In this document: one piece after another, positions 1 to 64,000 of the stretch | How positions within the stretch are numbered: position 1 is the stretch's first letter | Layout of the letters: every line of letters starts with the position of its first letter | DNA from: Hydrolagus colliei | Taxonomy: Eukaryota | Reading direction: 5' to 3' | DNA: 64,000 nt | Assembly (NCBI GenBank): GCA_035084275.1 | Contig: CM068775.1 | Span: forward strand, 1,302,001-1,366,000 | Translations under genes and position numbers: made by a program | Notes under the pieces: model-generated | Told to the model about the DNA's origin: nothing | What the model saw: only the letters and a program-made list of their open reading frames with translations | The model's database searches: none

Positions 1-242
1 TTTTATGATGCAGTTGCAAGACCATGTTGTTTATAGCCCGGCATGAGTCATGTGGCGAAAAATGTATAACTACCCATGTAAAGGTTGCTCTGTGTGTGCA
101 CTTGGAGTAGACGGACGACAGTCTGTACCTAAGGTGTACACCGCTTTGCAAACGCTTAATAAACGTTGTTGAACTACACACCCGAGTCACATATTTGTGA
201 ACAGAACCACCAACCAAGGTACTGAAACGAACCAGTTTCACA
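1..242 (+). mobile_element. LTR-like sequence (3' part) abutting the V1 leader-intron donor
   Basis: TATA-like TGTATAA near 66, AATAAA near 158, ends ...TTTCACA at 242. It is followed directly by CC|GTGAGTTCTATT, which in the 25.3-kb paralog is the end of the leader exon. The LTR identity is inferred from architecture only. Confidence 0.4.
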
Positions 243-363
243 CCGTGAGTTCTATTATTGGGACAAGTCTGACTGTGTGTGTGTGTGGCTGTGATTCTCT
301 CTGCAATGTCACAGAGCCGGGATATCTCACAATAATTAATCTTTGGTCATTTGTTCTTTACAG

Positions 364-675
364 GTGTCCAGGCCGATGTGGTGCTGACACAGCCGTCGTC
401 TCTAACCGGGAAGCCTGGCCAGGCCCTGAGACTCACCTGTAGAACCAGCGGGTTTGATCTCAGCAAATATGGCATGAACTGGGTCTGGCAGGTTCCTGGG
501 AAGTGGCTGGAATGGCTGCTCTACATTTCGTACACATCTGCGTCCAACAGTCGTTACACACCTGACATTCAAAGCCGTGTCACTGTTAACAGTAATAATT
601 CCAATAACATCATCGATCTGAACATCAAAAGTCCAACAGTTCACAACACCGCCATCTCTTACTGTGCAAGTGACT
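364..675 (+). pseudogene. IGHV: IgH variable segment V1 (IgM-like VH exon); leader exon absent from the window
   Basis: Acceptor TTCTTTACAG at 354-363; open frame [25 protein letters not shown]...[16 protein letters not shown]...TAISYCASD with both Ig cysteines and the conserved Trp; followed by a 23-bp-spacer RSS. Confidence 0.92.
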
Positions 676-714
676 CGCAGTGAGAGGCAACTGGGCTGGT
701 CTCCTACAAATACA
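676..714 (+). promoter_or_regulatory. V1 recombination signal (23-RSS) with variant heptamer
   Basis: CGCAGTG (676-682) + 23 nt + ACAAATACA (706-714); consensus is CACAGTG-23-ACAAAAACC. Confidence 0.85.
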
Positions 715-916
715 CGAGGGGAGGAAAGGCAGCCCCTCCCACCCTAAACTGAAGGGCAGTTATGGTGTCAATGCTGTGTCTGTAGCAAAGATTAAAGGAA
801 AAGCTTAGAATGGATTCCTTATCATTCCAAACCAATACAGTGAACGGTGGTTTGATGGGGGGTGAATGAGCTGCTTATTTGTGCTGTAATATTCTGTGAT
901 TTCAGCTGGTATGTGA

Positions 917-982
917 CACTGTGCTGTTTGAGGCGGGAAGCATTGCGATTGGAGACTGACTAGATGACAGTTCACAAATATC
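917..982 (+). other. Candidate degenerate IgH D1 segment (unit 1)
   Basis: CACTGTG (917-923), 17-nt CTGTTTGAGGCGGGAAG, CATTGCG (941-947; CACTGCG in unit 4), then ACAAATATC after a 26-nt spacer. No convincing 5' nonamer. The position matches D1 of chondrichthyan V-D1-D2-J clusters. Confidence 0.4.
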
Positions 983-1124
983 CTCTTATTACCAGCCGTT
1001 GGACATATTTGTTTTCTGTTTCTGTGGCTGTGAAGAAAGTGTTAGACAGACGCTGTGCCATGCCACAGGAAAATAGTCCATTTCAGTGAATGTTGGCAGC
1101 CAGTATAGAGCAGACACTGAGGTC

Positions 1125-1191
1125 AGTATGTGTATGGGACTGTGTCACTGTGTATACGGGGCTCACAGCATTAACTGTCAATACAAAAACC
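1125..1191 (+). other. IgH D segment (D2) flanked by 12/12 RSSs (unit 1)
   Basis: AGTATGTGT-12-CACTGTG (1125-1152), coding TATACGGGGCT (1153-1163), CACAGCA-12-ACAAAAACC (1164-1191; perfect nonamer). Confidence 0.9.
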
Positions 1192-1529
1192 CTTGAACAC
1201 CAAACCAGATAATCTCTCCCACTGCTGGCGTGTGTGGGTCCCAATTAACGTGAGGAGATTTGATATGTTTATAATGGGGCCTAACACTGAGGATTTTACC
1301 AGATTTTAATTGACATAAAAACATAAAATATAATCTTGAATCTGTTGGTGACAAGTGAAGGTGTTTGACGGGAACATTGCAAACTGGCAAAGATACAAAC
1401 ATTTAACAGCTAAACACAGAGCTGTGCAATTGTTTTCAGAACATTACAGAACTATACGGTTCCGGTATTTAGTTTGGGGAAATCACCATTTACAATAATA
1501 TGGTGTTTGTGTGGCCGGCCCTCACAGCA

Positions 1530-1616
1530 GGTTATTGCAGTGATCAGCACACTGACTGTAGCACTGTGACTACCTTGACTGCTGGGGACAAGGCACCATG
1601 GTGACAGTGACTAACG
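1530..1616 (+). other. IGHJ: IgH J segment J1 with 23-RSS
   Basis: GGTTATTGC-23-CACTGTG (1530-1568); coding 1569-1616 reads YLDCWGQGTMVTVTN (WGxG motif); phase-1 donor G|GTAAG. Confidence 0.95.
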
Positions 1617-1924
1617 GTAAGAAACAAACACTCACTCACAATGCTGAGTTTGGATTTATATGTTTATTTTATTCTCTTTAACAGCTATTTAATTTAATGA
1701 CCTGTGAGTTGCCAGGGCTATCTCAGAGTTTAGTGCAAGTTAAATTCATTTCACTGCTATTGCTTTCAACAGCCACTGTTGATTTAAGGATTATTCTGTC
1801 CATGTTTAGTTCATTGCTGGTGATATTTGTGGTGGTTAGTGACTGTACAGCTGAAGTTACACTGATGGACTTTCTGCAATGTCTGATAACGGTGACTGGC
1901 GGCTGCTGATTTTGGGTATAATCA

Positions 1925-2960
1925 GGAATTGTATAAAAGTGTTTGAAACTTTGCCCACATGTTGGGAATCAGGGCCTGAATGTTGTGGGATGAGCGACTT
2001 TAGCTGTGACCTGAAACTGGGAAGAGAGGGGATGAGGCAAAGGGAGTGAGGAAGGGAGTTCCAGAGCCTTGGGACATAGTCGCTGAAGCACAGCTGCCGA
2101 GGGTGGAGTGGAGAATTCGGGGGGACATGGAGGAGGCCAGACCCAGTGGAGTGAAGGCAGCGGGTGCCGGTTTGGGGAGAGCGGAGATCAGAGAGATAAG
2201 GAGGTGAAGAGGAATGGAGAGATTTGAATACAAGGGTGAGGATCTTGATGTCGATCCTCTCTGGGACAGGGAGCCAGTGAAGTCTGGCAAGGACTGGGGT
2301 AACGGGCAGCGAAGCTTGTAGCGGGTGAGTATGCAGGCAGCAGAGTTTGGGATTATCTGGATTTTGTGGATTGTGGTCGAGGGGAGACCGACGAGGAGGG
2401 TGTTGCAATAGTCCAGCTGAGAGGTGACAAAGGTGAGGAACAAGGTTTCAGCGGCTTTTGTGGTGAGGTATTGCCGGAGACGGGCGATCCATCGGAGGTG
2501 ATAGAAGGCAGTGCTGGTCATGGACCGGATGTGGGGGAGGAAGGACAGTTGGGGGTCGAACCTGATGCCAAGATTGCGCTCAGGTTTGGAGAGATTTAGG
2601 GGCCAGGCCGGGAAGGTGGAGGAGATGAGAGCCGTGTGAATGGAGACATGGACGATTGCCAAGGAGTATGGCCTCCATCTTGTCGACATTCAGCTGCAGG
2701 AAGTTCGCGCTCATCCAGCCCCTGATGTCTGACAGACAGACTGACAAAACATCAGGGGACTGGGGTCACAAAGTGAAGTGGAGAGATAGAGTTGGGTGTC
2801 ATCCGCGTACATGTGGAAGTGTGCCCCATGTCTGCGGATGACATCCCCAAGAGGGAGCGTGTAAATGAGGAAGAGGAGGGGGCCAAGGATGGATCCCTGG
2901 GGTACCCCACAGGTAACTGGGTGAGTGCAGGAGGAAAAAGCGTTTGTGCAGATATACTGC
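1925..2960 (-). mobile_element. L2 LINE 3' fragment in the J1 downstream intron
   Basis: Minus-strand frames carry L2 RT C-terminal motifs (LGIRFDPQLSFLPHI, SQLDYCNTLL, TPVLARLHWLPVPERI) with frameshifts; same insertion is present after J3. Confidence 0.85.
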
Positions 2961-3129
2961 TGGCAGTTTGTGAGGTAAAGTGAATTGACTATTTATTTGT
3001 GGGTGAAATGAGATGTTTAACACACAGTGACACTGGTCGCTGACAGCAAAATCTGAAAGCAGATTTCAGAGCTGATCAGCTCAAACTACAGAGACTGAGC
3101 TGAAGGTGAAAGGCATCAATTTCTCATTT

Positions 3130-3420
3130 CATTATCAATCTTAAAATACACAGTCATTTCACTTTACAGTAAATTCAGTTAAGTGCTTTGAGATGCCTAA
3201 AAGACTTGAAAAGTGCAATATGTAAAATAAGGAATTGGTCATTTCAATCCATGGCTGTTTGTGGGACATTGCTGTGCACAATTGGCTGCCACATTTTGCC
3301 AACAAGTATACAGTCAATTCACTTTACAGTTTATTCTTTGAAGCGCTTTGAAATGTCCAGAAGATGTGAAAAGCACTATATCAAAATATAAGGATTATTA
3401 TTATATCAAATGCTAGGATT
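3130..3420 (+). mobile_element. SINE body/tail
   Basis: Shares TGTGGGACATTGCTGTGCACAATTGGCTGCC core and ...GTGAAAAGCACTATATCAA tail with the headed copies at 26.9 and 27.7 kb. Confidence 0.7.
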
Positions 3421-3561
3421 ATTTATTTCATATTCCATGGTTTAGTTATCGTGTGTAACTTTGTGCTGCAGGGAATTGTGACTGTGAGTTACACTGCACC
3501 AGGTTTAATGCTTCATGTTGTGATGTGGAAGGACAGTGTGTGAGCTGGCTGGGCAGTTACT

Positions 3562-3588
3562 GAGAGAGAGAGAGAGAGAGAGAGAGAG
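3562..3588. repeat. (GA)n microsatellite
   Basis: Run of GA dinucleotides. Confidence 0.9.
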
Positions 3589-4489
3589 CTTCGGGCTGAG
3601 AGAAAGAGAATATTGAGTGATTTGTGGATTATTGGATGGAAACAGTTTGTGTTCGAGATGTCAGGGTTCAGTCTGTGATTGTGTGTTAGACCTGATTAAA
3701 CAGCATTGAGCAGTGTAATAGCTAATGGCTGAACAGGGATATCTGACAGTGTCTGCAGAGCTGTTGGGAGCTGGGGTCAGTGCGTTACGTTTCTCCCGAG
3801 TTCTTCAGAATAACCGGATTCTAAATTCAAATTAATTTGAAGGTTATTATTAATTGGAGGCAAATCTCTAAAGTAAAGATATATAACGGGCTCCCAGTGT
3901 TAGGCTAGTCTCTGGCTTTATCAATGGTTTATTAAATTTATTTATAAGTAACAAGGCAGTGGCCAAAGGGGCAGGAAACAGACCCACAGATACCAGCGTC
4001 ACTTGTGGTTCATTGTTAACATCACCTGTGCTGCCTGTCTGTCTGTCAGCCTGGGTCAGATTTACTACAACATGAAAAAACATGACGTTTAAATGTCGCA
4101 GAATAAATTGCTTTAATAAATGTCAGTAAATCAGAAAATCTCAACTATTTCATTTTCAAGCAATTGTATAAATGTGTAAGATTATCCGTAGATCTGTGTA
4201 ATCGTGAAATAAATATTGATTGGCAAACAATTTTTAAAACTTAATCAATTAATTAACATTTCAATTGAGATTAAATCAACTAAGCATCATTTAAATTTCC
4301 GCTATTTTTGAAAAGCCACAGAGACCACTCTTTTAACACCCATCTGAATGCAGTCTGGGTCTCGGTTTAATGTCTCAGTACATATTTACACACATACATA
4401 CACATACATACAACACACCCATCACACGTAACAATAATTATTATTATTATACATTATGATTATTATATTATAATATTATTATTACACAT

Positions 4490-4790
4490 ACATGATAATA
4501 GTAATCCATGGATTTGATATAGCACTTTTCACATATTCCAGATATCTCAAAACGTTACCCAGAATATACTATAAATTGAATTGACTGTATATTTGTGGGT
4601 GAGTCAGCCGATCAATTGCAGTGTCCCGCAAATAGTCGTGGACCAATGATGTTATTTTTTTCATCTTGAGGGATTATTAGCAGGTGCATGGAATAAGGAA
4701 ACTTGTCCAAGGTTTTACCCTGCTGGGAATTGAACCCAGATAACTCGCTGGTAAGGCGAGTGCTCCAATAACTGAGCTACAGGATACAGG
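4490..4790 (-). mobile_element. tRNA-derived SINE
   Basis: Reverse complement has a TAGCTCAGTTATTGGAGCAC A-box, a GGTTCAATTCC B-box, and the family body and tail. Confidence 0.75.
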
Positions 4791-5758
4791 AATCTGACTC
4801 CAACAGGACACATGCACAAACTCACACACACTCATGTAAATACGCACTCAAAACGATACAGATATGCACACTCATACATACAAACATATAGATATATATC
4901 TACAAACACGCATTCAACACACAACTTATACAAGGCCACAGATTGCTTTGAAGGTCAGGATCAGGATCTTGAAATGAATCCCATGGGTTTTGGGGAGCCA
5001 ATGAATCAGGTGAGAATGGGAGAGATGGGATCATGGGGCATGGATCAGTAGCATCAGTCTCTATGGCCTCCCATGGATCACAGGAGGCCATAGAGATACT
5101 GTCCAGCGTGGAGGGCGTTATATAAATTGCAGTTGTTGTTACATCTCAAACCTTTAGCAAACTCTTTCATACAGGTTGGATTTGTGGCCTTGTTGTAAGG
5201 TTATCTGCATTAAACAATCAGCAAAGTTATTTAAGCAATGTAATTATGGGCATTACATTTCTTCCTTTCTCTTGATTTCTTTCTATATTATAATTTGGAA
5301 CGTCCAGCAACATGAATCAATAATATGATCGTAGAATTGATCAGTGCCTTTTCTGAATATCCGCAAGTATTTAGCATTTTATGATAATTTAGAAAAAGTA
5401 TTATGGAATCACTTATAATCCCACCTGAATAGACATCCTTTGATCCTTTGATTCTCCACCAGGTCTCAGATTCAAAGCCCTGATTATTCCCATTTCTGTA
5501 CTTGACTTAAAAGTGAGATACATGGGTGTTTTTCGTAGAAGATCAGGCTGAAAACTTGGGCACATTTCCTCACTCCACACACCTGATAATAATCCCTCAC
5601 AAAAAACAATAACAAAATTGGTAATTTCAATCCAGTACTGTTTGTGGGATACAGCTGTGAGCAATTGGCTGCCCACCAATATACAGTCAAAAATTACGTT
5701 ATATTCTGTGAGGTGCTTTGAAACGTCTAGAAGACATGAAAAGGCGATACATCACATG

Positions 5759-8700
5759 CAACAACAACAACATCAACAAATTACATTTATAGAGCGCCTT
5801 TCACGTCGGGAGGACGTCCCAAGGCACTGTACAGGAGGCGTGTGACCTGAGCTGGGAGGGGAGTGTTTGGGAAGGGGTGAAACACGAAAGGGAGGTAAAA
5901 AAGTTTGGGGTGGAACAAAAGGCACGATCGAAGAGGAAAGTCTTCAATCCGGCCTTGAAAGAGGAAAGGGAAGAGACAAAACGGAGGGATTGATGGATGG
6001 CATTCCATAGGGTGGGAGCGAAGAAACTGAAGGCCCGGCCTCCGATGGTGGGGCGGTTCAGGCGGGGGGCTTGGAGCAGGCCAAGTCCTGTTGAACGGAG
6101 GGTCCGGGTGGGCGTGTAGGGGGAAAGTAGATTGGTTAGATACGGCGGGGCAAGGCCGTGTAAGGCCTTGTAGGTGAGGATGAGGATCATGAACTCGATC
6201 CTCTGGAGGATGGGGAGCCAGTGGAGACGGGCGAGGGTGGGGGTTATGTGATCGCAGAGGCGGGTGCGGGATAATACACGGGCTGCAGAGTTTTGGATGG
6301 CCTGCAGCCTGTGAATGGAGGAACTGGGGAGGCCGACGAGGAGAGAATTTCCGTAGTCCAGCCGTGAGGTGATGTACGCGTGCACGAGTGTTTCGGCAGC
6401 GCGGGGGGTGAGATAGTTGCGGAGCCTGGCAATATTGCGCAGGTGGAAATAAGCGGTGCCGGTCAAGGCGCGGATGTGGGGGAGGAAGGAAAGTTTTTGA
6501 TCGAACATGATGCCGATGTTCCTGATTGGCTTTGTGAGGTGGAGAGTGCAGCCTTGGATATTGAGGCTGTCAGCGACCGATGTGAGGAGGCGCTGGCTTG
6601 AGCCAATCAGGAGGGCCTCGGTCTTACTCACGTTCAATTGCAAGAAGTTCTCCCTCGTCCACGACTCGATGTCGGACAGACATGCTGTCAGTACATCGAT
6701 CGTCTGGGGGTTGAGGGATGAGGCATAAAGGTACAACTGGGTGTCGTCCGCATACATGTGGAAATTTACCCCATGTTTGCGGATGAAGTTGCCCAGAGGG
6801 AGCGTGTAACGGGTGAAAAGGAGGGGACCGAGGACAGAGCCCTGAGGGACGCCGTGAGAAACTGTGCGGGGGTTTGAAGAAAAACCATTGGAAGAAACAA
6901 AATGTAAACGGTGGGTCAAATAAGAGTGGAACCAGTCAAGGACTGTGCCTTGAAGGTTGAGGTGGGAGGAAAGACGTTGAAGGAGGATGGTGTGATCGAC
7001 TGTGTCGAACGCAGCAGACAGGTCAAGGAGGACGAGGAGGCAGAGGGAGCCCTGGTCACAGGTGGTTAAGATGTCATTTGTGACCTTGACCAGGGCAGTT
7101 TCTGTGCTGTGGATAGGGTGGAAACCTGATTGGAGGGGTTCAAGAAGTGAGTGAGTTGAGAGTAAAGAGCGGAGCTGGGAGGCAACCACTCTTTCAAGGA
7201 CCTTGGATAAAAACGGGAGGTTGGAGATGGGTCGATAACTTGATGGTTGCAACGCATCAAGGGAGGGTTTCTTCAGGATAGGGGTGATGGTGGCTGTTTT
7301 AAGGGAGGTAGGGACGGTGCCTGAGGAGAGGGAAAGGTTAATAGTGTCAGAAATTGGCGGGGCTAACAAATGGAGCTGGATGCGGAGGAGTGGGGTGGGG
7401 ATGGGGTCCAATGAGCACGTGGTGGGTTTCATGGAGGTAATTGTTTTAGAGACTGAAAGCGTGGTGGTGGGGTTGAAAGTGTGAAATGGGCGGTGAGTAG
7501 GAGTTGAGGTAGCTGATGAGGGCGCGGAGGTGGAGGAGTGGTGGGGGGAGGAAACCGCAGAGCGGATTTTCTCAATTTTGGACTCGAGGAAGTCCAGCAT
7601 CTCCTCACAACGAACGTTTGAGGAGAGGATCTGCGATGTGAGGCGGGGGGGGGGGGGGGGGGGTGGAGGAGCTGGTTGCTGGTGGCGAAGAGGAGGCGGT
7701 GGTTGTCCTTCGCTTCCAGGATTATCCTGGAGTAGAAGGCTGATTTGGCGGTGGCTAGGGCGGAGCGGTAAAATTTGATGCGGTCCAGCCAGATTTGCCG
7801 GTGGACCGTGAGGCCAGATTTGAGCCAGGTGCGTTCAACTGCTCTCACTTGGCTTTTGAGGGAACGGAGGTGAGTTGTGTACCACGGAGATGATCGGGAA
7901 TGGGAGACGGATTTGGAGGTGTGGGGGGCCAGGGTGTCAAGGGTAGTGGAGAGGGTGTTGTGGAGGGCGGTGGAGGTGGAGGATGGGTCGGTCGGTACAA
8001 AAAAAATGCCATTGTGGGAAGAGGTCGGAGGTTTCTAGGGCAGAGGTGAAAGTTTGAGGGGGAATCTTCTTCCAGGGCCGGTATAAGATGGTGGTGGGTT
8101 TGTAAGTGGAGGGGGGAGGGATAGAGGTGTTGCAGGAAATGAAAAAATGGTCGGAAATGGCCTTGTCTGTGATGGTGACGCCAGAGACGTTGAGGCCTCG
8201 GGTGATCACCAGATCGAGAGTATGGCCGTGGGTGTGGGTGGCAGTGTTAATGTGAAGGGAGAAGTTGAAAGACGAAAGTAAAGAGGAAAATTCAGAGGAA
8301 ATGGGGCAGGAGGGGGAAAAATGGAGGTTGAAATCGCCAAGAATAATAAGGCGATCAGAGGAGGTGCAAAGGGAAGTTAAAAGTGAAGAAAAATCTGAAA
8401 TGAAAGTGGGGGAGGGTTTGGGGGGGCGATAAACTAATAGGATTTTGAAAGAATTGTGGCAGGAGTGAGAGAGGGTGAGCTGTTCGAAAGAGGGGGAGCT
8501 GTTCGAAAGAGGGGAAGGAGCCGGAGGAATAGGGGGATAGGGCGAGGGATGACTTTGAGATGAGGGCCACACCACCGCCACAACGGTTGGGTCGAGGAGC
8601 ATGGTGGAATGTGTAGTTGGGTGATGTGGCTTCAACGAGGCCGAAAGTGTCGCCTGGGGTGATCCAAGTCTCCGTCAGGGCCATGATGTCAACGTTCTCA

Positions 8701-9070
8701 TCAAGGATGAGATTGTTGATGGCCAGGGTCTTGTTGCAGACAGAGCGGATATTTTGGAGGCCGATGCGGAAAGAGCAGTTGGCCGAGGGGTGTGAGGGGG
8801 GACTGGGGTGGTCGGCGGGGAGGGTGGGGATCTGAATAAGGGAGGAGAGGTTGACCCCCCGGGTTTGTGTCCGGTGGGGCTGGCGGTGATGGTGGGGGAC
8901 AGGGCACTTGGTGTGACTGCTATTGGACAACCAACGCCGAGTGCCACGGTGAGCCCGACGGAGGATTCCAATATTGGAACAGAAGGAAGCCGTGGGAGGG
9001 TCGAGCAGGGACAGTAGGCAAGGAGGGCGAAGAGAAAAAAGTGTAGAGAAGGAATAACGGAGAGCATTGT
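5759..9070 (-). mobile_element. Near full-length L2 LINE ORF2 (APE endonuclease + reverse transcriptase), frameshifted
   Basis: APE motifs LQNIRS, ALTETW, GGGVAL, VYRPP, GDFNLH (8930-7937); 599-aa RT frame 7600-5801 with [42 protein letters not shown]; 3' tail (TTG)n at 5759-5776. Confidence 0.95.
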
Positions 9071-9109
9071 ACTGGCTGAGTTAGTTATGATGGAGAAGTA
9101 TAAAGATAA

Positions 9110-11901
9110 TGCGAGAAGCCTTGAACCTGACTATGGTGTAACAGCCTGAATCCAGCATTGTATTCTACATAGAACTGGTAGTATGATTCTTTTATTCTAT
9201 CATGTTTATTGGTTATAATCATTAAATCACTACAACTTTATTAAGGATTGTTGGGTCATTATGTTGAACTCTCGGGATCGGAAATTCCAACTATTTGATG
9301 ATCATGAAGCGACCCAACAAAATAGTGATTTAATTGTTGGTAAGTTGTCTGAGTAGGATAATCAGCTCTCACATAAAGTAGAAAGAACATGCATCTAATT
9401 GTTGAAGCCTTTGTATGTTGTATTGTTGGTGATAAATAATAAGTATAAGAAACGTTAATGAAGGATCTCAGAAAGGGTTGTGTAGACGGGAAATACGTGT
9501 TCCTATGGGTCTTGTGGAGTTATCACAAGGTTGAGCCCAGACAGAGACAGCGACAGGAATACACTGAATATTTCCGACAGGTCACATGAGCCAGAGATTA
9601 GGATAGCATTTGGTTTAGACTTATATGGTGTGAAATGAGTCCAAAGAACAGCAGAGAAGAAAGACAAAGGCAAGCTTTTAGACAGTGGGTGAGTAAGATA
9701 TGCAAGAAGTAGGACAGTGTACTAACGACCTAGAGAAGGATTGCAGGAACAAGTAAAGAAAGGGAAAGACCAGGCGGCACAAGCCAAATCTAATGAATGG
9801 AAGTTAGAACTTACTGCAGCCATTGACTGTAGGGAGTTTAAATTCACTGACTGGTTTGTGTAAATAAAAGGACATTGCCCTTTGGGACCCTTTGGTAAAT
9901 AACCCTTTCATAAATTTAAAGTGTTTTGGCAGTTAATGATCATGTGATGCTAACAACTGAAAATCTTTAAAGAAATGGGAGATTTGTCATTTAGTTCTTA
10001 CAGATATTGACAAGAATGGCATTCCATGCAGCCACTTCTTCTGGGATAACATATACTTTTCGCTCCAACTCTCCCACCCACAAAGCCGGTCTTCGCTTTT
10101 AGTTTCACTCGACCATCTCAGGGGGAGATGAGTGGACAAGTGCAACCCAGTCAATCATGTACATTGGCAACCGTATGTGTTTTTTATGTGTCGGGTGTTG
10201 TCGAGTGCGAGGTGACGGGGTCATAATTAGAATAAACACCATGAAGTTCAAGAAGTGATAGTACAGTATTCAGAATGTCAGTATTCTGCAATATTTTTTA
10301 TCTAATATTAATTTTCTTCCAGTATTTCAACAATGCTATTCATAATTTTTGTGGCTGTACTGTTTATGTTAATCATGATATAATTGATAATGAATTGCTG
10401 TAATTACAGATGCTAAAATAAGTTGCAACAATTGAGGTGGTGGCTGAGGTAAAAGGGAATCGTGAAGATTTCAATGATGATGATGGCAATAAGTTTGACT
10501 CACTCGAGGTGGGAAGTGAACATTCTGGTCTTGTCTTACCTTGACCAAAAAGTCAACTGTAAAGACTCATGGACTTGTTTGCTGAAACAAAGCTGACTCT
10601 ATGGACTTTCAAGGACATTTTACCAGTGAATGGTCAAAACAAGCTGTTGAATTTCTCACTACAAATTTGGATGTGTGACCAAAAAGTTCTGAGTTTTTTG
10701 AGGGAACAAAGAAGACAAGTCTAACCGATGTTGGAAAAAAAAGGAGATATTCCACACTCAACACAAACTGTACTATGTTTTTAAAAAGTCGATTTCGAAT
10801 CACAGCCACTATATCAATCTGATTAATTAATCGTAATTAACTTACTGCACATGTCTTGCTCTGAACTGTACCATGTTTTATGTTTTTGTGATTTTACAAT
10901 GTCTTGTGGATTTATATACTTTTCTGCTTACATGTTATTATGCCAAGGGCTGTGCAAGAATGATACAAAAGTGAAGGATTTACAGCTTGCTAAATTAATA
11001 TGGGTACAGTTTAGTTGTGAGAGATCAAAAATTGTATTTTCTCACTCTCAATGTGGGGTCTGTTGGGATATGGAGCTACTGTATTAAAAATTAATTATAG
11101 TTAGTTCCAATCAGACACCAATCAAAACAATCTATCCACAACACAGGCATGGTCAGCAACCTTGAGCTAAAGGGAGATAAACAACTTGTCTACCCAAAAC
11201 ACCAGGTGCACATTCCCCTGCACTGAGACAATCTTGGATACTGGTCCATGCCAATAATCCAAGGGGCACAATAACATCTGTAGCTTCTATGACAAATAAA
11301 GAATTGAAGGAGAACGGCTCAAGATATAGATAGGGACAGAGGACTCAATTAACAAAGGCACAAAGAATTGTACTCATTTGGGCAATTACCAAGTGAGTAG
11401 CAGGAAAGCCATCTCAAGGTCTGGGAAAAGGAATGGAGGCAAACAACTCCCTACAAGTCTGGCCTTTAGATAGTCTGGTTTTGACATCACTTCTGGACAA
11501 TGTCCAAGTGATCAACTGGCTGACTTAGTTATGGTGGAGAATGAGGTAGGAGAGAAAGAGTGGCTCATTACAACAGTTAGGGAGTGTTTCAGGGTAAACC
11601 GAGATCTCCGGCCTGCCACTGTTCTCCAGATCTACTGGAGCTGATCTTGGTTCCAGTTGTTTTGTTTTACAGGCAGAGAAGGGTCAGTTAGAGATGGAAA
11701 GTTGGAAGGAGTGAGTATTGTGAGAAGCCTGAACCTGACGTATGGTGTAACAGCCTGAATCCTGCATTGTATTCTGTATAGAACTGGTAGTATGATTATT
11801 TTATTCTATCATGTTGTATTGCTTATAATCATTAAATCACTATACCTTTATTCAGAAATGTTGGGTCATTATTTTGAACTCTCGGGATTGAAAATTCCAA
11901 C
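9110..11901 (+). mobile_element. Degraded ERV-like provirus: partial 5' LTR (9110-9290), decayed internal region, 3' LTR (11061-11901)
   Basis: 11061-11901 starts TGTTGGGATA and ends AATTCCAAC, and matches the TSD-flanked solo LTR at 51978-52819. 9110-9290 matches the 3' part of the same LTR. A degenerate purine tract precedes 11061. No internal ORF recognised. Confidence 0.5.
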
Positions 11902-12704
11902 CATTACAGTACTAGGAGGCCAAGATAGTGCAGTATTGTGAAAGAGTTCAGGCAGTGTAATTTTTTTTCAATTTTTAATTTTTAAAAATCATTTGACCCC
12001 AAAATTTCGTAGTGTGCAATCATGCAGCTCGATGATTAGAGCTGTCACCATGTAAGCCAGTGACCTAGGTTTGATTCCCAGCATGATGAACCCTTTTTAC
12101 AATTTTCCTTGTGCCACACACCTCTGTTTACCGAGCAGAGTGCAATTCTCATGTGAAAACACGATTGTTTATTCACTGGTCTGGAACTAATTGCATTAAT
12201 TACATTTATTCATTGTTCAAGTTATACTTAGCATTTGCTATAAGTACAAATTTCTTTCACTCTGAGCTCAGTGAGTTCATTGAAGCCTCCACTTCAGCAG
12301 GAAAACACCAGAGTGTAAAACAGGGCATGGAATTTCCAACACTATACGCTATAGTAGCTATTTACTACCCCCATTCTGGTAGCATTTGGAATTCCAGGTA
12401 ATTCTATTTGTTTTCATGGTCTGGCAATTGTGAAGAGATGAGTTCAATTGGCATTTTGTATAGTGGCTTATCATGTCTTCTAGAAATCTCAAATCAGTTC
12501 AAAGAATATACGGCAAAGTGAAATGACTTTGTATTTGTGTGCGAAAGGGGATAGCTAATTGTGTATTTCCGTGTCCTACAAACTTTCATGGATTGAAATT
12601 ATCAATTTTATTAACTGTTGATGATGGATTATTACCAGTGGTGGTGTAAGGAAACTTGCTGAAGGTTAGCCCTGACCTGTCTGCAATTGAACCCAGATGC
12701 ATCA

Positions 12705-14440
12705 ACAACAACAAAAACTTTGATTTATATAGCGCCCTCCATGCCGGACGGAGTCTCAGAGCGCTTCACAGGAGCAGATCCCGGGACCGAGCCAGGGGCA
12801 GGGGCAGGAAGGTGACCAAAAGGTCGGTCGAAGAGAAAGGTCTTCAACTGTGACCTGAAACTGTGAAGAGAGGGGGGCGAGGTGAATTGAGCGAGGAAGG
12901 GAGTTCCTAAGTCTCGGGGCGCAGTGGCTAAAGGTACAGCTGCAGAGGGTGGAGCGGAGGACTGGGTGGACATGGAGGAGGGCTGACCCAGAGGAGCGAA
13001 GGCAGCGGGTGCTGGGTTGGGGGAAGAGGAGATCAGAGAGATAGGGGGGTGCAGAGGAGTGGAGGGATTTGAAAACATGTATGAGGATCTTGAAGTTGAT
13101 CCTCTCTGGGATAGGGAGCCAGTGAAGTCTGACAAGGACTGGGGTAATGGGGGAGCAAAGCTTAGAGCGGGTGAGTATGCGGGCAGCAGTTTAGGAGAAG
13201 CTGGATTTTGTGGATTGTGGTGGAAGGAAGATCGGCAAGGAGGGCGTTGCAATAGTCCAGCTGAGAGGTGACGAAGGCGTGGACCAAGGTTTCGGCGGCT
13301 TTTAAAGTGAGGTATTGCTGGAGATGGGCGATCCTTCGGAGGTAGTAGAAAGCAGTGCTGGTGACGCACCGGATGTGGGGGAGGAAGGACAGTTGGGGGT
13401 TGAACCTGATGCCAAGGTGCATCGCTTGGTGAATGCTCTAATCACTCAGTTGCAGGACTCGGCTACAGAAATGGGGATAACCAGGGCTATGAATCTGAAT
13501 GTACAACTTGATCTGAGAGCTGGTGCAGACTCAAAGAGCCAGAAGTTCTCTGTTCTCTTAAATATATGTGTTTCATAATAACTTTTCTGAATTCGAATAT
13601 AACAGGATCAAAAATGGACACGCAATTTGTGGCTTTTAGACGAGATGGTTTATTCAGAGACGGAACTGAATAATTGTAGTATCATATTTTTGAGTCATTT
13701 TTCTGGGATTTCAACATTATAACAACAACAATAACAAAATTACATTTATAGAGCGCCTTTCACTTTGGGAGGATGTCCCAAGGCACCAAACAGTCAGTTC
13801 GGGACCCAAGCCAATGAAAGGCGATGAATAAGGGGGTCGGGCATGAGAGAGTTAGGAGGGGAGGGAGGGAGTTGTGAGGGCAGCAGAAGGCATGGTCGAA
13901 GAGGACCAGCTTTGAATACCAACGTTGAAGGAAGCAAGGGAGGAATCCAGGTGAAGGGAATGTGGGATGGAGTTCCAGAGTGTGGGGGCAGAGATGTTGA
14001 AAGCTCATCCATTGCTGGTAGGGCAGGTCGGGTGGGGGACATGGAGCAGACCGGAGCCCACTGAATGGGGTGGTCTGGCAGGTTCGTAAGCGGACAGCAG
14101 GTTGCAGAGACAGGAGGGTGCAAGGCAATGAATGTGAGGATGAGAATCTTGAATGTGATCCTCTGGGGATGCTGAGGCAATGGAGCCGGGCAAGGGTGGG
14201 AGTGATGTGGTCACAGAGCTTGGTGCGGGAGAGGACATGAGCTGCAGAGTTCTGGATGTTCCGCAGATTGTGAAAGGAAGAGCCAGAAAGGACAAAGAGG
14301 AGGGAGTTTCCATAGTCGTGCCTTGATGTGATGAATGTGTGGAGAATGGTTTTGGTAACCTGAGGGGTGAGGCAGTGGCGGAGTCTGGCAATGTTGCAGA
14401 GGTGGTGGCAGGCAGTACTGGTCATGGTGCAGATGTGGGT
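12705..14440 (-). mobile_element. L2 fragments and an antisense SINE head in the GPCR-A intron
   Basis: L2 RT C-terminal motifs (SQLDYCNALL, DHITPTLARLH) and the family 3' tail; SINE head at about 13380-13480. Confidence 0.75.
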
Positions 14441-14726
14441 GTAGGATTACACCTAAACTGTTCTTCCGTTTGTGCGAAATGATCTTCAGACAATGAGTAG
14501 ATTGAAAAGGTCATATTTATTCAGCACTGTAAACGAGTTACAATACAGGTACTCTTCTTGCGATTCGAACACAACCCGTATATACCGGTAACTACAATGC
14601 ACCAATCACAATACTGTTGCTAATCAGTTTCTCTGCTTACACCTTGTACTGGCGCCTTCCTGGTCATCTACATACTGTTGACCTCTTCTCTGCTTGTCCT
14701 AATATGGGCCTGTCCTTGTGCTTGAT

Positions 14727-15262
14727 CTTGAGACACTAGCTAACTGTTGTAATGTGCCACTCTTTCTCTCCTAACTTTATACTTCTCCATCATAACGAAG
14801 TCAGCCAGTTGATTACTTGGACATTGTACAGAAGCGATGTCAAAACCAGACTATCTAAAGGCCAGACTTGTAGGGAGTTGTTTGCCTCCTTTCTTTTCCC
14901 AGTCATTGAGATGGCTCTCCTTCTACTCACTTGGTAATTTCCCAAATGAGTAAAATTATTTGCACCTTTATTAATTGTGTCCTCTGTCCCTATCTATATC
15001 TTGAGCTGTTCTCCTTCAATTCTTTATTTCTCACAGAAGCTACTGATGTTATTGTGTCCCTTGGATTATTGGCATGGACCAGTATCCAAGATTGTCTCAG
15101 CGCAGGGGAATGTGCACCTGGTGTTTTGGGTAGACAAGTTGTTTATCTCCCTTTTGCTCAAGGTTGCTAATCATGCCTGTTTTGTGGATAGATTGTTTTA
15201 ACTGGTGCCTGATTCGAACTAACCATAATTAATTTTTAATACAGTACCTGCATATCCCAACA
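14727..15262 (-). mobile_element. Truncated copy of the ERV LTR (same insertion as in GPCR-D intron)
   Basis: Ends ...ATATCCCAACA|GCAGCCTTG at 15262, identical junction to 52819. Confidence 0.75.
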
Positions 15263-17414
15263 GCAGCCTTGAATGCCGATGCTGCCAGTGCCTGTGTTGT
15301 GGATTTGCTGACTTGAGCCAATCAGGTGGATTTCTTAAAGATTTCTTAAAGATTGGGATGATAGTTGCTGTTATGAAGGAGACGGGAATGATATCAGATA
15401 AAAGGGACAGGTTGACTGTATCGGCAAGTAGTAGGGTAAGGTGGTGGAGCTCTGAGGTAAAGGGACGAGTCGGGATGGGATCCAGGGAGCAGGTGGTGGA
15501 CTTCATGGAGGATATGGTTGTGATGACAGAGGATGGGGAGACACGTTCTCCCCGTCCTCATCCATTCTGAAGGTGTAGAAGTACGGATTGATCGAACGAT
15601 CGATCGATCAATCATTCAAAACTTACATTTATATAGTACCTTTCATGTCAAGGCACTGTACAGTATGGTGGGACAAGAGCATGGGGGGAGTGGTCGGATC
15701 AGGATGAAGAAGAATAGCAAAATTAACTGTATATTTGTGGGCAAAATGTGACAGCCAAATTATGCACAGCATGGATGGGTAGATGTTGGGGTGTGGGAGG
15801 GTGGTGTGTGAGGGTAGCGGTTGGAAGGGTGGTGACAGCTAAGTGGATTCCCTCGATTTTGGTCTCGAGGTCATCCAGCATCTCCTTACAGTGGGAGTTG
15901 TCGGAGAGGATCTGTGACATGGATGGCGGAGGAGCTGCTTTGTTATGGAGAACAGGAACTTGTGGTTGTCCTGCATTATCCTGGAGTAGAAATATGATTT
16001 GCTGGAGACCAGAGCAGAGAGGTAGTTTTTGATGTGCCAGATATGCCTGTGGACCATTAGACCAGATTTGAGCCAGGTACGTTCAGCGCCCGACACCTGA
16101 TCATTGAGCAACTGGAGGTGGCTGGTGAACTAGGGTGAGGTTCGAGAGTAACACTTTGGAAAGAATCAGGAGAAATCACTTTGCTGATTGTTTAATGCAG
16201 GCTACCTTACAACAAGGCCACAATTCAAAACTGTATGAAAGGTTTGCTAAAGGGTTGAGATATGGATGTTGTTCTAAAGGAATTGAATCAACTCAAAGAA
16301 TAAACAACAAAATATGACACACCCTTAAACTCCTCATCTCACACCTGTATTCATGTGAATAATTTTTCAGATTTACTTTCCTTCACACAGTTAATTTGGT
16401 GGCGATTGTGATCCTGTCAAGAGGAAACTGTGGTCTCTCAAAGTGCATCACTTGCTATCTGGTGGCCATGGCAGCCGCGGATCTCCTGGTTATATTCGTG
16501 GATGTGTTGTTGAACAAAATTAACAATCTGTATTTCCCATTAAATTTCTTATTCTACACTCCAGTGTGTAGTGTTAGACTTGTGTTGCTGAGTGCAGCAA
16601 TGCTCATGTCTTTGTGGTTCACTGTTGCTTTCAGTTTTGACCGATTTATCGCCATTTGCTGCCAAAATCTGAAACCAACATATTGCACGGAGAGAACGGC
16701 CACAGTGGTTACTGTAACTCTGTCTGTTATTTGCTGCTGAGTCAGCATTCCCTGTTACTTTATGTTTGATCCTCAGTTGATAGTTAACAATACCCCGTGG
16801 TACTGTATCGTCAAAACAAACATTTATACTTTGCTCACCTGGAAATTATACGAAAGGTTTATCCGCGTTTTCAATCCACTGTTTGTGTTTGCTTTGATTT
16901 GCCTGTTCAACGCTGTGATTATCAGACACATTCTGATGGCCAGTAAAGTCCGCAGGAGGCTTCGGGGTCAGAGAAAAGCCGAGAAAACAATTGATCCTGA
17001 GTTGGAAAACCGGAGAAAATCTGTTATTTTACTGTTCGCCATATCAGGCAGTTTTATAATTTTGTGGACAACATATGTTCTACATTCATTCATATGGCAA
17101 CTTTCCAATTTTAATTATAGCGAAACATTGGTCAATAACACCCGATATATTGTCCAAGAATCTGGAGTCATGCTGCAAAGGTTGAGTTGCTGTGCAAACA
17201 CCTGTATATATGCATTAACTCAGACAAAGTTCAGAGAGGAATTTAAGAAAGGATTAGTTTATCCCTTTCATATCATCGCTAAATTAAGGAACAAATATCA
17301 GAAAAAATCGTGAGGAAAGTAATTGGCTACAAACGTGGTTCAACTTCACCTACATTGGTGACTATCTTCACAAACATTGAAACTGTCCAACATTACCGTA
17401 AGATCTGTAGTTAA

Positions 17415-19827
17415 CATGGCTGTAGTCGAGTCCTCCTCATCCTCGTCCGAGTCCCTGGTGTCTGAGTCCGAGTCCCTGCCACTTTTTAATGTCCGAATCC
17501 GAGTCCTCCATGTAAAAATTCACGCCCATCACCAACTTATACATACTAGAATTTCAGTCTGATATCTTTTTTTGATGTATATTGCTTGCTACGCTTTGTT
17601 TACAAAGGTTGGGTTCTTACTTCATGGCTTTCTGCAATAAATTGACTCATTATCCTGAAGTTCAAGTGCTTAATGGTTTGGTTCAAGAACAAAACTAAAA
17701 TTCTATTTTTAGTTCCTGAAGTACAAGGAATATTGACGTCTCAAGTGGTCAGTCACTTGTCTGAAAAAGCCATTGCACTGATATTCACTGAAATGAAGAT
17801 TCACAAAATGCTAAGTCAGTGATATGCGTTCATTAATTTGAGAAAGGTAACGCGGTCGGGCACGAAAAAGACGTGTCTAGAAAGTTGATGTTAATCCTCT
17901 GCAAATATGCAGTTAACCATTAGTTCCTCAGTAACCTGTGCCTTATTAAATTTGTCTTTCGAAAGTGCTTCAAATTGATAAGTTTGCCTAACTAACGAAT
18001 TCTAGCTCAAACATCTGACTGCAATTTAGAGACCTTGCAGTTTAAAGCTGACTTGGAACTAGTAACTTGGCTGGCATGTGGTATACGCTTTTATTCAAAC
18101 TGGTGGACGAGAATTCAGTGAATTCCTCTTACTCGTCCCCTAAATTTGTGTGTTTTCTAATTACGTTCTCCTTTCCTTTCTGTCTGTCCGTCACTCTGCT
18201 CCCTGTCTTATCTCTCCCTCTGGCTCCCACTGACTCTCATCTGTCTCGCTTCCTCTGACTGAAGCAGATTTGTAAAGTCAACCCAGAAGGTATCTGACTT
18301 TGGGCAAGCTTTAAGAAGTAATAATCGAGTCTAACCTTTAATTTGGAGAGGCAAGGATTCACATGGCACAGACATGATAATAATAATTTTACTGGAAATG
18401 CACATGTATGAACCCCAATTGAAGACAGAAGGATTGGGTTGGTTTTTGTGCATTTGTATGCGTGTATGTATACGTCTCTTCCTGTCTCCCTCTTCCCCAA
18501 CCCCCATTTGTGTCAAGGAGAGAGATTTTAATTTTTTTTCCAAATAAAAATTCTAGCTGCTTGCCTAGACTTGTACTTGAATATATTGGTGTGTGACCGA
18601 GCGCTCGTTAATGCTGCTGATCCGAGTATGAGTCAGAGCATTGCGCACAAAGAAGAAAATTGCAGGGCTGTAGGACTCATGTCCTGGACTCGGACTCGGA
18701 CTCGAGACCGGTCTCGAGTCCTCATTTCAAAGATAGTAGAACGCTTTGTGGCGCTCGCGCTCTACTTTTTTGCATATCTCTATGGGGCTAGATTTTTGTC
18801 CCTGTATATATTTCTACTACATAGACCTAAGATCTACCCCTAGTACGGCCAATTTCAGCATGTTGTGGTATATTATATGTGAGACTTCCATCTGTGTTGG
18901 AGGGGAGCGACAACTCTTCCAACCAGATGGATTTTTCTGCAGACTGAGGCCTACCCAACATAGTTCAGAAAATAGTCTTTATTAGATTAAATCTTCAAGA
19001 CTATTAACATGACAAAATTTATCGTGATTCATGAGTAACGCGTTACGTCAAAAGTCCACACTCACACTTAATTTATTGTAAAGTCTAATCATAAATGAGA
19101 ACGAAACTTATTTTTCTTTATGACGTCGCTGCAGATGGCGTGTGAAATTCGATGTAGTGCCACACGTTTCAGTTATAACACATTTTCAAAACTTACATTT
19201 TGCATGATGTTTGTTCCGCGCTGTTGTTGTGAATTCCTTATGATCCGTGTAACCAATCACTCGGGACATGACAGACATGGTGATGCTCGTACTTGCCGGG
19301 CAGGTAAGAATCTGGGAGGTTTCAGTGCGTACTATGATATAAGCCTGGTACCCTAGCCCTTGTACAGTTAGTACACAAGACAATGTACAAAACAATACTC
19401 ACAGAGTCTCAGAAATCAGTGTTGCTGTTCAGTCCTCACACAATGGAACTGGAACACGTGGCAATCCAGGGCATTGGATTTAAACGCTTCACTTTTTAAA
19501 GGGCTTTTTTGATTGGTAGAAAGTTTACATGTGATAGATAGTAAATAGTATCCCATGTGGGATACCGCGTCACAGTTCATTCACAAGCAACTTTTACTGC
19601 GAGATTTCCTATATGTCAGCCAGTGTAGTATTTGCGTGAACTACAGAAAATCCCTCAGCTCGGCCCATAACTGCCTGGCTCACGGAGGTCTCCAGCCCGA
19701 GTCCTCGAGTCCCTGCTGTCGAGTCTGAGTCCTGCACAGCCCAGTCCGAGTCCGAGGCTGAGTCCTTCAAATGAGGACTCGAGACCGGTCTCGAGTCCGA
19801 GTCCAGGACTGGAGGCCTCCAGCCCTG
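17415..19827. mobile_element. Non-autonomous hAT-type DNA transposon (composite), 8-bp TSD
   Basis: TSD GTAGTTAA at 17407-17414 and 19828-19835; termini CATGGCTGTAG / CTCCAGCCCTG; GAGTCC/GGACTC subterminal repeats; the site is empty in copies B and C. Confidence 0.85.
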
Positions 19828-20179
19828 GTAGTTAATATATTCAATGAATTTCTCAATTACATTAACAATAGATATTTGAGATATGCGATTGATCAGTCGC
19901 TTCTATTGTGAGCTGGTACTATTGTAGTTTTGTTGTTGTTGTTGTGACTGGCATCACAATGATGGGAGTGGGTTGTGATCGGCTTCGCAGAAGAGACAAC
20001 AAACTGGTTAAACTTGACAAACCGTTTCCCAGGCCTTATTGTTGTGTTTCCCATGGAGAGGTGGTCTGCAGGTGGAGAGACAGCTGAGCAACATTTGGTT
20101 TTGCAGAGGAACCCTCTTGCAGAAGAAACTGGGTGTAAATATCACCTGATGAACATAAAAGGGGGAATCGATTTGAGGA

Positions 20180-21610
20180 TGAAAGAAGAAAGGTCCTTGA
20201 AAGAGTGGTTGCCTCCCAGCTCCGCTCTTTCCTCTCAATTCACTCACTCATTGAACCCCTGTTTCCGCCCTGTTCACAGCACGGAAACTGCCCTGGTCAA
20301 GGTCACTAATGACATCTTAACCGCCTTCGACCAGGGCTCCCTCTGCCTCCTTGTCCTCCTTGACCTGTCTGCTGCGTTCGACACAGTCTATCACACCATC
20401 CTCCTCCAACGTCTTTCCTCCCACCTCAACCTCAACCTCCAAGGCACAGTCCTTGACTGGTTCCATTCCTACCTGACCCACCGCCTACATTTTGTATCTT
20501 CCAACGGTTTCTCCTGAAACCCCCGCACAGTTTCTCACGGCATCCCCCAGGGCTCTGTCCTCGGTCCCCTCCTTTTCACCATTTACACGCTACCTCTGGG
20601 CGATGTCATCCGCAGACATGGGATAAAATTCCACATGTATGCGGACGACACCCAGCTGTCTCATCCCTCAACCCCCAGACCATCGATGTTCTGACAGCAT
20701 GACTGTCCGGCATCGAGTCCTGGATGAGGGACAACTTCCTCCAATTGAACATGAGCAAGACCGAGGCCCTCCTGATTGGCTCAAGCCAGCGCCTCCGCAC
20801 ATCAGGTGCTGCCAGCCTCAACATCCAAGGCTGCACTCTCCTCCTCACAAAGCCTATCAGGAACCTCGGCATCACGTTCGATCATAAACTCTCCTTCCTC
20901 CCCCACATCCGTGCCTTGACCGGCACCCCTTATTTCCACCTGCGCAACATTGCCAGGCTCCGCAACTACCTCACCCCCCATGCTGCCGAAACACTCGTGC
21001 ACACGATCATCACCTCACTGCTGGACTACGGACCATCTCTTCATCGGCCTCCCCTGTTCCACCATTCACAGGCAGCAGGTCATCCAAAACTCTGCAGCCC
21101 GTGTATTATCCCGCACCCACCTTCGCGATAACATAACCCCCACCCTCGCCCGTCTCCACTGGCTCCCCATCCTCCAGAGGATCGAGTTCAAGATCCTCGT
21201 CCTCACTTTCAAGGCCTTACATGGCCTTGACCCGCCCTACTTAACCGACTTACTTTCCCCCTATAAACCCACCCGGACCCTCCGTTCAGCAGGTCTTGGA
21301 CTGCTCCATGCCCCCCGCCTGAACCGCCCCACCATCGGAAGCCGGGCCTTCAGTTTCTCCGCTCCCACCCTGTGGAATTCCATCCCCCAATCCCTCGTTT
21401 TGTTTCTTCCCTTTCCTCTTTCAAGGCCGGTTTGAAGACTTTCCTCTTCGACCGTGCCTTTTGTTCCCCCCAAATTTTTTGACCTCCACTTCGTGTTTCA
21501 CCCCTTCCCGAACAATCCCCTCCCAGCTCGGGTCACACGCCTCCTGTGCAGCGCCTTGGGACGTCCTCCCCACGTGAAAGGCGCTTTATAAGTTTAATTT
21601 GTTGTTGTTG
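20180..21610 (+). mobile_element. L2 LINE RT 3' half
   Basis: [27 protein letters not shown]-encoding sequence, ITPTLARLHWLP, 3' tail (TTG)n. Confidence 0.9.
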
Positions 21611-24600
21611 TTGAATGAAAAGAAGATAGTGGAACTTGGAGTTGCCATATTGCAGCCTTTGAAGAAGGAACAGTCAAGACTAAGTCTTAGACAACTTTTT
21701 CAAAACCTTTACTGCTGCTCTCAAACTATGGAAGAGTACTGCTGTACTGGGATATTGTTTTCTTGATTGAAAGGGCTGCTGTGCCTGAATACCTCAATAC
21801 CTTTTGGTAGACATTAATTTAAGAGGAGGCAAAGAATTGGTAGCACAGCTGGAGGTACGGAGTGTGGGATGGGTGAGTCAGGGTGGCTGCAGTCAGACAG
21901 CCGGTGGCATCTGCCATGGTGAGCGCAATGGAGAATTGGAAGAGTGGGTCAGAGGAAGGCTGTGGAAAGGTTAAGCAATAATAGTAATCAGAGCGGCTCC
22001 ATTGGCTCCCCATCCCCCAGATGATCTAATTCAAGATCCTCATCCTCACTTTCAAGGCCATTCATCTACTTGCCCCCTACTATCTTTCCGACATACTGTC
22101 CCCCTATTAACCTGCCCTCCCCTACAGGCTCCAGCCTGCTCCAAATTCCTCACCCGACACGCCCTACCATTGATGGCTGGACTTAAAGCCTCTCTGTCCC
22201 CTCACTCTGGAACTCCATCCCAGAATCCCTTCACCTTGTTCCCTCCCTCGCCTCCATCAAGGCCGGTCTCAAGAGACTCTTCTTTGAATGTGCCTTCTGC
22301 TGCCCTCCCAACTCTCCCTCTCTCCTTATCTCTCTCCTGTCCCTCCAAACTCTCTCCACTCCTTCCCCCTACATTGCCCCTCTTCCCGGCTCAGGTCCTG
22401 ACCTGACTGTTCAGCCCCTTGGGACGTCCTCCCGATATGAAATGTTCTCTATAATGTCACTTTGTTGTTGTGGTGGCCGCCCAGTAAAAGTGTGTCTGTG
22501 ACACCGGGCATCACAGAGCACATACTGTGGGCACACACTGCAGTTACACCTGGTGGCCACACCCGCTGACTGTGGCGCTGTGGCGTCCTGCACAGACAAA
22601 TCTCAACAGTGACAACAACAACAAAATGACATCTTTAAAGCACAGAGTCCTCCCACAGGAGCCCTCCCAATGGTCATTGTGTATCAAGACTGAGATTGAT
22701 AGATTTGTGAAGGAGAGAGGAATTCAGACACAATGGGCTGAATGGCCTCCTCCAGTGATGTATAATTCTATGATTGAACACATTTTATCTATTAATATTA
22801 CTTTTTATTCTACCACTCCTGATTTACCAATCACAGCCACTTGAGATGACCTGACAGCTCTTGTTGTTGTTGCTGTTGGAGTGAAGGGCAATAATGTATG
22901 AAAGGTCAGGCTGTGGGCTCTGTGGTGTGAGGGAAGGAAGCTGATCACTGATTGACTGCAGACAATCACAGCTGCTTCCTGACAATTGTGCTGTGAGTTT
23001 CTGCCCCACCTGATGGCAGCTTGACTCATCCTGTGTCTTTCCAGCAAGAAGTCTTTAGATACAAACAGCAGCATCTTGTGTAGGGTTTTGCAAATGAGCT
23101 GATCTGCAACTTAAACATCTGTTCCATAACATCTGCAAATTATCATTTCCTGTAAACTCAAAGTCAGAAAAATATGCCTGAACAGCAAAGAAATAAGTGA
23201 CACAGGACTATCCATATATCTGTTCATTGATCAGGAAATCCAGCCTCTCTTATTGATTGTTTTATGTAATAATGCTACAGAAAAGTGACCATGGAGCTGT
23301 TCTGTGTATTGTTGTCTAGGAGCCATGAGTAACAAAAATACTTGGGTTTGATATAGCGCTTTTCACATCTTCTAAACTGTGTTTCAAAGCGTTTCACAGA
23401 ATATACTGTAAAGTGGATTGACTCTATAATTGTTGGCGAAACACGGCAGCTAATTGCACAAAGCAATGTCCTGGATTGAAACGACCAAATTGTTATAGGT
23501 TTCTTTGGGATGCATTATTTTTCAACATGTGGAGTAAGGAAACTTGGCCAAGGCATCGCCCTGCATGGAATTGAAACACAAGTCTCACGCTTGAAAGTCG
23601 AGGGCGCCAACCATTGAGCTACAGGAATCCACTGTAATGAATAGTTTCCTGTCATGTGGGATTGATGTTGTGCTCACAGGTTTGCTGTAAGATAGGGGAC
23701 CTTGTAGATCTTGTACAGGTTCCAGATCCAGTGCCCAAAGGAGAATTCAATATTCAGCGGTGGATCCACATGTCTCAAAGTTGAGTCCTGTAGCTCAGGG
23801 GTTAGAGCACTCACCTCGCAAGCCATAGACTAGGGTTTGATACCTGGCAGGACAAAGCCTTGGGCAAGTTTCCTTACACCACACTTCTGCTAATAAGCGA
23901 CCAAGATAATAAAATAATAATAAATGACTGAAACCACTTCTGATACAAGCTTCATGTTATTTCTTCCCAGTTTCCTTCTCCCCCTTGTCCTGAAGGAGTG
24001 TGACTGGTCTGACATTACACTGGGCTCCCACTGCACCAGCAGCCCTCCCCACCTGGCTTCTCACCCCAAGAGGACATTTCATGTCTGGCTTGAAATCATG
24101 AGCCGCCACATCAAACCGTTCACCACCATTGCACTATTTCACAACCAATCAAGCTTGTGATTACAGTAAATGCAGGGACTGAGAACAGAGAGGATTATTA
24201 TTATAAGTGGACTGAAGGCTGAATTCATTCCCATTATCTTCCAATCCAGAGATAATTATTGTGCCCATGTTTGACATCGACACAGACAAAAAGATAGACT
24301 TCCTTAAATGTAAGAGAACAGAGAGGAAAGTAGGAGTAAGGACACATCGACAAGTGATAAAATAGAAAGAAAGTGATTAATATTGCCAGGAACATAATTT
24401 TTTTAATATCAATATATCCACATCAAAATGCATGTTGAAGTAACAAGAGGATTCACGCCTTCATGCCCATATGTGATGTGAAATCAGGATTGTAAGAGCA
24501 GGAAACAGGGAGTAATCATCTGCAGATGATCAGAACATCACTAAACTAGGAAATAATAAATATTTTAATTAAGGCACAATGTTAATTATTGCACATAAAA

Positions 24601-25139
24601 TAAACAGTTACTACATTTTATAATGCATTTTGTGAAGTTCCTTTAGACATTTCAATAACATGAAAAGGCATTATGTCAAATGCAAGGTTTATGATCAAAA
24701 AGATTATTATGTAAACATAAGAAAATAATAATTGTAGCACAAAAGACAAAGGTCCATCTGGATTGCCTTCCACCATCCTGGCCGTCACACATACTTGTCA
24801 TGTCCTCAACAATGTACTGTATCACAAAATATTATTTACGAAAGTAACCCGGGCCTTCTATTTTTTTCTGCTGCCACTGTTTCCCTAACTTTAACAGTCA
24901 CTCACTGAAATAGGGTTCACGTAGGTTTGTGTTGAACTTACCAATTACTCCACTCACACACACACACACATTAAAGGAAACAATTCATGAGGCTTCAGTG
25001 TCAGTGCTGGGGCTAATACTATCGACACTTACATTAATATGAAGTTGCTGTCAATGCCGAATGTAAAGGGCACAATTATTGATCTGTGCAGGTCAGAGGG
25101 AATGTGAGGCGTGACTCCCCTCAGTCCTGTAGCTGTTGG

Positions 25140-25276
25140 TCCATTCTCCAAACACCTGGCCCCACTGCCCCTTGTTAAATAGCGGTCACTGGGGACTGAG
25201 GCCATCTGTCCAACTGGCAGATCTTTGTCCCTCGGTTATTGGGCTCAAGGGTCAGTTCTGACAATTGCCCAGAAAC
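25140..25276 (+). promoter_or_regulatory. IgH V2 promoter region
   Basis: TATA-like TTAAATA at 25175-25181, about 100 nt before the leader ATG; several CANNTG E-boxes; no ATGCAAAT/ATTTGCAT octamer seen, consistent with octamer-less shark IgH promoters. Confidence 0.55.
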
Positions 25277-25614
25277 ATGAGGTCCCTGATATCTCTCAGT
25301 CTGTTGCTGGCTCTCTTCTCCCGTGAGTTCTATTATTGGGACAAGTCTGACTGTGTGTGTGTGTGGGTGTGATTCTCTCTGCAATGTCACAGAGCCGGGA
25401 TATCTCACAATAATTAATCTTCGGTCATTTGTTCTTTACAGGTGTCCAGGCCGATGTGGTGCTGACACAGCCGTCGTCTCTAACCGGGAATCCTGGCCAG
25501 GCCCTGAGACTCACCTGTAGAACCAGCGGGTTTGATCTCAGCAAATATGGCATGAACTGGGTCTGGCAGGTTCCTGGGAAGGGGCTGGAGTGGCTGCTCT
25601 ACATTTCGTACACA
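25277..25614 (+). pseudogene. IGHV: IgH V2: intact leader exon + V exon truncated at the start of CDR2
   Basis: Leader 25277-25322 (MRSLISLSLLLALFS, phase-1 donor); V exon from 25442 matches V1/V3 up to TACACA at 25614, then switches to an antisense SINE head. No RSS, D or J follows. Confidence 0.9.
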
Positions 25615-25901
25615 GAGGTGTGGTGAGTGAGGAAACTTGGCCCATAACACTGCCTGGAATAGAACCCAGGTCTCTCGTTAACAAGGTGAGCTACAGGACT
25701 CCACAATCATGATTTCTGGCATCATCAATACTTTTCTAACCTCACTTGTTGTGGAACTCTACTCTCTCAGTGCCCTGAAACCTGAGGTGGTCGGTTGTTT
25801 GAGTTGAGGAGGTCCTGAGTGTAACTTTTGTTGCTGATCATGAGTCAAACTGTGTATTCATACAATAATCCTGGGGGAAACGTGAGACATTATTTGTAAT
25901 C

Positions 25902-26629
25902 NNNNNNNNNNNNNNNNNNNNNNNNNNNNNNNNNNNNNNNNNNNNNNNNNNNNNNNNNNNNNNNNNNNNNNNNNNNNNNNNNNNNNNNNNNNNNNNNNNN
26001 NNNNNNNNNNNNNNNNNNNNNNNNNNNNNNNNNNNNNNNNNNNNNNNNNNNNNNNNNNNNNNNNNNNNNNNNNNNNNNNNNNNNNNNNNNNNNNNNNNNN
26101 NNNNNNNNNNNNNNNNNNNNNNNNNNNNNNNNNNNNNNNNNNNNNNNNNNNNNNNNNNNNNNNNNNNNNNNNNNNNNNNNNNNNNNNNNNNNNNNNNNNN
26201 NNNNNNNNNNNNNNNNNNNNNNNNNNNNNNNNNNNNNNNNNNNNNNNNNNNNNNNNNNNNNNNNNNNNNNNNNNNNNNNNNNNNNNNNNNNNNNNNNNNN
26301 NNNNNNNNNNNNNNNNNNNNNNNNNNNNNNNNNNNNNNNNNNNNNNNNNNNNNNNNNNNNNNNNNNNNNNNNNNNNNNNNNNNNNNNNNNNNNNNNNNNN
26401 NNNNNNNNNNNNNNNNNNNNNNNNNNNNNNNNNNNNNNNNNNNNNNNNNNNNNNNNNNNNNNNNNNNNNNNNNNNNNNNNNNNNNNNNNNNNNNNNNNNN
26501 NNNNNNNNNNNNNNNNNNNNNNNNNNNNNNNNNNNNNNNNNNNNNNNNNNNNNNNNNNNNNNNNNNNNNNNNNNNNNNNNNNNNNNNNNNNNNNNNNNNN
26601 NNNNNNNNNNNNNNNNNNNNNNNNNNNNN
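25902..26629. other. Assembly gap (728 N)
   Basis: Run of N. Confidence 1.
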
Positions 26630-26875
26630 GGTGGAGACACTGAGATAGATTTCCAGAGGCTGGTGCCTTGTCAATAGAGAATACCATTGGTGACATTGAA
26701 GTGATGGGGCAGACACATTTCAACAGTGGGCGAAACATTTGTGCATGTAAATGTGATATATAAATATTATTTATCACATTACCTGTTGTCGTAACGAAAG
26801 AAACAGATTTGTTCCCTACAATAGTGTTGGAATGTCCTCCCGACATGAGCTGCTCTATACATATGTAATACATAT

Positions 26876-27200
26876 GTGGAGCCCTGCAGCTCAGTGGTTA
26901 GAGCACTCGCCTTACAAGTGTGAGATCTGTGTTAGAATCCAGGCAGATCAGGGCGAAACCTTGGGCAAGTTTCCTTACTCCATGTGCCCAATAATAATCC
27001 GTCCAAAAAAAACCACAATAATAAAAATTGGTCATTTCAATCCATGGCTGGTTGTGGGACACTGCTGAGTGCAATTGGCTGCTACGATTCACCCAAAAAT
27101 ATACAGTCAATTCACCTTACAGTACATTCTGTGAAGCAATTTGGCACGTTGATAAGATGTGAAAACGCAATATCAAATGCAAGGATGATTAATATTATTA
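26876..27200 (+). mobile_element. Full-length tRNA-derived SINE (L2-type 3' tail)
   Basis: A box CAGCTCAGTGGTTAGAGC, B-box-like GTTAGAATCC, conserved body, tail resembling the L2 3' end. Confidence 0.85.
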
Positions 27201-27724
27201 ATTGTTGTTGTTGTTGTTTCCATCACCAATACTTTTCCTGAAATATTCAAAAAAAATTACAAACACACCAGAGGCTGCTTTCAATTCTCAGCTCTGTGGT
27301 TTCAGTTGGTTAAACTCCAGCAGTTCCCCAAAGCTCACACTCTGGTTCCTCAGCCTTGGGTCTTGCTGACCTGGTCCAAATACTGTCTGGAATCAGGTAA
27401 ACAGGATGTGTCCTCCTGGTAAAGCTTGTTCATTCCATTCCAAACATAGCAATTCCCATGTGTGGGTAGTATGGACCTCACTAACTTGCTTTAAGCTTGA
27501 TAATGGGTTTGTGACACCCAGCTGACAAGATGTTATTATAGGTCATAATTATTTATATATTTCATTAAGAAACTTTGATACATAAATACCGGATATATTT
27601 TATTTGAAGGTGGGTATGTGATGAATTATGAAGGCTTAGATATTGGTCTCAAAACACGTAGAGTTGATATTTCATTGTTTACTTACAGAAAATCAACATT
27701 CGATGTAAATTTCTGTGGCTCGAT

Positions 27725-28040
27725 GTGGAGTCCTGTAGCTCAGTGGTTGGTGTACTTGTCTTAACAGTGAGATATGTGGTTGTGTTTCCCAGAGGGTCAG
27801 GGTGAAAACTTGGGCACGTTTCCTCACTCCACACGCCTGGTCATAATCCCTCATAAAAAACAATAAGTAAATTGGTCATTTCAATCCACTATCGTTTGTG
27901 GGATACAGCTGCAAGCAATTGGCTGCCACGTTTCGCCCACCAATGTACAGTCAATAATTACGTTTTATACTGTGAGGTGCTTTGAAATGTCTAGAAGATA
28001 TGAAAAGGCGCTATATCACGTGCAAGGATTGTTATATTCA
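27725..28040 (+). mobile_element. Full-length tRNA-derived SINE
   Basis: TAGCTCAGTGGTTGG A box, same body and tail as 26876. Confidence 0.8.
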
Positions 28041-28607
28041 AAGATTATGAAGAGGCCACAGCTGCCGATTCACTGACAATCGCTGACAGTAGAAATGCAA
28101 AAGTAGTTAGTTGCGTAAAGTGGTTGCATTATCATGATTAGACAGAGGATCCTCTGACTCTGTGGATTCCTATTGTGTATTACATTACTATGAGGCCAAG
28201 ATAGTGCAGTATTGTGAAAGAGTTTAGGAAATATGATTTTTTTTTCAGATATTGAATTAAAAAATAATTTGCGCCCGAAATTTCACACTGTGCAGTCGTG
28301 TAGCTCAGTGTTTAGAGCACTCACCAAGTAAGCCAGTGACCTGGATTTGATTCCCAGCAGGATGAAACATTTTGCAAGTTTCCTTGTGCCACACACCTCT
28401 GTTTACCTAGCAGAGTGCAATTCTCATGTGAAAACACAATTGTTTATTCACTGGTGTGGAATTCATTGCATTAATTACAATCATTATTCAAGTTGTACCA
28501 TCACATTCACTATAAGTACAAATTTCTCTCAGTGTGAGCTCAGTGAGTTGATTGAAGCCTCCAATTCAGCAGGAAAACCAGTTTTACACCAGAGTGTAAA
28601 TCAGGGC

Positions 28608-31600
28608 ATGGAATTTCCAACAGTATACGCTATAGCAGCTATTTACTACCCCATTCTGGTAGCATTTGCAATTCCGGGTAATTCTATTTGTTTTCATGGA
28701 ATGGCAATTGTGAAGAGACTAGTTCAATTGGCATTTTGTATAGTGGCTTATCATGTCTTCTACAAATCTCAAAACAGTTCAAAATATATACAGCAAAGTG
28801 AAATGACTTTGTAAATGTGGGCGAAAGGAGAGAGCTAATTGTGTGTTTCCGTGTCCTACAAACTATCCTGGATTGAAATGATCAATTTTATTAACTGTTG
28901 ATAATGGATTATTAACCAATGGTGGAGTGAGGAAACTTGCTGAAGGTTAGTCCTGACCTGCCTGGAATTGAACACAGATGCATCGCTTGGTGAATGCTCT
29001 AATCACTCAGCTTCAGGACGCGGTTACAGAAATGGGGATAACCAGGGCTATGCATCTGAATGTACAACTTGATCTGAGAGCTGGTGCAGACTCAAAGAGC
29101 CAAAAGATCTCTGTTCTCTTGGAAATATATGTGACAAAATTACATTTATAGAGCGCCTTTCACATTGGGAGGATGTCCCAAGGTGCCGAACAGTCAGGTC
29201 GGGAACAAGTAAGGGAGTGCGGCAGGGTAGGGGGGTTGGTCTTTAGAGAGTTAGGAAGGGAGGGAGGGAGTTGGGAGGGCAGCAGATGGCATGGTAGAAG
29301 AGGACCAACCCTGAATACCGGCATTGAAGGAAGCAAGGTAGATGCAGATGCAGGGAAAGTTGGATGGACTTCCAGAGTGTGGGGGCAGAGATATTGAAAG
29401 CCCATGCACCGTTTGTAGGGCGGGTCGGGTAGGGGACATGGAGCAGACCGGAGCCCACTGAATAGGGCGGTCTGGTAGTTTCATAAGCGGACAGAATGTC
29501 GAAGAGATAGAAGGGGGCAAGGCCATGAATGGCCTTGGAAGTGAGGAGGAGAATCTTGAATTTTATCCTCTGGGGATGTTGAGGCAATGGAGCCGGGCAA
29601 GGGTGGGAGTGATGTGGTCACAGAACTTTGTGCTGGAGAGTACATGAGCTGCAAATTCTGGATGTTCCACAGATTGTGAAAGAAAGAGCCAGAACCAACA
29701 GTGAGGAGGGAGTTTCCATAGTCGTGCCTTGATGTGATGAATGTGTGGACAATGGGTTTGGTAACCTGACGGTTGAGGCAGTGCTGCCATCTGGCAATAT
29801 TGCAGTGGTGTTGATATGGGGGAGGCAGGACAATTAAGGGTAGAACAAGACACCCAGGCTTGGGTGACTTCAAGAGATGGAGAGTGTAGCATTGGAAGCC
29901 GATGCTGCCAGTGCCTGAGTTGTGGAGTTGCTGACATGATCCAATCAGGAGGAGAAAGGTCCATTACATCATGGGAAGATTTCTTGATGTGATAATGGCT
30001 GTTATGAAGAGGATGGGAACGATTTGGATGAAAGGGACAGGTTGACTGTGTCGGCAAGTGGTAGGGTAAGGAGGCGGAGCTGGGTGGTAAGGAGTCGAGT
30101 CGGGATGGGATTCAGGGAGCAGGTGGTGGACTTCGTGGAAGATATGTTTGTGATGACAGGGGATGGGGAGACAGGTTCTCCCCATCGTCATCCATTCTGA
30201 ATGTGTTGAATTAGGGTCAATGAATAAACGAATCAATGAATCAATCAATCAAAATTTACATTTATATCACGCCTTTCATGTCAAGAGGACGGCCCAAGGC
30301 ACTGTACAGTTTGAAAGGGGCAAGAGCATGGGGGGAGGGATCGGGGAAAGATGAACACGAGTAGGAAAATTAACTGTATATTTGTGGGCAAAACGCAGCA
30401 GGCAAATTGAACAGAGCAGGGATAGGTAGATGTTGGGGTGTGGGAGGGTGGTGTGTGGGGGTAGAGGTTGGAAGTGTGATGGCAGCTAAGTGGATTCGCT
30501 CGATTTTGTACTCAAGGTCATCCAGCATCTCCTCACAGTGGGAGTTGGAGGAGAGAATCTGAGAGGTGGACGGGGAAGGGCGGAGGAGCTGATTTGTTGT
30601 GGAGAATAGGAATTTGTGTTTGTCCTGGATTATCCTGGAGTAGAAGTACAATTTGCTAGAGACCAGAGTAGGGAGGTAGTTTTTGGTGTGCCAGATATGC
30701 CAGTGGACCATTAGACCAGATTTGAGACGGGTACGTTCAGTGCCCGACAACTGATCTTTGAGTAACTGGAGGTGGCTGGTGAACTAGGGTGAGGTTCAAG
30801 AGTAACACTTTGGAAAGTATCTGGAGAAATAATTTAGCTGATTTTTTAATGCAGGCTTCCTTACAACAAGGCCACAATTCGAATCTGTATGAAAGGTTTG
30901 CTAAAGGTTTGAGATATGGACAATGTTCTCAAGGAATTGAATCAACTCAAAGGATAAGCAACCAAAAATGAAACATCACTAAGCTCCTCATCTCACACCT
31001 GTATTCACGTGAATAATTTTTCCTATTTTCTTACTTTCACACAGTTAATTTGCTGGCGATTGTGATCCTGTCAAGAGGAAACTGTGGTCTCTCAAAATGC
31101 ATCACTTGCTATCTGGTGGCCATGGCAGCCACGGATCTCCTGGTTGTATTCGTGGATGTGTTGTTGAACAAAATTAACAATCTGTATTTCCCATTAAGTT
31201 TCTTATTCTACACTCCAGTGTGTAGTGTTAGACTTGTGTTGCTGGTTGCAGCATTTCTCATGTCTTTGTGGTTCACTGCTGCTTTCAGTTTTGACCGATT
31301 TGTCGCCATTTGCTGCCAAAAGCTGAAAACAACATATTGCACGGAGAGAACGGCCACAGTGGTTATTGTAACTCTGTGTGTTATTTGCTGCTCAGTCAGC
31401 ATTCCCTGTTACTTTTCACTTGTTCCTCAGTTGATAATTAACAATACCCCGTGGTACTGTGTCTTCAAACCAAACTTTTATACTTTGCTCACCTGGAAAT
31501 TATACGAAAGGTTTATGCGTGTTTTTAATCCACTGTTTGTGTTTGCTTTGATTTGCCTGTTCAACATTATGATTATCAGACACATTCTGATGGCCAGTAA

Positions 31601-31976
31601 AGTCCGCAGGAGGCTTCGGGGTCAGAGAAATGCTGAGAAAACAATTGATCCCGAGTTGGAAAACCGAAGAAAATCCATAATTTTACTGTTCGCCATATCA
31701 GGCAGTTTTATAGTTTTGTGGACAACTTATGTTGTACATTCCGTCATATGGCAACTTTCCAATTTTGATTATAGCGAAACATTGGTCAATAGCACCCCAT
31801 ATATTGTCCAAGATACCGGATTCATGCTGCAAATGTTGAATTGCTGTGCAAACACCTGTATATATGCTTTAACTCAGAGTAAGTTCAGAGAGGAGTTTAA
31901 GAAAGGGTTCATTTATCCCTTTCATATCATTGCGAATCTAATGATAAAACAGCAGGAGAAAACGGTAGGAAAGTAA
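28608..31976 (+). CDS. GPR139-like class A GPCR, copy B (two exons, 333 aa, intact)
   Basis: Exon 1 28608-28677 (MEFPTVYAIAAIYYPILVAFAIP, G|GT donor); exon 2 31045-31976 (AG|TT AAT TTG); 1002 nt open; seven hydrophobic segments, D2.50 (ATDLL), C3.25, FDRF, WYC in ECL2, NTCIY. Family assignment from recalled similarity, not a database search. Confidence 0.88.
29140..30790 (-). mobile_element. Decayed L2 pieces and a short ERV gag-like piece in GPCR-B intron
   Basis: DHITPTLARLH and ERTRLKSGL motifs; paralogous to 39010-40660. Confidence 0.7.
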
Positions 31977-31979
31977 TTG

Positions 31980-34900
31980 GCGACAAACGCGGTTCAACTT
32001 CACGTACATTGGTGACTATCTTCACAAACAGGGAAACTTTCCAACATTACTGTAAGCTCTGTAGTTAATGTAATAAATTAATGTATCAATTAGATTAACA
32101 ATAGATATTTGAGATATGTGATTGGTCGTTCGCTTGTGTTGGCAGCTGGTACTAGTGTAGTTTTGTTGTTGTTGTTGTGACCGGCTTCACAATGATGGGA
32201 GCTGGTTGTGACCGGCTTTGCAGAAGAGACAACAAACTGGTTAAAGTTGACAAACCGTTTCCCATGCCTTATCGGTGTGTTTCCCATGGAGAGGTGGTCT
32301 GCAGGTGGAGAGACAGCTGAGCAACATTTAGTTTTGCAGAGGAATCCTCTTGCAGAAGAAACTGGGTGAAAAGATCACCTGATGAACATAAAAGGGGGGA
32401 TCGAAGAAAGGAAGATAGTGGAAAGTGGAGTCGCCATTGCAGCTTCTGAAGAAGGAACAGTTAAGACTAAGTCAGACCATCGATGTTGTAACAGCATGGC
32501 TGTCCGACATTGAGTCCTGGACGAGGGACAACTTCCTCCAATTGAACGTAAGCAAGACCGAGGCCCTACTCATTGGCTGACGCCAGCGCATCCACACATC
32601 GGGCGCTGCCAGCCTCAACATCCAAGGCTGTACTCTCCACCTCACAAAGCCAGTCAGGAACCTCGGCATCACATTCAACCATAAACTCTCCTTCCTCCCC
32701 CACATCCGTGCCTTGACCGGCACCGCTTTTTTCCACCTGCGCAACATTTGCCAGGCTCCACAACTACCTCACCCCCCAAGCTGCCGAAACACTCGTGCCC
32801 GCGTACATCACCTCATGGCTGGACTACGGAAACTCTCTCATCATCGTCCTCCCCAGCTCCTCCATTCACAGGCTGCAGGTCATCCAAAACTCTGCAGCCC
32901 GTGTACTATCAACAACAACAACAACAAATTACATTTATAGAGTGCCTTTCACGTCGGGAGGACGTCCCAAAGCGCTGATCCCGCACCCGCCTCCGTGACC
33001 ACATAACCCCCACCCTCGCCCGTCTCCACTGTCTCCCCATCCCCCAGAGGATCGACTTCAAGATCCTTGTCCTCGTTTTCAAGGCCTTACACGGCCTTGC
33101 CCTGCCCATTTTATCAGATTTACTCTCTCCCTATAAGCCCACCCAGACCCTCCGTTCAGCAGGACTTGGTTTGCTCCAAGGCCTCCGCCTGAACCGCCCC
33201 ACCATCGGAGGCCGAGCCTTCAGTTTCTCTGCTCTCACTCCATGGAATTCCATCCCCCAATCCCTCCAACTTCTTACCTCCATTTCCTCTTTCAAGGCCG
33301 GTTTGAAGACTTTCCTTTCCGACCATGCCTCAGTTCCCCCCTAATTATTCGACCTCCCCCATGTTTTCTACCGCCTCCCGAACACTCCCCTCCCCTCCCA
33401 GCTCGGGTCACACATCCCCTGTGCAGCGCCTTGGGACGTCCTCCCGACGTGAAAGGCATTCTATAAGTCTAATTTGTTGTTGTTGTTGTTGTTAAGCCTT
33501 AGAAAACTGTCAACACGTTTACTGATGCTCCCAAACTATGTAACAGTGCTGTTGTACTGGGATATTGTTTTGCTGATTGAAAGGGCTGCTGTGCCTGAAT
33601 ACCTTTTGGTGGACATTAAATTAAACATAAATTGCACATTATTCCTCCATCTCTTTGGCAACATTGGTTTGTTGAACATAAATCATTGTGAGCTGTGGGT
33701 CATTACGGAAGCATTGTTGTGATGTATACTTTTAATTAGTTATAAATATTACTAATCTGAATTCACATTCATGTTTTTCTGTACAACACTTGTGTCATTC
33801 TGTATTTCACCAGGACATCACAGGACTAACTAACCCTTACATTATCAGGAGATGATGTACTGTTTCCTTCCAAATGTAGTAACAGAGACAACAATATTAA
33901 ATTGATAAAGAGCCTTTCATGTCGCAAGGACGTCACAAGGCACTGAACAGTCAGCATTCGGGAACCAAGCACAAGGGAGGGGTGGGATAGAGGCAAGAGG
34001 AGGCAGAGAATTGGGAGCACAGCTGGAGTTACAGAGTGTGGGATGGGTTAGTCAGGGTGGCTGCAGTCGGACAGCCGGTGGCATCTGCCATGGTGAGCGC
34101 AATGGAGAATTTGAAGAGTGGGTCAGAGGAAGGCTGTGGAAAGGTCAAGCAATAATAGGAATCAGAGCAGTTGGAGGGAGGGGAGATTTGATTGGGAATA
34201 GTGGAGTTTGGGGGACAGGGACAAGAGCATTTTGGGGAAGCAGTGCTATGACTAGGATCAGACAGTGTTGGAGGGTGGGGGAGAGGTGGGCGGTGGTTGT
34301 CAGTGAGGCAGGGTTTGCCCTCTGGGCTGGTGTGGATCATAATGGCTGTTTTCTCAGTGAGTCCATGGCTGGGAAATTCTAATGACGTGGGCGGGATGAC
34401 ATCACACGACTGCCGGTTTCCGGTTGGTTGAGGCCTCGGTGAGTCAGTGATTGTGGTGATGGTGCTTCAGACCAGCTGAGGGTGAGTCCCTGGTCATCTT
34501 TGCGTCCTCAGGCCTCGCGTTGGTTCTTGTGGCCATTGAAGTTGAAATCCACAATGATAAAGTGGCCAAAGCCTCGGGTCAGCCTGGCCACAGGTCCTCC
34601 TTGCCTGATCATGATTCAGGTCCTGCTCGACTGTGACCGTGGAATTCTCTACAACAGGAGGCTGTGGATGCTCAATCCTTGAATATATTGAAGGTTGAGA
34701 TTGATAGATTTGTAAAGGATTTACGGATATCAGTATAGGATTGGTAAATGTAATTGGGTTAGAAGATCAGCCATGATCTTATCATGTAGCTAAACAGGCT
34801 CGAGGGGCTGAGTAACCTACACCTGGCCTTATTTCTTATGTTATTATGTTCATGTTTGGTGTTTTTTTACTGAAGTTACACCAGCACCAAGATCCACGAC

Positions 34901-37900
34901 CACATCACCTCGCCCGGCTCCATTGGCTCCCCATCCCCCAGAGGATCTAATTCATGGTCCTTGGCCTCACTTTCAAGGCCATTCATGGACTTTCCCCTCC
35001 TATGTTTGTGACATACTATGAATCTGCCCTCCCCTACATTCAGCAGGCTCCAGCCTGCTCCATATGCCTCAACTGTCATGCTCTACCATCGGTGGCTGGC
35101 CTTAAAGCCTCTCTTCCCCCTCACTTTGGAACCCATTCCCAGAGTCCCTTCAACTCGCTCACTCGCACACCTCCTTCAAGGCCGATCTCAAGCCTCTCCG
35201 CTGAATGTGTCTCCTAACTCTCTCCCTCCTGTCTTAACTCTCTCCTGCCCCTCCGAACTCTGTCCAGCCCCTTCCCCCTACATTGCCCCTCTTCCCGGCT
35301 CAGGTCCTGACTGTTCAGCCCCTTGGGACGTCCTCCCGATATGAAATGTTCTCTATAATGTCACTTTGTTGTTGTGGTGGCCGCCCAGTAAAAGTGTGTC
35401 TGTGACACCGGGCATCACAGAGCACATACTGTGGGCACACACTGCAGTTACACCTGGTGGCCACACCCGCTGACTGTGGCGCTGTGGCGTCCTGCACAGA
35501 CAAATCTCAACAGTGACAACAACAACAAAATGACATCTTTAAAGCACAGAGTCCTCCCACAGGAGCCCTCCCAATGGTCATTGTGTATCAAGACTGAGAT
35601 TGATAGATTTGTAAAGGAGAGAGGAATTCAGACACAATGGGCTGAATGGCCTCCTCCAGTGATGTATGATCTATGATTGAACACATTTTATCTATTAATT
35701 TTACTTTTTATTCCACCATTACTGATTTACCAATCACAGCCACTTGAGATGACCTGACAGCTGCTGTTGTTGTTGTTGTTGCTGTTGGAGTGAAGGGCAA
35801 TAATGTATGAAAGGTCAGGCTGTGGGCTCTGTGGTGTGAGGGCAGGAAGCTGATCACTGATTGACTGCAGACAATCACAGCTGCTTCCTGACAATTGTGC
35901 TGTGAGTTTCTGCCCCACCTGATGGCAGCTTGACAGATTCTGTGTCTTTCCAGCAAGAAGTTTTAGATGTAAACAGCAGCAACTTGTGTAGCGTTTTGCA
36001 AATGAGCTGATCTGCAACTTAAACATCTGTTCTATAACATCTGCAAATTATCATTTCCTGTAAACTCAAAGTCAGAAAAATAAGCCTAAACAACATAGCA
36101 ATAAGTGACACAGAACTTTCCATATTTCTGTTCGTTGATAAGGAAACCAGCCTCCCTTCTTGATTGTTTTATGTAATAATACTACAGATGAAGAAGAAAA
36201 TGTATTGGCAATCGCAACCTGGCCATAAAAGCGTGTGGAGGAATGAATCTTGCCAAACGTTTTGCATTGACTAGAATCAAACCCAGGACTTTCACTTGTA
36301 AGGTGAGTGCTCTAATCAGTGATCTACAGGACTTTAATATGCTCTGAATAATCACGAAACACACAGATGTAGAAAATATTTTATTACAGATAATTACATA
36401 AACATTTTCAAATGTATTACACACTGTTATCGTTGTCAAATCAATAATTTATTGTCTGTTTTGAAAATATGTCAAATGTGTTGCTTCTTCCCCAACACAT
36501 CACCAAATGACTGATCACCAGGAGTGTCCTCACATTCAGCAAATAAATACCTTGTTCATGTAACGAAACACTGCCTGGATTGGCAATCATTAATACAATT
36601 GATTAAAAAGTATTTTTAAATGATATTTTGCTTCACATTCCATCAAAGACGGGATATTTTGTGAGGTGACCATGGAGCTGTTCTGTGTCTTGTTGACTAT
36701 GAGCCATGAGTAATAATAATACTTTCGATATAGCGCTTTTCACATCTTCTAAATTGTGTCTCAAAACGTTTCACAGTGGATTGACTGTATAGTTATTGGC
36801 GAAACACGGCAGCTAATTGCACAAACCAATGTCCTGGATTGAAACGACCAAATTGTTATAGGTTTCTTTGGGATGCATTATTATTCAACATGTGGAGTAA
36901 GGAAACTTGCCCAAGGCATCGCCCTGCCTGGAATCGAAACACAAGTCTCACGCTTGACAGTCGAGGGCTCCAACCATTGAGCAACAGTAATCCACTGTAA
37001 TGATTAATTTCCTGATGTGTGGGATTGATGTTGTGCTCACAGGTTTGCTGTAAGATAGGAGGCCTTGCAGATCTTGTACAGTTCCCAGATCCAGTGCCCA
37101 AAGGAGAATTCAATATTCAGCGGTGGATCCTCATGTCTCACTGTAGAGTCCTGTAGCTCAGGGGTTAGAGCACTCACCTCGCAAGCCAGAGACAAGGGTT
37201 TGATACCTGGCAGGACAAAGCCTTGGGCAAGTTTCCTTACACCAAACTTCTGATAATAAGCGATCAAGATAATAAAATAATAATAAATGACTGAAACCAC
37301 TTCTGATACAAGCCTCATGTTATTTCTTCCCAGTTTCCTTCTCCCCCTTGTCCTGAAGGAGTGTGACTGGTCTGACATTACACTGGGCTCCCACTGCACC
37401 AGAAGCCCTCCCCACCTGGCTTCTCACCCCAAGAGAACATTTCATGTCTGGCTTGAAATCATGAGCCGCCACATCAAACCGTTCACCACCATTGCACTAT
37501 TTCATAACCAATCAAGCTTGTGATTACAGTAAATGCAGCGACTGTGAACAGAGAGGATTATTATTATAAGTGGACTGAAGGCTGAATTCATTCCCATTAT
37601 CTTCCAATCCAGAGATAATTATTGTGGCCACGTTTGACATCGACACAGACAATAAGATAGACTTCCTCAAATGTAAGAGAACAGAGAGGAAAGTAGGAGT
37701 AAGGACACATCGAGAAGCGATAAAATAGAAAGAAAGAGATTAATATTGCCAGGAACATAATTTTTTTTTGAAATGTCTAAAGTTCCTTCAGACATTTCAA
37801 TAACATGAAAAGGCATTATGTCAAATGCAAGGTTTATGATCCAAAAGATTATTATGTAAACATTAGAAAATAAAAATTGCAGCAAAAAAGACAAAGGTCC

Positions 37901-38303
37901 ATCTGGATTGCCTTCCACCATCCTGGCCGTCACACATACTTGTCATGTCCTCAACAATATACTGTATCACAAAATATTATTTTCAAAAGTAACCCAGGGC
38001 TTCTATTTTTTTCTGCTGCAACTGTTTCCCTAACTTTAACAGTCACTCACTGAAATAGGGTTCACGTAGGTTTGTGTTGAACTTACCAATTACTCCACTC
38101 ACACACACACATACACACATTAAAGGAAACAATTCATGAGGCTTCAGTTTCATTGCTAATACTATCGACACTTATATTAATATGAAGTTGCTGTCTTTGC
38201 AGAATGTAAAGGGCCCAATTATTGATCTGTGCAGGTCCAAGGGAATGTGAGGCGTGACTCCCCTCAGTCCTGTAGCTATTGGTCCATTCTCCAAACACCT
38301 GGC
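31980..38303 (+). repeat. Spacer block (copy 2), ending in the IgH V upstream region
   Basis: Paralogous to 19830-25150 and 41840-47950; includes L2 32460-33480, SINEs at 36715-36990 (-) and 37145-37260 (+). Confidence 0.9.
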
Positions 38304-38491
38304 AGAGTGCAATTCTCATGTGAAAACACTATTGTTTATTCACTGGTCTGGAATTAATTGCATTAATTACAATCATTATTCAAGTTGTACCATCACATTC
38401 ACTATAAGTACAAATTTATTTCAGTGTGAGCTCAGTGAGTTCATCCAATTCAGCAGGAAAACCAGATTTACACCAGAGTGTAAATCAGGGC

Positions 38492-41400
38492 ATGGAATTT
38501 CCAACAGTGTACGCTATAGCAGCTATTTACTACCCCATTCTGGTAGCATTTGCAATTCCGGGTAATTCTATTTATTTTCATGGTATGGCAATTGTGAAGA
38601 GACTAGTTCAATTGGCATTTTGTATAGTGGCTTATCATGTCTTCTAGAAATCTCAAATTAGTTCAAAGAATATACGGCAAAGTGAAATGACTTTGTATTT
38701 GTGGGCGAAAGGCGAGAGCTAAATGTGTGTTTCCGTGTCCTACAAACTATCATGGATTGAAATGATCAATTTTATTAACTGTTGATGATGGATTATTACC
38801 AATGGTGGAGTGAGGAAACTTGCTGAAGGTTAGCCCTGACCTGCCTGGAATTGAACACAGATGCATCGCTTGGTGAATGCTCTAATCACTCAGCTACAGG
38901 ACTCGGTTACAGAAATGGGGATAACCAGGGCTATGAATCTGAATGTACAACTTGATCTGAGAGCTGGTGCAGACTCAAAGAGTCAAAAGATCTCTGTTCT
39001 CTTGGAAATATATGTGACAAAATTACATTTATAGAGCGCCTTTCACATTGGGAGGATGTCCCAAGGTGCCGAACAGTCAGGTCGGGACCCAAGTAAGGGA
39101 GTGGGGCAGGGTATGGGGTTGGGCTTTCGAGAGTTAGGAGGGGAGGGCAGCAGATGGCATGGTAGAAGAGGACGAGCCTTGAATACCGGCATTGAAGGAA
39201 ACAAGGGAGGGATCCAGATGCAGGGAAAGTTGGATGGACTTCCAGAGTGTGGGGACAGAGATATTGAAAGCCCATGCACCGTTTGTAGGGCGGGTCGGGT
39301 AGGGGACATGGAGCAGACTGGAGCCCACTGAATAGGGCGGTCTGGTAGTTTCATAAGCGGACAGAAGGTCGAAGAGATAGGAGGGGGCAAGGCCATGAAT
39401 GGCCTTGGAAGTGAGGAGGAGAATCTTTAATTTTATCCTCTGGGGATGTTGAGGCAATGGAGCCGGGCAAGGGTGGGAGTGATGTGGTCACAGAACTTTG
39501 TGCTGGAGAGGAAATGAGCTGCAAGTTCTGGATGTTCTGCAGACTGTGAAAGGAAGAGCCAGAACCAACAGTGAGGAGGGAGTTTCCATATTCGTGCCTT
39601 GATGTGATGAATGTGTGGACAATGGGTTTGGTAACCTGATGGTTGAGGCAGTGCTGCCATCTGGCAATGTTGCAGTGGTGTTGATGTGGGGGAGGGAGGA
39701 CAATTAAGGGTAGAACAAGACACCCAGGTCCCTGACTGACTTCAAGAGATGGAGAGTGCAGCCTTGGAAGCCGATGTTGCCAGTGCCTGAGTTGTGGAGT
39801 TGCTGACCTGATCCAATCAGGAGGATATAGGTGCATTACATCATGGGAAGATTTCATGATATGATAGTGGCTGTTATGAAGAGGACGGGAACAATCCGGA
39901 TGAAAGGGACAGGTTGACTGTGTCGGCAAGTGGTAGGGTAAGGAGGCAGAGCTGGGTGGTAAGGAGTCGAGTCGGGATGGGATTCAGGGAGCAGGTGGTG
40001 GACTTCATGGAAGATATGTTTGTGATGACAGAGGATGGGGAGACAGGTTCTCCCCATCCTCATCTATTCTGAATGTGGTGAACTAGGGTAAATGAATAAA
40101 GGAATCAATGAATCAATCAACCAAAACTTACATTGATATCACGCCTTTCACGTCAAGAGGATGGCCCAAGGCACTGTACAGTTTGAAAGGGGCAAGAGCA
40201 TGGGGGGAGGGATCCGGGCAAGATGAACACGAGTAGGAAAATTAACTGTATATTTGTGGGCAAAACACAGCTGGCAAATTGCACAGAGCAGGGATAGGTA
40301 GATGTTGGGGTGTGGGAGGGTGGAGTGTGGGGGCAGAAGTTGGAAGTGTGATGGCAGCTAAGCGGATTCCCTCGATTTTGGTCTCAAGGTCTTCCAGCAT
40401 CTCCTCACAGTGGGAGTTGGAGGAGAGAATTTGAGAGGTGGACGGGGAAGGGCGGAGGAGCTGATTTGTTGTGGAGAATAGGAATTTGTGTTTGTCCTGG
40501 ATTATCCTGGAGTAGAAGTAAGATTTGCTGGAGACCAGAGCGGGGAGGTAGTTTTTGATGCGGCAGATACGCTAGTGGACCATTAGACCAGATTTGAGAC
40601 AGGTACGTTCAGTGCCCGACAACTGATCTTTGAGTAACTGGAGGTGGCTAATGAACTAGGGTGAGGTTCAAGAGTAACACTTTGGAAAGAATCAGGAGAA
40701 ATAATTTTGCTGATTGTTTAATGCAGGCTACCTTACAACAAGGCCACAATTTGAACCTGTATGAAAGGTTTGCTAAAGGTTTGAGATATGGACAATGTTC
40801 TCAAGGAATTGAATCAACTCAAAGGATAAGCAACCAAAAAGCTCCTCATCTCACAACTGTATTAACGTGAATAATTCGTCCTATTTTCTTACTTTCGCTC
40901 AGTTAATTTGCTGGCGATTGTGATCCTGTCCAGAGGAAACTGTGGTCTCTCAAAATGCATCACTTGCTATCTGGTGGCCATGGCAGCCACGGATCTCCTG
41001 GTTGTATTTGTGGATGTGTTGTTAAACAAAATTAACAATCTGTATTTCCCATTAAGTTTCTTATTCTACACTCCAGTGTGTAGTGTTAGACTTGTGTTGC
41101 TGGTTGCAGCATTTCTCATGTCTTTGTGGTTCACTGCTGCTTTCACTTTTGACCGATTTGTTGCCATTTGCTGCCAAAAGCTGAAGCCAACATATTGCAC
41201 GGAGAGAACGGCCACAGTGGTTATTGTAACTCTGTGTGTTATTTGCTGCTCAGTCAGCATTCCCTGTTACTTTTCATTTGTTCCTCAGTTGATAATTAAC
41301 AATACCCCGTGGTACTCTGTCTTCAAACCAAACATTTATACTTTGCTCACCTGGAAATTATACGAAAGGTTTATCCGTGTTTTTAATCCACTGTTTGTGT

Positions 41401-41834
41401 TTGCTTTGATTTGCCTGTTCAACGCTGTGATTATCAGAAACATTCTGATGGCCAGTAAAGTCCGCAGGAGGCTTCGGGGTCAGAGAAATGCTGAGAAAAC
41501 AATTGATCCCGAGTTGGAAAACCGAAGAAAATCCATAATTTTACTGTTCGCCATATCAGGCTGTTTTATTGTTTTGTGGACAACTTATGTTGTACATTCT
41601 GTCATATGGCAACTTTCCAATTATAATTATAGCGAAACATTGGTCAATAACACTCCATATATTGTCCAAGAAACCGGATTCATGGTGCAAATGTTGAATT
41701 GCTGTGCAAACACCTGTATATGTGCTTTAACTCAGACTATGTTCAGAGAGGAGTTTAAAAAAGGGTTCATTTATCCCTTTCATATCATTGCAAAATTAAT
41801 GATAAAACAGCAGGAAAAAACGGTAGGAAAGTAA
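38492..41834 (+). CDS. GPR139-like class A GPCR, copy C (two exons, 333 aa, open frame with two conserved residues lost)
   Basis: Exon 1 38492-38561; exon 2 40903-41834; WYC>WYS (TCT 41316-41318) and NTCIY>NTCIC (TGT 41721-41723). Confidence 0.82.
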
Positions 41835-41839
41835 TTTGT

Positions 41840-44800
41840 GACAAACGCGGTTCAACTTCACCTACATTGGTGACTATTTTCACAAACAGGGAAACTTTCC
41901 AACATGACTGTAAGCTCTGTAGGTAATGTAATAAATTAGTGTATCAATTTCATTAACAATAGATATTTGAGGTATGTGATTGGTCGTTCGCTTCTGTTGG
42001 CAGCTGGTACGAATGTAGTTTTGTTGTTGTTGTTGTGACCGGCTTCACAATGATGGGAGCTGGTTGTGACCGGCTTTGCAGAAGAGACAACAAACTGGTT
42101 AAAGTTGACAAACCGTTTCCCAGGCCTTATCTGTGTGTTTCCCATGGAGAGGTGGTCTGCAGGTGGAGAGACAGCTGAGCAACATTTAGTTTTGTAGAGG
42201 AATCCTCTTGCAGAAGAAACTGGGTGAAAATATCACCTGATGAACATAAAAGGGGGGATCGAAGAAAGGAAGATAGTGGAAAGTGGAGTCGCCATTGCAG
42301 CTTCTGAAGAAGGAACAGTTAAGACTAAGTCAGACCATCGATGTTGTGACAGCATGTCTGTCCGACATTGAGTCCTGGACGAGGGACAACTTCCTCCAAT
42401 TGAACATGAGCAAGACCAAGGCCCTGCTGATTGGCTCAAGCCAGCGCTTCCACACATCGGGCGCTGCCAGCCTCAACATCCAAGGCTGTACTCTCCACCT
42501 CACAAAGCCAGTCAGGAACCTCGGCATCACATTCGACCATAAACTCTCCTTCCTCCCCCACATCCGTGCCTTGACCGGCACCGCTTTTTTCCACCTGCGC
42601 AACATTTGCCAGGCTCCGCAACTACCTCACCCCCCACGCTGCCGAAACATTCATGCCCGCGTACATCACCTCATGGTTGGACTACGGAAATTTTCGCATC
42701 GTCGTCCTCTCCAGCTCCACCATTCACAGGCTGCAGGTCATCCAAAACTCTGCAGCCCGTGTACTATCCCACACCCACCTCCGTGACCACATAACCCCCA
42801 CCCTCGCCCATCTCCACAGTCTCCCCATCCCCCAGAGGATTGACTTCAAGATCCTTGTCCTCGTTTTCAAGGACTTACACGGCCTTGCCCTGCCCATTTT
42901 ATCAGATTTACTCTCCCCCTATAAGCCCACCCAGACCCTCCGTTCAGCAGGACTTGATTTACTCCAAGCCCCCCGCCCGAACCGCCCCCCATCAGAGGCC
43001 AGGCCTTCAGTTTCTCCGCTCTCACTCCATGGAATTCCATCCACCAATCCCTCCACCTTGTTACCTCCATTTCCTCTTTCAAGGCCGGTTTGAAGACTCT
43101 CCTTTTCGACCATGCCTTCTGTTCCCCCCTAATTATTCGACTTCCCCCACGTTTTCTACCGCCTCCCGAACACTCCCCTCCCCTCCCAGCTCGGGTCACA
43201 CACCTCCTGTGCAGCGCCTTGGGACGTCCTCCTGACGTAAAAGGCATTCTATAAGTCTAATTTGTTGTTGTTGTTGTTAAGTCTTAGAAAACTGTCAACA
43301 CCTTTGCTGATGCTCCCAAACTATGTAACAGTGCTTCTGTACTGGGATATTGTTTTGCTGATTGAAAGGGCTGCTGTGCCTGAATACCTTTTGGTGGACA
43401 TTAAATTAAACATAAATTGGACATTATTCCTCCATCTCTTTGGCAACATTGGTTTGTTCAACTTAAATCCTTGTGAGCTGTAGCATTTTTACGGAAGCAT
43501 TTTTGTGATGTATATTTTTAATTAGTTATAAATATTACTAAGCTGAATTCACATTCATGTTTTTCTGTGCAACACTTGTGTCATTCTGTATTTCACCAGG
43601 ACATCACAGGATGAAATAACCCTTACATTATGAGGAGATATCAATGATGTACTGTTTCCTTCCAAATGTAGTAACAGTGACAACAAGATTAAATTGATAG
43701 AGTGTCTTTCATGTCGGAAGGACGTCCCACGGCACTGATCAGTCAGCATTCGGGAACCAAGCACAGGGGAAAAGTGGAATAGAGGCAAGAGGAGGCAGAG
43801 AATTGGGAGCACAGCTGGAGTTACAGAGTGTGGGATGGGTGAGACAGGGTGGCTGCAGTCGGACATCTGGCGGCATCTGCCATGGTGTGCGCAATGGAGA
43901 ATTTGAAGAGTGGGTCAGAGGAAGGCTGTGGAAAGGTCAAGCAATAATAGTAATCAGAGCAGTTGGAGTGAGAGGAGTGGTGATTGGGAATAATGGAGTG
44001 TGGGGGACAGGGACAAGAGCATTTTGGGGAAGCAGTGCTATGACTAGGATCAGACAGTGTTGGGGGTTTGGAGAGAGGTGGGCGTTGGTTGTCAGTGAGG
44101 CAGGGTTTACCCTCTGGGCTGGTGTGGATCATAACGGCTGTTTTCTCAGTGAGTCCAGGGCTGGGAAATTCTAATGACATGCGCGGCATGACATCACATG
44201 GCTGTTGGTTTCTGGTTGGTTGAGGCCTCAGTGATTCAGTGATTGTGGTGATGGTGCTTCAGACCAGCTGAGGGTGAGTCCCTGGTCATCTCCGCGGCAT
44301 CAGGCCTCGCGTTGGTTCTTGTGGCCATTGAGGTTGAAATCCACAATGATAAAGTAACCAAAGCCTCAGGACAGCCTGGCCACTGATCCCCCTCACCTGT
44401 GAGCCGCTCCAGGCACTGGATGTGATAATGATTCGGCTGCTGCTCGACTGTGACCAAGGAATTATATACCACATGAGGCTGTAGATGATCAATCCTTGTA
44501 TCTATTGAAGACTGAGATTGATAGATTTGTAAAGGAGAGAGGCATTTTGGGATATCAGAATTGGATTCGCAAATGGAACTGAGTTAGAAGATCTTCTATG
44601 ATCTTATTAAGTAGCTGAACAAGCTTGAGGGGCTGAATGGCCTACACCTGCTCTTATTTCTTATGTTATTATGTTCATGTTTGGTATTTTTTGCTGAAGT
44701 TGCACCTGCACCAAGCTCCATGACCACATCACCTCGCCCGTCTATCATCCCCTAGAGGATCTAAATCAAGTTCCTCGTCTTCACTTTCAAGGCAATTCAT

Positions 44801-47800
44801 GGACTTTCCCCTCCTATCATTTTGACATACTGTCCCACGATGAACCTGCCCACCACTACATTAAGTGGGCTCCAGCCTGCTCCATATCCCTCACCCAACA
44901 TGCCCTACCATCAGTGGCTGGGCTTAAAGCGTCTCTGCCCCCTCTCTCTGGGACTCCATCGCAGATTCCCTTCACCTCGCTCCCTCTCTCGCTTCCTTCA
45001 ATGCTGGTGTCAAGAGTCTCCTCTTTGAATGTGCCTTCTTTTCCTCGCCCAACTCTCTCCCTCCTTTCTCATCTCTCTTTTGTCCCTCCGAACTCTCTCC
45101 ACTCCTTCCCCCTACATTGCCCCTCTTCCCGGCTCAGGTCCTGACCTGACTGTTCAGCCCCTTGGGACGTCCTCCCGATATGAAATGTTCTCTATAATGT
45201 CACTTTGTTGTTGTGGTGGCCGCCCAGTAAAAGTGTGTCTGTGACACCGGGCATCACAGAGCACATACTGTGGGCACACACTGCAGTTACACCTGGTGGC
45301 CACACCCGCTGACTGTGGCGCTGTGGCGTCCTGCACAGAGAAATCTCAACAGTGACAACAACAACAAAATGACATGTTTAAAGCACAGAGTCCTCCCACA
45401 GGAGCCCTCCCAATGGTCATTGTGTATCAAGACTGAGATTGATAGATTTGTAAAGGAGAGAGGAATTCGGACACAATGGGCTGAATGGCCTCCTCCAGTG
45501 CTGTATAATTCCATGATTGAACACATTTTATCTATTAATTTTACTTTTTATTCTACCATTACTGATTTACCAATCACAGCCACTTCAGATGACCTGACAG
45601 CTGCTGTTGATGTTGTTGCTGTTGGAGTGAAGGGAAATAAAGTATGAAAGGTCAGGCTGTGGGCTCTGTGGTGTGAGGGCAGGAAGCTGATCACTGATTG
45701 ACTGCAGACAATCACAGCTGCTTCCTGACAATTGTGCTGTGAGTTTCTGTCCCACCTGAAGGCAGCTTGACTCATCCTGTGTCTTTCCAGCAAAAAGTCT
45801 TTAGATACAAACAGCAGCATCTTGTGTAGGGTTTTGCAAATGAGCTGATCTGCAACGTAAACATCTGTTCTATAACATCTGCAAATTATCATTTCCTGTA
45901 AACTCAAAGTCAGAAAAATAAGGCTAAACATCAAAGAAATAAGTGACACAGGACTATCCATAGTTCTGTTCATTGATCAGGAAATCCAGCCTCTCTTATT
46001 GATTGTTTTTTGTAATAATACTACAGAAACGTTTTTATTTATCAAAGCCGGAATATTTTGTGAGGTGACCATGGAGCTGTTCTGTGTCTTGTTGTCTATG
46101 AGCCATGAGTAACAAAAATACTCGGATTAGATATAGTGCTTTTCACATCTTCTAAACTGTGTCTCAAAGCGTTTCACAGAATATACTGCAAAGTGGATTG
46201 ACTCTATAGTTGTTGGCGAAACACGGCAGCTAATTGCACAAAGCAATGTCCTGGATTGAAACGACCAAATTGTTATAGGTTTCTTGGGATGCATTATTAT
46301 TCAACATGTGGAGTAAGGAAACTTGCCCTAGGCATCGCCCTGCATGGAATTGAAACAGAAGTCTCACGGTTGACAGTCGAGGGCTCCAACCATTGAGTTA
46401 CAGGACTCCTCTGTGATCACAATTTTCCTGTCATGTGGGATTGATGTTGTGCTCACAGGTTTGCTGTAAGATAGGAGGCCTTGTAGATCTTGTACAGTTT
46501 CCAGATCCAGTGCCCAAAGGAGAATTCAAGATTCAGCGGTGGATCCTCATGTCTCAAAGTTGAATCCTGTATCTCAGGGGTTAGAGCACTCACCTCGCAA
46601 GCCAGAGACTAGGGTTTGATACCTGGCAGGACAAAGCCTTGAGCAAGTTTCCTTACACCCCACTTCTGATAATAAGCAATCAAGATAATAAAATAATAAT
46701 AAATGACTGAAACCACTTCTGATACAAGCCTCATGTTATTTCTTCCCAGTTTCCTTCTCCCCCTTGTCCTGAAGGAGTGTGACTGGTCTGACATTACACT
46801 GGGCTCCCACTGCACCAGCAGCCCTCCCCACCTGGCTTCTCACCCCAAGAGAACATTTCATGTCTGGCTTGAAATCATGAGCCGCCACATCAAACCGTTC
46901 ACCACCATTGCACTATTTCATAACCAATCAAGCTTGTGATTACAGTAAATGCAGCGACTGAGAACAGAGAGGATTATTATTATAAGTGGACTGAAGGCTG
47001 AATTCATTCCCATTATCTTCCAATCCGGAGATAATTATTGTGGCCACGTTTGACATCGACACTGACAATAAGATAGACTTCCTCAAATGTAAGAGAACAG
47101 AGAGGAAAGTAGGAGTAAGGACACATCGACAAGTGATAAAATAGAAAAAAAGAGATTAAAATTGCCAGGAACATAATTTAATATCAATGTATCCACATCA
47201 AAATGCCAGTTGAAGTATCAAGAGGATTCATGCCTTCATGCCCATATGTGATGTGAAATCAGGATTGAAAGAGCAGGAAACAGGGAGTAATCATCTGCAG
47301 TTGATCAGAACATCACTAAACTATAGGAAATAATAAACATTTTAATTAAGGCACAATGTTAATTATTGCACATAAAATAAACAGTTACTACACTTTATAA
47401 TGCATTTTGTGAAGTTCCTTTAGACATTTCAATAACATGAAAAGGAATTATGTCAAATGCAAGGTTTATGATCAAAAAGATTATTATGTAAACTTAAGAA
47501 AATAACAATTGCAGCACAAAAGACACAGGTCCATCTGGATTGCCTTCCACAATCCTGGCCGCCACACATACTTGTCATCTCCTCAACAATATACTGTATC
47601 ACAAAATATTATTTTCAAAAGTAACCCAGGGATTCTATTTTTTTCTGCTGCCACTGTTTCCCTAACTTTAACAGTCACTCACTGAAATAGGGTTCCCGTA
47701 GGTTTTGTTGAACTTACCAATTACTCCACTCACTCTCACACACACACACACACACACACACATTAAAGGAAACAATTCATGAGGCTTCAGGGTCAGTGCT

Positions 47801-48068
47801 GGGGCTAATACTATTGAAACTTATATTAATATGAATTTGCGGTCAATGCCGAATGTAAAGGGCACAATTATTGATCTGTGCAGGTCAGAGGGAATGTGAG
47901 AGGTGACTCCCCTCAGTCCTGTAGCTGTTGGTCCATTCTCCAAACACCTGGCCCCACTGCCCCTTGTTAAATAGCGGTCACTGGGGACTGAGGCCATCTG
48001 TCCATCCGGCAGATCTTTGTCCCTCGGTTATTGGGCTCAAGGGTCAGTTCTGACAATTGCCCAGAAAC
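41840..48068 (+). repeat. Spacer block (copy 3), ending in the V3 promoter
   Basis: Paralogous to copies 1 and 2; L2 42320-43270, SINEs 46115-46410 (-) and 46555-46680 (+), (CA)n at about 47737-47762. Confidence 0.9.
47930..48068 (+). promoter_or_regulatory. IgH V3 promoter region
   Basis: TTAAATA at 47967-47973, E-boxes CACCTG/CATCTG/CAATTG, no octamer. Confidence 0.55.
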
Positions 48069-48549
48069 ATGAGGTCCCTGATATCTCTCAGTCTGTTGCT
48101 GGCTCTCTTCTCCCGTGAGCTGTATTATTGGGACAAGTCTGACTGTGTGTGTGTGTGTGGGGGTGTGATTCTCTCTGCAATGTCACAGAGCCGGGATATC
48201 TCACAATAATTAATCTTCGGTCATTTGTTCTTTACAGGTGTCCAGGCCGATGTGGTGCTGACACAGCCATCGTCTCTAACCGGGAAGCCTGGCCAGGCCC
48301 TGAGACTCACCTGTAGAACCAGCGGGTTTGATCTCAGCAAATATGGCATGAACTGGGTCTGGCAGGTTCTTGGGAAGGGGCTGGAATGGCTGCTCTATAT
48401 TTCGTACACATCTGCGTCCAACAGTCGTTACACACCTGGCATTCAAAGCCGTGTCACTGTTAACAGTAATAATTCCAATAACATCATCGATCTGAACATC
48501 AAAAGCCCAACAGTTCACAACACCGCCATCTCTTACTGTGCAAGTGACT
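48069..48549 (+). CDS. IGHV: IgH V3: leader exon + complete V exon (open frame)
   Basis: Leader 48069-48114; intron GT..AG; V exon 48238-48549 (312 nt) [22 protein letters not shown]...[14 protein letters not shown]...TAISYCASD. Confidence 0.93.
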
Positions 48550-48588
48550 CGCAGTGAGAGGCAACTGGGCTGGTCTCCTACAAATACA
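48550..48588 (+). promoter_or_regulatory. V3 23-RSS with variant heptamer
   Basis: CGCAGTG-23-ACAAATACA. Confidence 0.85.
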
Positions 48589-48790
48589 GGAGGAGAGGAA
48601 AGGCAGCCCCTCCCACCCTAAACTGAAGGGCAGTTATGGTGTCAATGCTGTGTCTGTAGCAAAGATTAGAGGAAAAGCTTAGAATGGATTCCTTATCATT
48701 CCAAACCAATACAGTGAACGGTGGTTTGATGGGGGGTGAATGAGCTGCTTATTTGTGCTGTAATATTCTGTGATTTCAGCTGGTATGTGA

Positions 48791-48856
48791 CACTGTGCTG
48801 TTTGAGGCGGGAAGCACTGCGATTGGAGACTGACTAGATGACAGTTCACAAATATC
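48791..48856 (+). other. Candidate degenerate D1 segment (unit 4)
   Basis: CACTGTG (48791-48797) + CTGTTTGAGGCGGGAAG + CACTGCG (48815-48821); spacer to ACAAATATC is 26 nt. Confidence 0.4.
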
Positions 48857-48998
48857 CTCTTATTACCAGCTGTTGGACATATTTGTTTTCTGTTTCTGTG
48901 GCTGTGAAGAAAGTGTTAGACAGACTCTGTGCCATGCCACAGGAAAATAGTCAATTTCAGTGAATGTTGGCAGCCAGTATAGAGCAGACACTGAGGTC

Positions 48999-49065
48999 AG
49001 TATGTGTATGGGACTGTGTCACTGTGTATACGGGGCTCACAGCATTAACTGTCAATACAAAAACC
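48999..49065 (+). other. IgH D2 segment with 12/12 RSSs (unit 4)
   Basis: AGTATGTGT-12-CACTGTG, TATACGGGGCT (49027-49037), CACAGCA-12-ACAAAAACC. Confidence 0.9.
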
Positions 49066-49404
49066 CTTGAACACCAAACCAGATAATCTCTCCCACTGCT
49101 GGCGTGTGTGGGTTCCAATTAATGTGAGGAGATTTGATATGTTTATAATGGGGCCTAACACTGAGTAATTTACCAGATTTTAATCGACATAAAAACATAA
49201 AATATAATCGTGAATCTGTGGGTGACAAGTGAAGGTGTTTGACAGGAACATTGCAAACTGGCAAAGATACAAACATTTAACAGCTAAACACAGAGCTGTG
49301 CAATTGTTTTCAGAACATTACAGAACTATACGGTTCCCGGTATTTAGTTTGGGGAAATCACCATTTACAATAATATGGTGTTTGTGTGGCCGGCCCTCAC
49401 AGCA

Positions 49405-49491
49405 GGTTATTGCAGTGATCAGCACACTGACTGTAGCACTGTGACTACCTTGACTGCTGGGGACAAGGCACCATGGTGACAGTGACTAACG
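49405..49491 (+). other. IGHJ: IgH J3 with 23-RSS
   Basis: GGTTATTGC-23-CACTGTG (49405-49443); coding 49444-49491 YLDCWGQGTMVTVTN; donor G|GTAAG. Confidence 0.95.
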
Positions 49492-49799
49492 GTAAGAAAC
49501 AAACACTCACTCACAATGCTGAGTTTGGATTTATATGTTTATTTTATTCTCTTTAACAGCTATTTAATTTAATGACCTGTGAGTTGCCAGGGCTATCTCA
49601 GAGTTTAGTGCGAGTTAAATTCATTTCACTGCTATTGCTTTCAACAGCCACTGTTGATTTAAGGATTATTCGTTCCATGTTTAGTTCATCGCTGGTGATA
49701 TTTTTGGTGGTTAGTGACTGTACAGCTGAAGTTACACTGATGGACTTTCTGCAATGTCTGATAACGGTGACTGGCGGCTGCTGAGTTTGGGGTATAATC

Positions 49800-50650
49800 A
49801 GGAATTGTATAAAAGTGTTTGAAACTTTGCCCACATGTTGGGAATCACGGTCTGAATGTTGTGGGATGAGCGACTTTAGCTGTGACCTGAAACTGGGAAG
49901 AGAGGGGATGAGGCAAAGGGAGTGAGGAAGGGAGTTCCAGAGCCTTGGGACATAGTGGCTGAAGCACAGCTGCCGAGGGTGGAGTGGAGAATTCGGGGGG
50001 ACATGGAGGAGGCCAGACCCAGTGGAGTGAAGGCAGCGGGTGCTGGTTTGGGGAGAGCGGAGATCAGAGAGATAAGAAGGTGAAGAGGAGTGGAGAGATT
50101 TGAATACAAGGGTGAGGATCTTGATGTCGATCCTCTCTGGGACAGGGAGCCAGTGAAGACTGGGAAGGCTGGGGTAACGGGCAGCGAAGCTTGTAGCGGG
50201 TGAGTATGCAGGCAGCAGAGTTTTGGATTATCTGGATTTTGTGGATTGTGGTCGAGGGGAGACCGACGAGGAGGGTGTTGCAATAGTCCAGCTGAGAGGT
50301 GACAAAGGCGAGGAACAAGGTTTCAGCGGCTTTTGTGGTGAGGTATTGCCGGAGACGGGCGATCCGTCGGAGGTGATAGAAGGCAGTGCTGGTCATGGAC
50401 CGGATGTGGGGGAGGAAGGACAGTTGGGGGTCGAACCTGATGCCAAGATTGCGCACAGGTTTGGAGAAATTTAGGGGCCAGGCCGGGAAGGTGGAGGAGC
50501 TGAGAGCCGTGTGAATGGAGACATGGACGATTGCCAAGGAGTATGGCCTCCATCTTGTCGACATTCAGCTGCAGGAATTTCACGCTCATCCAGCCCCTGA
50601 TATCTGACAGACAGGCTGACAAAACATCAGGGGTCACAAAGTGAAGTGGT
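49800..50650 (-). mobile_element. L2 fragment after J3 (paralog of 1925-2960, truncated by a deletion)
   Basis: Near-identical to the unit 1 copy until about 50650, then joins the 3' end of the ERV LTR. Confidence 0.85.
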
Positions 50651-51142
50651 CTTTAAATCACTGTAACTTTAAGAAATGTTGGGACATTATTTTGAACTCT
50701 CGGGATTGAAAATTCCAACCATTACAGTACTAGGAGGCCAAGATAGTGCAGTATTGTGAAAGAGTTCAGGAAGTGTAATTTTTTTTCAATTTTTAATTAA
50801 TCAAATAATTTGCCCCCAAAATTTCATAGTGTGCAATCATGCAGCTCGATGATTAGAGCCGTCACCAAGTAAGCCAGTGACCTGCGTTTGATTCCCAGCG
50901 GGATGAAACATTTTACAATTTTCCTCGTGCCACACACCTCTGTTTACCTAGCAGTGTGCAATTCTCATGTGAAAACACTATTGTTTATTCACTGGTCTGG
51001 AACTAATTGCATTAATTACATTTATTCATTGTTCAAGTTGTACTTAGCATTCACTATAAGTACAAATTTCTTTCACTCTGAGCTCAGTGAGTTCATTGAA
51101 GCCTCCACTTCAGGAGGAAAACACCAGAGTGTAAAACAGGGC

Positions 51143-53167
51143 ATGGAATTTCCAACACTATACGCTATAGTAGCTATTTACTACCCCATTCTGGTAGCAT
51201 TTGGAATTCCGGGTAATTCTATTTGTTTTCATGGTCTGGCAATTGTGAAGAGACTAGTTCAATTGAACTTTTGTATAGTGGCTTGTCATGTCTACTCGAA
51301 ATCTCAAATCAGTTCAAAGAATATACGGCAAAGTCAAATGACTTTGTGTTTGTGGGCGAAAGGCGAGAGCTAATTGTGTATTTCTGTGCCCTACAAACTT
51401 TCATGGACCAAACGTCTGGTCCGTTATTTCCCGCCAAGCCGGAGTATTCAATCCACGCTGATCGAAACCTGTCATCATACTGGCAGACAGACTTGATACT
51501 TTCTTGATGGCAGGCGGATATTTTATTCCAATCAATTTGAGCTGGACCTTGGTTGCAAAGCCAGGTTTGGACAGCCGTCCATCCTGCTTCCAAGTTCCCA
51601 CCATCAGGTCCCATTGCCACAGTTACTTGTTTTTGCAGCAAACGCGCATCTCAACCCGTGGCCATCATAGACAATATTTGGACCCTGTCTTGAGGGTGTA
51701 AGCGGTAGATCATATGCAAATGATTGAGCTGCTCCCAAATTTTTATGGCACCTTTCCGGGGATCAGATAGTGATTTGGACCAATTGTCGATCTTTTCTGG
51801 ATCGGCTGGAGCATGGATCGACACCAGTATATCCCGAAAAGCCCCGGGTACTGTGACATTAGCTTGTCGACCTCGATGCACCGCTGTCACTTGTGGCACA
51901 CGTGGGGGAGGGAGGACAGTTGAGGGTAAAACAAGACACCCTGGTTCCTGACTGACTTCGAGAGTTGGAGAGTGCAGTGTTGTGATTTCCGATCCCGAGA
52001 ATACAAAACAATGATCCAACAATTCTTAATAAAGGTATAGAGATTTAATAATTATAAACAATTTTAAAATGATAGAATAAAAGATTCATACTACCAGTCC
52101 CATTTAGAATACAATGCAGGATTCAGGCTGTTACACCATATGTCAGGTTCAGGCTTCTCACAATACTCACTCCTTCTGACTTTCCATCTCTAACTGACCC
52201 TTCTCTGCCTGTAAAACAAAACAACTGGAACCATGATCCGCTCCAGTAGATCTGGACAACAGTGACAGGCTGGAGATCTCGGTTTACCCTGAGACACTCC
52301 CTAACTGTTGTGATGAGCCACTCTTTCTCTCCTACCTCATTCTCCACCATAACTAAGTCAGCCAGTTGATCACTTGGAAATTGTCCAGAAGCGATGTCAA
52401 AACCAGACTATCTAAAGGCCAGAGTTGTACGGAGTTGTTTGCCTCCCTTCTTTTCCCAGACCTTGAGATGGCTCTCCTGCTACTCACTTGGCAATTGCCC
52501 AAATGAGTACAATTCTTTGTGCCTTTGTTAATTGAGTCCTCTGTCCCTATCTATATCTTGAGCTGTTCTCCTTCAATTCTTTATTTATCACAGAAGCTAC
52601 TGATGTTATTGTGCCCCTTGGATTATTGGCATGGACCAGTATCCAAGATTGTCTCAGCGCAGGGGAATGTGCACCTGGTGTTTTGGGTAGACAAGTTGTT
52701 TCTCTCCCTTTTGCTCAAGGTTGCTGACCATGCCTGTTTTGTGGATAGATGGTTTTAATTGGTGCCTGATTCGAACTAACTATAATTAATTTTTAATACA
52801 GTACCTCCATATCCCAACAGCAGCCTTGAATGCCGATGCTGCCAGTGCCTGTGTTGTGGAGTTGCTGACATGAGTTAATCAGGTGGATATTCAACTAGGT
52901 GCATGGGAAGATTTCTTAAGGATTGGGATGATAGTTGCTGTTATGAAGGAGACGGGAATGATGCCGAATAAAAGGGACAGGTTGACTGTATCAGCAAGTA
53001 GTAGGGTAAGGTGGTGGAGCTCTGAGGTAAAGAGACGAGTTGGGATGGGATGCAGGGAGTGGACTTCATGGAGGATACGGTTGTGATGACAGAGGATGGG
53101 GAAACATGTTCTCCCCATCCTCATCCATTCTGAAGTTGTAGAAGTAAGTCAATCGACCGACCGACCG

Positions 53168-53210
<43 letters not shown>

Positions 53211-54931
53211 CTTACAGTTATATATTGCCTTTCATGTCAAGAGGATGGCCCAAGGCACTCTACAGTTTGGTAGGGACAAGAGCATTTGGGGGAGGGGCCG
53301 GGTCAGGATGAAGAAGAATAGCAAAATTAACTATATTTGTGGGCAAAATGTGACAGCCAAATTATGCCCAGGATGGATGGGTAGATGATGGGGTGTGGGA
53401 GGGTGGTGTGTGGGGGCAGAAGTTGGAAGGGTGTTGACAGCTAAGTGGATTCCCTTGATTTTGGTCTCGAGATCATCCAGCATCTCCACACAGTGGGAGT
53501 TGTAGGAGAGGATCTGTGATATGGACGGGGAAGGGTGGAGGAGCTGGTTTGTTGAGGAGAACAGGAACTTGTGGTTGTCCTGGATTATCCTGGAGTAGAA
53601 GTATGATTTGCTGGAGACCAGAGCAGAGAGGTAGTTTTTGGTGTGCCAGATATGCCAGTGGACCATTAGACCAGATTTGAGCCAGGTACGTTCAGCGCCC
53701 GTCACCTGATCTTTGAGGAACTGGAGGTGGCTGGTGAACTAGGGTGAGGTTCGAGAGTAACACTTTGGAAAGAATCAGGAGAAATCATTTTGCTGATTGT
53801 TTAATGCAGGCTACCTTACAACAAGGCCACAATTCAAAACCGTATGAAAGGTTTGCTGAAGGTTTGAGATATGGACAATTTTCTAAAGTAATTGAATCAA
53901 CTCAAAGAATAAACAACCAAATATGACACACCCTTAAACTCCTCATCTCACACCTATATTCATGTGAATAATTTTTCCTATTTTCTTTCCTACACACAGT
54001 TAATTTGCTGGCGATTGTGATCCTGTCAAGAGGAAACTGTGGCCTCTCAATGTGCGTCACTCGCTATCTGGTGGCCATGGCAGCCGCGGATCTCCTGGTT
54101 GTCCTCGTGGATGTGTTGTTAAACCAAATTAACAATCTGTATTTCCCATTAAATTTCTTATTCTACACTCCAGTGTGTAGTGTTAGAGTGGTGTTGATGA
54201 GTGCAGCATTGCTCATGTCTTTGTGGTTCACTGTTGCTTTCAGTTTTGACCGATTTATCGCCATTTGCTGCCAAAAGCTGAAACCAACATATTGCACGGA
54301 GAGAACGGCCACAGTGGTTACTGTAACTCTGTCTGTTTGTTGCTGCGCAGTCAGCATTCCTTGTTACTTTATATTTGATCCTCAGTTCACAGTTAACAAT
54401 ACCCCGTGGTACTGTATCTTCAAACCAAACATTTATACTTTGCTCACCTGGAAATTATACGAAAGGTTTATCCGTGTTTTTAATCCACTGTTTGTGTTTG
54501 CTTTGATTTGCCTGTTCAATGCTGTGATTATCAGACACATTCTGATGGCCAGTAAAGTCCGCAGGAGGCTTCGGGGTCAGAGAAAAGCTGAGAAAACAAT
54601 TGATCCCGAGTTGGAAAACCGAAGAAAATCCATAATTTTACTGTTCGCCATATCAGGCACTTTTATAATTTTGTGGATAACATATGTTCTACATGCCCTC
54701 ATATGGCAACTTTCCAATTTTAATTATAGCGAAACATTGGTCAATAACACCCGATATATTGTCCAAGAATCTGGACTCATGGTGCAAAAGTTGAATTGCT
54801 GTACAAACACCTGTATATATGCATTAACTCAGAAAAAGTTCAAAGAGGAGTTTAAGAAAGGGTTAGTTTATCCCTTTGATATCATTGCTAAATTAATTAT
54901 AAAATACCAGAAAAAATCATTAGGAAAGTAA
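51143..54931 (+). CDS. GPR139-like class A GPCR, copy D (two exons, 333 aa, intact)
   Basis: Exon 1 51143-51212 (MEFPTLYAIVAIYYPILVAFGIP); exon 2 54000-54931; ADLL, TPVC, FDRF, WYC and NTCIY all retained. Confidence 0.9.
51400..51977 (-). mobile_element. ERV gag capsid fragment (frameshifted)
   Basis: ...EKIDNWSKSLSDPRKG...IYRLHPQDRVQIL and IDWNKISACHQESIKSVCQYDDRFRSAW; the latter fits the retroviral major homology region spacing Q-x4-S-V-x2-Y-x2-R (conserved E replaced by K). Confidence 0.6.
51978..52819 (-). mobile_element. Solo LTR, 842 bp, 4-bp TSD
   Basis: Minus-strand termini TGTTGGGA...TCACAACA; TSD GCAG at 51974-51977 and 52820-52823; empty site GAGAGTGCAGCCTTG in the copy C intron. 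Confidence 0.88.
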
Positions 54932-55023
54932 TTGGCTACAAACGTGGTTCAACTTCACCTACATTGGTGACTATCTTCACAAACATTGAAACTTTCCAAA
55001 ATTACTGTAAGATCTGTAGTTAA

Positions 55024-55120
55024 CAGGGATGTAGTCGAGTCCTCCTCATCCTCATCCAAGTCCCTGGTGTCTGAGTCCAATCCCATGCCACTTTTTAATG
55101 TCCGAGACCGAGTCCGAGTC
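55024..55120. mobile_element. Left-end remnant of the hAT element at the same site as in unit 1
   Basis: GTAGTTAA|CAGGGATGTAGTCGAGTCC... then abrupt loss of similarity. Confidence 0.8.
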
Positions 55121-55642
55121 ACTGTATGGAAGTATAATTAAATATATACCCATGTGATCAAACTATATTATAATTAGAACTAATATTGTGATAATTACTA
55201 ACCTCATTAAAGTAAAACAGACACTTATACTGGTCTCGTTGAACTAAAAGAACTCTCAGTATCTTCAAAGAAGGTCTGGTCAACACTCATTTCTCACGGG
55301 AACAGACAGGCCTTGAGCCGGGTGGTACCACGGACGCCAGCTGCTATACCTATCTCCATGTGACTTTGATAAGTAATTACGTGTGTCAAGATAGCATTCA
55401 TTTCTGTCCATTCCCTCTGTAATTCAACTAATACATTGTGTATTGTTTTAAGTGTATAAAAGGAGGAGTTGGACTGTTCCAAACTCAGAGGACAAGAGCG
55501 ACTCCCATTGAGAGACGCATATTCTCCTCTCCTTTACTAGTATTGTATTAATAAAGCGCATTCTAATTATCTGTTTGAAGTGTTGTTTTCTAATAGAAAG
55601 AGAAATAATACTACACAAATATCGGACTTAACATTAACCGAA

Positions 55643-55852
55643 GGTTCGATAGTCCGAACACACAAATTTCCTATACCCAGGGCATTTACCGTGGGTATCA
55701 CTCAATAGTCCGAACCGACAATGAAATAAGGTTATTAATCCGAACATTTGCATCCTTAGGTTTAGGGTTAGGGTTAGAGTTAGGGTTAAGCGAAGCTTCG
55801 GACTAACGAACCTTCGGATTAATGAATCTTTCGGACTATCGAGCTATAACCC
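55643..55852. mobile_element. Short inverted-repeat element (MITE-like) containing (TTAGGG)n
   Basis: GGTTCGATAGTCCGAA (55643-55658) versus TTCGGACTATCGAGC (55830-55844) inverted; internal TTAGGG repeats at about 55756-55788. Confidence 0.65.
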
Positions 55853-55859
55853 ACAGATT

Positions 55860-56340
55860 CATATCTACCCAGGCCCACAAACACTCACACTCACCCAGAT
55901 CCACACACACTAACATACACACACATCCACCCAGGCGTGGACACACTCCCACAGTCTCAGACACTCTCATCCACCCAGACCTACACACTGATTCACACAC
56001 ACATTCACACACACCCATATCCACCCATGCTCACCCAGGCCCACGAGCTTCACATACTCGCACACACTCACAATAACACAGATCCACACATAGTCACTCA
56101 CACTCACCCAAGCCCACTCACTAACACACACTCAAAATCACCCAACCCCCACCGCCACACACTCATAATCACGCAGGCCACAAACACACAAACTCACAGA
56201 CATTCACAATCACCAGGGCTCACACACCATCACAATCACCCAGATACCACCTCCCTCCCCCCCCACCACACACACTGTCACTTAGGCCCACACACTCAGT
56301 ATCATCCAGGCCCTCACACACACTCACACTAAACTGATCA
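55860..56340. repeat. CA-rich low-complexity tract
   Basis: Degenerate (CA)n/(CACT)n sequence. Confidence 0.85.
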
Positions 56341-56649
56341 CATTGCTGCAGCTCTTGGCCAGGCAGGAGACTCACTTCTCCCCTTTTATACGTTGCTGTT
56401 ACAAACACGGCTTACTTTTACTGTTACTCATTTTACTGGAAGTCTATCTGCAGTTGTTTGACAATTTATATGGTCCATGTTATTGTTCTCTAAGATACGA
56501 AACATCATCTTGACAGTGAGGGCCAGTATCTCATCCCTTCCCCAATCAGCCTCACACGGCCACAGGCAGCAAAGGTGCTAATCAGTAGCACTCAGAGATG
56601 AACCCTGTTACACTTAATCCTCAATCCCTTTAGTTTATTTCCCCAGATA

Positions 56650-57460
56650 TTTGTGTCGGTTCCTCTATTGCTTTACAACAATATTAACCATTTTGATATA
56701 GACATGGGGCCATGTATAAAAATATTGCTGATGCCACAATAGGGGTAAGGCACACAGTCAGGAATAACCTGGAGAATTGCATAAAGTTACAGAGCGTTTA
56801 GCTGAGTTGGCAGGAAGGTGGGAACACAGTTCAATATTGAGACACCAGTTTGTTGACAGTATATTTTGCGAAAAGTCACTCAAGCAAAAGCAAAATAATT
56901 GTTATAATTGGAATATGGAAGACTTGGAGATTATGTCGATGTGAGTGTGTATCCAATAGACTATTAGAATGGATTTATTGTGTTTCACACTGGTAATCGA
57001 TTGCCAATGACATATAAAGTTAGCAGGATTGTGAGAAGAGTTACTGTGTGCAGTTCTAGACATTACTATATTAAGGACATAAGAGCTCCTGAGAGGGTTT
57101 AGAGAAGTTTCACAAAGATCACAAAGATGATCCCGGTGATTGGCGTTTACAGTGATGAGGATCAGCTGCAAACATTGTGGCTGTTCTCATAAAAAGAGAT
57201 GGTAAAAGGACAAACATGAAGGTTTTGAAAGACGTGACAGAGTGAAAGACGATGATATCAATATAAACTGGATAAAATATACAGGAAAGTCACTGTAAAA
57301 TATAAAAGCAGAGTGGATTTTTATATAGAGATCTTTTAGAATATAGGATTCTTCATCACAATATCATAATGTGAAGGAATTTCAAATGGTATCAATAGTC
57401 ACCATGTAAATGTGCAAATGAACAGGCAGAAGGTGGAATTGGAGGATTGGAGCAGGTCTG
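56650..57460 (+). mobile_element. Old, degenerate CR1 LINE 3' fragment
   Basis: Decayed matches to CR1 RT C-terminal coding sequence (ERVQRRFTKMIP-like stretch near 57090-57140). Confidence 0.55.
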
Positions 57461-57777
57461 CCCTTGCTCTACCTGCAGAGTCTCAATGGAAGGATTTCCG
57501 TGCTCTGTAATTCCACAGAGTTCACTTTTCCCAATGCATTGGATACAACGATTTGTTGGGAACAAACACACAAATGATTAAATCAATCTCTTCTTTATTT
57601 CTCTTAATAGTAAAAGCTTGGAAGAATTGGCAGGAGGTTCTGTGTAGTTCAATAGAGGGAAGGGAGCCCGTGAACAACTGGGAAACTTTATATACATTAA
57701 TAATCAAACAGGGAAAAGAAGAAAAGTCTCAGGTTTCAATCTCCTCTGAATATATTTCTTATCCTTTATCCTCACAG

Positions 57778-57908
57778 ATTTCCCAACCGAGATGATGCTG
57801 TAAGGTTTCCCACCAGATGAAAGTGGCAACCTCTGGCCTACTGCTTCCACCTTCATCATCCTCTTCTTCCTGAGTATGTTCTACAGCGCCACCATCACTC
57901 TAATTAAG
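57778..57908 (+). CDS. IGHM: IgM-type transmembrane exon TM1
   Basis: Reads (D)[42 protein letters not shown], then donor AAG|GTGAGG. Matches the conserved IgM CART motif (WxTASTFIxLFxLSxFYSxxxTLxK). In-frame TAA at 57801-57803; second phase-1 acceptor CCACCAG| at 57816 bypasses it. Confidence 0.92.
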
Positions 57909-58159
57909 GTGAGGAGAGTAAATTCATTGATGCCATGAGGTGATAGAACAGCTGCTGTTAAATACTTGTTCATGGCAACACTGATAGTGATGCTCATTAC
58001 AGCCACTGTGCTGGGAAACTCTATCTGTCCTTACAGGGCAGGATCCTTGTGACTGAGCTGTGTGAAGGTGAAGGACATATCCTATCACCCTTACACACCC
58101 AATCACACCTGACATATACTCACCTGGTATAGACAAGGATGGAGGAGATGGGGTCACGG

Positions 58160-59630
58160 AATTTGGAATGGTCTAGGACACGGGCAGCGGAATTCTGGAT
58201 TATCTGTGGAGGGAGAAATTGAGAAGGCCGACCAGCAAGGCGTTTGCATAATCGAGCCGGGATGTAATGGAGGCGTGGATGAGGGTTTCAGTGGCTTTGG
58301 GGGTTAGGCATTGGCTGGGTGATCATGAGTTGGGCAATGTTCCAGAGATGGAGAAAGGCAGAGCTGGTCATTGCTTCAATGTGGGGGAGGAAATACCGTT
58401 GAAGGTTGAACAAGACACCTAGGTTCCTGACATGCTTGGTGAAGTTGAGTGTGCAAACATGGAGGTTGATACTGCCATTGGCTGAAGGAAGGAGGCGCTG
58501 GTGTGAGCCAATCAGTAGGGCCTCGGATTTGTTGACATTCAACTATGGAAAGTTAGCTCTCATCCAAGACTTGATGTCTGACAGACAGTCTGTCATGACA
58601 GAGGCAGTCCTGGGACATCAACCCATGTCTGTGGTTGATGTCACCAAGTGGGAGCATACAGATGTTGAAAAGTAGGGGGCCAAGGACAGAGCCTGAGGGA
58701 CGTCAAGGGTGACAGTGCAGGCACTGGAAGAGAAGCCGTTGGTGGCAACAAAGTGTAGGCAATGAGAAAGGTAGGAGTTGAACTAGGTGAGGGCAAAGTT
58801 CTTGAGGTTGGGATAAAAGTATTCCAGGAAATTGATTGAGCAGATTGGAAAGAGATTGATTTCTAAAATTGGAATTAAAGGACTGAGTGAATCTACATTG
58901 TCTTTTAGATTCAATTACATCACAGATACTTTAATATAGCTCAATCCTGTAGCTCAGTGGTTAAAGCATTCACCTTACAAGCATGAGACCTGTGTTCAAA
59001 TCCAGGAAGGTCAGAGTTAAACCTTGGACAAATTTCCTTACTCCACACTACAATAACAACAACATAATTACATTTATAGAGCACCTTTCACGTCAGGAGG
59101 ATGTCCCGTGGTGCTGAACAGTCAGGTCGGGACCCGAGCACTGGGGGGGGGAAGTGTCGGGGTAGGGAGAAGGGGAAGGAGAGTAGGAGATGTGGCAGAG
59201 TTAGGAGGGAAGCAGAAGGTACGGTCGAAGAGGAAGGTCTTGAGTCCGGCCTTAAGGAGGAAAGAGAGGAAGTGAGGCAAAGGGATTGTGGGATGGAGTT
59301 CCACAGTGTGGGAGCAGAGAGGCTGAGAGCCCGGCCAGTGATTGGAGGGCGGTTAGGGCGGGATACGGAGCAGGCCAGAGCCTGCTGAGCGGAGGGGACG
59401 GGCGGGCTGATACGGAGACAGTAGGTCGGAGAGATAGGCGGGGGAAAGATCGTGAATGGCCTTGAAAGTGAGGACAAGGATCTTGAATTCGATCCTCTGG
59501 GGGATGGGGAGCCAGTGGCGATGGGCGGGGGTGGGAGTGATGTAGTCGTGGAGGAGCCTGGTGCGGGAGAGTACACGAGCTGCAGAGTTTTGAATGATCT
59601 GCAGCCTGTGAAGGGAGGAGCTAAGAAGGC
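58160..59630 (-). mobile_element. L2 fragments and a SINE head in the TM1-TM2 intron
   Basis: L2 RT C-terminal motifs and 3' tail at about 59050-59110; SINE head 58940-59050 (+). Confidence 0.75.
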
Positions 59631-59925
59631 CTAATAATAATCCCTCAAAAAATACAATGATAAAAATTGGTCATTTCAATCTACAATTGTTTGTGTGTAC
59701 AATTGGCTGTGGCATTTTGCCCACAATTATAGTCAATTTACTTTACGATATATGCTGTGAAGTACTTTGAGACATCTAGAAAAGCGCTAAATCAAATACA
59801 AAGATTATTATCACCAGTTGAACGTGTTTGTGTGTGGATTATTATACACCAATAAAAACAAACTTAAATACTAGCTCGTCACGAAGGCTGAAATTATTGA
59901 TGCTATGCTTACTTCTATTTTCCAG

Positions 59926-59934
59926 GTAAAATGA
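59926..59934 (+). CDS. IGHM: IgM-type exon TM2 (VK-stop)
   Basis: CTTCTATTTTCCAG|GTA AAA TGA; completes the canonical KVK cytoplasmic tail; AATAAA downstream at about 60332 and 60625. Confidence 0.88.
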   Translation, partial: VK

Positions 59935-61419
59935 GTTTCTCCACCCCAGCTTCACAGATGTGCCTCGTGTGTTTATGTTTATCACCAATGTCTTGTGACA
60001 GATTATGTGATGTCTTGTTTCACGCATTTTACAAAATCACAGGAATTAAACATAGTATTGTGCAGCTCCATGAATTTTAGTGACTTTTCTTATTGTTATT
60101 TTATATTACAGTGGGCCTCTGGGGAATAACAAATCATGTTGGGATTTAATTTAGCGTCACACCTCTCTGATATTCTTTATTTGCTGTTTACCATGTGTGA
60201 GGTGTAATGATACAGAAAGACAGAGGCTGTTATACTCTGTCCTTTGACTTCAATCTGAAGCTGTACATATTGTATTCTGCTCCTGTATCATAGTGCCTAC
60301 AGACACTGTATACTTGTTTGCCTGAAGTATCAATAAATGATCAAACTTAGTGAGCTGTTTGTTCCCTCTCTTTCCTGTTTCTTTTGTCTCAAGTGTGTCT
60401 TGGCTTCTGATTTCCAAATGGTTCAGATACACAGAAGCTCAGCATTAAACAAAAACCGTTAAACAAAAGCTGTTAAGCTGTTAAACAAAAGCTGTTAAAC
60501 AGTCCAACAGTCCAGTTAGGGTTTTGCTGAGAACGCCATCAATGTTTCCGCTTGAGTTGTGTCTTAGCTCCAGTGATCAGCAGCTGCTTTTGTTTTCCAT
60601 GTGTAATTATTTTATTGTTTTCACAATAAATGCTTGAATGCAGGATGGAAGGTGCAGATTTAAGTAAAAGAGTGAGCGCAACAAGGAAATATCATTTGAA
60701 TCCACATGATTGTAGTTATAAATGTCACAGTACATTGCTGTTTTACACAACAACAAGTTGTGTTTATATAGCAGCCCTCACTTGTCAGCATTTCACAGTG
60801 ACACAGAATGTCCCGGCATAGAAGCACATTTGGTCTCAGATTTTTTTGGCCTGTCGTTTTTCTAAATGAGTATTTGCTCATTTCTCATATACAATTATCC
60901 CATCTCTCTCCCCATATACCCCATAGGTTCCTTTTTTAAACCCATTTCAGTTTTTCCCTCTTTTTGTCTGTCTCCGCAGCTAATTCTATTGATATGTGAG
61001 GAACAACAACAATACAACAACAGTAAACTTGTATAGAGCCTTTCATGACAGGAGGATGTCCCATGGTGCTGGACAGTCACTGTTTCAGACTTGAGCTGGG
61101 GACAGGGGTGGGGGAGTGAAGGGGGGATTAGGATTTGCTGATTGGTCCATCAAAGAGGAGTCTTGAGGAGGGACTTGAAGGAGGCCAGGGAGGGGCGAGG
61201 CGGAGGGACAGTGGGAGGGAAAACTGATAACATTCTTAGTGCAGAAATGTGCTGCAATGTGTACCTTGATTATTCTGCAAATACAAAAGCACAACCCTTG
61301 ATCGATCCTGTGTTCAGTATGTTTAACATCCTTAGTTATAATTCCTTTTAATCTGAGATGATCCACTGTAACACATCAGTTTTTCAACATAGGAATAACA
61401 TACAAACATAACAATTGCT

Positions 61420-61745
61420 AGTTGATAGAAGGTTATGGTCCATACAGTTCACCTTCCACCATCCTGGCAGTCACATGCACACGTCGTGTCCCAAACTATA
61501 TACAGTATCTCCTATTTCCTAACATAGATCTATTAATTTGCTTTTGAAAGAATCAACACATATTCCTTCCACCATCTCCCTGGGGAGTCTGTTCCATACA
61601 TTTACTGCTCGCTCACTCAAATAGTATTTCCATAGATTTGTTTGGAATTTCAAATGCAGGCCATGCCCTCTGGTTAGTTGCCACTCTATACCTGTATTTT
61701 GCTCCTGATGTTCCCCTTCCTGAGAATGAGCCCAACTAGGAAGTA
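61420..61745 (-). mobile_element. CR1 LINE 3' fragment
   Basis: YYLSERAVNVWNRLPREMV...SFKSKLI, typical CR1 ORF2 C-terminus. Confidence 0.75.
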
Positions 61746-62289
61746 ATTTAGCTTGGGTCATGCTTTACTGCTTTACGCAGAATTGTAGCAAGTCCACAAC
61801 TTGGCTAAAATGTAAAATACACGCACACATTTAAAATATATTTGCACAAATTTCTGGTATCAAGTACAGCAAACTATCACAAATTACATCAGGAACTCAC
61901 TTTTCACATTGGGAGGACATTCCAAGACACTGAATCAGGATACAGTTTGTACTGGTTTCAAAACATTTGGTATTTCAAAAAAGTTCTGCAATCTTTCTAC
62001 TAATAATCATCTTTGCCTTTGATATGGAGCTGTTTCAAACCCTGGGAGACATCTCAAACCATTTACAGTTTACAAGTGAAATGACTGTATATTTTGAACA
62101 TTCTTATTAAATCCGTCCCCACCACCCTTCCAAGCAGTGCATTGCAGACTGTAATACAACAACAATAACACCTCCAGAATTATCTGACTGATAGAGATGA
62201 AGAGTTACACTGTCTTCATTTCGTTGGATAGAATGGGCTAAAGTGGAGGAACCCGGAATGCGTATTGATTTGAACACAATGAGGATAAT

Positions 62290-62470
62290 AATAAAACATC
62301 AACAGAAATGGCTGGGAACACGCAGCAGGTCAGGCAGCATCTATAGAGAATGGAAAAGTCAGTCAACCGTTCGGGTCCACGATCGTTTGTCAGAACTGAC
62401 GAATGGCCCTCAACCCAACCCAGGGCTCTCCAGGCTTCTCCCTCTGACCTGCTGCCGTCTCTGGGCTTCA
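62290..62470. mobile_element. Penelope-like terminal repeat fragment (partly inverted)
   Basis: CAGCAGGTCAGGCAGCATCT... followed by an inverted CTGACCTGCTG; family assignment from recalled resemblance only. Confidence 0.35.
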
Positions 62471-62637
62471 GGCCTCGTCCCACCCCACCCCCACCCTTTG
62501 AGGGGTCGTCATTGCCATCGCTGCCAACACAAGTCTCCTGAAGGCAGTGAAAGTCTTGAGCGAGCGCCGACCGTTTGGGGCCGAGGAGCACGCTGGGTGA
62601 GGGGGGAAGCAGCGCATGTGTCAGGCCACGTGCTGGC

Positions 62638-63037
62638 GGGGACCTGATAGAGGTCTTCAAGATCATGAAAGGTATCGACAGGATAGATAGGGAAAAGCTG
62701 TTTCCTCTGGTAGGTGTGTCTGTGACACATGGTCACAGTCTTAAGATATTTACTAAAAGAGGCAGATTAGAGGTTAGAAGAAATGTTTTTACTCAGCGAG
62801 TTGTTCGAATTTGGAATGATCTGCCTGAAAAGATAGTGAGTTCCGATTCGATAGCAGCTTTTAAGATAGAACTAGATAGGTATCTGGGGAAGACGGGGTT
62901 CCGGGGTTATGGGGAGAAAGCTGGTGATTGGGGTTAATGAAAGTGACTTGCTCGGTCACAGAGCCGGCACAGACTCGATGGGCCGAATGGCCTCCTTCTG
63001 TGCCGTAACATTCTATGATTTTATGATTCTATGATTT
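62638..63037 (+). mobile_element. Well-preserved CR1 LINE 3' end
   Basis: GDLIEVFKIMKG...RRNVFTQRVVRIWNDLP...FKIELDRYL, 3' UTR GATGGGCCGAATGGCCT and (TTCTATGA)n tail. Confidence 0.9.
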
Positions 63038-63039
63038 GA

Positions 63040-63510
63040 GATCGCGCTTTTCACGTCTTCTAGACATTTCAAAGCGCTTCACAGAATATACAGTAAAGTG
63101 AATTGACTGTGTACATGTGGGCGAAATGTGGCAGCCAATTGCGCACAGCAGTGTCCCACAAACAGTCATGGATTAAATGACCGATTTCTTATTTGAGATA
63201 TTGCACTTTTCAAGTTTTTTAGGCATCTCAAAGCGCTTAACTGAATATACTGTAAAGTGAATTGACTGTGCAGTTTTGGATTTACAGTGAAATGAGATAT
63301 CGATGCCTTTCACCCTCAGCTCAGCCGTCTCTGAACATTGAGCTGATTAGCTCTGAAATCATTAGTTTGCTGCCAGCGACCAGTGTCACTGTGTGTTAAG
63401 CATCTCATTTCACCCACAAATATACAGTCAAGTCACTTTACAGTATATTCTGTGAATTGTTTTGAAATGTCCAGAAGATGTGAAAAGCGCTATAGCTAAT
63501 GTAAGGCATA
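63040..63510. mobile_element. SINE body/tail fragments
   Basis: Same family as 3130-3420, present in both orientations. Confidence 0.65.
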
Positions 63511-64000
63511 TTATTATAAACAACTGGATCTCCTACACTGCAGCTGTGTTACGTAGAGTTTACTATTTGTTTATTCAAATACAATCTGTGTATTTTTGGC
63601 AGATCAGTTGGTGTAAAACAGGAAACTGATGATTATAAAGCAGCAACGACCTATTGTGTCTCTGTGCACTGTTAGGAAGCCTCATTCCATTGCTGTTAAA
63701 ATCAATTGAAATGAAGTCTGAACTCTGACTGTCGCTGACTGAAATAGTGACTGGTGTGTGGGGCAGCTGAGGGAATGAGACTGTGAGCAACACATTAATG
63801 CCAATATCAATTAAAATGAAAACCTTCACTATTATTTCTGTAATATCTGAGCAGATTGAGTGGCTGTATTTTCAATCAGATTCCCAACAGTATAAACCCA
63901 CTTTACTCTCAGACTCACCCCCTCCCCCAGATCAGCCTCTTTAAACTGCAGCCACTTTCCTTATATTAAATAACGGATTGAAATACATATTAGAACCGAT

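Follow-up and report, generated by a model that had tools for sequence, protein, structure and literature searches.

A tandem array of GPR139-like genes with IgH segments upstream

The window, i.e., the whole 64-kb stretch of DNA analyzed here, contains 4 GPR139-like genes with 2 exons each, arranged as a tandem array on the + strand, and IgH-type leader, V, D, or J sequence lies upstream of 3 of these 4 genes. The closest relatives were found in Callorhinchus milii, and the genome is holocephalan-like. The array comprises the following features, with each receptor gene given from the ATG of exon 1 to the end of exon 2:

243–2781, + strand: Ig block of unit A (leader-intron remnant, V1, D1 remnant, D2, J1)
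2782–11828, − strand: repeat-rich stretch of ~9 kb splitting unit A; unit D lacks it, with 50649 directly followed by 50650
12327–17322, + strand: GPCR-A, pseudogene; exon 1 12327–12397, exon 2 16391–17322
19828–25160, + strand: spacer copy 1 (self-comparison), LINE fragments inside
25277–25614, + strand: leader exon, leader intron, and first 173 nt of V2 (V2 exon from 25442)
25902–26629, no strand: assembly gap, 728 N, between contig 1 and contig 2
28179–28404, + strand: unit B remnant of the Ig-block 3' end, equal to 50721–50945 of unit D
28608–31976, + strand: GPCR-B, intact, 333 aa; exon 1 28608–28677, exon 2 31045–31976
32061–38303, + strand: spacer copy 2, ending at the unit C deletion junction (38297–38303, ACCTGGC)
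38492–41834, + strand: GPCR-C, intact, 333 aa; exon 1 38492–38561, exon 2 40903–41834
41919–47952, + strand: spacer copy 3
47953–50945, + strand: Ig block of unit D, the 2,993 bp missing from unit C
51143–54931, + strand: GPCR-D, intact, 333 aa; exon 1 51143–51212, exon 2 54000–54931

The distances from the Ig elements to the receptor genes agree with those given in an earlier note on this DNA: 10.7 kb from J1 to the ATG of GPCR-A, 3.0 kb from the break in V2 to that of GPCR-B (across the assembly gap), 0.19 kb from the deletion junction to that of GPCR-C, and 1.65 kb from J3 to that of GPCR-D. The spacer block described there as leading to the next Ig promoter region was likewise recovered by self-comparison, in 3 copies that are ~95% identical to one another. 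The proposed four-fold V(D)J-plus-GPCR unit holds with regard to the 4 receptor genes in tandem, but V-D-J is present only in units A and D, which leaves 2 complete units.

Self-comparison and block identities point to tandem duplication, as the units lie in the same orientation, share common junctions, and carry private insertions and deletions (the order across the gap being that of the scaffold). Divergence among units ranges from 2% to 14%, with units A and D being separated by substitutions (2–9%), a 9-kb insertion, and an inversion. The repeat-rich stretch in unit A contains a LINE with a reverse-transcriptase ORF (5804–7834) and endonuclease pieces (7940–9080), along with copies of tRNA-derived SINEs; GPCR intron sequence is also present there in inverted orientation (11060–11901).

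The coding sequences of GPCR-B, GPCR-C, and GPCR-D are intact (333 codons, GT/AG splice sites), whereas GPCR-A carries 3 lesions: an extra C in exon 1 (frameshift), an in-frame TGA in exon 2 (CC*VS), and a further TGA close to the C-terminus. Every gene has its own ATG-bearing exon 1, which encodes the N-terminus and about two-thirds of TM1, and the intron, in phase 1, lies inside TM1. The whole protein is covered by a 7TM architecture, with 7tm_1 spanning residues 25–297 of 333 (Pfam; E 6e-22 for GPCR-B and 1.5e-20 for GPCR-D). The receptor genes would be expected to operate from exons 1 of their own.

The sole PDB sequences matched at E ≤ 1e-5 were those of GPR139 (E 9e-12), and most database relatives carry the NCBI name "probable GPR139" or "GPR142"; judged by database matches and names rather than by a tree, the receptors are closer to GPR139/GPR142 than to other GPCR families. 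They are 47–72% identical to the shark, ray, and chimaera proteins listed, and the family is large in cartilaginous fishes, with 2,367 clusters at E ≤ 1e-10, of which nearly all of the top 120 come from named chondrichthyan species. While the 7tm_1 domain and the PDB match to GPR139 are shared with the orphan class-A receptors GPR139/GPR142 and their chondrichthyan-specific expansion, the window receptors are very divergent from mammalian GPR139 and differ in their two-exon structure with an intron inside TM1. Furthermore, their tandem array and a dN/dS near 1 are reminiscent of a chemoreceptor family rather than of a conserved receptor of the neuropeptide type.

IgH V, D, and J segments and their defects

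Within the Ig blocks of units A and D, the following elements were identified:

364–675, + strand: V1 exon, open reading frame
676–682 and 706–714: V1 RSS (heptamer CGCAGTG, 23-bp spacer, nonamer ACAAATACA)
917–923: D1 remnant of unit A, 5' heptamer only (CACTGTG)
1153–1163: D2 of unit A, with CACTGTG (1146–1152) on one side and CACAGCA (1164–1170), a 12-bp spacer, and ACAAAAACC (1183–1191) on the other
1530–1538 and 1562–1568: J1 RSS (nonamer and heptamer)
1569–1616, + strand: J1 coding sequence, then GTAAG donor
48069–48114, + strand: leader exon of unit D
48238–48549, + strand: V3 exon, open reading frame; heptamer CGCAGTG at 48550–48556
48791: heptamer of the D1 remnant of unit D
49027–49037: D2 of unit D
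49444–49491, + strand: J3 coding sequence with GTAAG donor; heptamer at 49437–49443

The V exons, starting at 364 (V1), 25442 (V2), and 48238 (V3), are of the VH type, as they match Pfam V-set (E 2e-8), have VH domains as their best PDB matches (per-domain E ~1e-15 to 1e-20), and are 69% identical to a V of C. milii. A leader and a short intron precede V2 and V3; V1 is without a leader, the leader exon of unit A being absent and homology to unit D beginning at 243. Both J1 and J3 read WGQGTMVTV, with DYLDCWGQGTMVTVTN followed by the splice donor (G/GTAAG), and ~1.45 kb, including a LINE fragment (49874–50447), separate J3 from the end of its block.

In units B and C, the Ig part is reduced. 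V2 ceases to match V1 and V3 at 25614, which is 288 bp short of the gap; 25615–25901 shows weak similarity to a dispersed repeat and nothing more, and 25615–28178, a range that includes the 728-N gap, contains no legible D, J, or 3' half of a V. The last 225 bp of the Ig block are retained on the same contig as GPCR-B, a remnant showing that the larger structure was once present in unit B. Unit C is devoid of any Ig sequence through a 2,993-bp deletion starting 117 bp upstream of the leader ATG; in unit D, ACCTGGC (47946–47952) directly precedes the block, and ACCTAGC (50939–50945) forms its last 7 bp. What had been read as a promoter without further Ig sequence in unit C is just common spacer, since that unit has lost the 117 bp preceding the leader ATG.

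The V heptamer reads CGCAGTG in both V1 and V3 and is mutated at position 2; C. milii V read-through models end in ...SQ or ...SQC, consistent with the heptamer TCACAGTG (back-translated, not read from DNA). No D1 3' heptamer was found in units A and D. Of the "D-D" noted earlier, D2 has both signals and stands, but D1 is a lone 5' heptamer. The signals of J (GGTTATTGC-23-CACTGTG) and D2 (CACTGTG and CACAGCA-12-ACAAAAACC) are acceptable; in a full RSS set, CAC-initiated heptamers would be present on V, on either side of D1 and D2, and on J, and the deviations from this are at V and at the 3' side of D1. V-to-D joining is unlikely because of the V heptamer and the missing D1 signal.

The conserved V framework residues (W-x-R-Q, D-T-A, and Y-Y-C) are altered as well, the window V reading WVWQ, HNTA, and SYC with the loss of the R, D, and Y hallmarks. 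All 6 V homologues reaching these framework positions have the R (W-x-R-Q) and the D ((E/Q/N/H)-D-T), and YYC is found in 5 of the 6 reaching that position (the exception, P0126, reads YYY); the truncated homologue P0125 shows FRQ only. Furthermore, no ATGCAAAT octamer was found near any leader. As a counterpoint to decay, the V exons are still open, the L-V3 splice signals are correct, and the D2 and J signals are good.

Search for a constant region

The absence of a CH exon after either J, as stated in the earlier note, was borne out by Pfam, a local C1-set HMM, and tblastn. The Pfam scan covered 298 open stop-to-stop pieces (148 on the + strand and 150 on the − strand) and gave nothing above noise except 7tm_1, V-set, RVT_1, and Exo_endo_phos, with 3 further matches being marginal and due to chance (E 0.004–0.007), while the best E of the local C1-set HMM and tblastn was 0.24 for all pieces of at least 25 aa. 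No C1-set (CH) exon was thus found on the + or the − strand of the window (the gap being unread), and Cmu exons a few kb 3' of J are absent within it, leaving 14.5 kb after J3 and 23.7 kb after J1 without C1-set.

A complete IgM cluster, with C-mu exons beyond 64000 or in the gap and the GPCR nested in a long J-C intron, would be compatible with the end of the window 14.5 kb after J3, the unread gap, and the intact D2 and J signals and J donor. However, Cmu1 lies 6.3–6.8 kb 3' of J in the nurse shark (PMC2435157), compared to the 14.5 and 23.7 kb that are C1-free here, and the next Ig element after J1 is another leader-V, not C exons. With the V defects (heptamer and framework residues) also speaking against it, we regard such a cluster as improbable. 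The Ig part looks dead, and we infer that its segments would do nothing, with no efficient recombination and no constant region to splice to.

Comparison with known Ig systems

The Ig blocks share with the chondrichthyan IgM minilocus (VH-D1-D2-JH-Cmu) the leader, ~120-bp intron, and VH-type V exon (PMC5192425, PMC2435157), as well as segments that are 230–400 bp apart and all within ~1.3 kb, signal spacers of 23 (V), 12/12 (D2), and 23 (J), and a J with WGQGTMVTV and a phase-1 donor; their closest V proteins are C. milii Ig V domains. Unlike the minilocus, they lack Cmu, TM, and secretory exons, with a GPCR following 1.65 kb after J, and they have a V heptamer mutated at position 2, a D1 without 3' signal, a framework without R, D, and Y, and no octamer.

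Human IGHV/IGHD orphons lie outside the IGH locus. Ig orphons and pseudogene clusters consist of Ig gene segments that gather defects, having either been copied away from their constant region or no longer possessing one that can be used (PMC2435157; PMC7555362), examples being the nurse-shark IgM pseudogene groups 6–8 and G2C (PMC2435157). The window segments correspond to this type in that they carry disabling changes and have no constant region available to them; in contrast to orphons elsewhere, they keep the whole V-D-J layout and appear to have been re-amplified as a passenger of a neighboring gene's tandem duplication. In the elephant shark and nurse shark, the TCR alpha/delta locus contains VH-type segments, likewise a case of an IgH-type V at a non-IgH position (PMC12227049). 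Those V genes are functional and used with TCR-delta D-J-C, whereas the V described here is accompanied by a D and a J of its own, carries a mutated signal, and is without any kind of partner C inside the window.

Origin of the Ig-GPCR linkage

The claim of the earlier note that a C-less fragment of an IgH cluster is physically linked to a GPR139-like gene, on its upstream side, is supported. We consider it likely that the locus arose by tandem segmental duplication of GPR139-like genes, with a truncated, non-functional IgM-cluster fragment as passenger. The sequence comparisons support a linkage older than the unit duplications, because the join is gap-free in A and D, B keeps the 225-bp block end, and C lost its block by deletion; the 4 adjacencies would represent one historical event that was copied, not 4 independent events. 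The amplification of the hybrid as one unit is thereby upheld as far as the linkage appears to predate the duplications, but the complete unit is present only in A and D.

Contig 1 (1–25901) holds unit A, spacer 1, and half of V2, and contig 2 (26630–64000) holds units B, C, and D; the adjacency of V2 and GPCR-B and the order of both contigs depend on a scaffold join. An assembly artefact, with misjoined Ig and GPCR sequences or falsely duplicated haplotypes, would fit this one scaffold gap inside the array, the abrupt stop of V2 288 bp short of it, and the frequency of mis-assembly in repeat-rich tandem arrays. It is nonetheless hard to reconcile with an Ig-GPCR join that is read without gaps in 2 diverged copies (A at 243–17322 and D at 47953–54931), which differ by substitutions, the 9-kb insertion, and the inversion. 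The divergence between units is far above allelic difference, and an independent third near-copy of V with a leader is present in public protein data (P0121, 96% identity), which makes an artefact quite unlikely.

The Ig blocks are 97.3–98.8% identical, compared to ~95% for the spacers and 86–94% for the GPCR introns. This high identity spans the whole 2.5 kb, including the LINE fragment, and stops at the heterology borders (243; 2781/11829), which fits the prediction for gene conversion and suggests that this process may lie behind it. Selection could also give higher Ig-block identity. Co-option of the Ig remnant as promoter or enhancer of the neighboring GPCR would explain both the similarity between units, with 97–99% for the blocks against 86–95% for the flanks, and the position of the block 190 bp upstream of the GPCR ATG. 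Yet, besides the extent of the identity, which gene conversion predicts, the octamer is absent, GPCR-C has remained intact although it lacks the block, and GPCR-A is dead despite having it, so that we give little credence to a regulatory role.

For the passenger fragment, we infer the following order of events from the observed anatomy, defects, absence of CH exons, and identity gradients. A duplicated V-D1-D2-J-Cmu piece would have broken off ~1.4 kb 3' of J, leaving it without C exons, and landed ~190 bp ahead of the ATG in one GPR139-like gene. Unequal crossing-over would then have duplicated the Ig fragment together with the GPCR and the spacer, as one block. Unit C may have lost its Ig block via the 2,993-bp deletion between 7-bp microhomologies, unit A its leader, with ~9 kb of repeats gained and its GPCR dying, while V2 would have been interrupted after block copying and gene conversion may have held the remaining Ig blocks 97–99% alike. 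A single chance linkage would be unremarkable, because the GPR139-like family is huge and IgM clusters are multi-copy, some being pseudogene clusters (PMC5192425; PMC2435157). No V or J was found within 10 kb of 2 other C. milii GPR139-like loci.

The earlier note had placed the GPCR in the position of C-mu; in a functional sense, this is not supported, given the receptors' own ATG exon 1, the disabled Ig part, and the intact unit C receptor without Ig. A working hybrid, in which splicing connects leader-V(-D-J) exons with the GPCR, whether or not V(D)J joining has taken place, and the GPCR functionally replaces C-mu, could draw on the shared strand, the short distance from J3 to the ATG, the open V ORFs, a J donor and exon-2 acceptor both in phase 1 (G/TT giving Val as in the native exon-1/exon-2 junction), and ~85 open codons with in-phase AG sites upstream of the GPCR ATG in A, B, and D. 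However, a phase match has a one-in-three chance, and splicing from J to exon 2 would remove residues 1–23, about two-thirds of TM1, with Pfam 7tm_1 beginning at residue 25 (N1.50). The impaired V-to-D joining and the lost framework hallmarks argue against it as well, unit C has an interrupted upstream frame although GPCR-C is intact, unit A is leaderless with a dead GPCR, and the protein search gave no homologue combining V-set and 7tm_1. A functional Ig-GPCR hybrid is therefore very unlikely, be it an Ig-driven GPCR transcript or a receptor whose ectodomain is of the antibody type.

It is most improbable that Ig-leader transcripts continue through V, whether or not it is joined to D-J, and splice from the phase-1 J donor to GPCR exon 2 or to an upstream in-phase AG (e.g., 50952 or 51114); if they did, a seven-transmembrane receptor would bear a V ectodomain of the antibody type, or a GPR139-like receptor would come under B-lineage control. 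The Ig sequence in this array looks like an ordinary pseudogene passenger rather than part of a new antibody-receptor hybrid.

Layout of the tandem array

The locus is best read as an Ig orphon pseudocluster, that is, a set of Ig segments parted from a usable constant region, which rides in a tandem array of GPR139-like genes; events of these kinds are already known, and the locus adds one more case. Self-comparison and block alignments delimit four same-strand units, A to D, each with a GPR139-like gene (GPCR-A to GPCR-D), which in units A to C is followed by a spacer, and with the V-D-J stretch upstream of the GPCR gene referred to here as the Ig block (V1 and J1 in unit A, V2 in unit B, V3 and J3 in unit D). 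The earlier note had described an IgH V(D)J and GPCR composite repeated four times, an anatomy that proved largely right with a count that was overstated. Across the long open pieces of both strands, Pfam recognized only four kinds of coding signal: rhodopsin-type GPCR, Ig V-set, LINE reverse transcriptase, and LINE endonuclease.

Features of the array (window positions)
243-2781: Ig block of unit A
2782-11828: LINE/SINE-rich stretch of unit A, about 9 kb
12327-17322, + strand: GPCR-A
19828-25160: spacer of unit A
25277-25614: leader and first 173 nt of V2, unit B
After the V2 break, unit B: 287 bp with weak similarity to a dispersed repeat, then the gap
25902-26629: the one gap in the 64-kb window, 728 N
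3' of the gap, unit B: about 1.5 kb with SINE copies
28179-28404: remnant of the 3' end of the Ig block, 225 bp, unit B
28608-31976, + strand: GPCR-B
32061-38303: spacer of unit B
38492-41834, + strand: GPCR-C, in a unit from which Ig sequence is absent
41919-47952: spacer of unit C
47953-50945: Ig block of unit D
51143-54931, + strand: GPCR-D
Past 55115: no further array members within the window

Several mobile elements accompany the array. The LINE at 5804-9080 (- strand) has a reverse-transcriptase frame that is open for 677 codons from stop to stop (RVT_1, E 5e-35) as well as endonuclease pieces and is probably a young element; fragments related to it were found in each spacer. tRNA-like matches at 4715-4786 (- strand) and at 23784-23855, 26884-26947, 28294-28365, and 37147-37218 (+ strand), one of which was called tRNA-Val by ARAGORN, mark the heads of a SINE that derives from a tRNA, measures about 300 bp, and has at least a dozen copies in the window. 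Part of the GPCR intron is repeated in inverted orientation just upstream of GPCR-A exon 1 (11060-11901 versus 14729-15263 and 51979-52820), which adds to the rearrangements of the dead unit A copy.

The GPR139-like genes and their family

In all GPCR genes, a first exon of 70 nt (MEFPT...AIP), which ends in phase 1 at a GTAAT donor, is separated from a second exon of 932 nt, which lies behind a ...CAG acceptor, by an intron measuring about 2.4-2.8 kb, or about 4 kb in the rearranged unit A. GPCR-B, GPCR-C, and GPCR-D are intact, encoding 333 aa with a full 7tm_1 domain (Pfam, E 6e-22), and GPR139 was the only protein whose solved structures were matched at E<=1e-5 (E 9e-12). GPCR-A is disrupted by one additional C in exon 1 and by two TGA codons, the first of them in frame and the second close to its end. 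Pairwise dN/dS among the three intact genes ranges from 0.43 to 1.41, which, together with their intact frames, fits a fast-evolving receptor family with maintained reading frames; the local copies thus behave in a chemoreceptor-like manner.

The family itself appears to be greatly expanded in cartilaginous fishes. Homologues fall into 2,367 clusters at E<=1e-10, to which single species (e.g., Heptranchias perlo and Heterodontus francisci) contribute dozens of distinct entries; the best 120 come nearly all from named cartilaginous-fish species, and most are called "probable G-protein coupled receptor 139". In the literature searched, there was no description of a chondrichthyan GPR139 expansion. 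The nearest proteins come from the elephant shark Callorhinchus milii (72% and 64% identity for the GPCRs, 69% for the V domains), and the exact products of GPCR-B, GPCR-C, and GPCR-D are absent from a public collection of 15 billion proteins; on this basis the source is read as a holocephalan, either Callorhinchus or a near relative. Exact look-ups of the two nearest V proteins matched no contig.

Ig segments and their defects

The V exons are of VH type, and the order and spacing of the Ig segments (about 240 bp from V to the D1 heptamer, about 225 bp from D1 to D2, and about 400 bp from D2 to J) agree with those of the shark minilocus (PMC5192425, PMC2435157). D2 and J look normal, with a J donor of the usual phase 1. 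Four features argue against Ig function. First, the V heptamer reads CGCAGTG in both complete copies. Cleavage during V(D)J recombination depends above all on the heptamer's first three bases, CAC. Where C. milii V models run on through the signal, their ends (...SQ or ...SQC) are consistent with TCACAGTG at this position, as judged by back-translation and not from a DNA read. Second, D1 has a 5' heptamer and no recognizable signal on its 3' side. Third, W, N, and S stand in place of the framework residues R (W-x-R-Q), D (D-T-A), and first Y (Y-Y-C), respectively, while homologues reaching those positions retain R, D, and Y, except for the public V-domain homologue P0126, which has YYY at the last. 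Fourth, no ATGCAAAT octamer was found near either leader, and V1 is without any leader.

A second public homologue, P0121 ("metaclust"), is a V protein of 131 aa that is 96% identical to V1 and shares its WVWQ, HNTA, and SYC; unlike V1, it has a leader, of which 12 residues are repeated. Its existence suggests that the V type has at least one further copy beyond the window.

No constant region in the window

The earlier note had placed the GPCR where C-mu should be and had named CH exons between J and TM among the finds that would speak against its reading. Searches by Pfam (both strands), HMM, and tblastn found none: Pfam detected no C1-set domain in 148 + strand pieces of >=62 aa or 150 - strand pieces of >=68 aa, and no match better than E 0.24 came from a local C1-set HMM, built from ten domains (of human IgM, IgG1, kappa, lambda, and beta-2-microglobulin), or from tblastn, applied to the full set of 1,640 pieces of >=25 aa. 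In the nurse shark, J and Cmu1 are separated by 6.3-6.8 kb (PMC2435157). No C-type exon was found across 14.5 kb 3' of J3 or 23.7 kb 3' of J1, where the next Ig element is another leader-V. The functional implication that a GPCR had assumed the role of C-mu was not borne out.

A working hybrid, with Ig exons spliced onto the GPCR, is a reading to which we assign very little probability. Since J donor and exon-2 acceptor share phase 1, splicing J to exon 2 would preserve the frame and recreate the native Val codon; it would also drop residues 1-23 and with them about two-thirds of TM1, given that the 7tm_1 match begins at residue 25. A longer fusion is conceivable, since some 85 codons ahead of the GPCR ATG are free of stops in its frame, with in-phase AG sites, in units A (about 12070-12326), B (28347-28607), and D (50873-51142). 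In unit C this frame is closed, yet GPCR-C is intact, and the open frame is probably a chance feature shared by descent. Also speaking against a hybrid are the defective V signal, the framework residues that were lost, and the absence of a leader from unit A. No fusion of an antigen-receptor V domain with a GPCR is known to us, and the literature searched held nothing relevant on an Ig-GPCR cassette.

Proposed origin and amplification of the linkage

A single linkage event, copied, accounts for all four adjacencies. IgM miniloci number 15-200 in cartilaginous fishes, pseudogene clusters included (PMC2435157, PMC5192425); both the IgM and the GPR139-like families are multi-copy there, with GPR139-like clusters in the thousands across species. 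No V or J was found within 10 kb at two other C. milii GPR139-like loci, a sample far too small for a statistic, and this absence is consistent with a local accident.

The gap divides the array into two contigs, so that the V2/GPCR-B adjacency and the order of A before B depend on scaffolding. The joining of Ig and GPCR sequence is unaffected by the gap, being read continuously in units A and D. V2 ceases to match V1 and V3 at 25614, 288 bp ahead of the Ns, and its truncation therefore lies in read sequence and is not an effect of the gap; the first ~90 bp past the break resemble a dispersed repeat that is also present in C. milii loci, and 25615-28178 contains no match to the V 3' half, D, or J. 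Haplotig duplication between the two contigs was ruled out, given that the GPCR blocks differ by 6-9% and show large structural differences.

By GPCR and intron identity, units B and C are sisters (94-97%), as are A and D (93-94%), with intron identity of about 86% between the pairs. In unit C, CTCCAAACACCTGGC directly abuts AGAGTGCAATTC, and the flanks of this junction stand 2,993 bp apart in unit D. There, the Ig block comes directly after ACCTGGC (47946-47952) and has ACCTAGC (50939-50945) as its final 7 bp. These near-identical 7-mers bound the 2,993 bp missing from unit C, whose own copy lies at 38297-38303. We took them for the microhomology of a deletion event and considered an insertion that duplicated its target less likely. 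As unit B retains the last 225 bp of the block missing in C, a deletion in C is the simplest explanation, and the Ig-GPCR linkage predates the four units. A discrete late insertion of the Ig block bounded by the 7-mers is not preferred: the 3' end of the block survives in unit B, the sister of C, and the tract of high identity between A and D runs only to 50649, short of 50945, with no sharp step at 47952. The proposal that linkage came first and amplification as a unit followed is supported by gap-free Ig-GPCR sequence in units A and D and by the unit comparisons.

Block alignments gave identities of 97.3-98.8% for the Ig blocks, about 95% for the spacers, and 86-94% for the GPCR introns; the Ig tracts compared were 243-2781 versus 48113-50649, and also 25321-25614. 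The A-D high-identity tract halts exactly where the heterologous sequence of unit A starts (243 and 2781/11829), and to the right of the 2781/11829 border divergence rises to about 8%. Gene conversion bounded by heterology is the likeliest cause of the Ig-block similarity, selection on this 2.5-kb tract, which includes a LINE fragment, being less favored. This suggests recent gene conversion among passenger pseudogenes.

The main consequence is for annotation: the V, D, and J segments should carry the label of orphon pseudogenes and stay out of any count of the IgH repertoire, and GPCR-A should be labeled a pseudogene. Only the discovery of Ig-GPCR transcripts would make the locus important, since no such fusion is known to us. 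Gene conversion here probably acts on a non-functional passenger, and the locus provides an example of how fragments shed by cartilaginous-fish Ig miniloci are carried along as other gene families expand.

What the first reader, a model, noticed from the sequence alone, without database searches (positions are those of the whole stretch)
57778..59934. Orphan IgM membrane exons with no constant domains: possible CH-less V-TM receptor
TM1 and TM2 have good splice sites, a full CART motif and the KVK tail, yet I found no CH exon in the preceding 57 kb. The TM1 acceptors are phase 1 like the J donor, so J3 to 57817 reads ...[18 protein letters not shown]...KVK, a single V domain on an IgM anchor. 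The simpler reading is a remnant of a deleted C-mu.
Basis: partly seen in the sequence, partly recalled or inferred. Interest (0 to 1): 0.7.

Follow-up and report, generated by a model that had tools for sequence, protein, structure and literature searches.

The report
Decayed IgM membrane exons, no constant exons
These are real IgM membrane-anchor exons left behind in a chimaera-like genome after the constant-region exons were lost; the first one carries a premature stop, so this is most likely an ordinary gene relic and not a new kind of receptor.

Summary
TM1 and TM2 are genuine IgM-type membrane exons. Their closest relatives are Callorhinchus milii IgM (75-78% identity over 44-49 residues, tblastn E down to 6e-18). 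No constant-domain exon exists anywhere in the 64 kb by Pfam, tblastn with 48 heavy-chain proteins, or a custom 209-domain C-domain HMM.

The receptor reading fails. The true TM1 exon is 57778-57908. It is 131 nt and phase 1, the same length and acceptor position as in a working bamboo-shark IgM cluster, and it is collinear with C. milii TM1 peptides. Its ninth codon is TAA (57801-57803), where working copies have Glu (GAA in the bamboo shark).

The V-D-D-J cassette upstream is also degraded:
- The V heptamer is CGCAGTG.
- The core VH residues Arg38, Asp86 and Tyr90 are replaced.
- The sister copies are truncated (V1 has no leader; V2 is cut by an insertion).

An intact two-exon GPR139-like receptor gene lies on the same strand between J3 and TM1.

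Best reading: a decayed, C-less remnant of an IgM cluster inside a tandem GPCR array. Low interest.

The parts
57778..57908 (+). Canonical IgM TM1 exon (131 nt, phase 1). From acceptor AG 57776-77 it reads (G)AT.. [43 protein letters not shown]. Donor GTGAGG at 57909.
   Evidence: Same length and acceptor position as TM1 of the working Chiloscyllium cluster (L001 31310-31440). Collinear with C. milii P0030, NKSS|[26 protein letters not shown]....
57801..57803 (+). In-frame TAA at codon 9 of TM1. Chiloscyllium has GAA (Glu) here, and the three C. milii IgM copies that keep this part of the spacer (P0004, P0030, P0033) have Glu.
   Evidence: Translation, DNA alignment A3, peptide comparison.
57815..57816 (+). 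It lies inside the canonical exon, in codons that read G-F-P-P-D-E.
   Evidence: 13/25 pyrimidines upstream against 20/25 for the canonical site. It is the fourth AG counted from the canonical one.
57909..59925 (+). TM1-TM2 intron, 2017 nt. It is inflated by interspersed repeats: a LINE-related fragment at about 58134-58786, and a SINE-like unit (58943-59049 plus 59629-59811) split by a further element at 59047-59631.
   Evidence: Self-BLAST. The same intron is about 135 nt in Chiloscyllium.
59926..59934 (+). TM2: GTA AAA TGA (Val-Lys-stop) after acceptor ttttccAG. With the last Lys of TM1 it completes the KVK tail.
   Evidence: Chiloscyllium TM2 reads GTT AAG TGA.
48069..48114 (+). V3 leader exon (MRSLISLSLLLALFS plus 1 nt), donor GTGAGC.
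   Evidence: The leader matches C. milii VH leaders.
48238..48549 (+). V3 exon: an open VH-type V domain with WVWQ in place of WVRQ and NTAISYCAS in place of DTAIYYCAR.
   Evidence: It is 66-67% identical to the closest C. milii VH.
48550..48588 (+). V3 23-RSS: heptamer CGCAGTG (non-canonical at position 2), 23-nt spacer, nonamer ACAAATACA. V1 is identical here.
   Evidence: no V1/V3 difference in this stretch. Two annotated C. milii V models also end ...DSQ, which fits a heptamer at this position; that it is CACAGTG there is inferred.
48791..48821 (+). Putative D1: 5' heptamer CACTGTG, a short coding stretch and a degenerate 3' heptamer CACTGCG. Uncertain.
   Evidence: Read directly.
49020..49065 (+). 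D2: CACTGTG, TATACGGGGCT, CACAGCA, 12-nt spacer, ACAAAAACC.
   Evidence: Read directly.
49437..49491 (+). J3: heptamer CACTGTG plus coding 49444-49491 (YLDCWGQGTMVTVTN plus 1 nt). Donor GTAAGA at 49492, phase 1.
   Evidence: Close to the Chiloscyllium JH sequence.
51143..54931 (+). Intact two-exon GPR139-like GPCR gene (exon 1 51143-51212, exon 2 54000-54931, 333 aa). It lies between J3 and TM1 on the same strand.
   Evidence: Pfam 7tm_1 E 1.4e-20. Best solved structure is GPR139, E 3.4e-7. ORF and splice sites. AATAAA/ATTAAA hexamers at 55137, 55206 and 55550.
364..1616 (+). Sister cassette V1-D-D-J1 (V exon 364-675, J1 1569-1616), 97.5% identical to the V3 cassette. Homology starts at the leader-intron donor (243), so the leader exon and promoter are missing.
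25277..25614 (+). V2: leader exon (25277-25322) plus the first 173 nt of the V exon (25442-25614). It is then cut by unrelated sequence, with the N gap (25902-26629) close by.

Best explanation
The two exons are the membrane-anchor end of a former IgM heavy-chain cluster (V-D-D-J-Cmu1-4-TM1-TM2) of a holocephalan-like cartilaginous fish. The four Cmu exons are gone and the rest is decaying.

Shown here:
- TM1 is the canonical 131-nt, phase-1 exon, with a nonsense codon at codon 9 (TAA where Chiloscyllium has GAA and C. milii proteins have Glu).
- No C-domain exon is present anywhere in the 64 kb.
- The nearest V-D-D-J cassette has a defective V heptamer and has lost conserved VH core residues.
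- Its two sister copies in the window are truncated.
- The space where Cmu should be is occupied by an intact GPR139-like gene, which belongs to a four-copy tandem array.

Inferred:
- A rearrangement tied to the expansion of the GPCR array removed or displaced the Cmu exons, and the V-D-J cassette was later copied along with the array.
- If a transcript did join J3 to TM1, the spliceosome would use the strong canonical acceptor at 57777. The message would then stop 8 codons later, more than 100 nt before the TM1-TM2 junction, and would be a target for nonsense-mediated decay.

The locus therefore most likely makes no antigen receptor.
For: - TM identity. The closest proteins are C. milii IgM (75-78% identity over 44-49 aa). 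IgD/IgW-type membrane tails match at only 45-55%.
- Canonical exon and stop: [12 protein letters not shown]...; C. milii NKSS|DFPNEMTLEVFQQ..., same length; Chiloscyllium genomic TM1 is 131 nt, the acceptor is conserved, and GAA aligns with TAA.
- No CH exons.
- V decay: heptamer CGCAGTG; Arg to Trp in WVRQ, Asp to Asn and Tyr to Ser in DTAxYYC, at columns where all or nearly all of six comparison VH agree; V1 has no leader; V2 truncated.
- GPCR gene between J3 and TM1. Tandem array.
- Acceptor strength.
Against: - The transmembrane core itself is undamaged. It is 25/28 identical to working C. milii copies and its three changes are conservative. TM2 and all splice sites are intact. So either the decay is recent or some constraint persists.
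- I could not measure dN/dS, because no genomic DNA of a working cluster from the same species was reachable.
- The nonsense codon is a single base and could be a sequencing error or a polymorphism.
- V3 keeps an open reading frame, its leader and its splice sites.
- A transcript-like protein (P0065: leader spliced to V, 101/103 identical to V1) shows that some member of this V subfamily is probably expressed somewhere in the genome.
- No expression data for this locus were available.
Confidence: 0.85

Rival explanations
1. A working CH-less receptor. After V(D)J joining in the V3 cassette, J3 splices to the AG at 57816, giving [22 protein letters not shown]...KVK: one V domain on an IgM anchor that could pair with CD79.
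For: The J3 donor and the 57816 site are both phase 1, and the frame is open from 57804 to the TM1 donor. The TM core and the KVK end are intact. The V3 ORF, leader and splice sites are intact.
Against: - The canonical acceptor 39 nt upstream is stronger and leads to TAA.
- The V heptamer is CGCAGTG. From established RSS work, the first three heptamer bases are nearly indispensable.
- The VH charge-cluster residues are lost.
- The 8.3-kb 'intron' holds an intact same-strand gene followed by polyadenylation-signal hexamers.
- The extracellular spacer would be only 5 residues.
- The fewest CH domains named for a membrane Ig-mu transcript in the review read here is one, the zebrafish VDJ-Cmu1-TM1-TM2 form (PMC5192425).
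Confidence: 0.02
2. An assembly artefact. The Cmu exons exist in the animal but were dropped or misplaced when near-identical repeats (Ig clusters, GPCR units, LINEs) were assembled, so the adjacency of J3, the GPCR gene and TM1 is false.
For: The region is a mosaic of 87-97% identical duplicated blocks and many LINE and SINE-like repeat copies, the kind of sequence where mis-joins happen. One gap already exists in the window.
Against: - There is no N run between J3 and TM1.
- 55.1-58.1 kb is unique within the window, so there is no obvious repeat to collapse across next to TM1.
- The nonsense codon, the degraded V features and the truncated V1 and V2 do not depend on the assembly and already mark the Ig pieces here as relics.
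Confidence: 0.07
3. The Ig pieces are dead as a receptor gene but still do something. For example, the C-less V-D-J cassettes might serve as donors for trans-rearrangement or gene conversion with other Ig or TCR loci, or the TM exons might be used by another upstream exon.
For: A review notes chimeric transcripts joining IgW V to TCR-delta J-C in sharks (PMC5192425). [quoted passage not shown] A V1-like spliced product exists in a public protein set (P0065).
Against: The V RSS heptamer is defective in both full-length copies. No other exon-like ORF with a Pfam match lies between the GPCR gene and TM1. Nothing here ties P0065 to this locus: V1 itself lacks a leader.
Confidence: 0.05

Closest known systems
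Chondrichthyan IgM heavy-chain cluster (V-D1-D2-J-Cmu1-Cmu2-Cmu3-Cmu4-TM1-TM2), for example the Chiloscyllium punctatum cluster on BEZZ01001580.1 (locus L001)
   Same: The layout is the same: a V with a split leader and a 23-RSS, D segments a few hundred bp apart, and a J with a phase-1 donor. TM1 is 131 nt with the same acceptor position, and TM2 encodes Val-Lys-stop. The TM core is highly similar.
   Different: All four Cmu exons are absent, whereas they span about 8 kb in L001. TM1 has TAA where L001 has GAA. The TM1-TM2 intron is 2 kb rather than about 135 nt. A GPCR gene occupies the J-TM1 interval.
Callorhinchus milii IgM heavy chains (UniProt A0A4W3JEY8, A0A4W3GJF4 and others)
   Same: These are the closest TM1 relatives found. 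The TM core [24 protein letters not shown] is nearly identical, the spacer DFP.EM.L has the same length, and the V leader is almost the same.
   Different: The window's V is only 66-67% identical to the closest annotated C. milii VH and lacks their WVRQ and DTAIYYC motifs. The window's spacer carries the stop. Those proteins have Cmu domains.
Ig heavy-chain pseudogenes and partial clusters (three IgM pseudogene clusters in nurse shark; Ig-mu pseudogenes in the duplicated catfish IGH loci)
   Same: These too are non-functional leftovers of duplicated Ig loci that retain recognisable segments (PMC5192425).
   Different: I found no description of a relic that keeps V-D-D-J and TM1-TM2 but lacks every C exon, with an unrelated intact gene in between. 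I did not search that literature exhaustively.
Short membrane IgM isoforms of teleosts (zebrafish VDJ-Cmu1-TM1-TM2; medaka Cmu1-Cmu2-TM)
   Same: These are membrane Ig-mu forms with fewer C domains, made by splicing TM1 to an upstream exon.
   Different: They keep at least Cmu1 and are made from loci with a full set of C exons. Here there is no C exon at all and TM1 is interrupted.

Membership tests
IgM-type membrane exons (TM1/TM2) | TM1 is homologous to Ig-mu TM1, with the conserved polar pattern (TAST...FYS.T.TL) and closer to IgM than to IgD/IgW tails | tested here: met
   67-79% identity to IgM tails of shark, chimaera and tetrapods, against 45-55% to IgD/IgW-type tails.
IgM-type membrane exons (TM1/TM2) | Exon structure: a phase-1 TM1 of about 131 nt, then a tiny TM2 encoding Val-Lys-stop (KVK tail) | tested here: met
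   131 nt in both the window and Chiloscyllium; TM2 reads GTA AAA TGA.
IgM-type membrane exons (TM1/TM2) | Uninterrupted reading frame from the canonical acceptor | tested here: not met
   TAA at 57801-03 is aligned with GAA/Glu of working copies.
IgM-type membrane exons (TM1/TM2) | Preceded by a Cmu4 exon with an internal donor (..KSS G|GT) that splices to TM1 | tested here: not met
   No C-domain exon in the window.
Functional chondrichthyan Ig heavy-chain cluster | V with leader, open frame, canonical 23-RSS and conserved VH core residues | tested here: not met
   V3 has a leader and an open frame. However, its heptamer is CGCAGTG and Arg38, Asp86 and Tyr90 are replaced. V1 has no leader and V2 is truncated.
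Functional chondrichthyan Ig heavy-chain cluster | D segments and a J with RSSs and a phase-1 donor | tested here: inconclusive
   J3 and D2 are recognisable with fair RSSs, although the D2 3' heptamer is CACAGCA. D1 is doubtful. Recombination competence cannot be judged from sequence alone.
Functional chondrichthyan Ig heavy-chain cluster | Constant-region exons downstream of J | tested here: not met
Functional chondrichthyan Ig heavy-chain cluster | Expression and rearrangement in lymphocytes | not testable with these tools
   No RNA or lymphocyte DNA data were available. P0065 shows only that some V of this subfamily is spliced somewhere.
Unprocessed pseudogene / gene relic | Recognisable homology to a working gene together with disabling lesions (lost exons, nonsense codon, defective signals) | tested here: met
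   Cmu exons lost, TAA in TM1, defective V heptamer, truncated sister copies.

The most novel reading that the evidence does not exclude
The V3 cassette can still rearrange despite its CGCAGTG heptamer. J3 is then spliced to the internal AG at 57816, skipping the stop, to give a single V domain sitting directly on an IgM transmembrane anchor. That would be a BCR-like receptor with no constant domain and no light-chain partner.
Probability: 0.02. Interest if true: 0.85.

Novelty: new member of a known kind. Interest (0 to 1): 0.15.

Why it matters
As a relic it matters little. It adds one more decayed piece to the many Ig clusters of cartilaginous fish, and it shows how a tandemly expanding GPCR family can break up an Ig cluster and carry V-D-J cassettes along with it.

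It does have practical value for annotation. Automated pipelines, or readers who see a clean TM core, good splice sites and compatible phases, could call a V-TM gene model here. The nonsense codon and the true acceptor position show why that call would be wrong.

Only if the low-probability receptor reading were true would it bear on how small an antigen receptor can be.

Tried and rejected
- **Word-index protein search.** I padded the TM tail with filler so that full-length heavy chains would pass the length filter. It returned one candidate and no hit (one search was a wrong-coordinates error). The exhaustive HMMER search replaced it.
- **Top two hits (P0001, P0002).** These are long repetitive proteins whose scores come from summing many weak repeats. 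P0026 is of the same kind. All three were discarded.
- **Genomic DNA lookups.** Looking up C. milii IgM P0004 and the window's GPCR by exact protein found nothing on record. I therefore could not compare introns, locate the deletion breakpoints or compute dN/dS for TM1 against working copies from the same species.
- **Weak recurring tblastn hit at 44704-44844 to the end of Cmu3 (E 0.002-0.9).** It falls in a LINE-related repeat present many times in the window and is not supported by the C-domain HMM. Rejected as chance.
- **Ig octamer search upstream of the V copies.** Nothing was found, but nothing was found in the Chiloscyllium control stretch either, so the test is uninformative.
- **ARAGORN on 57-61 kb.** No tRNA-like gene was found, so the SINE-like repeat in the TM1-TM2 intron is defined only by its roughly 13 copies in the window.
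- **J3 spliced into the GPCR gene.** Both the J3 donor and the GPCR exon 2 acceptor are phase 1, but the product would lack half of the receptor's first helix. A join at the AG just before the GPCR start codon is out of frame. Rejected.
- **V1/V3 dN/dS (0.30; 3 synonymous and 3 non-synonymous changes).** Too few changes to mean anything.

Full report
**What is there.** The window is vertebrate DNA with a single N run (25902-26629). At the reported place there is a strong acceptor (tatcctttatcctcacAG, AG at 57776-77), followed by an exon that runs to 57908 and a GTGAGG donor. After a 2017-nt intron comes the acceptor ttttccAG (59924-25) and then GTA AAA TGA at 59926-59934. The open part of the first exon reads [35 protein letters not shown], and with TM2 it ends in KVK.

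**Is it more than chance?** Yes.
- I scored the 35-residue open piece with HMMER against 1.84 billion representative proteins. It gave 27 hits at E<=1e-3.
- Three of these are repetitive-protein artefacts (P0001, P0002, P0026). Every other hit whose sequence I read is the membrane tail of an IgM, IgD or other Ig heavy chain.
- The closest is a Callorhinchus milii protein, A0A4W3JEY8.
- tblastn of C. milii IgM proteins onto the window gives E 1.6e-15 to 6e-18 at 57774-57929.
- IgM tails match at 67-79% identity and IgD/IgW-type tails at 45-55%, so the exons are of the IgM type.

**Are constant exons really missing?** Yes, by three independent scans.
- Pfam on every open stretch of at least 30 aa, on both strands, between 49.2 and 60.2 kb gave only 7tm_1. 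No C1-set or other Ig family appeared.
- tblastn of 48 Ig heavy-chain proteins against the whole window, repeated with word size 2 for 39 of them (mostly C. milii IgM), hit only three V exons, the J segments and TM1.
- A profile built from 209 constant domains of those proteins, run with all filters off on every six-frame piece of at least 15 aa, hit only the three V exons (E 5e-8 to 6e-5). Because V domains are only distant relatives of C domains, these hits serve as a sensitivity control. The next best hit was E 0.08.
- The 728-nt gap is 31 kb upstream of TM1, could hide one exon at most, and does not lie between J3 and TM1.

**Where TM1 really starts.**
- C. milii IgM models read ...NKSS|[32 protein letters not shown]... 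(P0030) and ...NKSS|[27 protein letters not shown]... (P0004).
- From the upstream acceptor the window reads [31 protein letters not shown].... It is collinear with P0030, residue for residue, with the stop at a position that is Glu in the three C. milii copies that keep this part of the spacer.
- I fetched a working IgM cluster of Chiloscyllium punctatum (L001) and mapped its exons. J is at about 10.0 kb, Cmu1 to Cmu4 lie at 20.3-28.2 kb, and TM1 is at 31310-31440 (131 nt, starting (G)AT). TM2 follows about 135 nt later and reads GTT AAG TGA.
- The window's exon 57778-57908 is also 131 nt. In the DNA alignment the acceptor is conserved and the window's TAA (57801-03) lies under the shark's GAA.
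- So 57777 is the canonical acceptor and the exon carries a nonsense codon at codon 9 where Chiloscyllium has GAA.
It has 13/25 upstream pyrimidines against 20/25 for the real site. Counted from the canonical AG, it is the fourth.

**The V-D-J side.**
- V3 has a leader exon (48069-48114), a V exon (48238-48549) and a 23-RSS. The RSS heptamer is CGCAGTG (48550-56).
- It is followed by a doubtful D1, a clear D2 (49020-65, 3' heptamer CACAGCA) and J3 (49444-49491, YLDCWGQGTMVTVTN, phase-1 donor).
- Two annotated C. milii V models also end ...DSQ, which fits a heptamer at the same position.
- The closest annotated C. milii VH are only 66-67% identical.
- Against six comparison VH, the window's V differs at three near-universal core positions where all or nearly all of them agree: WVRQ to WVWQ, DTA to NTA, and YYC to SYC.
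- A second cassette, V1-J1 (364-1616), is 97.5% identical over 2.5 kb and carries the same heptamer. Its homology begins exactly at the leader-intron donor, so it has no leader exon or promoter.
- A third copy, V2, has a leader but only 173 nt of V exon before unrelated sequence and the gap.
- The Ig material in this window is therefore broken or degraded in three places.

**What fills the space.**
- Between J3 and TM1, on the same strand, lies an intact two-exon gene (51143-51212 and 54000-54931, 333 aa). It matches Pfam 7tm_1 (E 1.4e-20), and its closest solved relative is GPR139.
- AATAAA/ATTAAA hexamers follow its stop codon at 55137, 55206 and 55550.
- It is one of four tandem copies. Those at 28.6-32.0 kb and 38.5-41.8 kb are also open. 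The one at 12.3-17.3 kb has a frameshift and a stop.
- The V-D-J cassettes sit 1.7 kb upstream of the first exon of GPCR copy 4 (V3-J3) and, across about 9 kb of mostly LINE-derived sequence, upstream of copy 1 (V1-J1).
- The stretch 55.1-58.1 kb around TM1 is unique in the window.
- The TM1-TM2 intron is swollen by nested repeats.

**Interpretation.** The simplest account is an old IgM cluster that lost its Cmu exons during rearrangements of the expanding GPCR array. Its V-D-J part was then copied with the array, and its membrane exons have begun to decay.

If J3 were transcribed through to TM1, the canonical acceptor would give ...[13 protein letters not shown]-stop. That stop lies more than 100 nt before the last exon junction, so the message would be a candidate for nonsense-mediated decay. 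This step is inferred, not shown.

The intact TM core (25/28 identical to working C. milii copies, with conservative changes) shows only that the loss is not ancient, or that most divergence happened while the gene still worked. I could not test constraint directly because no genomic DNA of a working cluster from the same species was reachable.

**Comparison with what is known.** The anatomy matches a chondrichthyan IgM cluster except for the missing C exons and the stop. Pseudogene Ig clusters are known in nurse shark, and Ig-mu pseudogenes in catfish (PMC5192425). In the review I read, the membrane Ig-mu transcript with the fewest C domains still keeps one (zebrafish VDJ-Cmu1-TM1-TM2). A V-TM receptor would therefore be new, but the evidence here is against it.

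**Verdict.** This is an ordinary relic of low interest. A mis-assembly (about 0.07) and a functional cryptic-splice product (about 0.02) remain as residual possibilities.

Noticed in passing
window 12327-17322, 28608-31976, 38492-41834, 51143-54931 (+): There is a tandem array of four two-exon GPR139-like GPCR genes. Copies 2-4 have open 333-aa frames with conserved splice sites. Copy 1 has a 1-nt insertion in exon 1 and an in-frame stop in exon 2. Pairwise dN/dS is 0.43 (copies 2 vs 3) but 0.85-1.41 against copy 4, so copy 4 is diverging fast at the protein level.
   Followed up: partly
window 243 (V1) and 25614 (V2): V1 is cut off exactly at the leader-intron donor, so it has no leader or promoter. 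V2 keeps its leader but loses the V exon after 173 nt, close to the N gap at 25902-26629.
   Followed up: yes
protein P0065 (metaclust), compared with window 366-674: A public 131-aa protein has the leader already spliced to a V that is 101/103 identical to V1, with an odd internal repeat of the leader. It looks transcript-derived. It cannot come from V1 itself, which has no leader, so further copies of this odd V subfamily probably exist and at least one may be expressed.
   Followed up: partly
window 49492 (J3 donor) and 53998-99 (GPCR exon 2 acceptor): The J3 donor and the GPCR exon 2 acceptor are both phase 1, so a J-to-GPCR splice would stay in frame. However, it would drop the first half of the receptor's first helix. 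Probably coincidence.
   Followed up: partly
window 55850-56329 (+): A CA-rich low-complexity tract lies between the GPCR gene and TM1. It stays open for 160 codons (Thr/His/Pro-rich) and has no Pfam match.
   Followed up: no
window 5804-7834 (-): A LINE fragment has a 677-codon open frame with a strong reverse-transcriptase match (RVT_1, E 4.6e-35). Many older copies of its 3' part are scattered through the window, including inside the TM1-TM2 intron.
   Followed up: partly
window 49456-49458 (J3; same codon in J1): The J segments encode Cys where Chiloscyllium JH has Tyr just before WGQG (YLDCWGQG against YLDYWGQG). This is one more unusual residue in this cassette.
   Followed up: no
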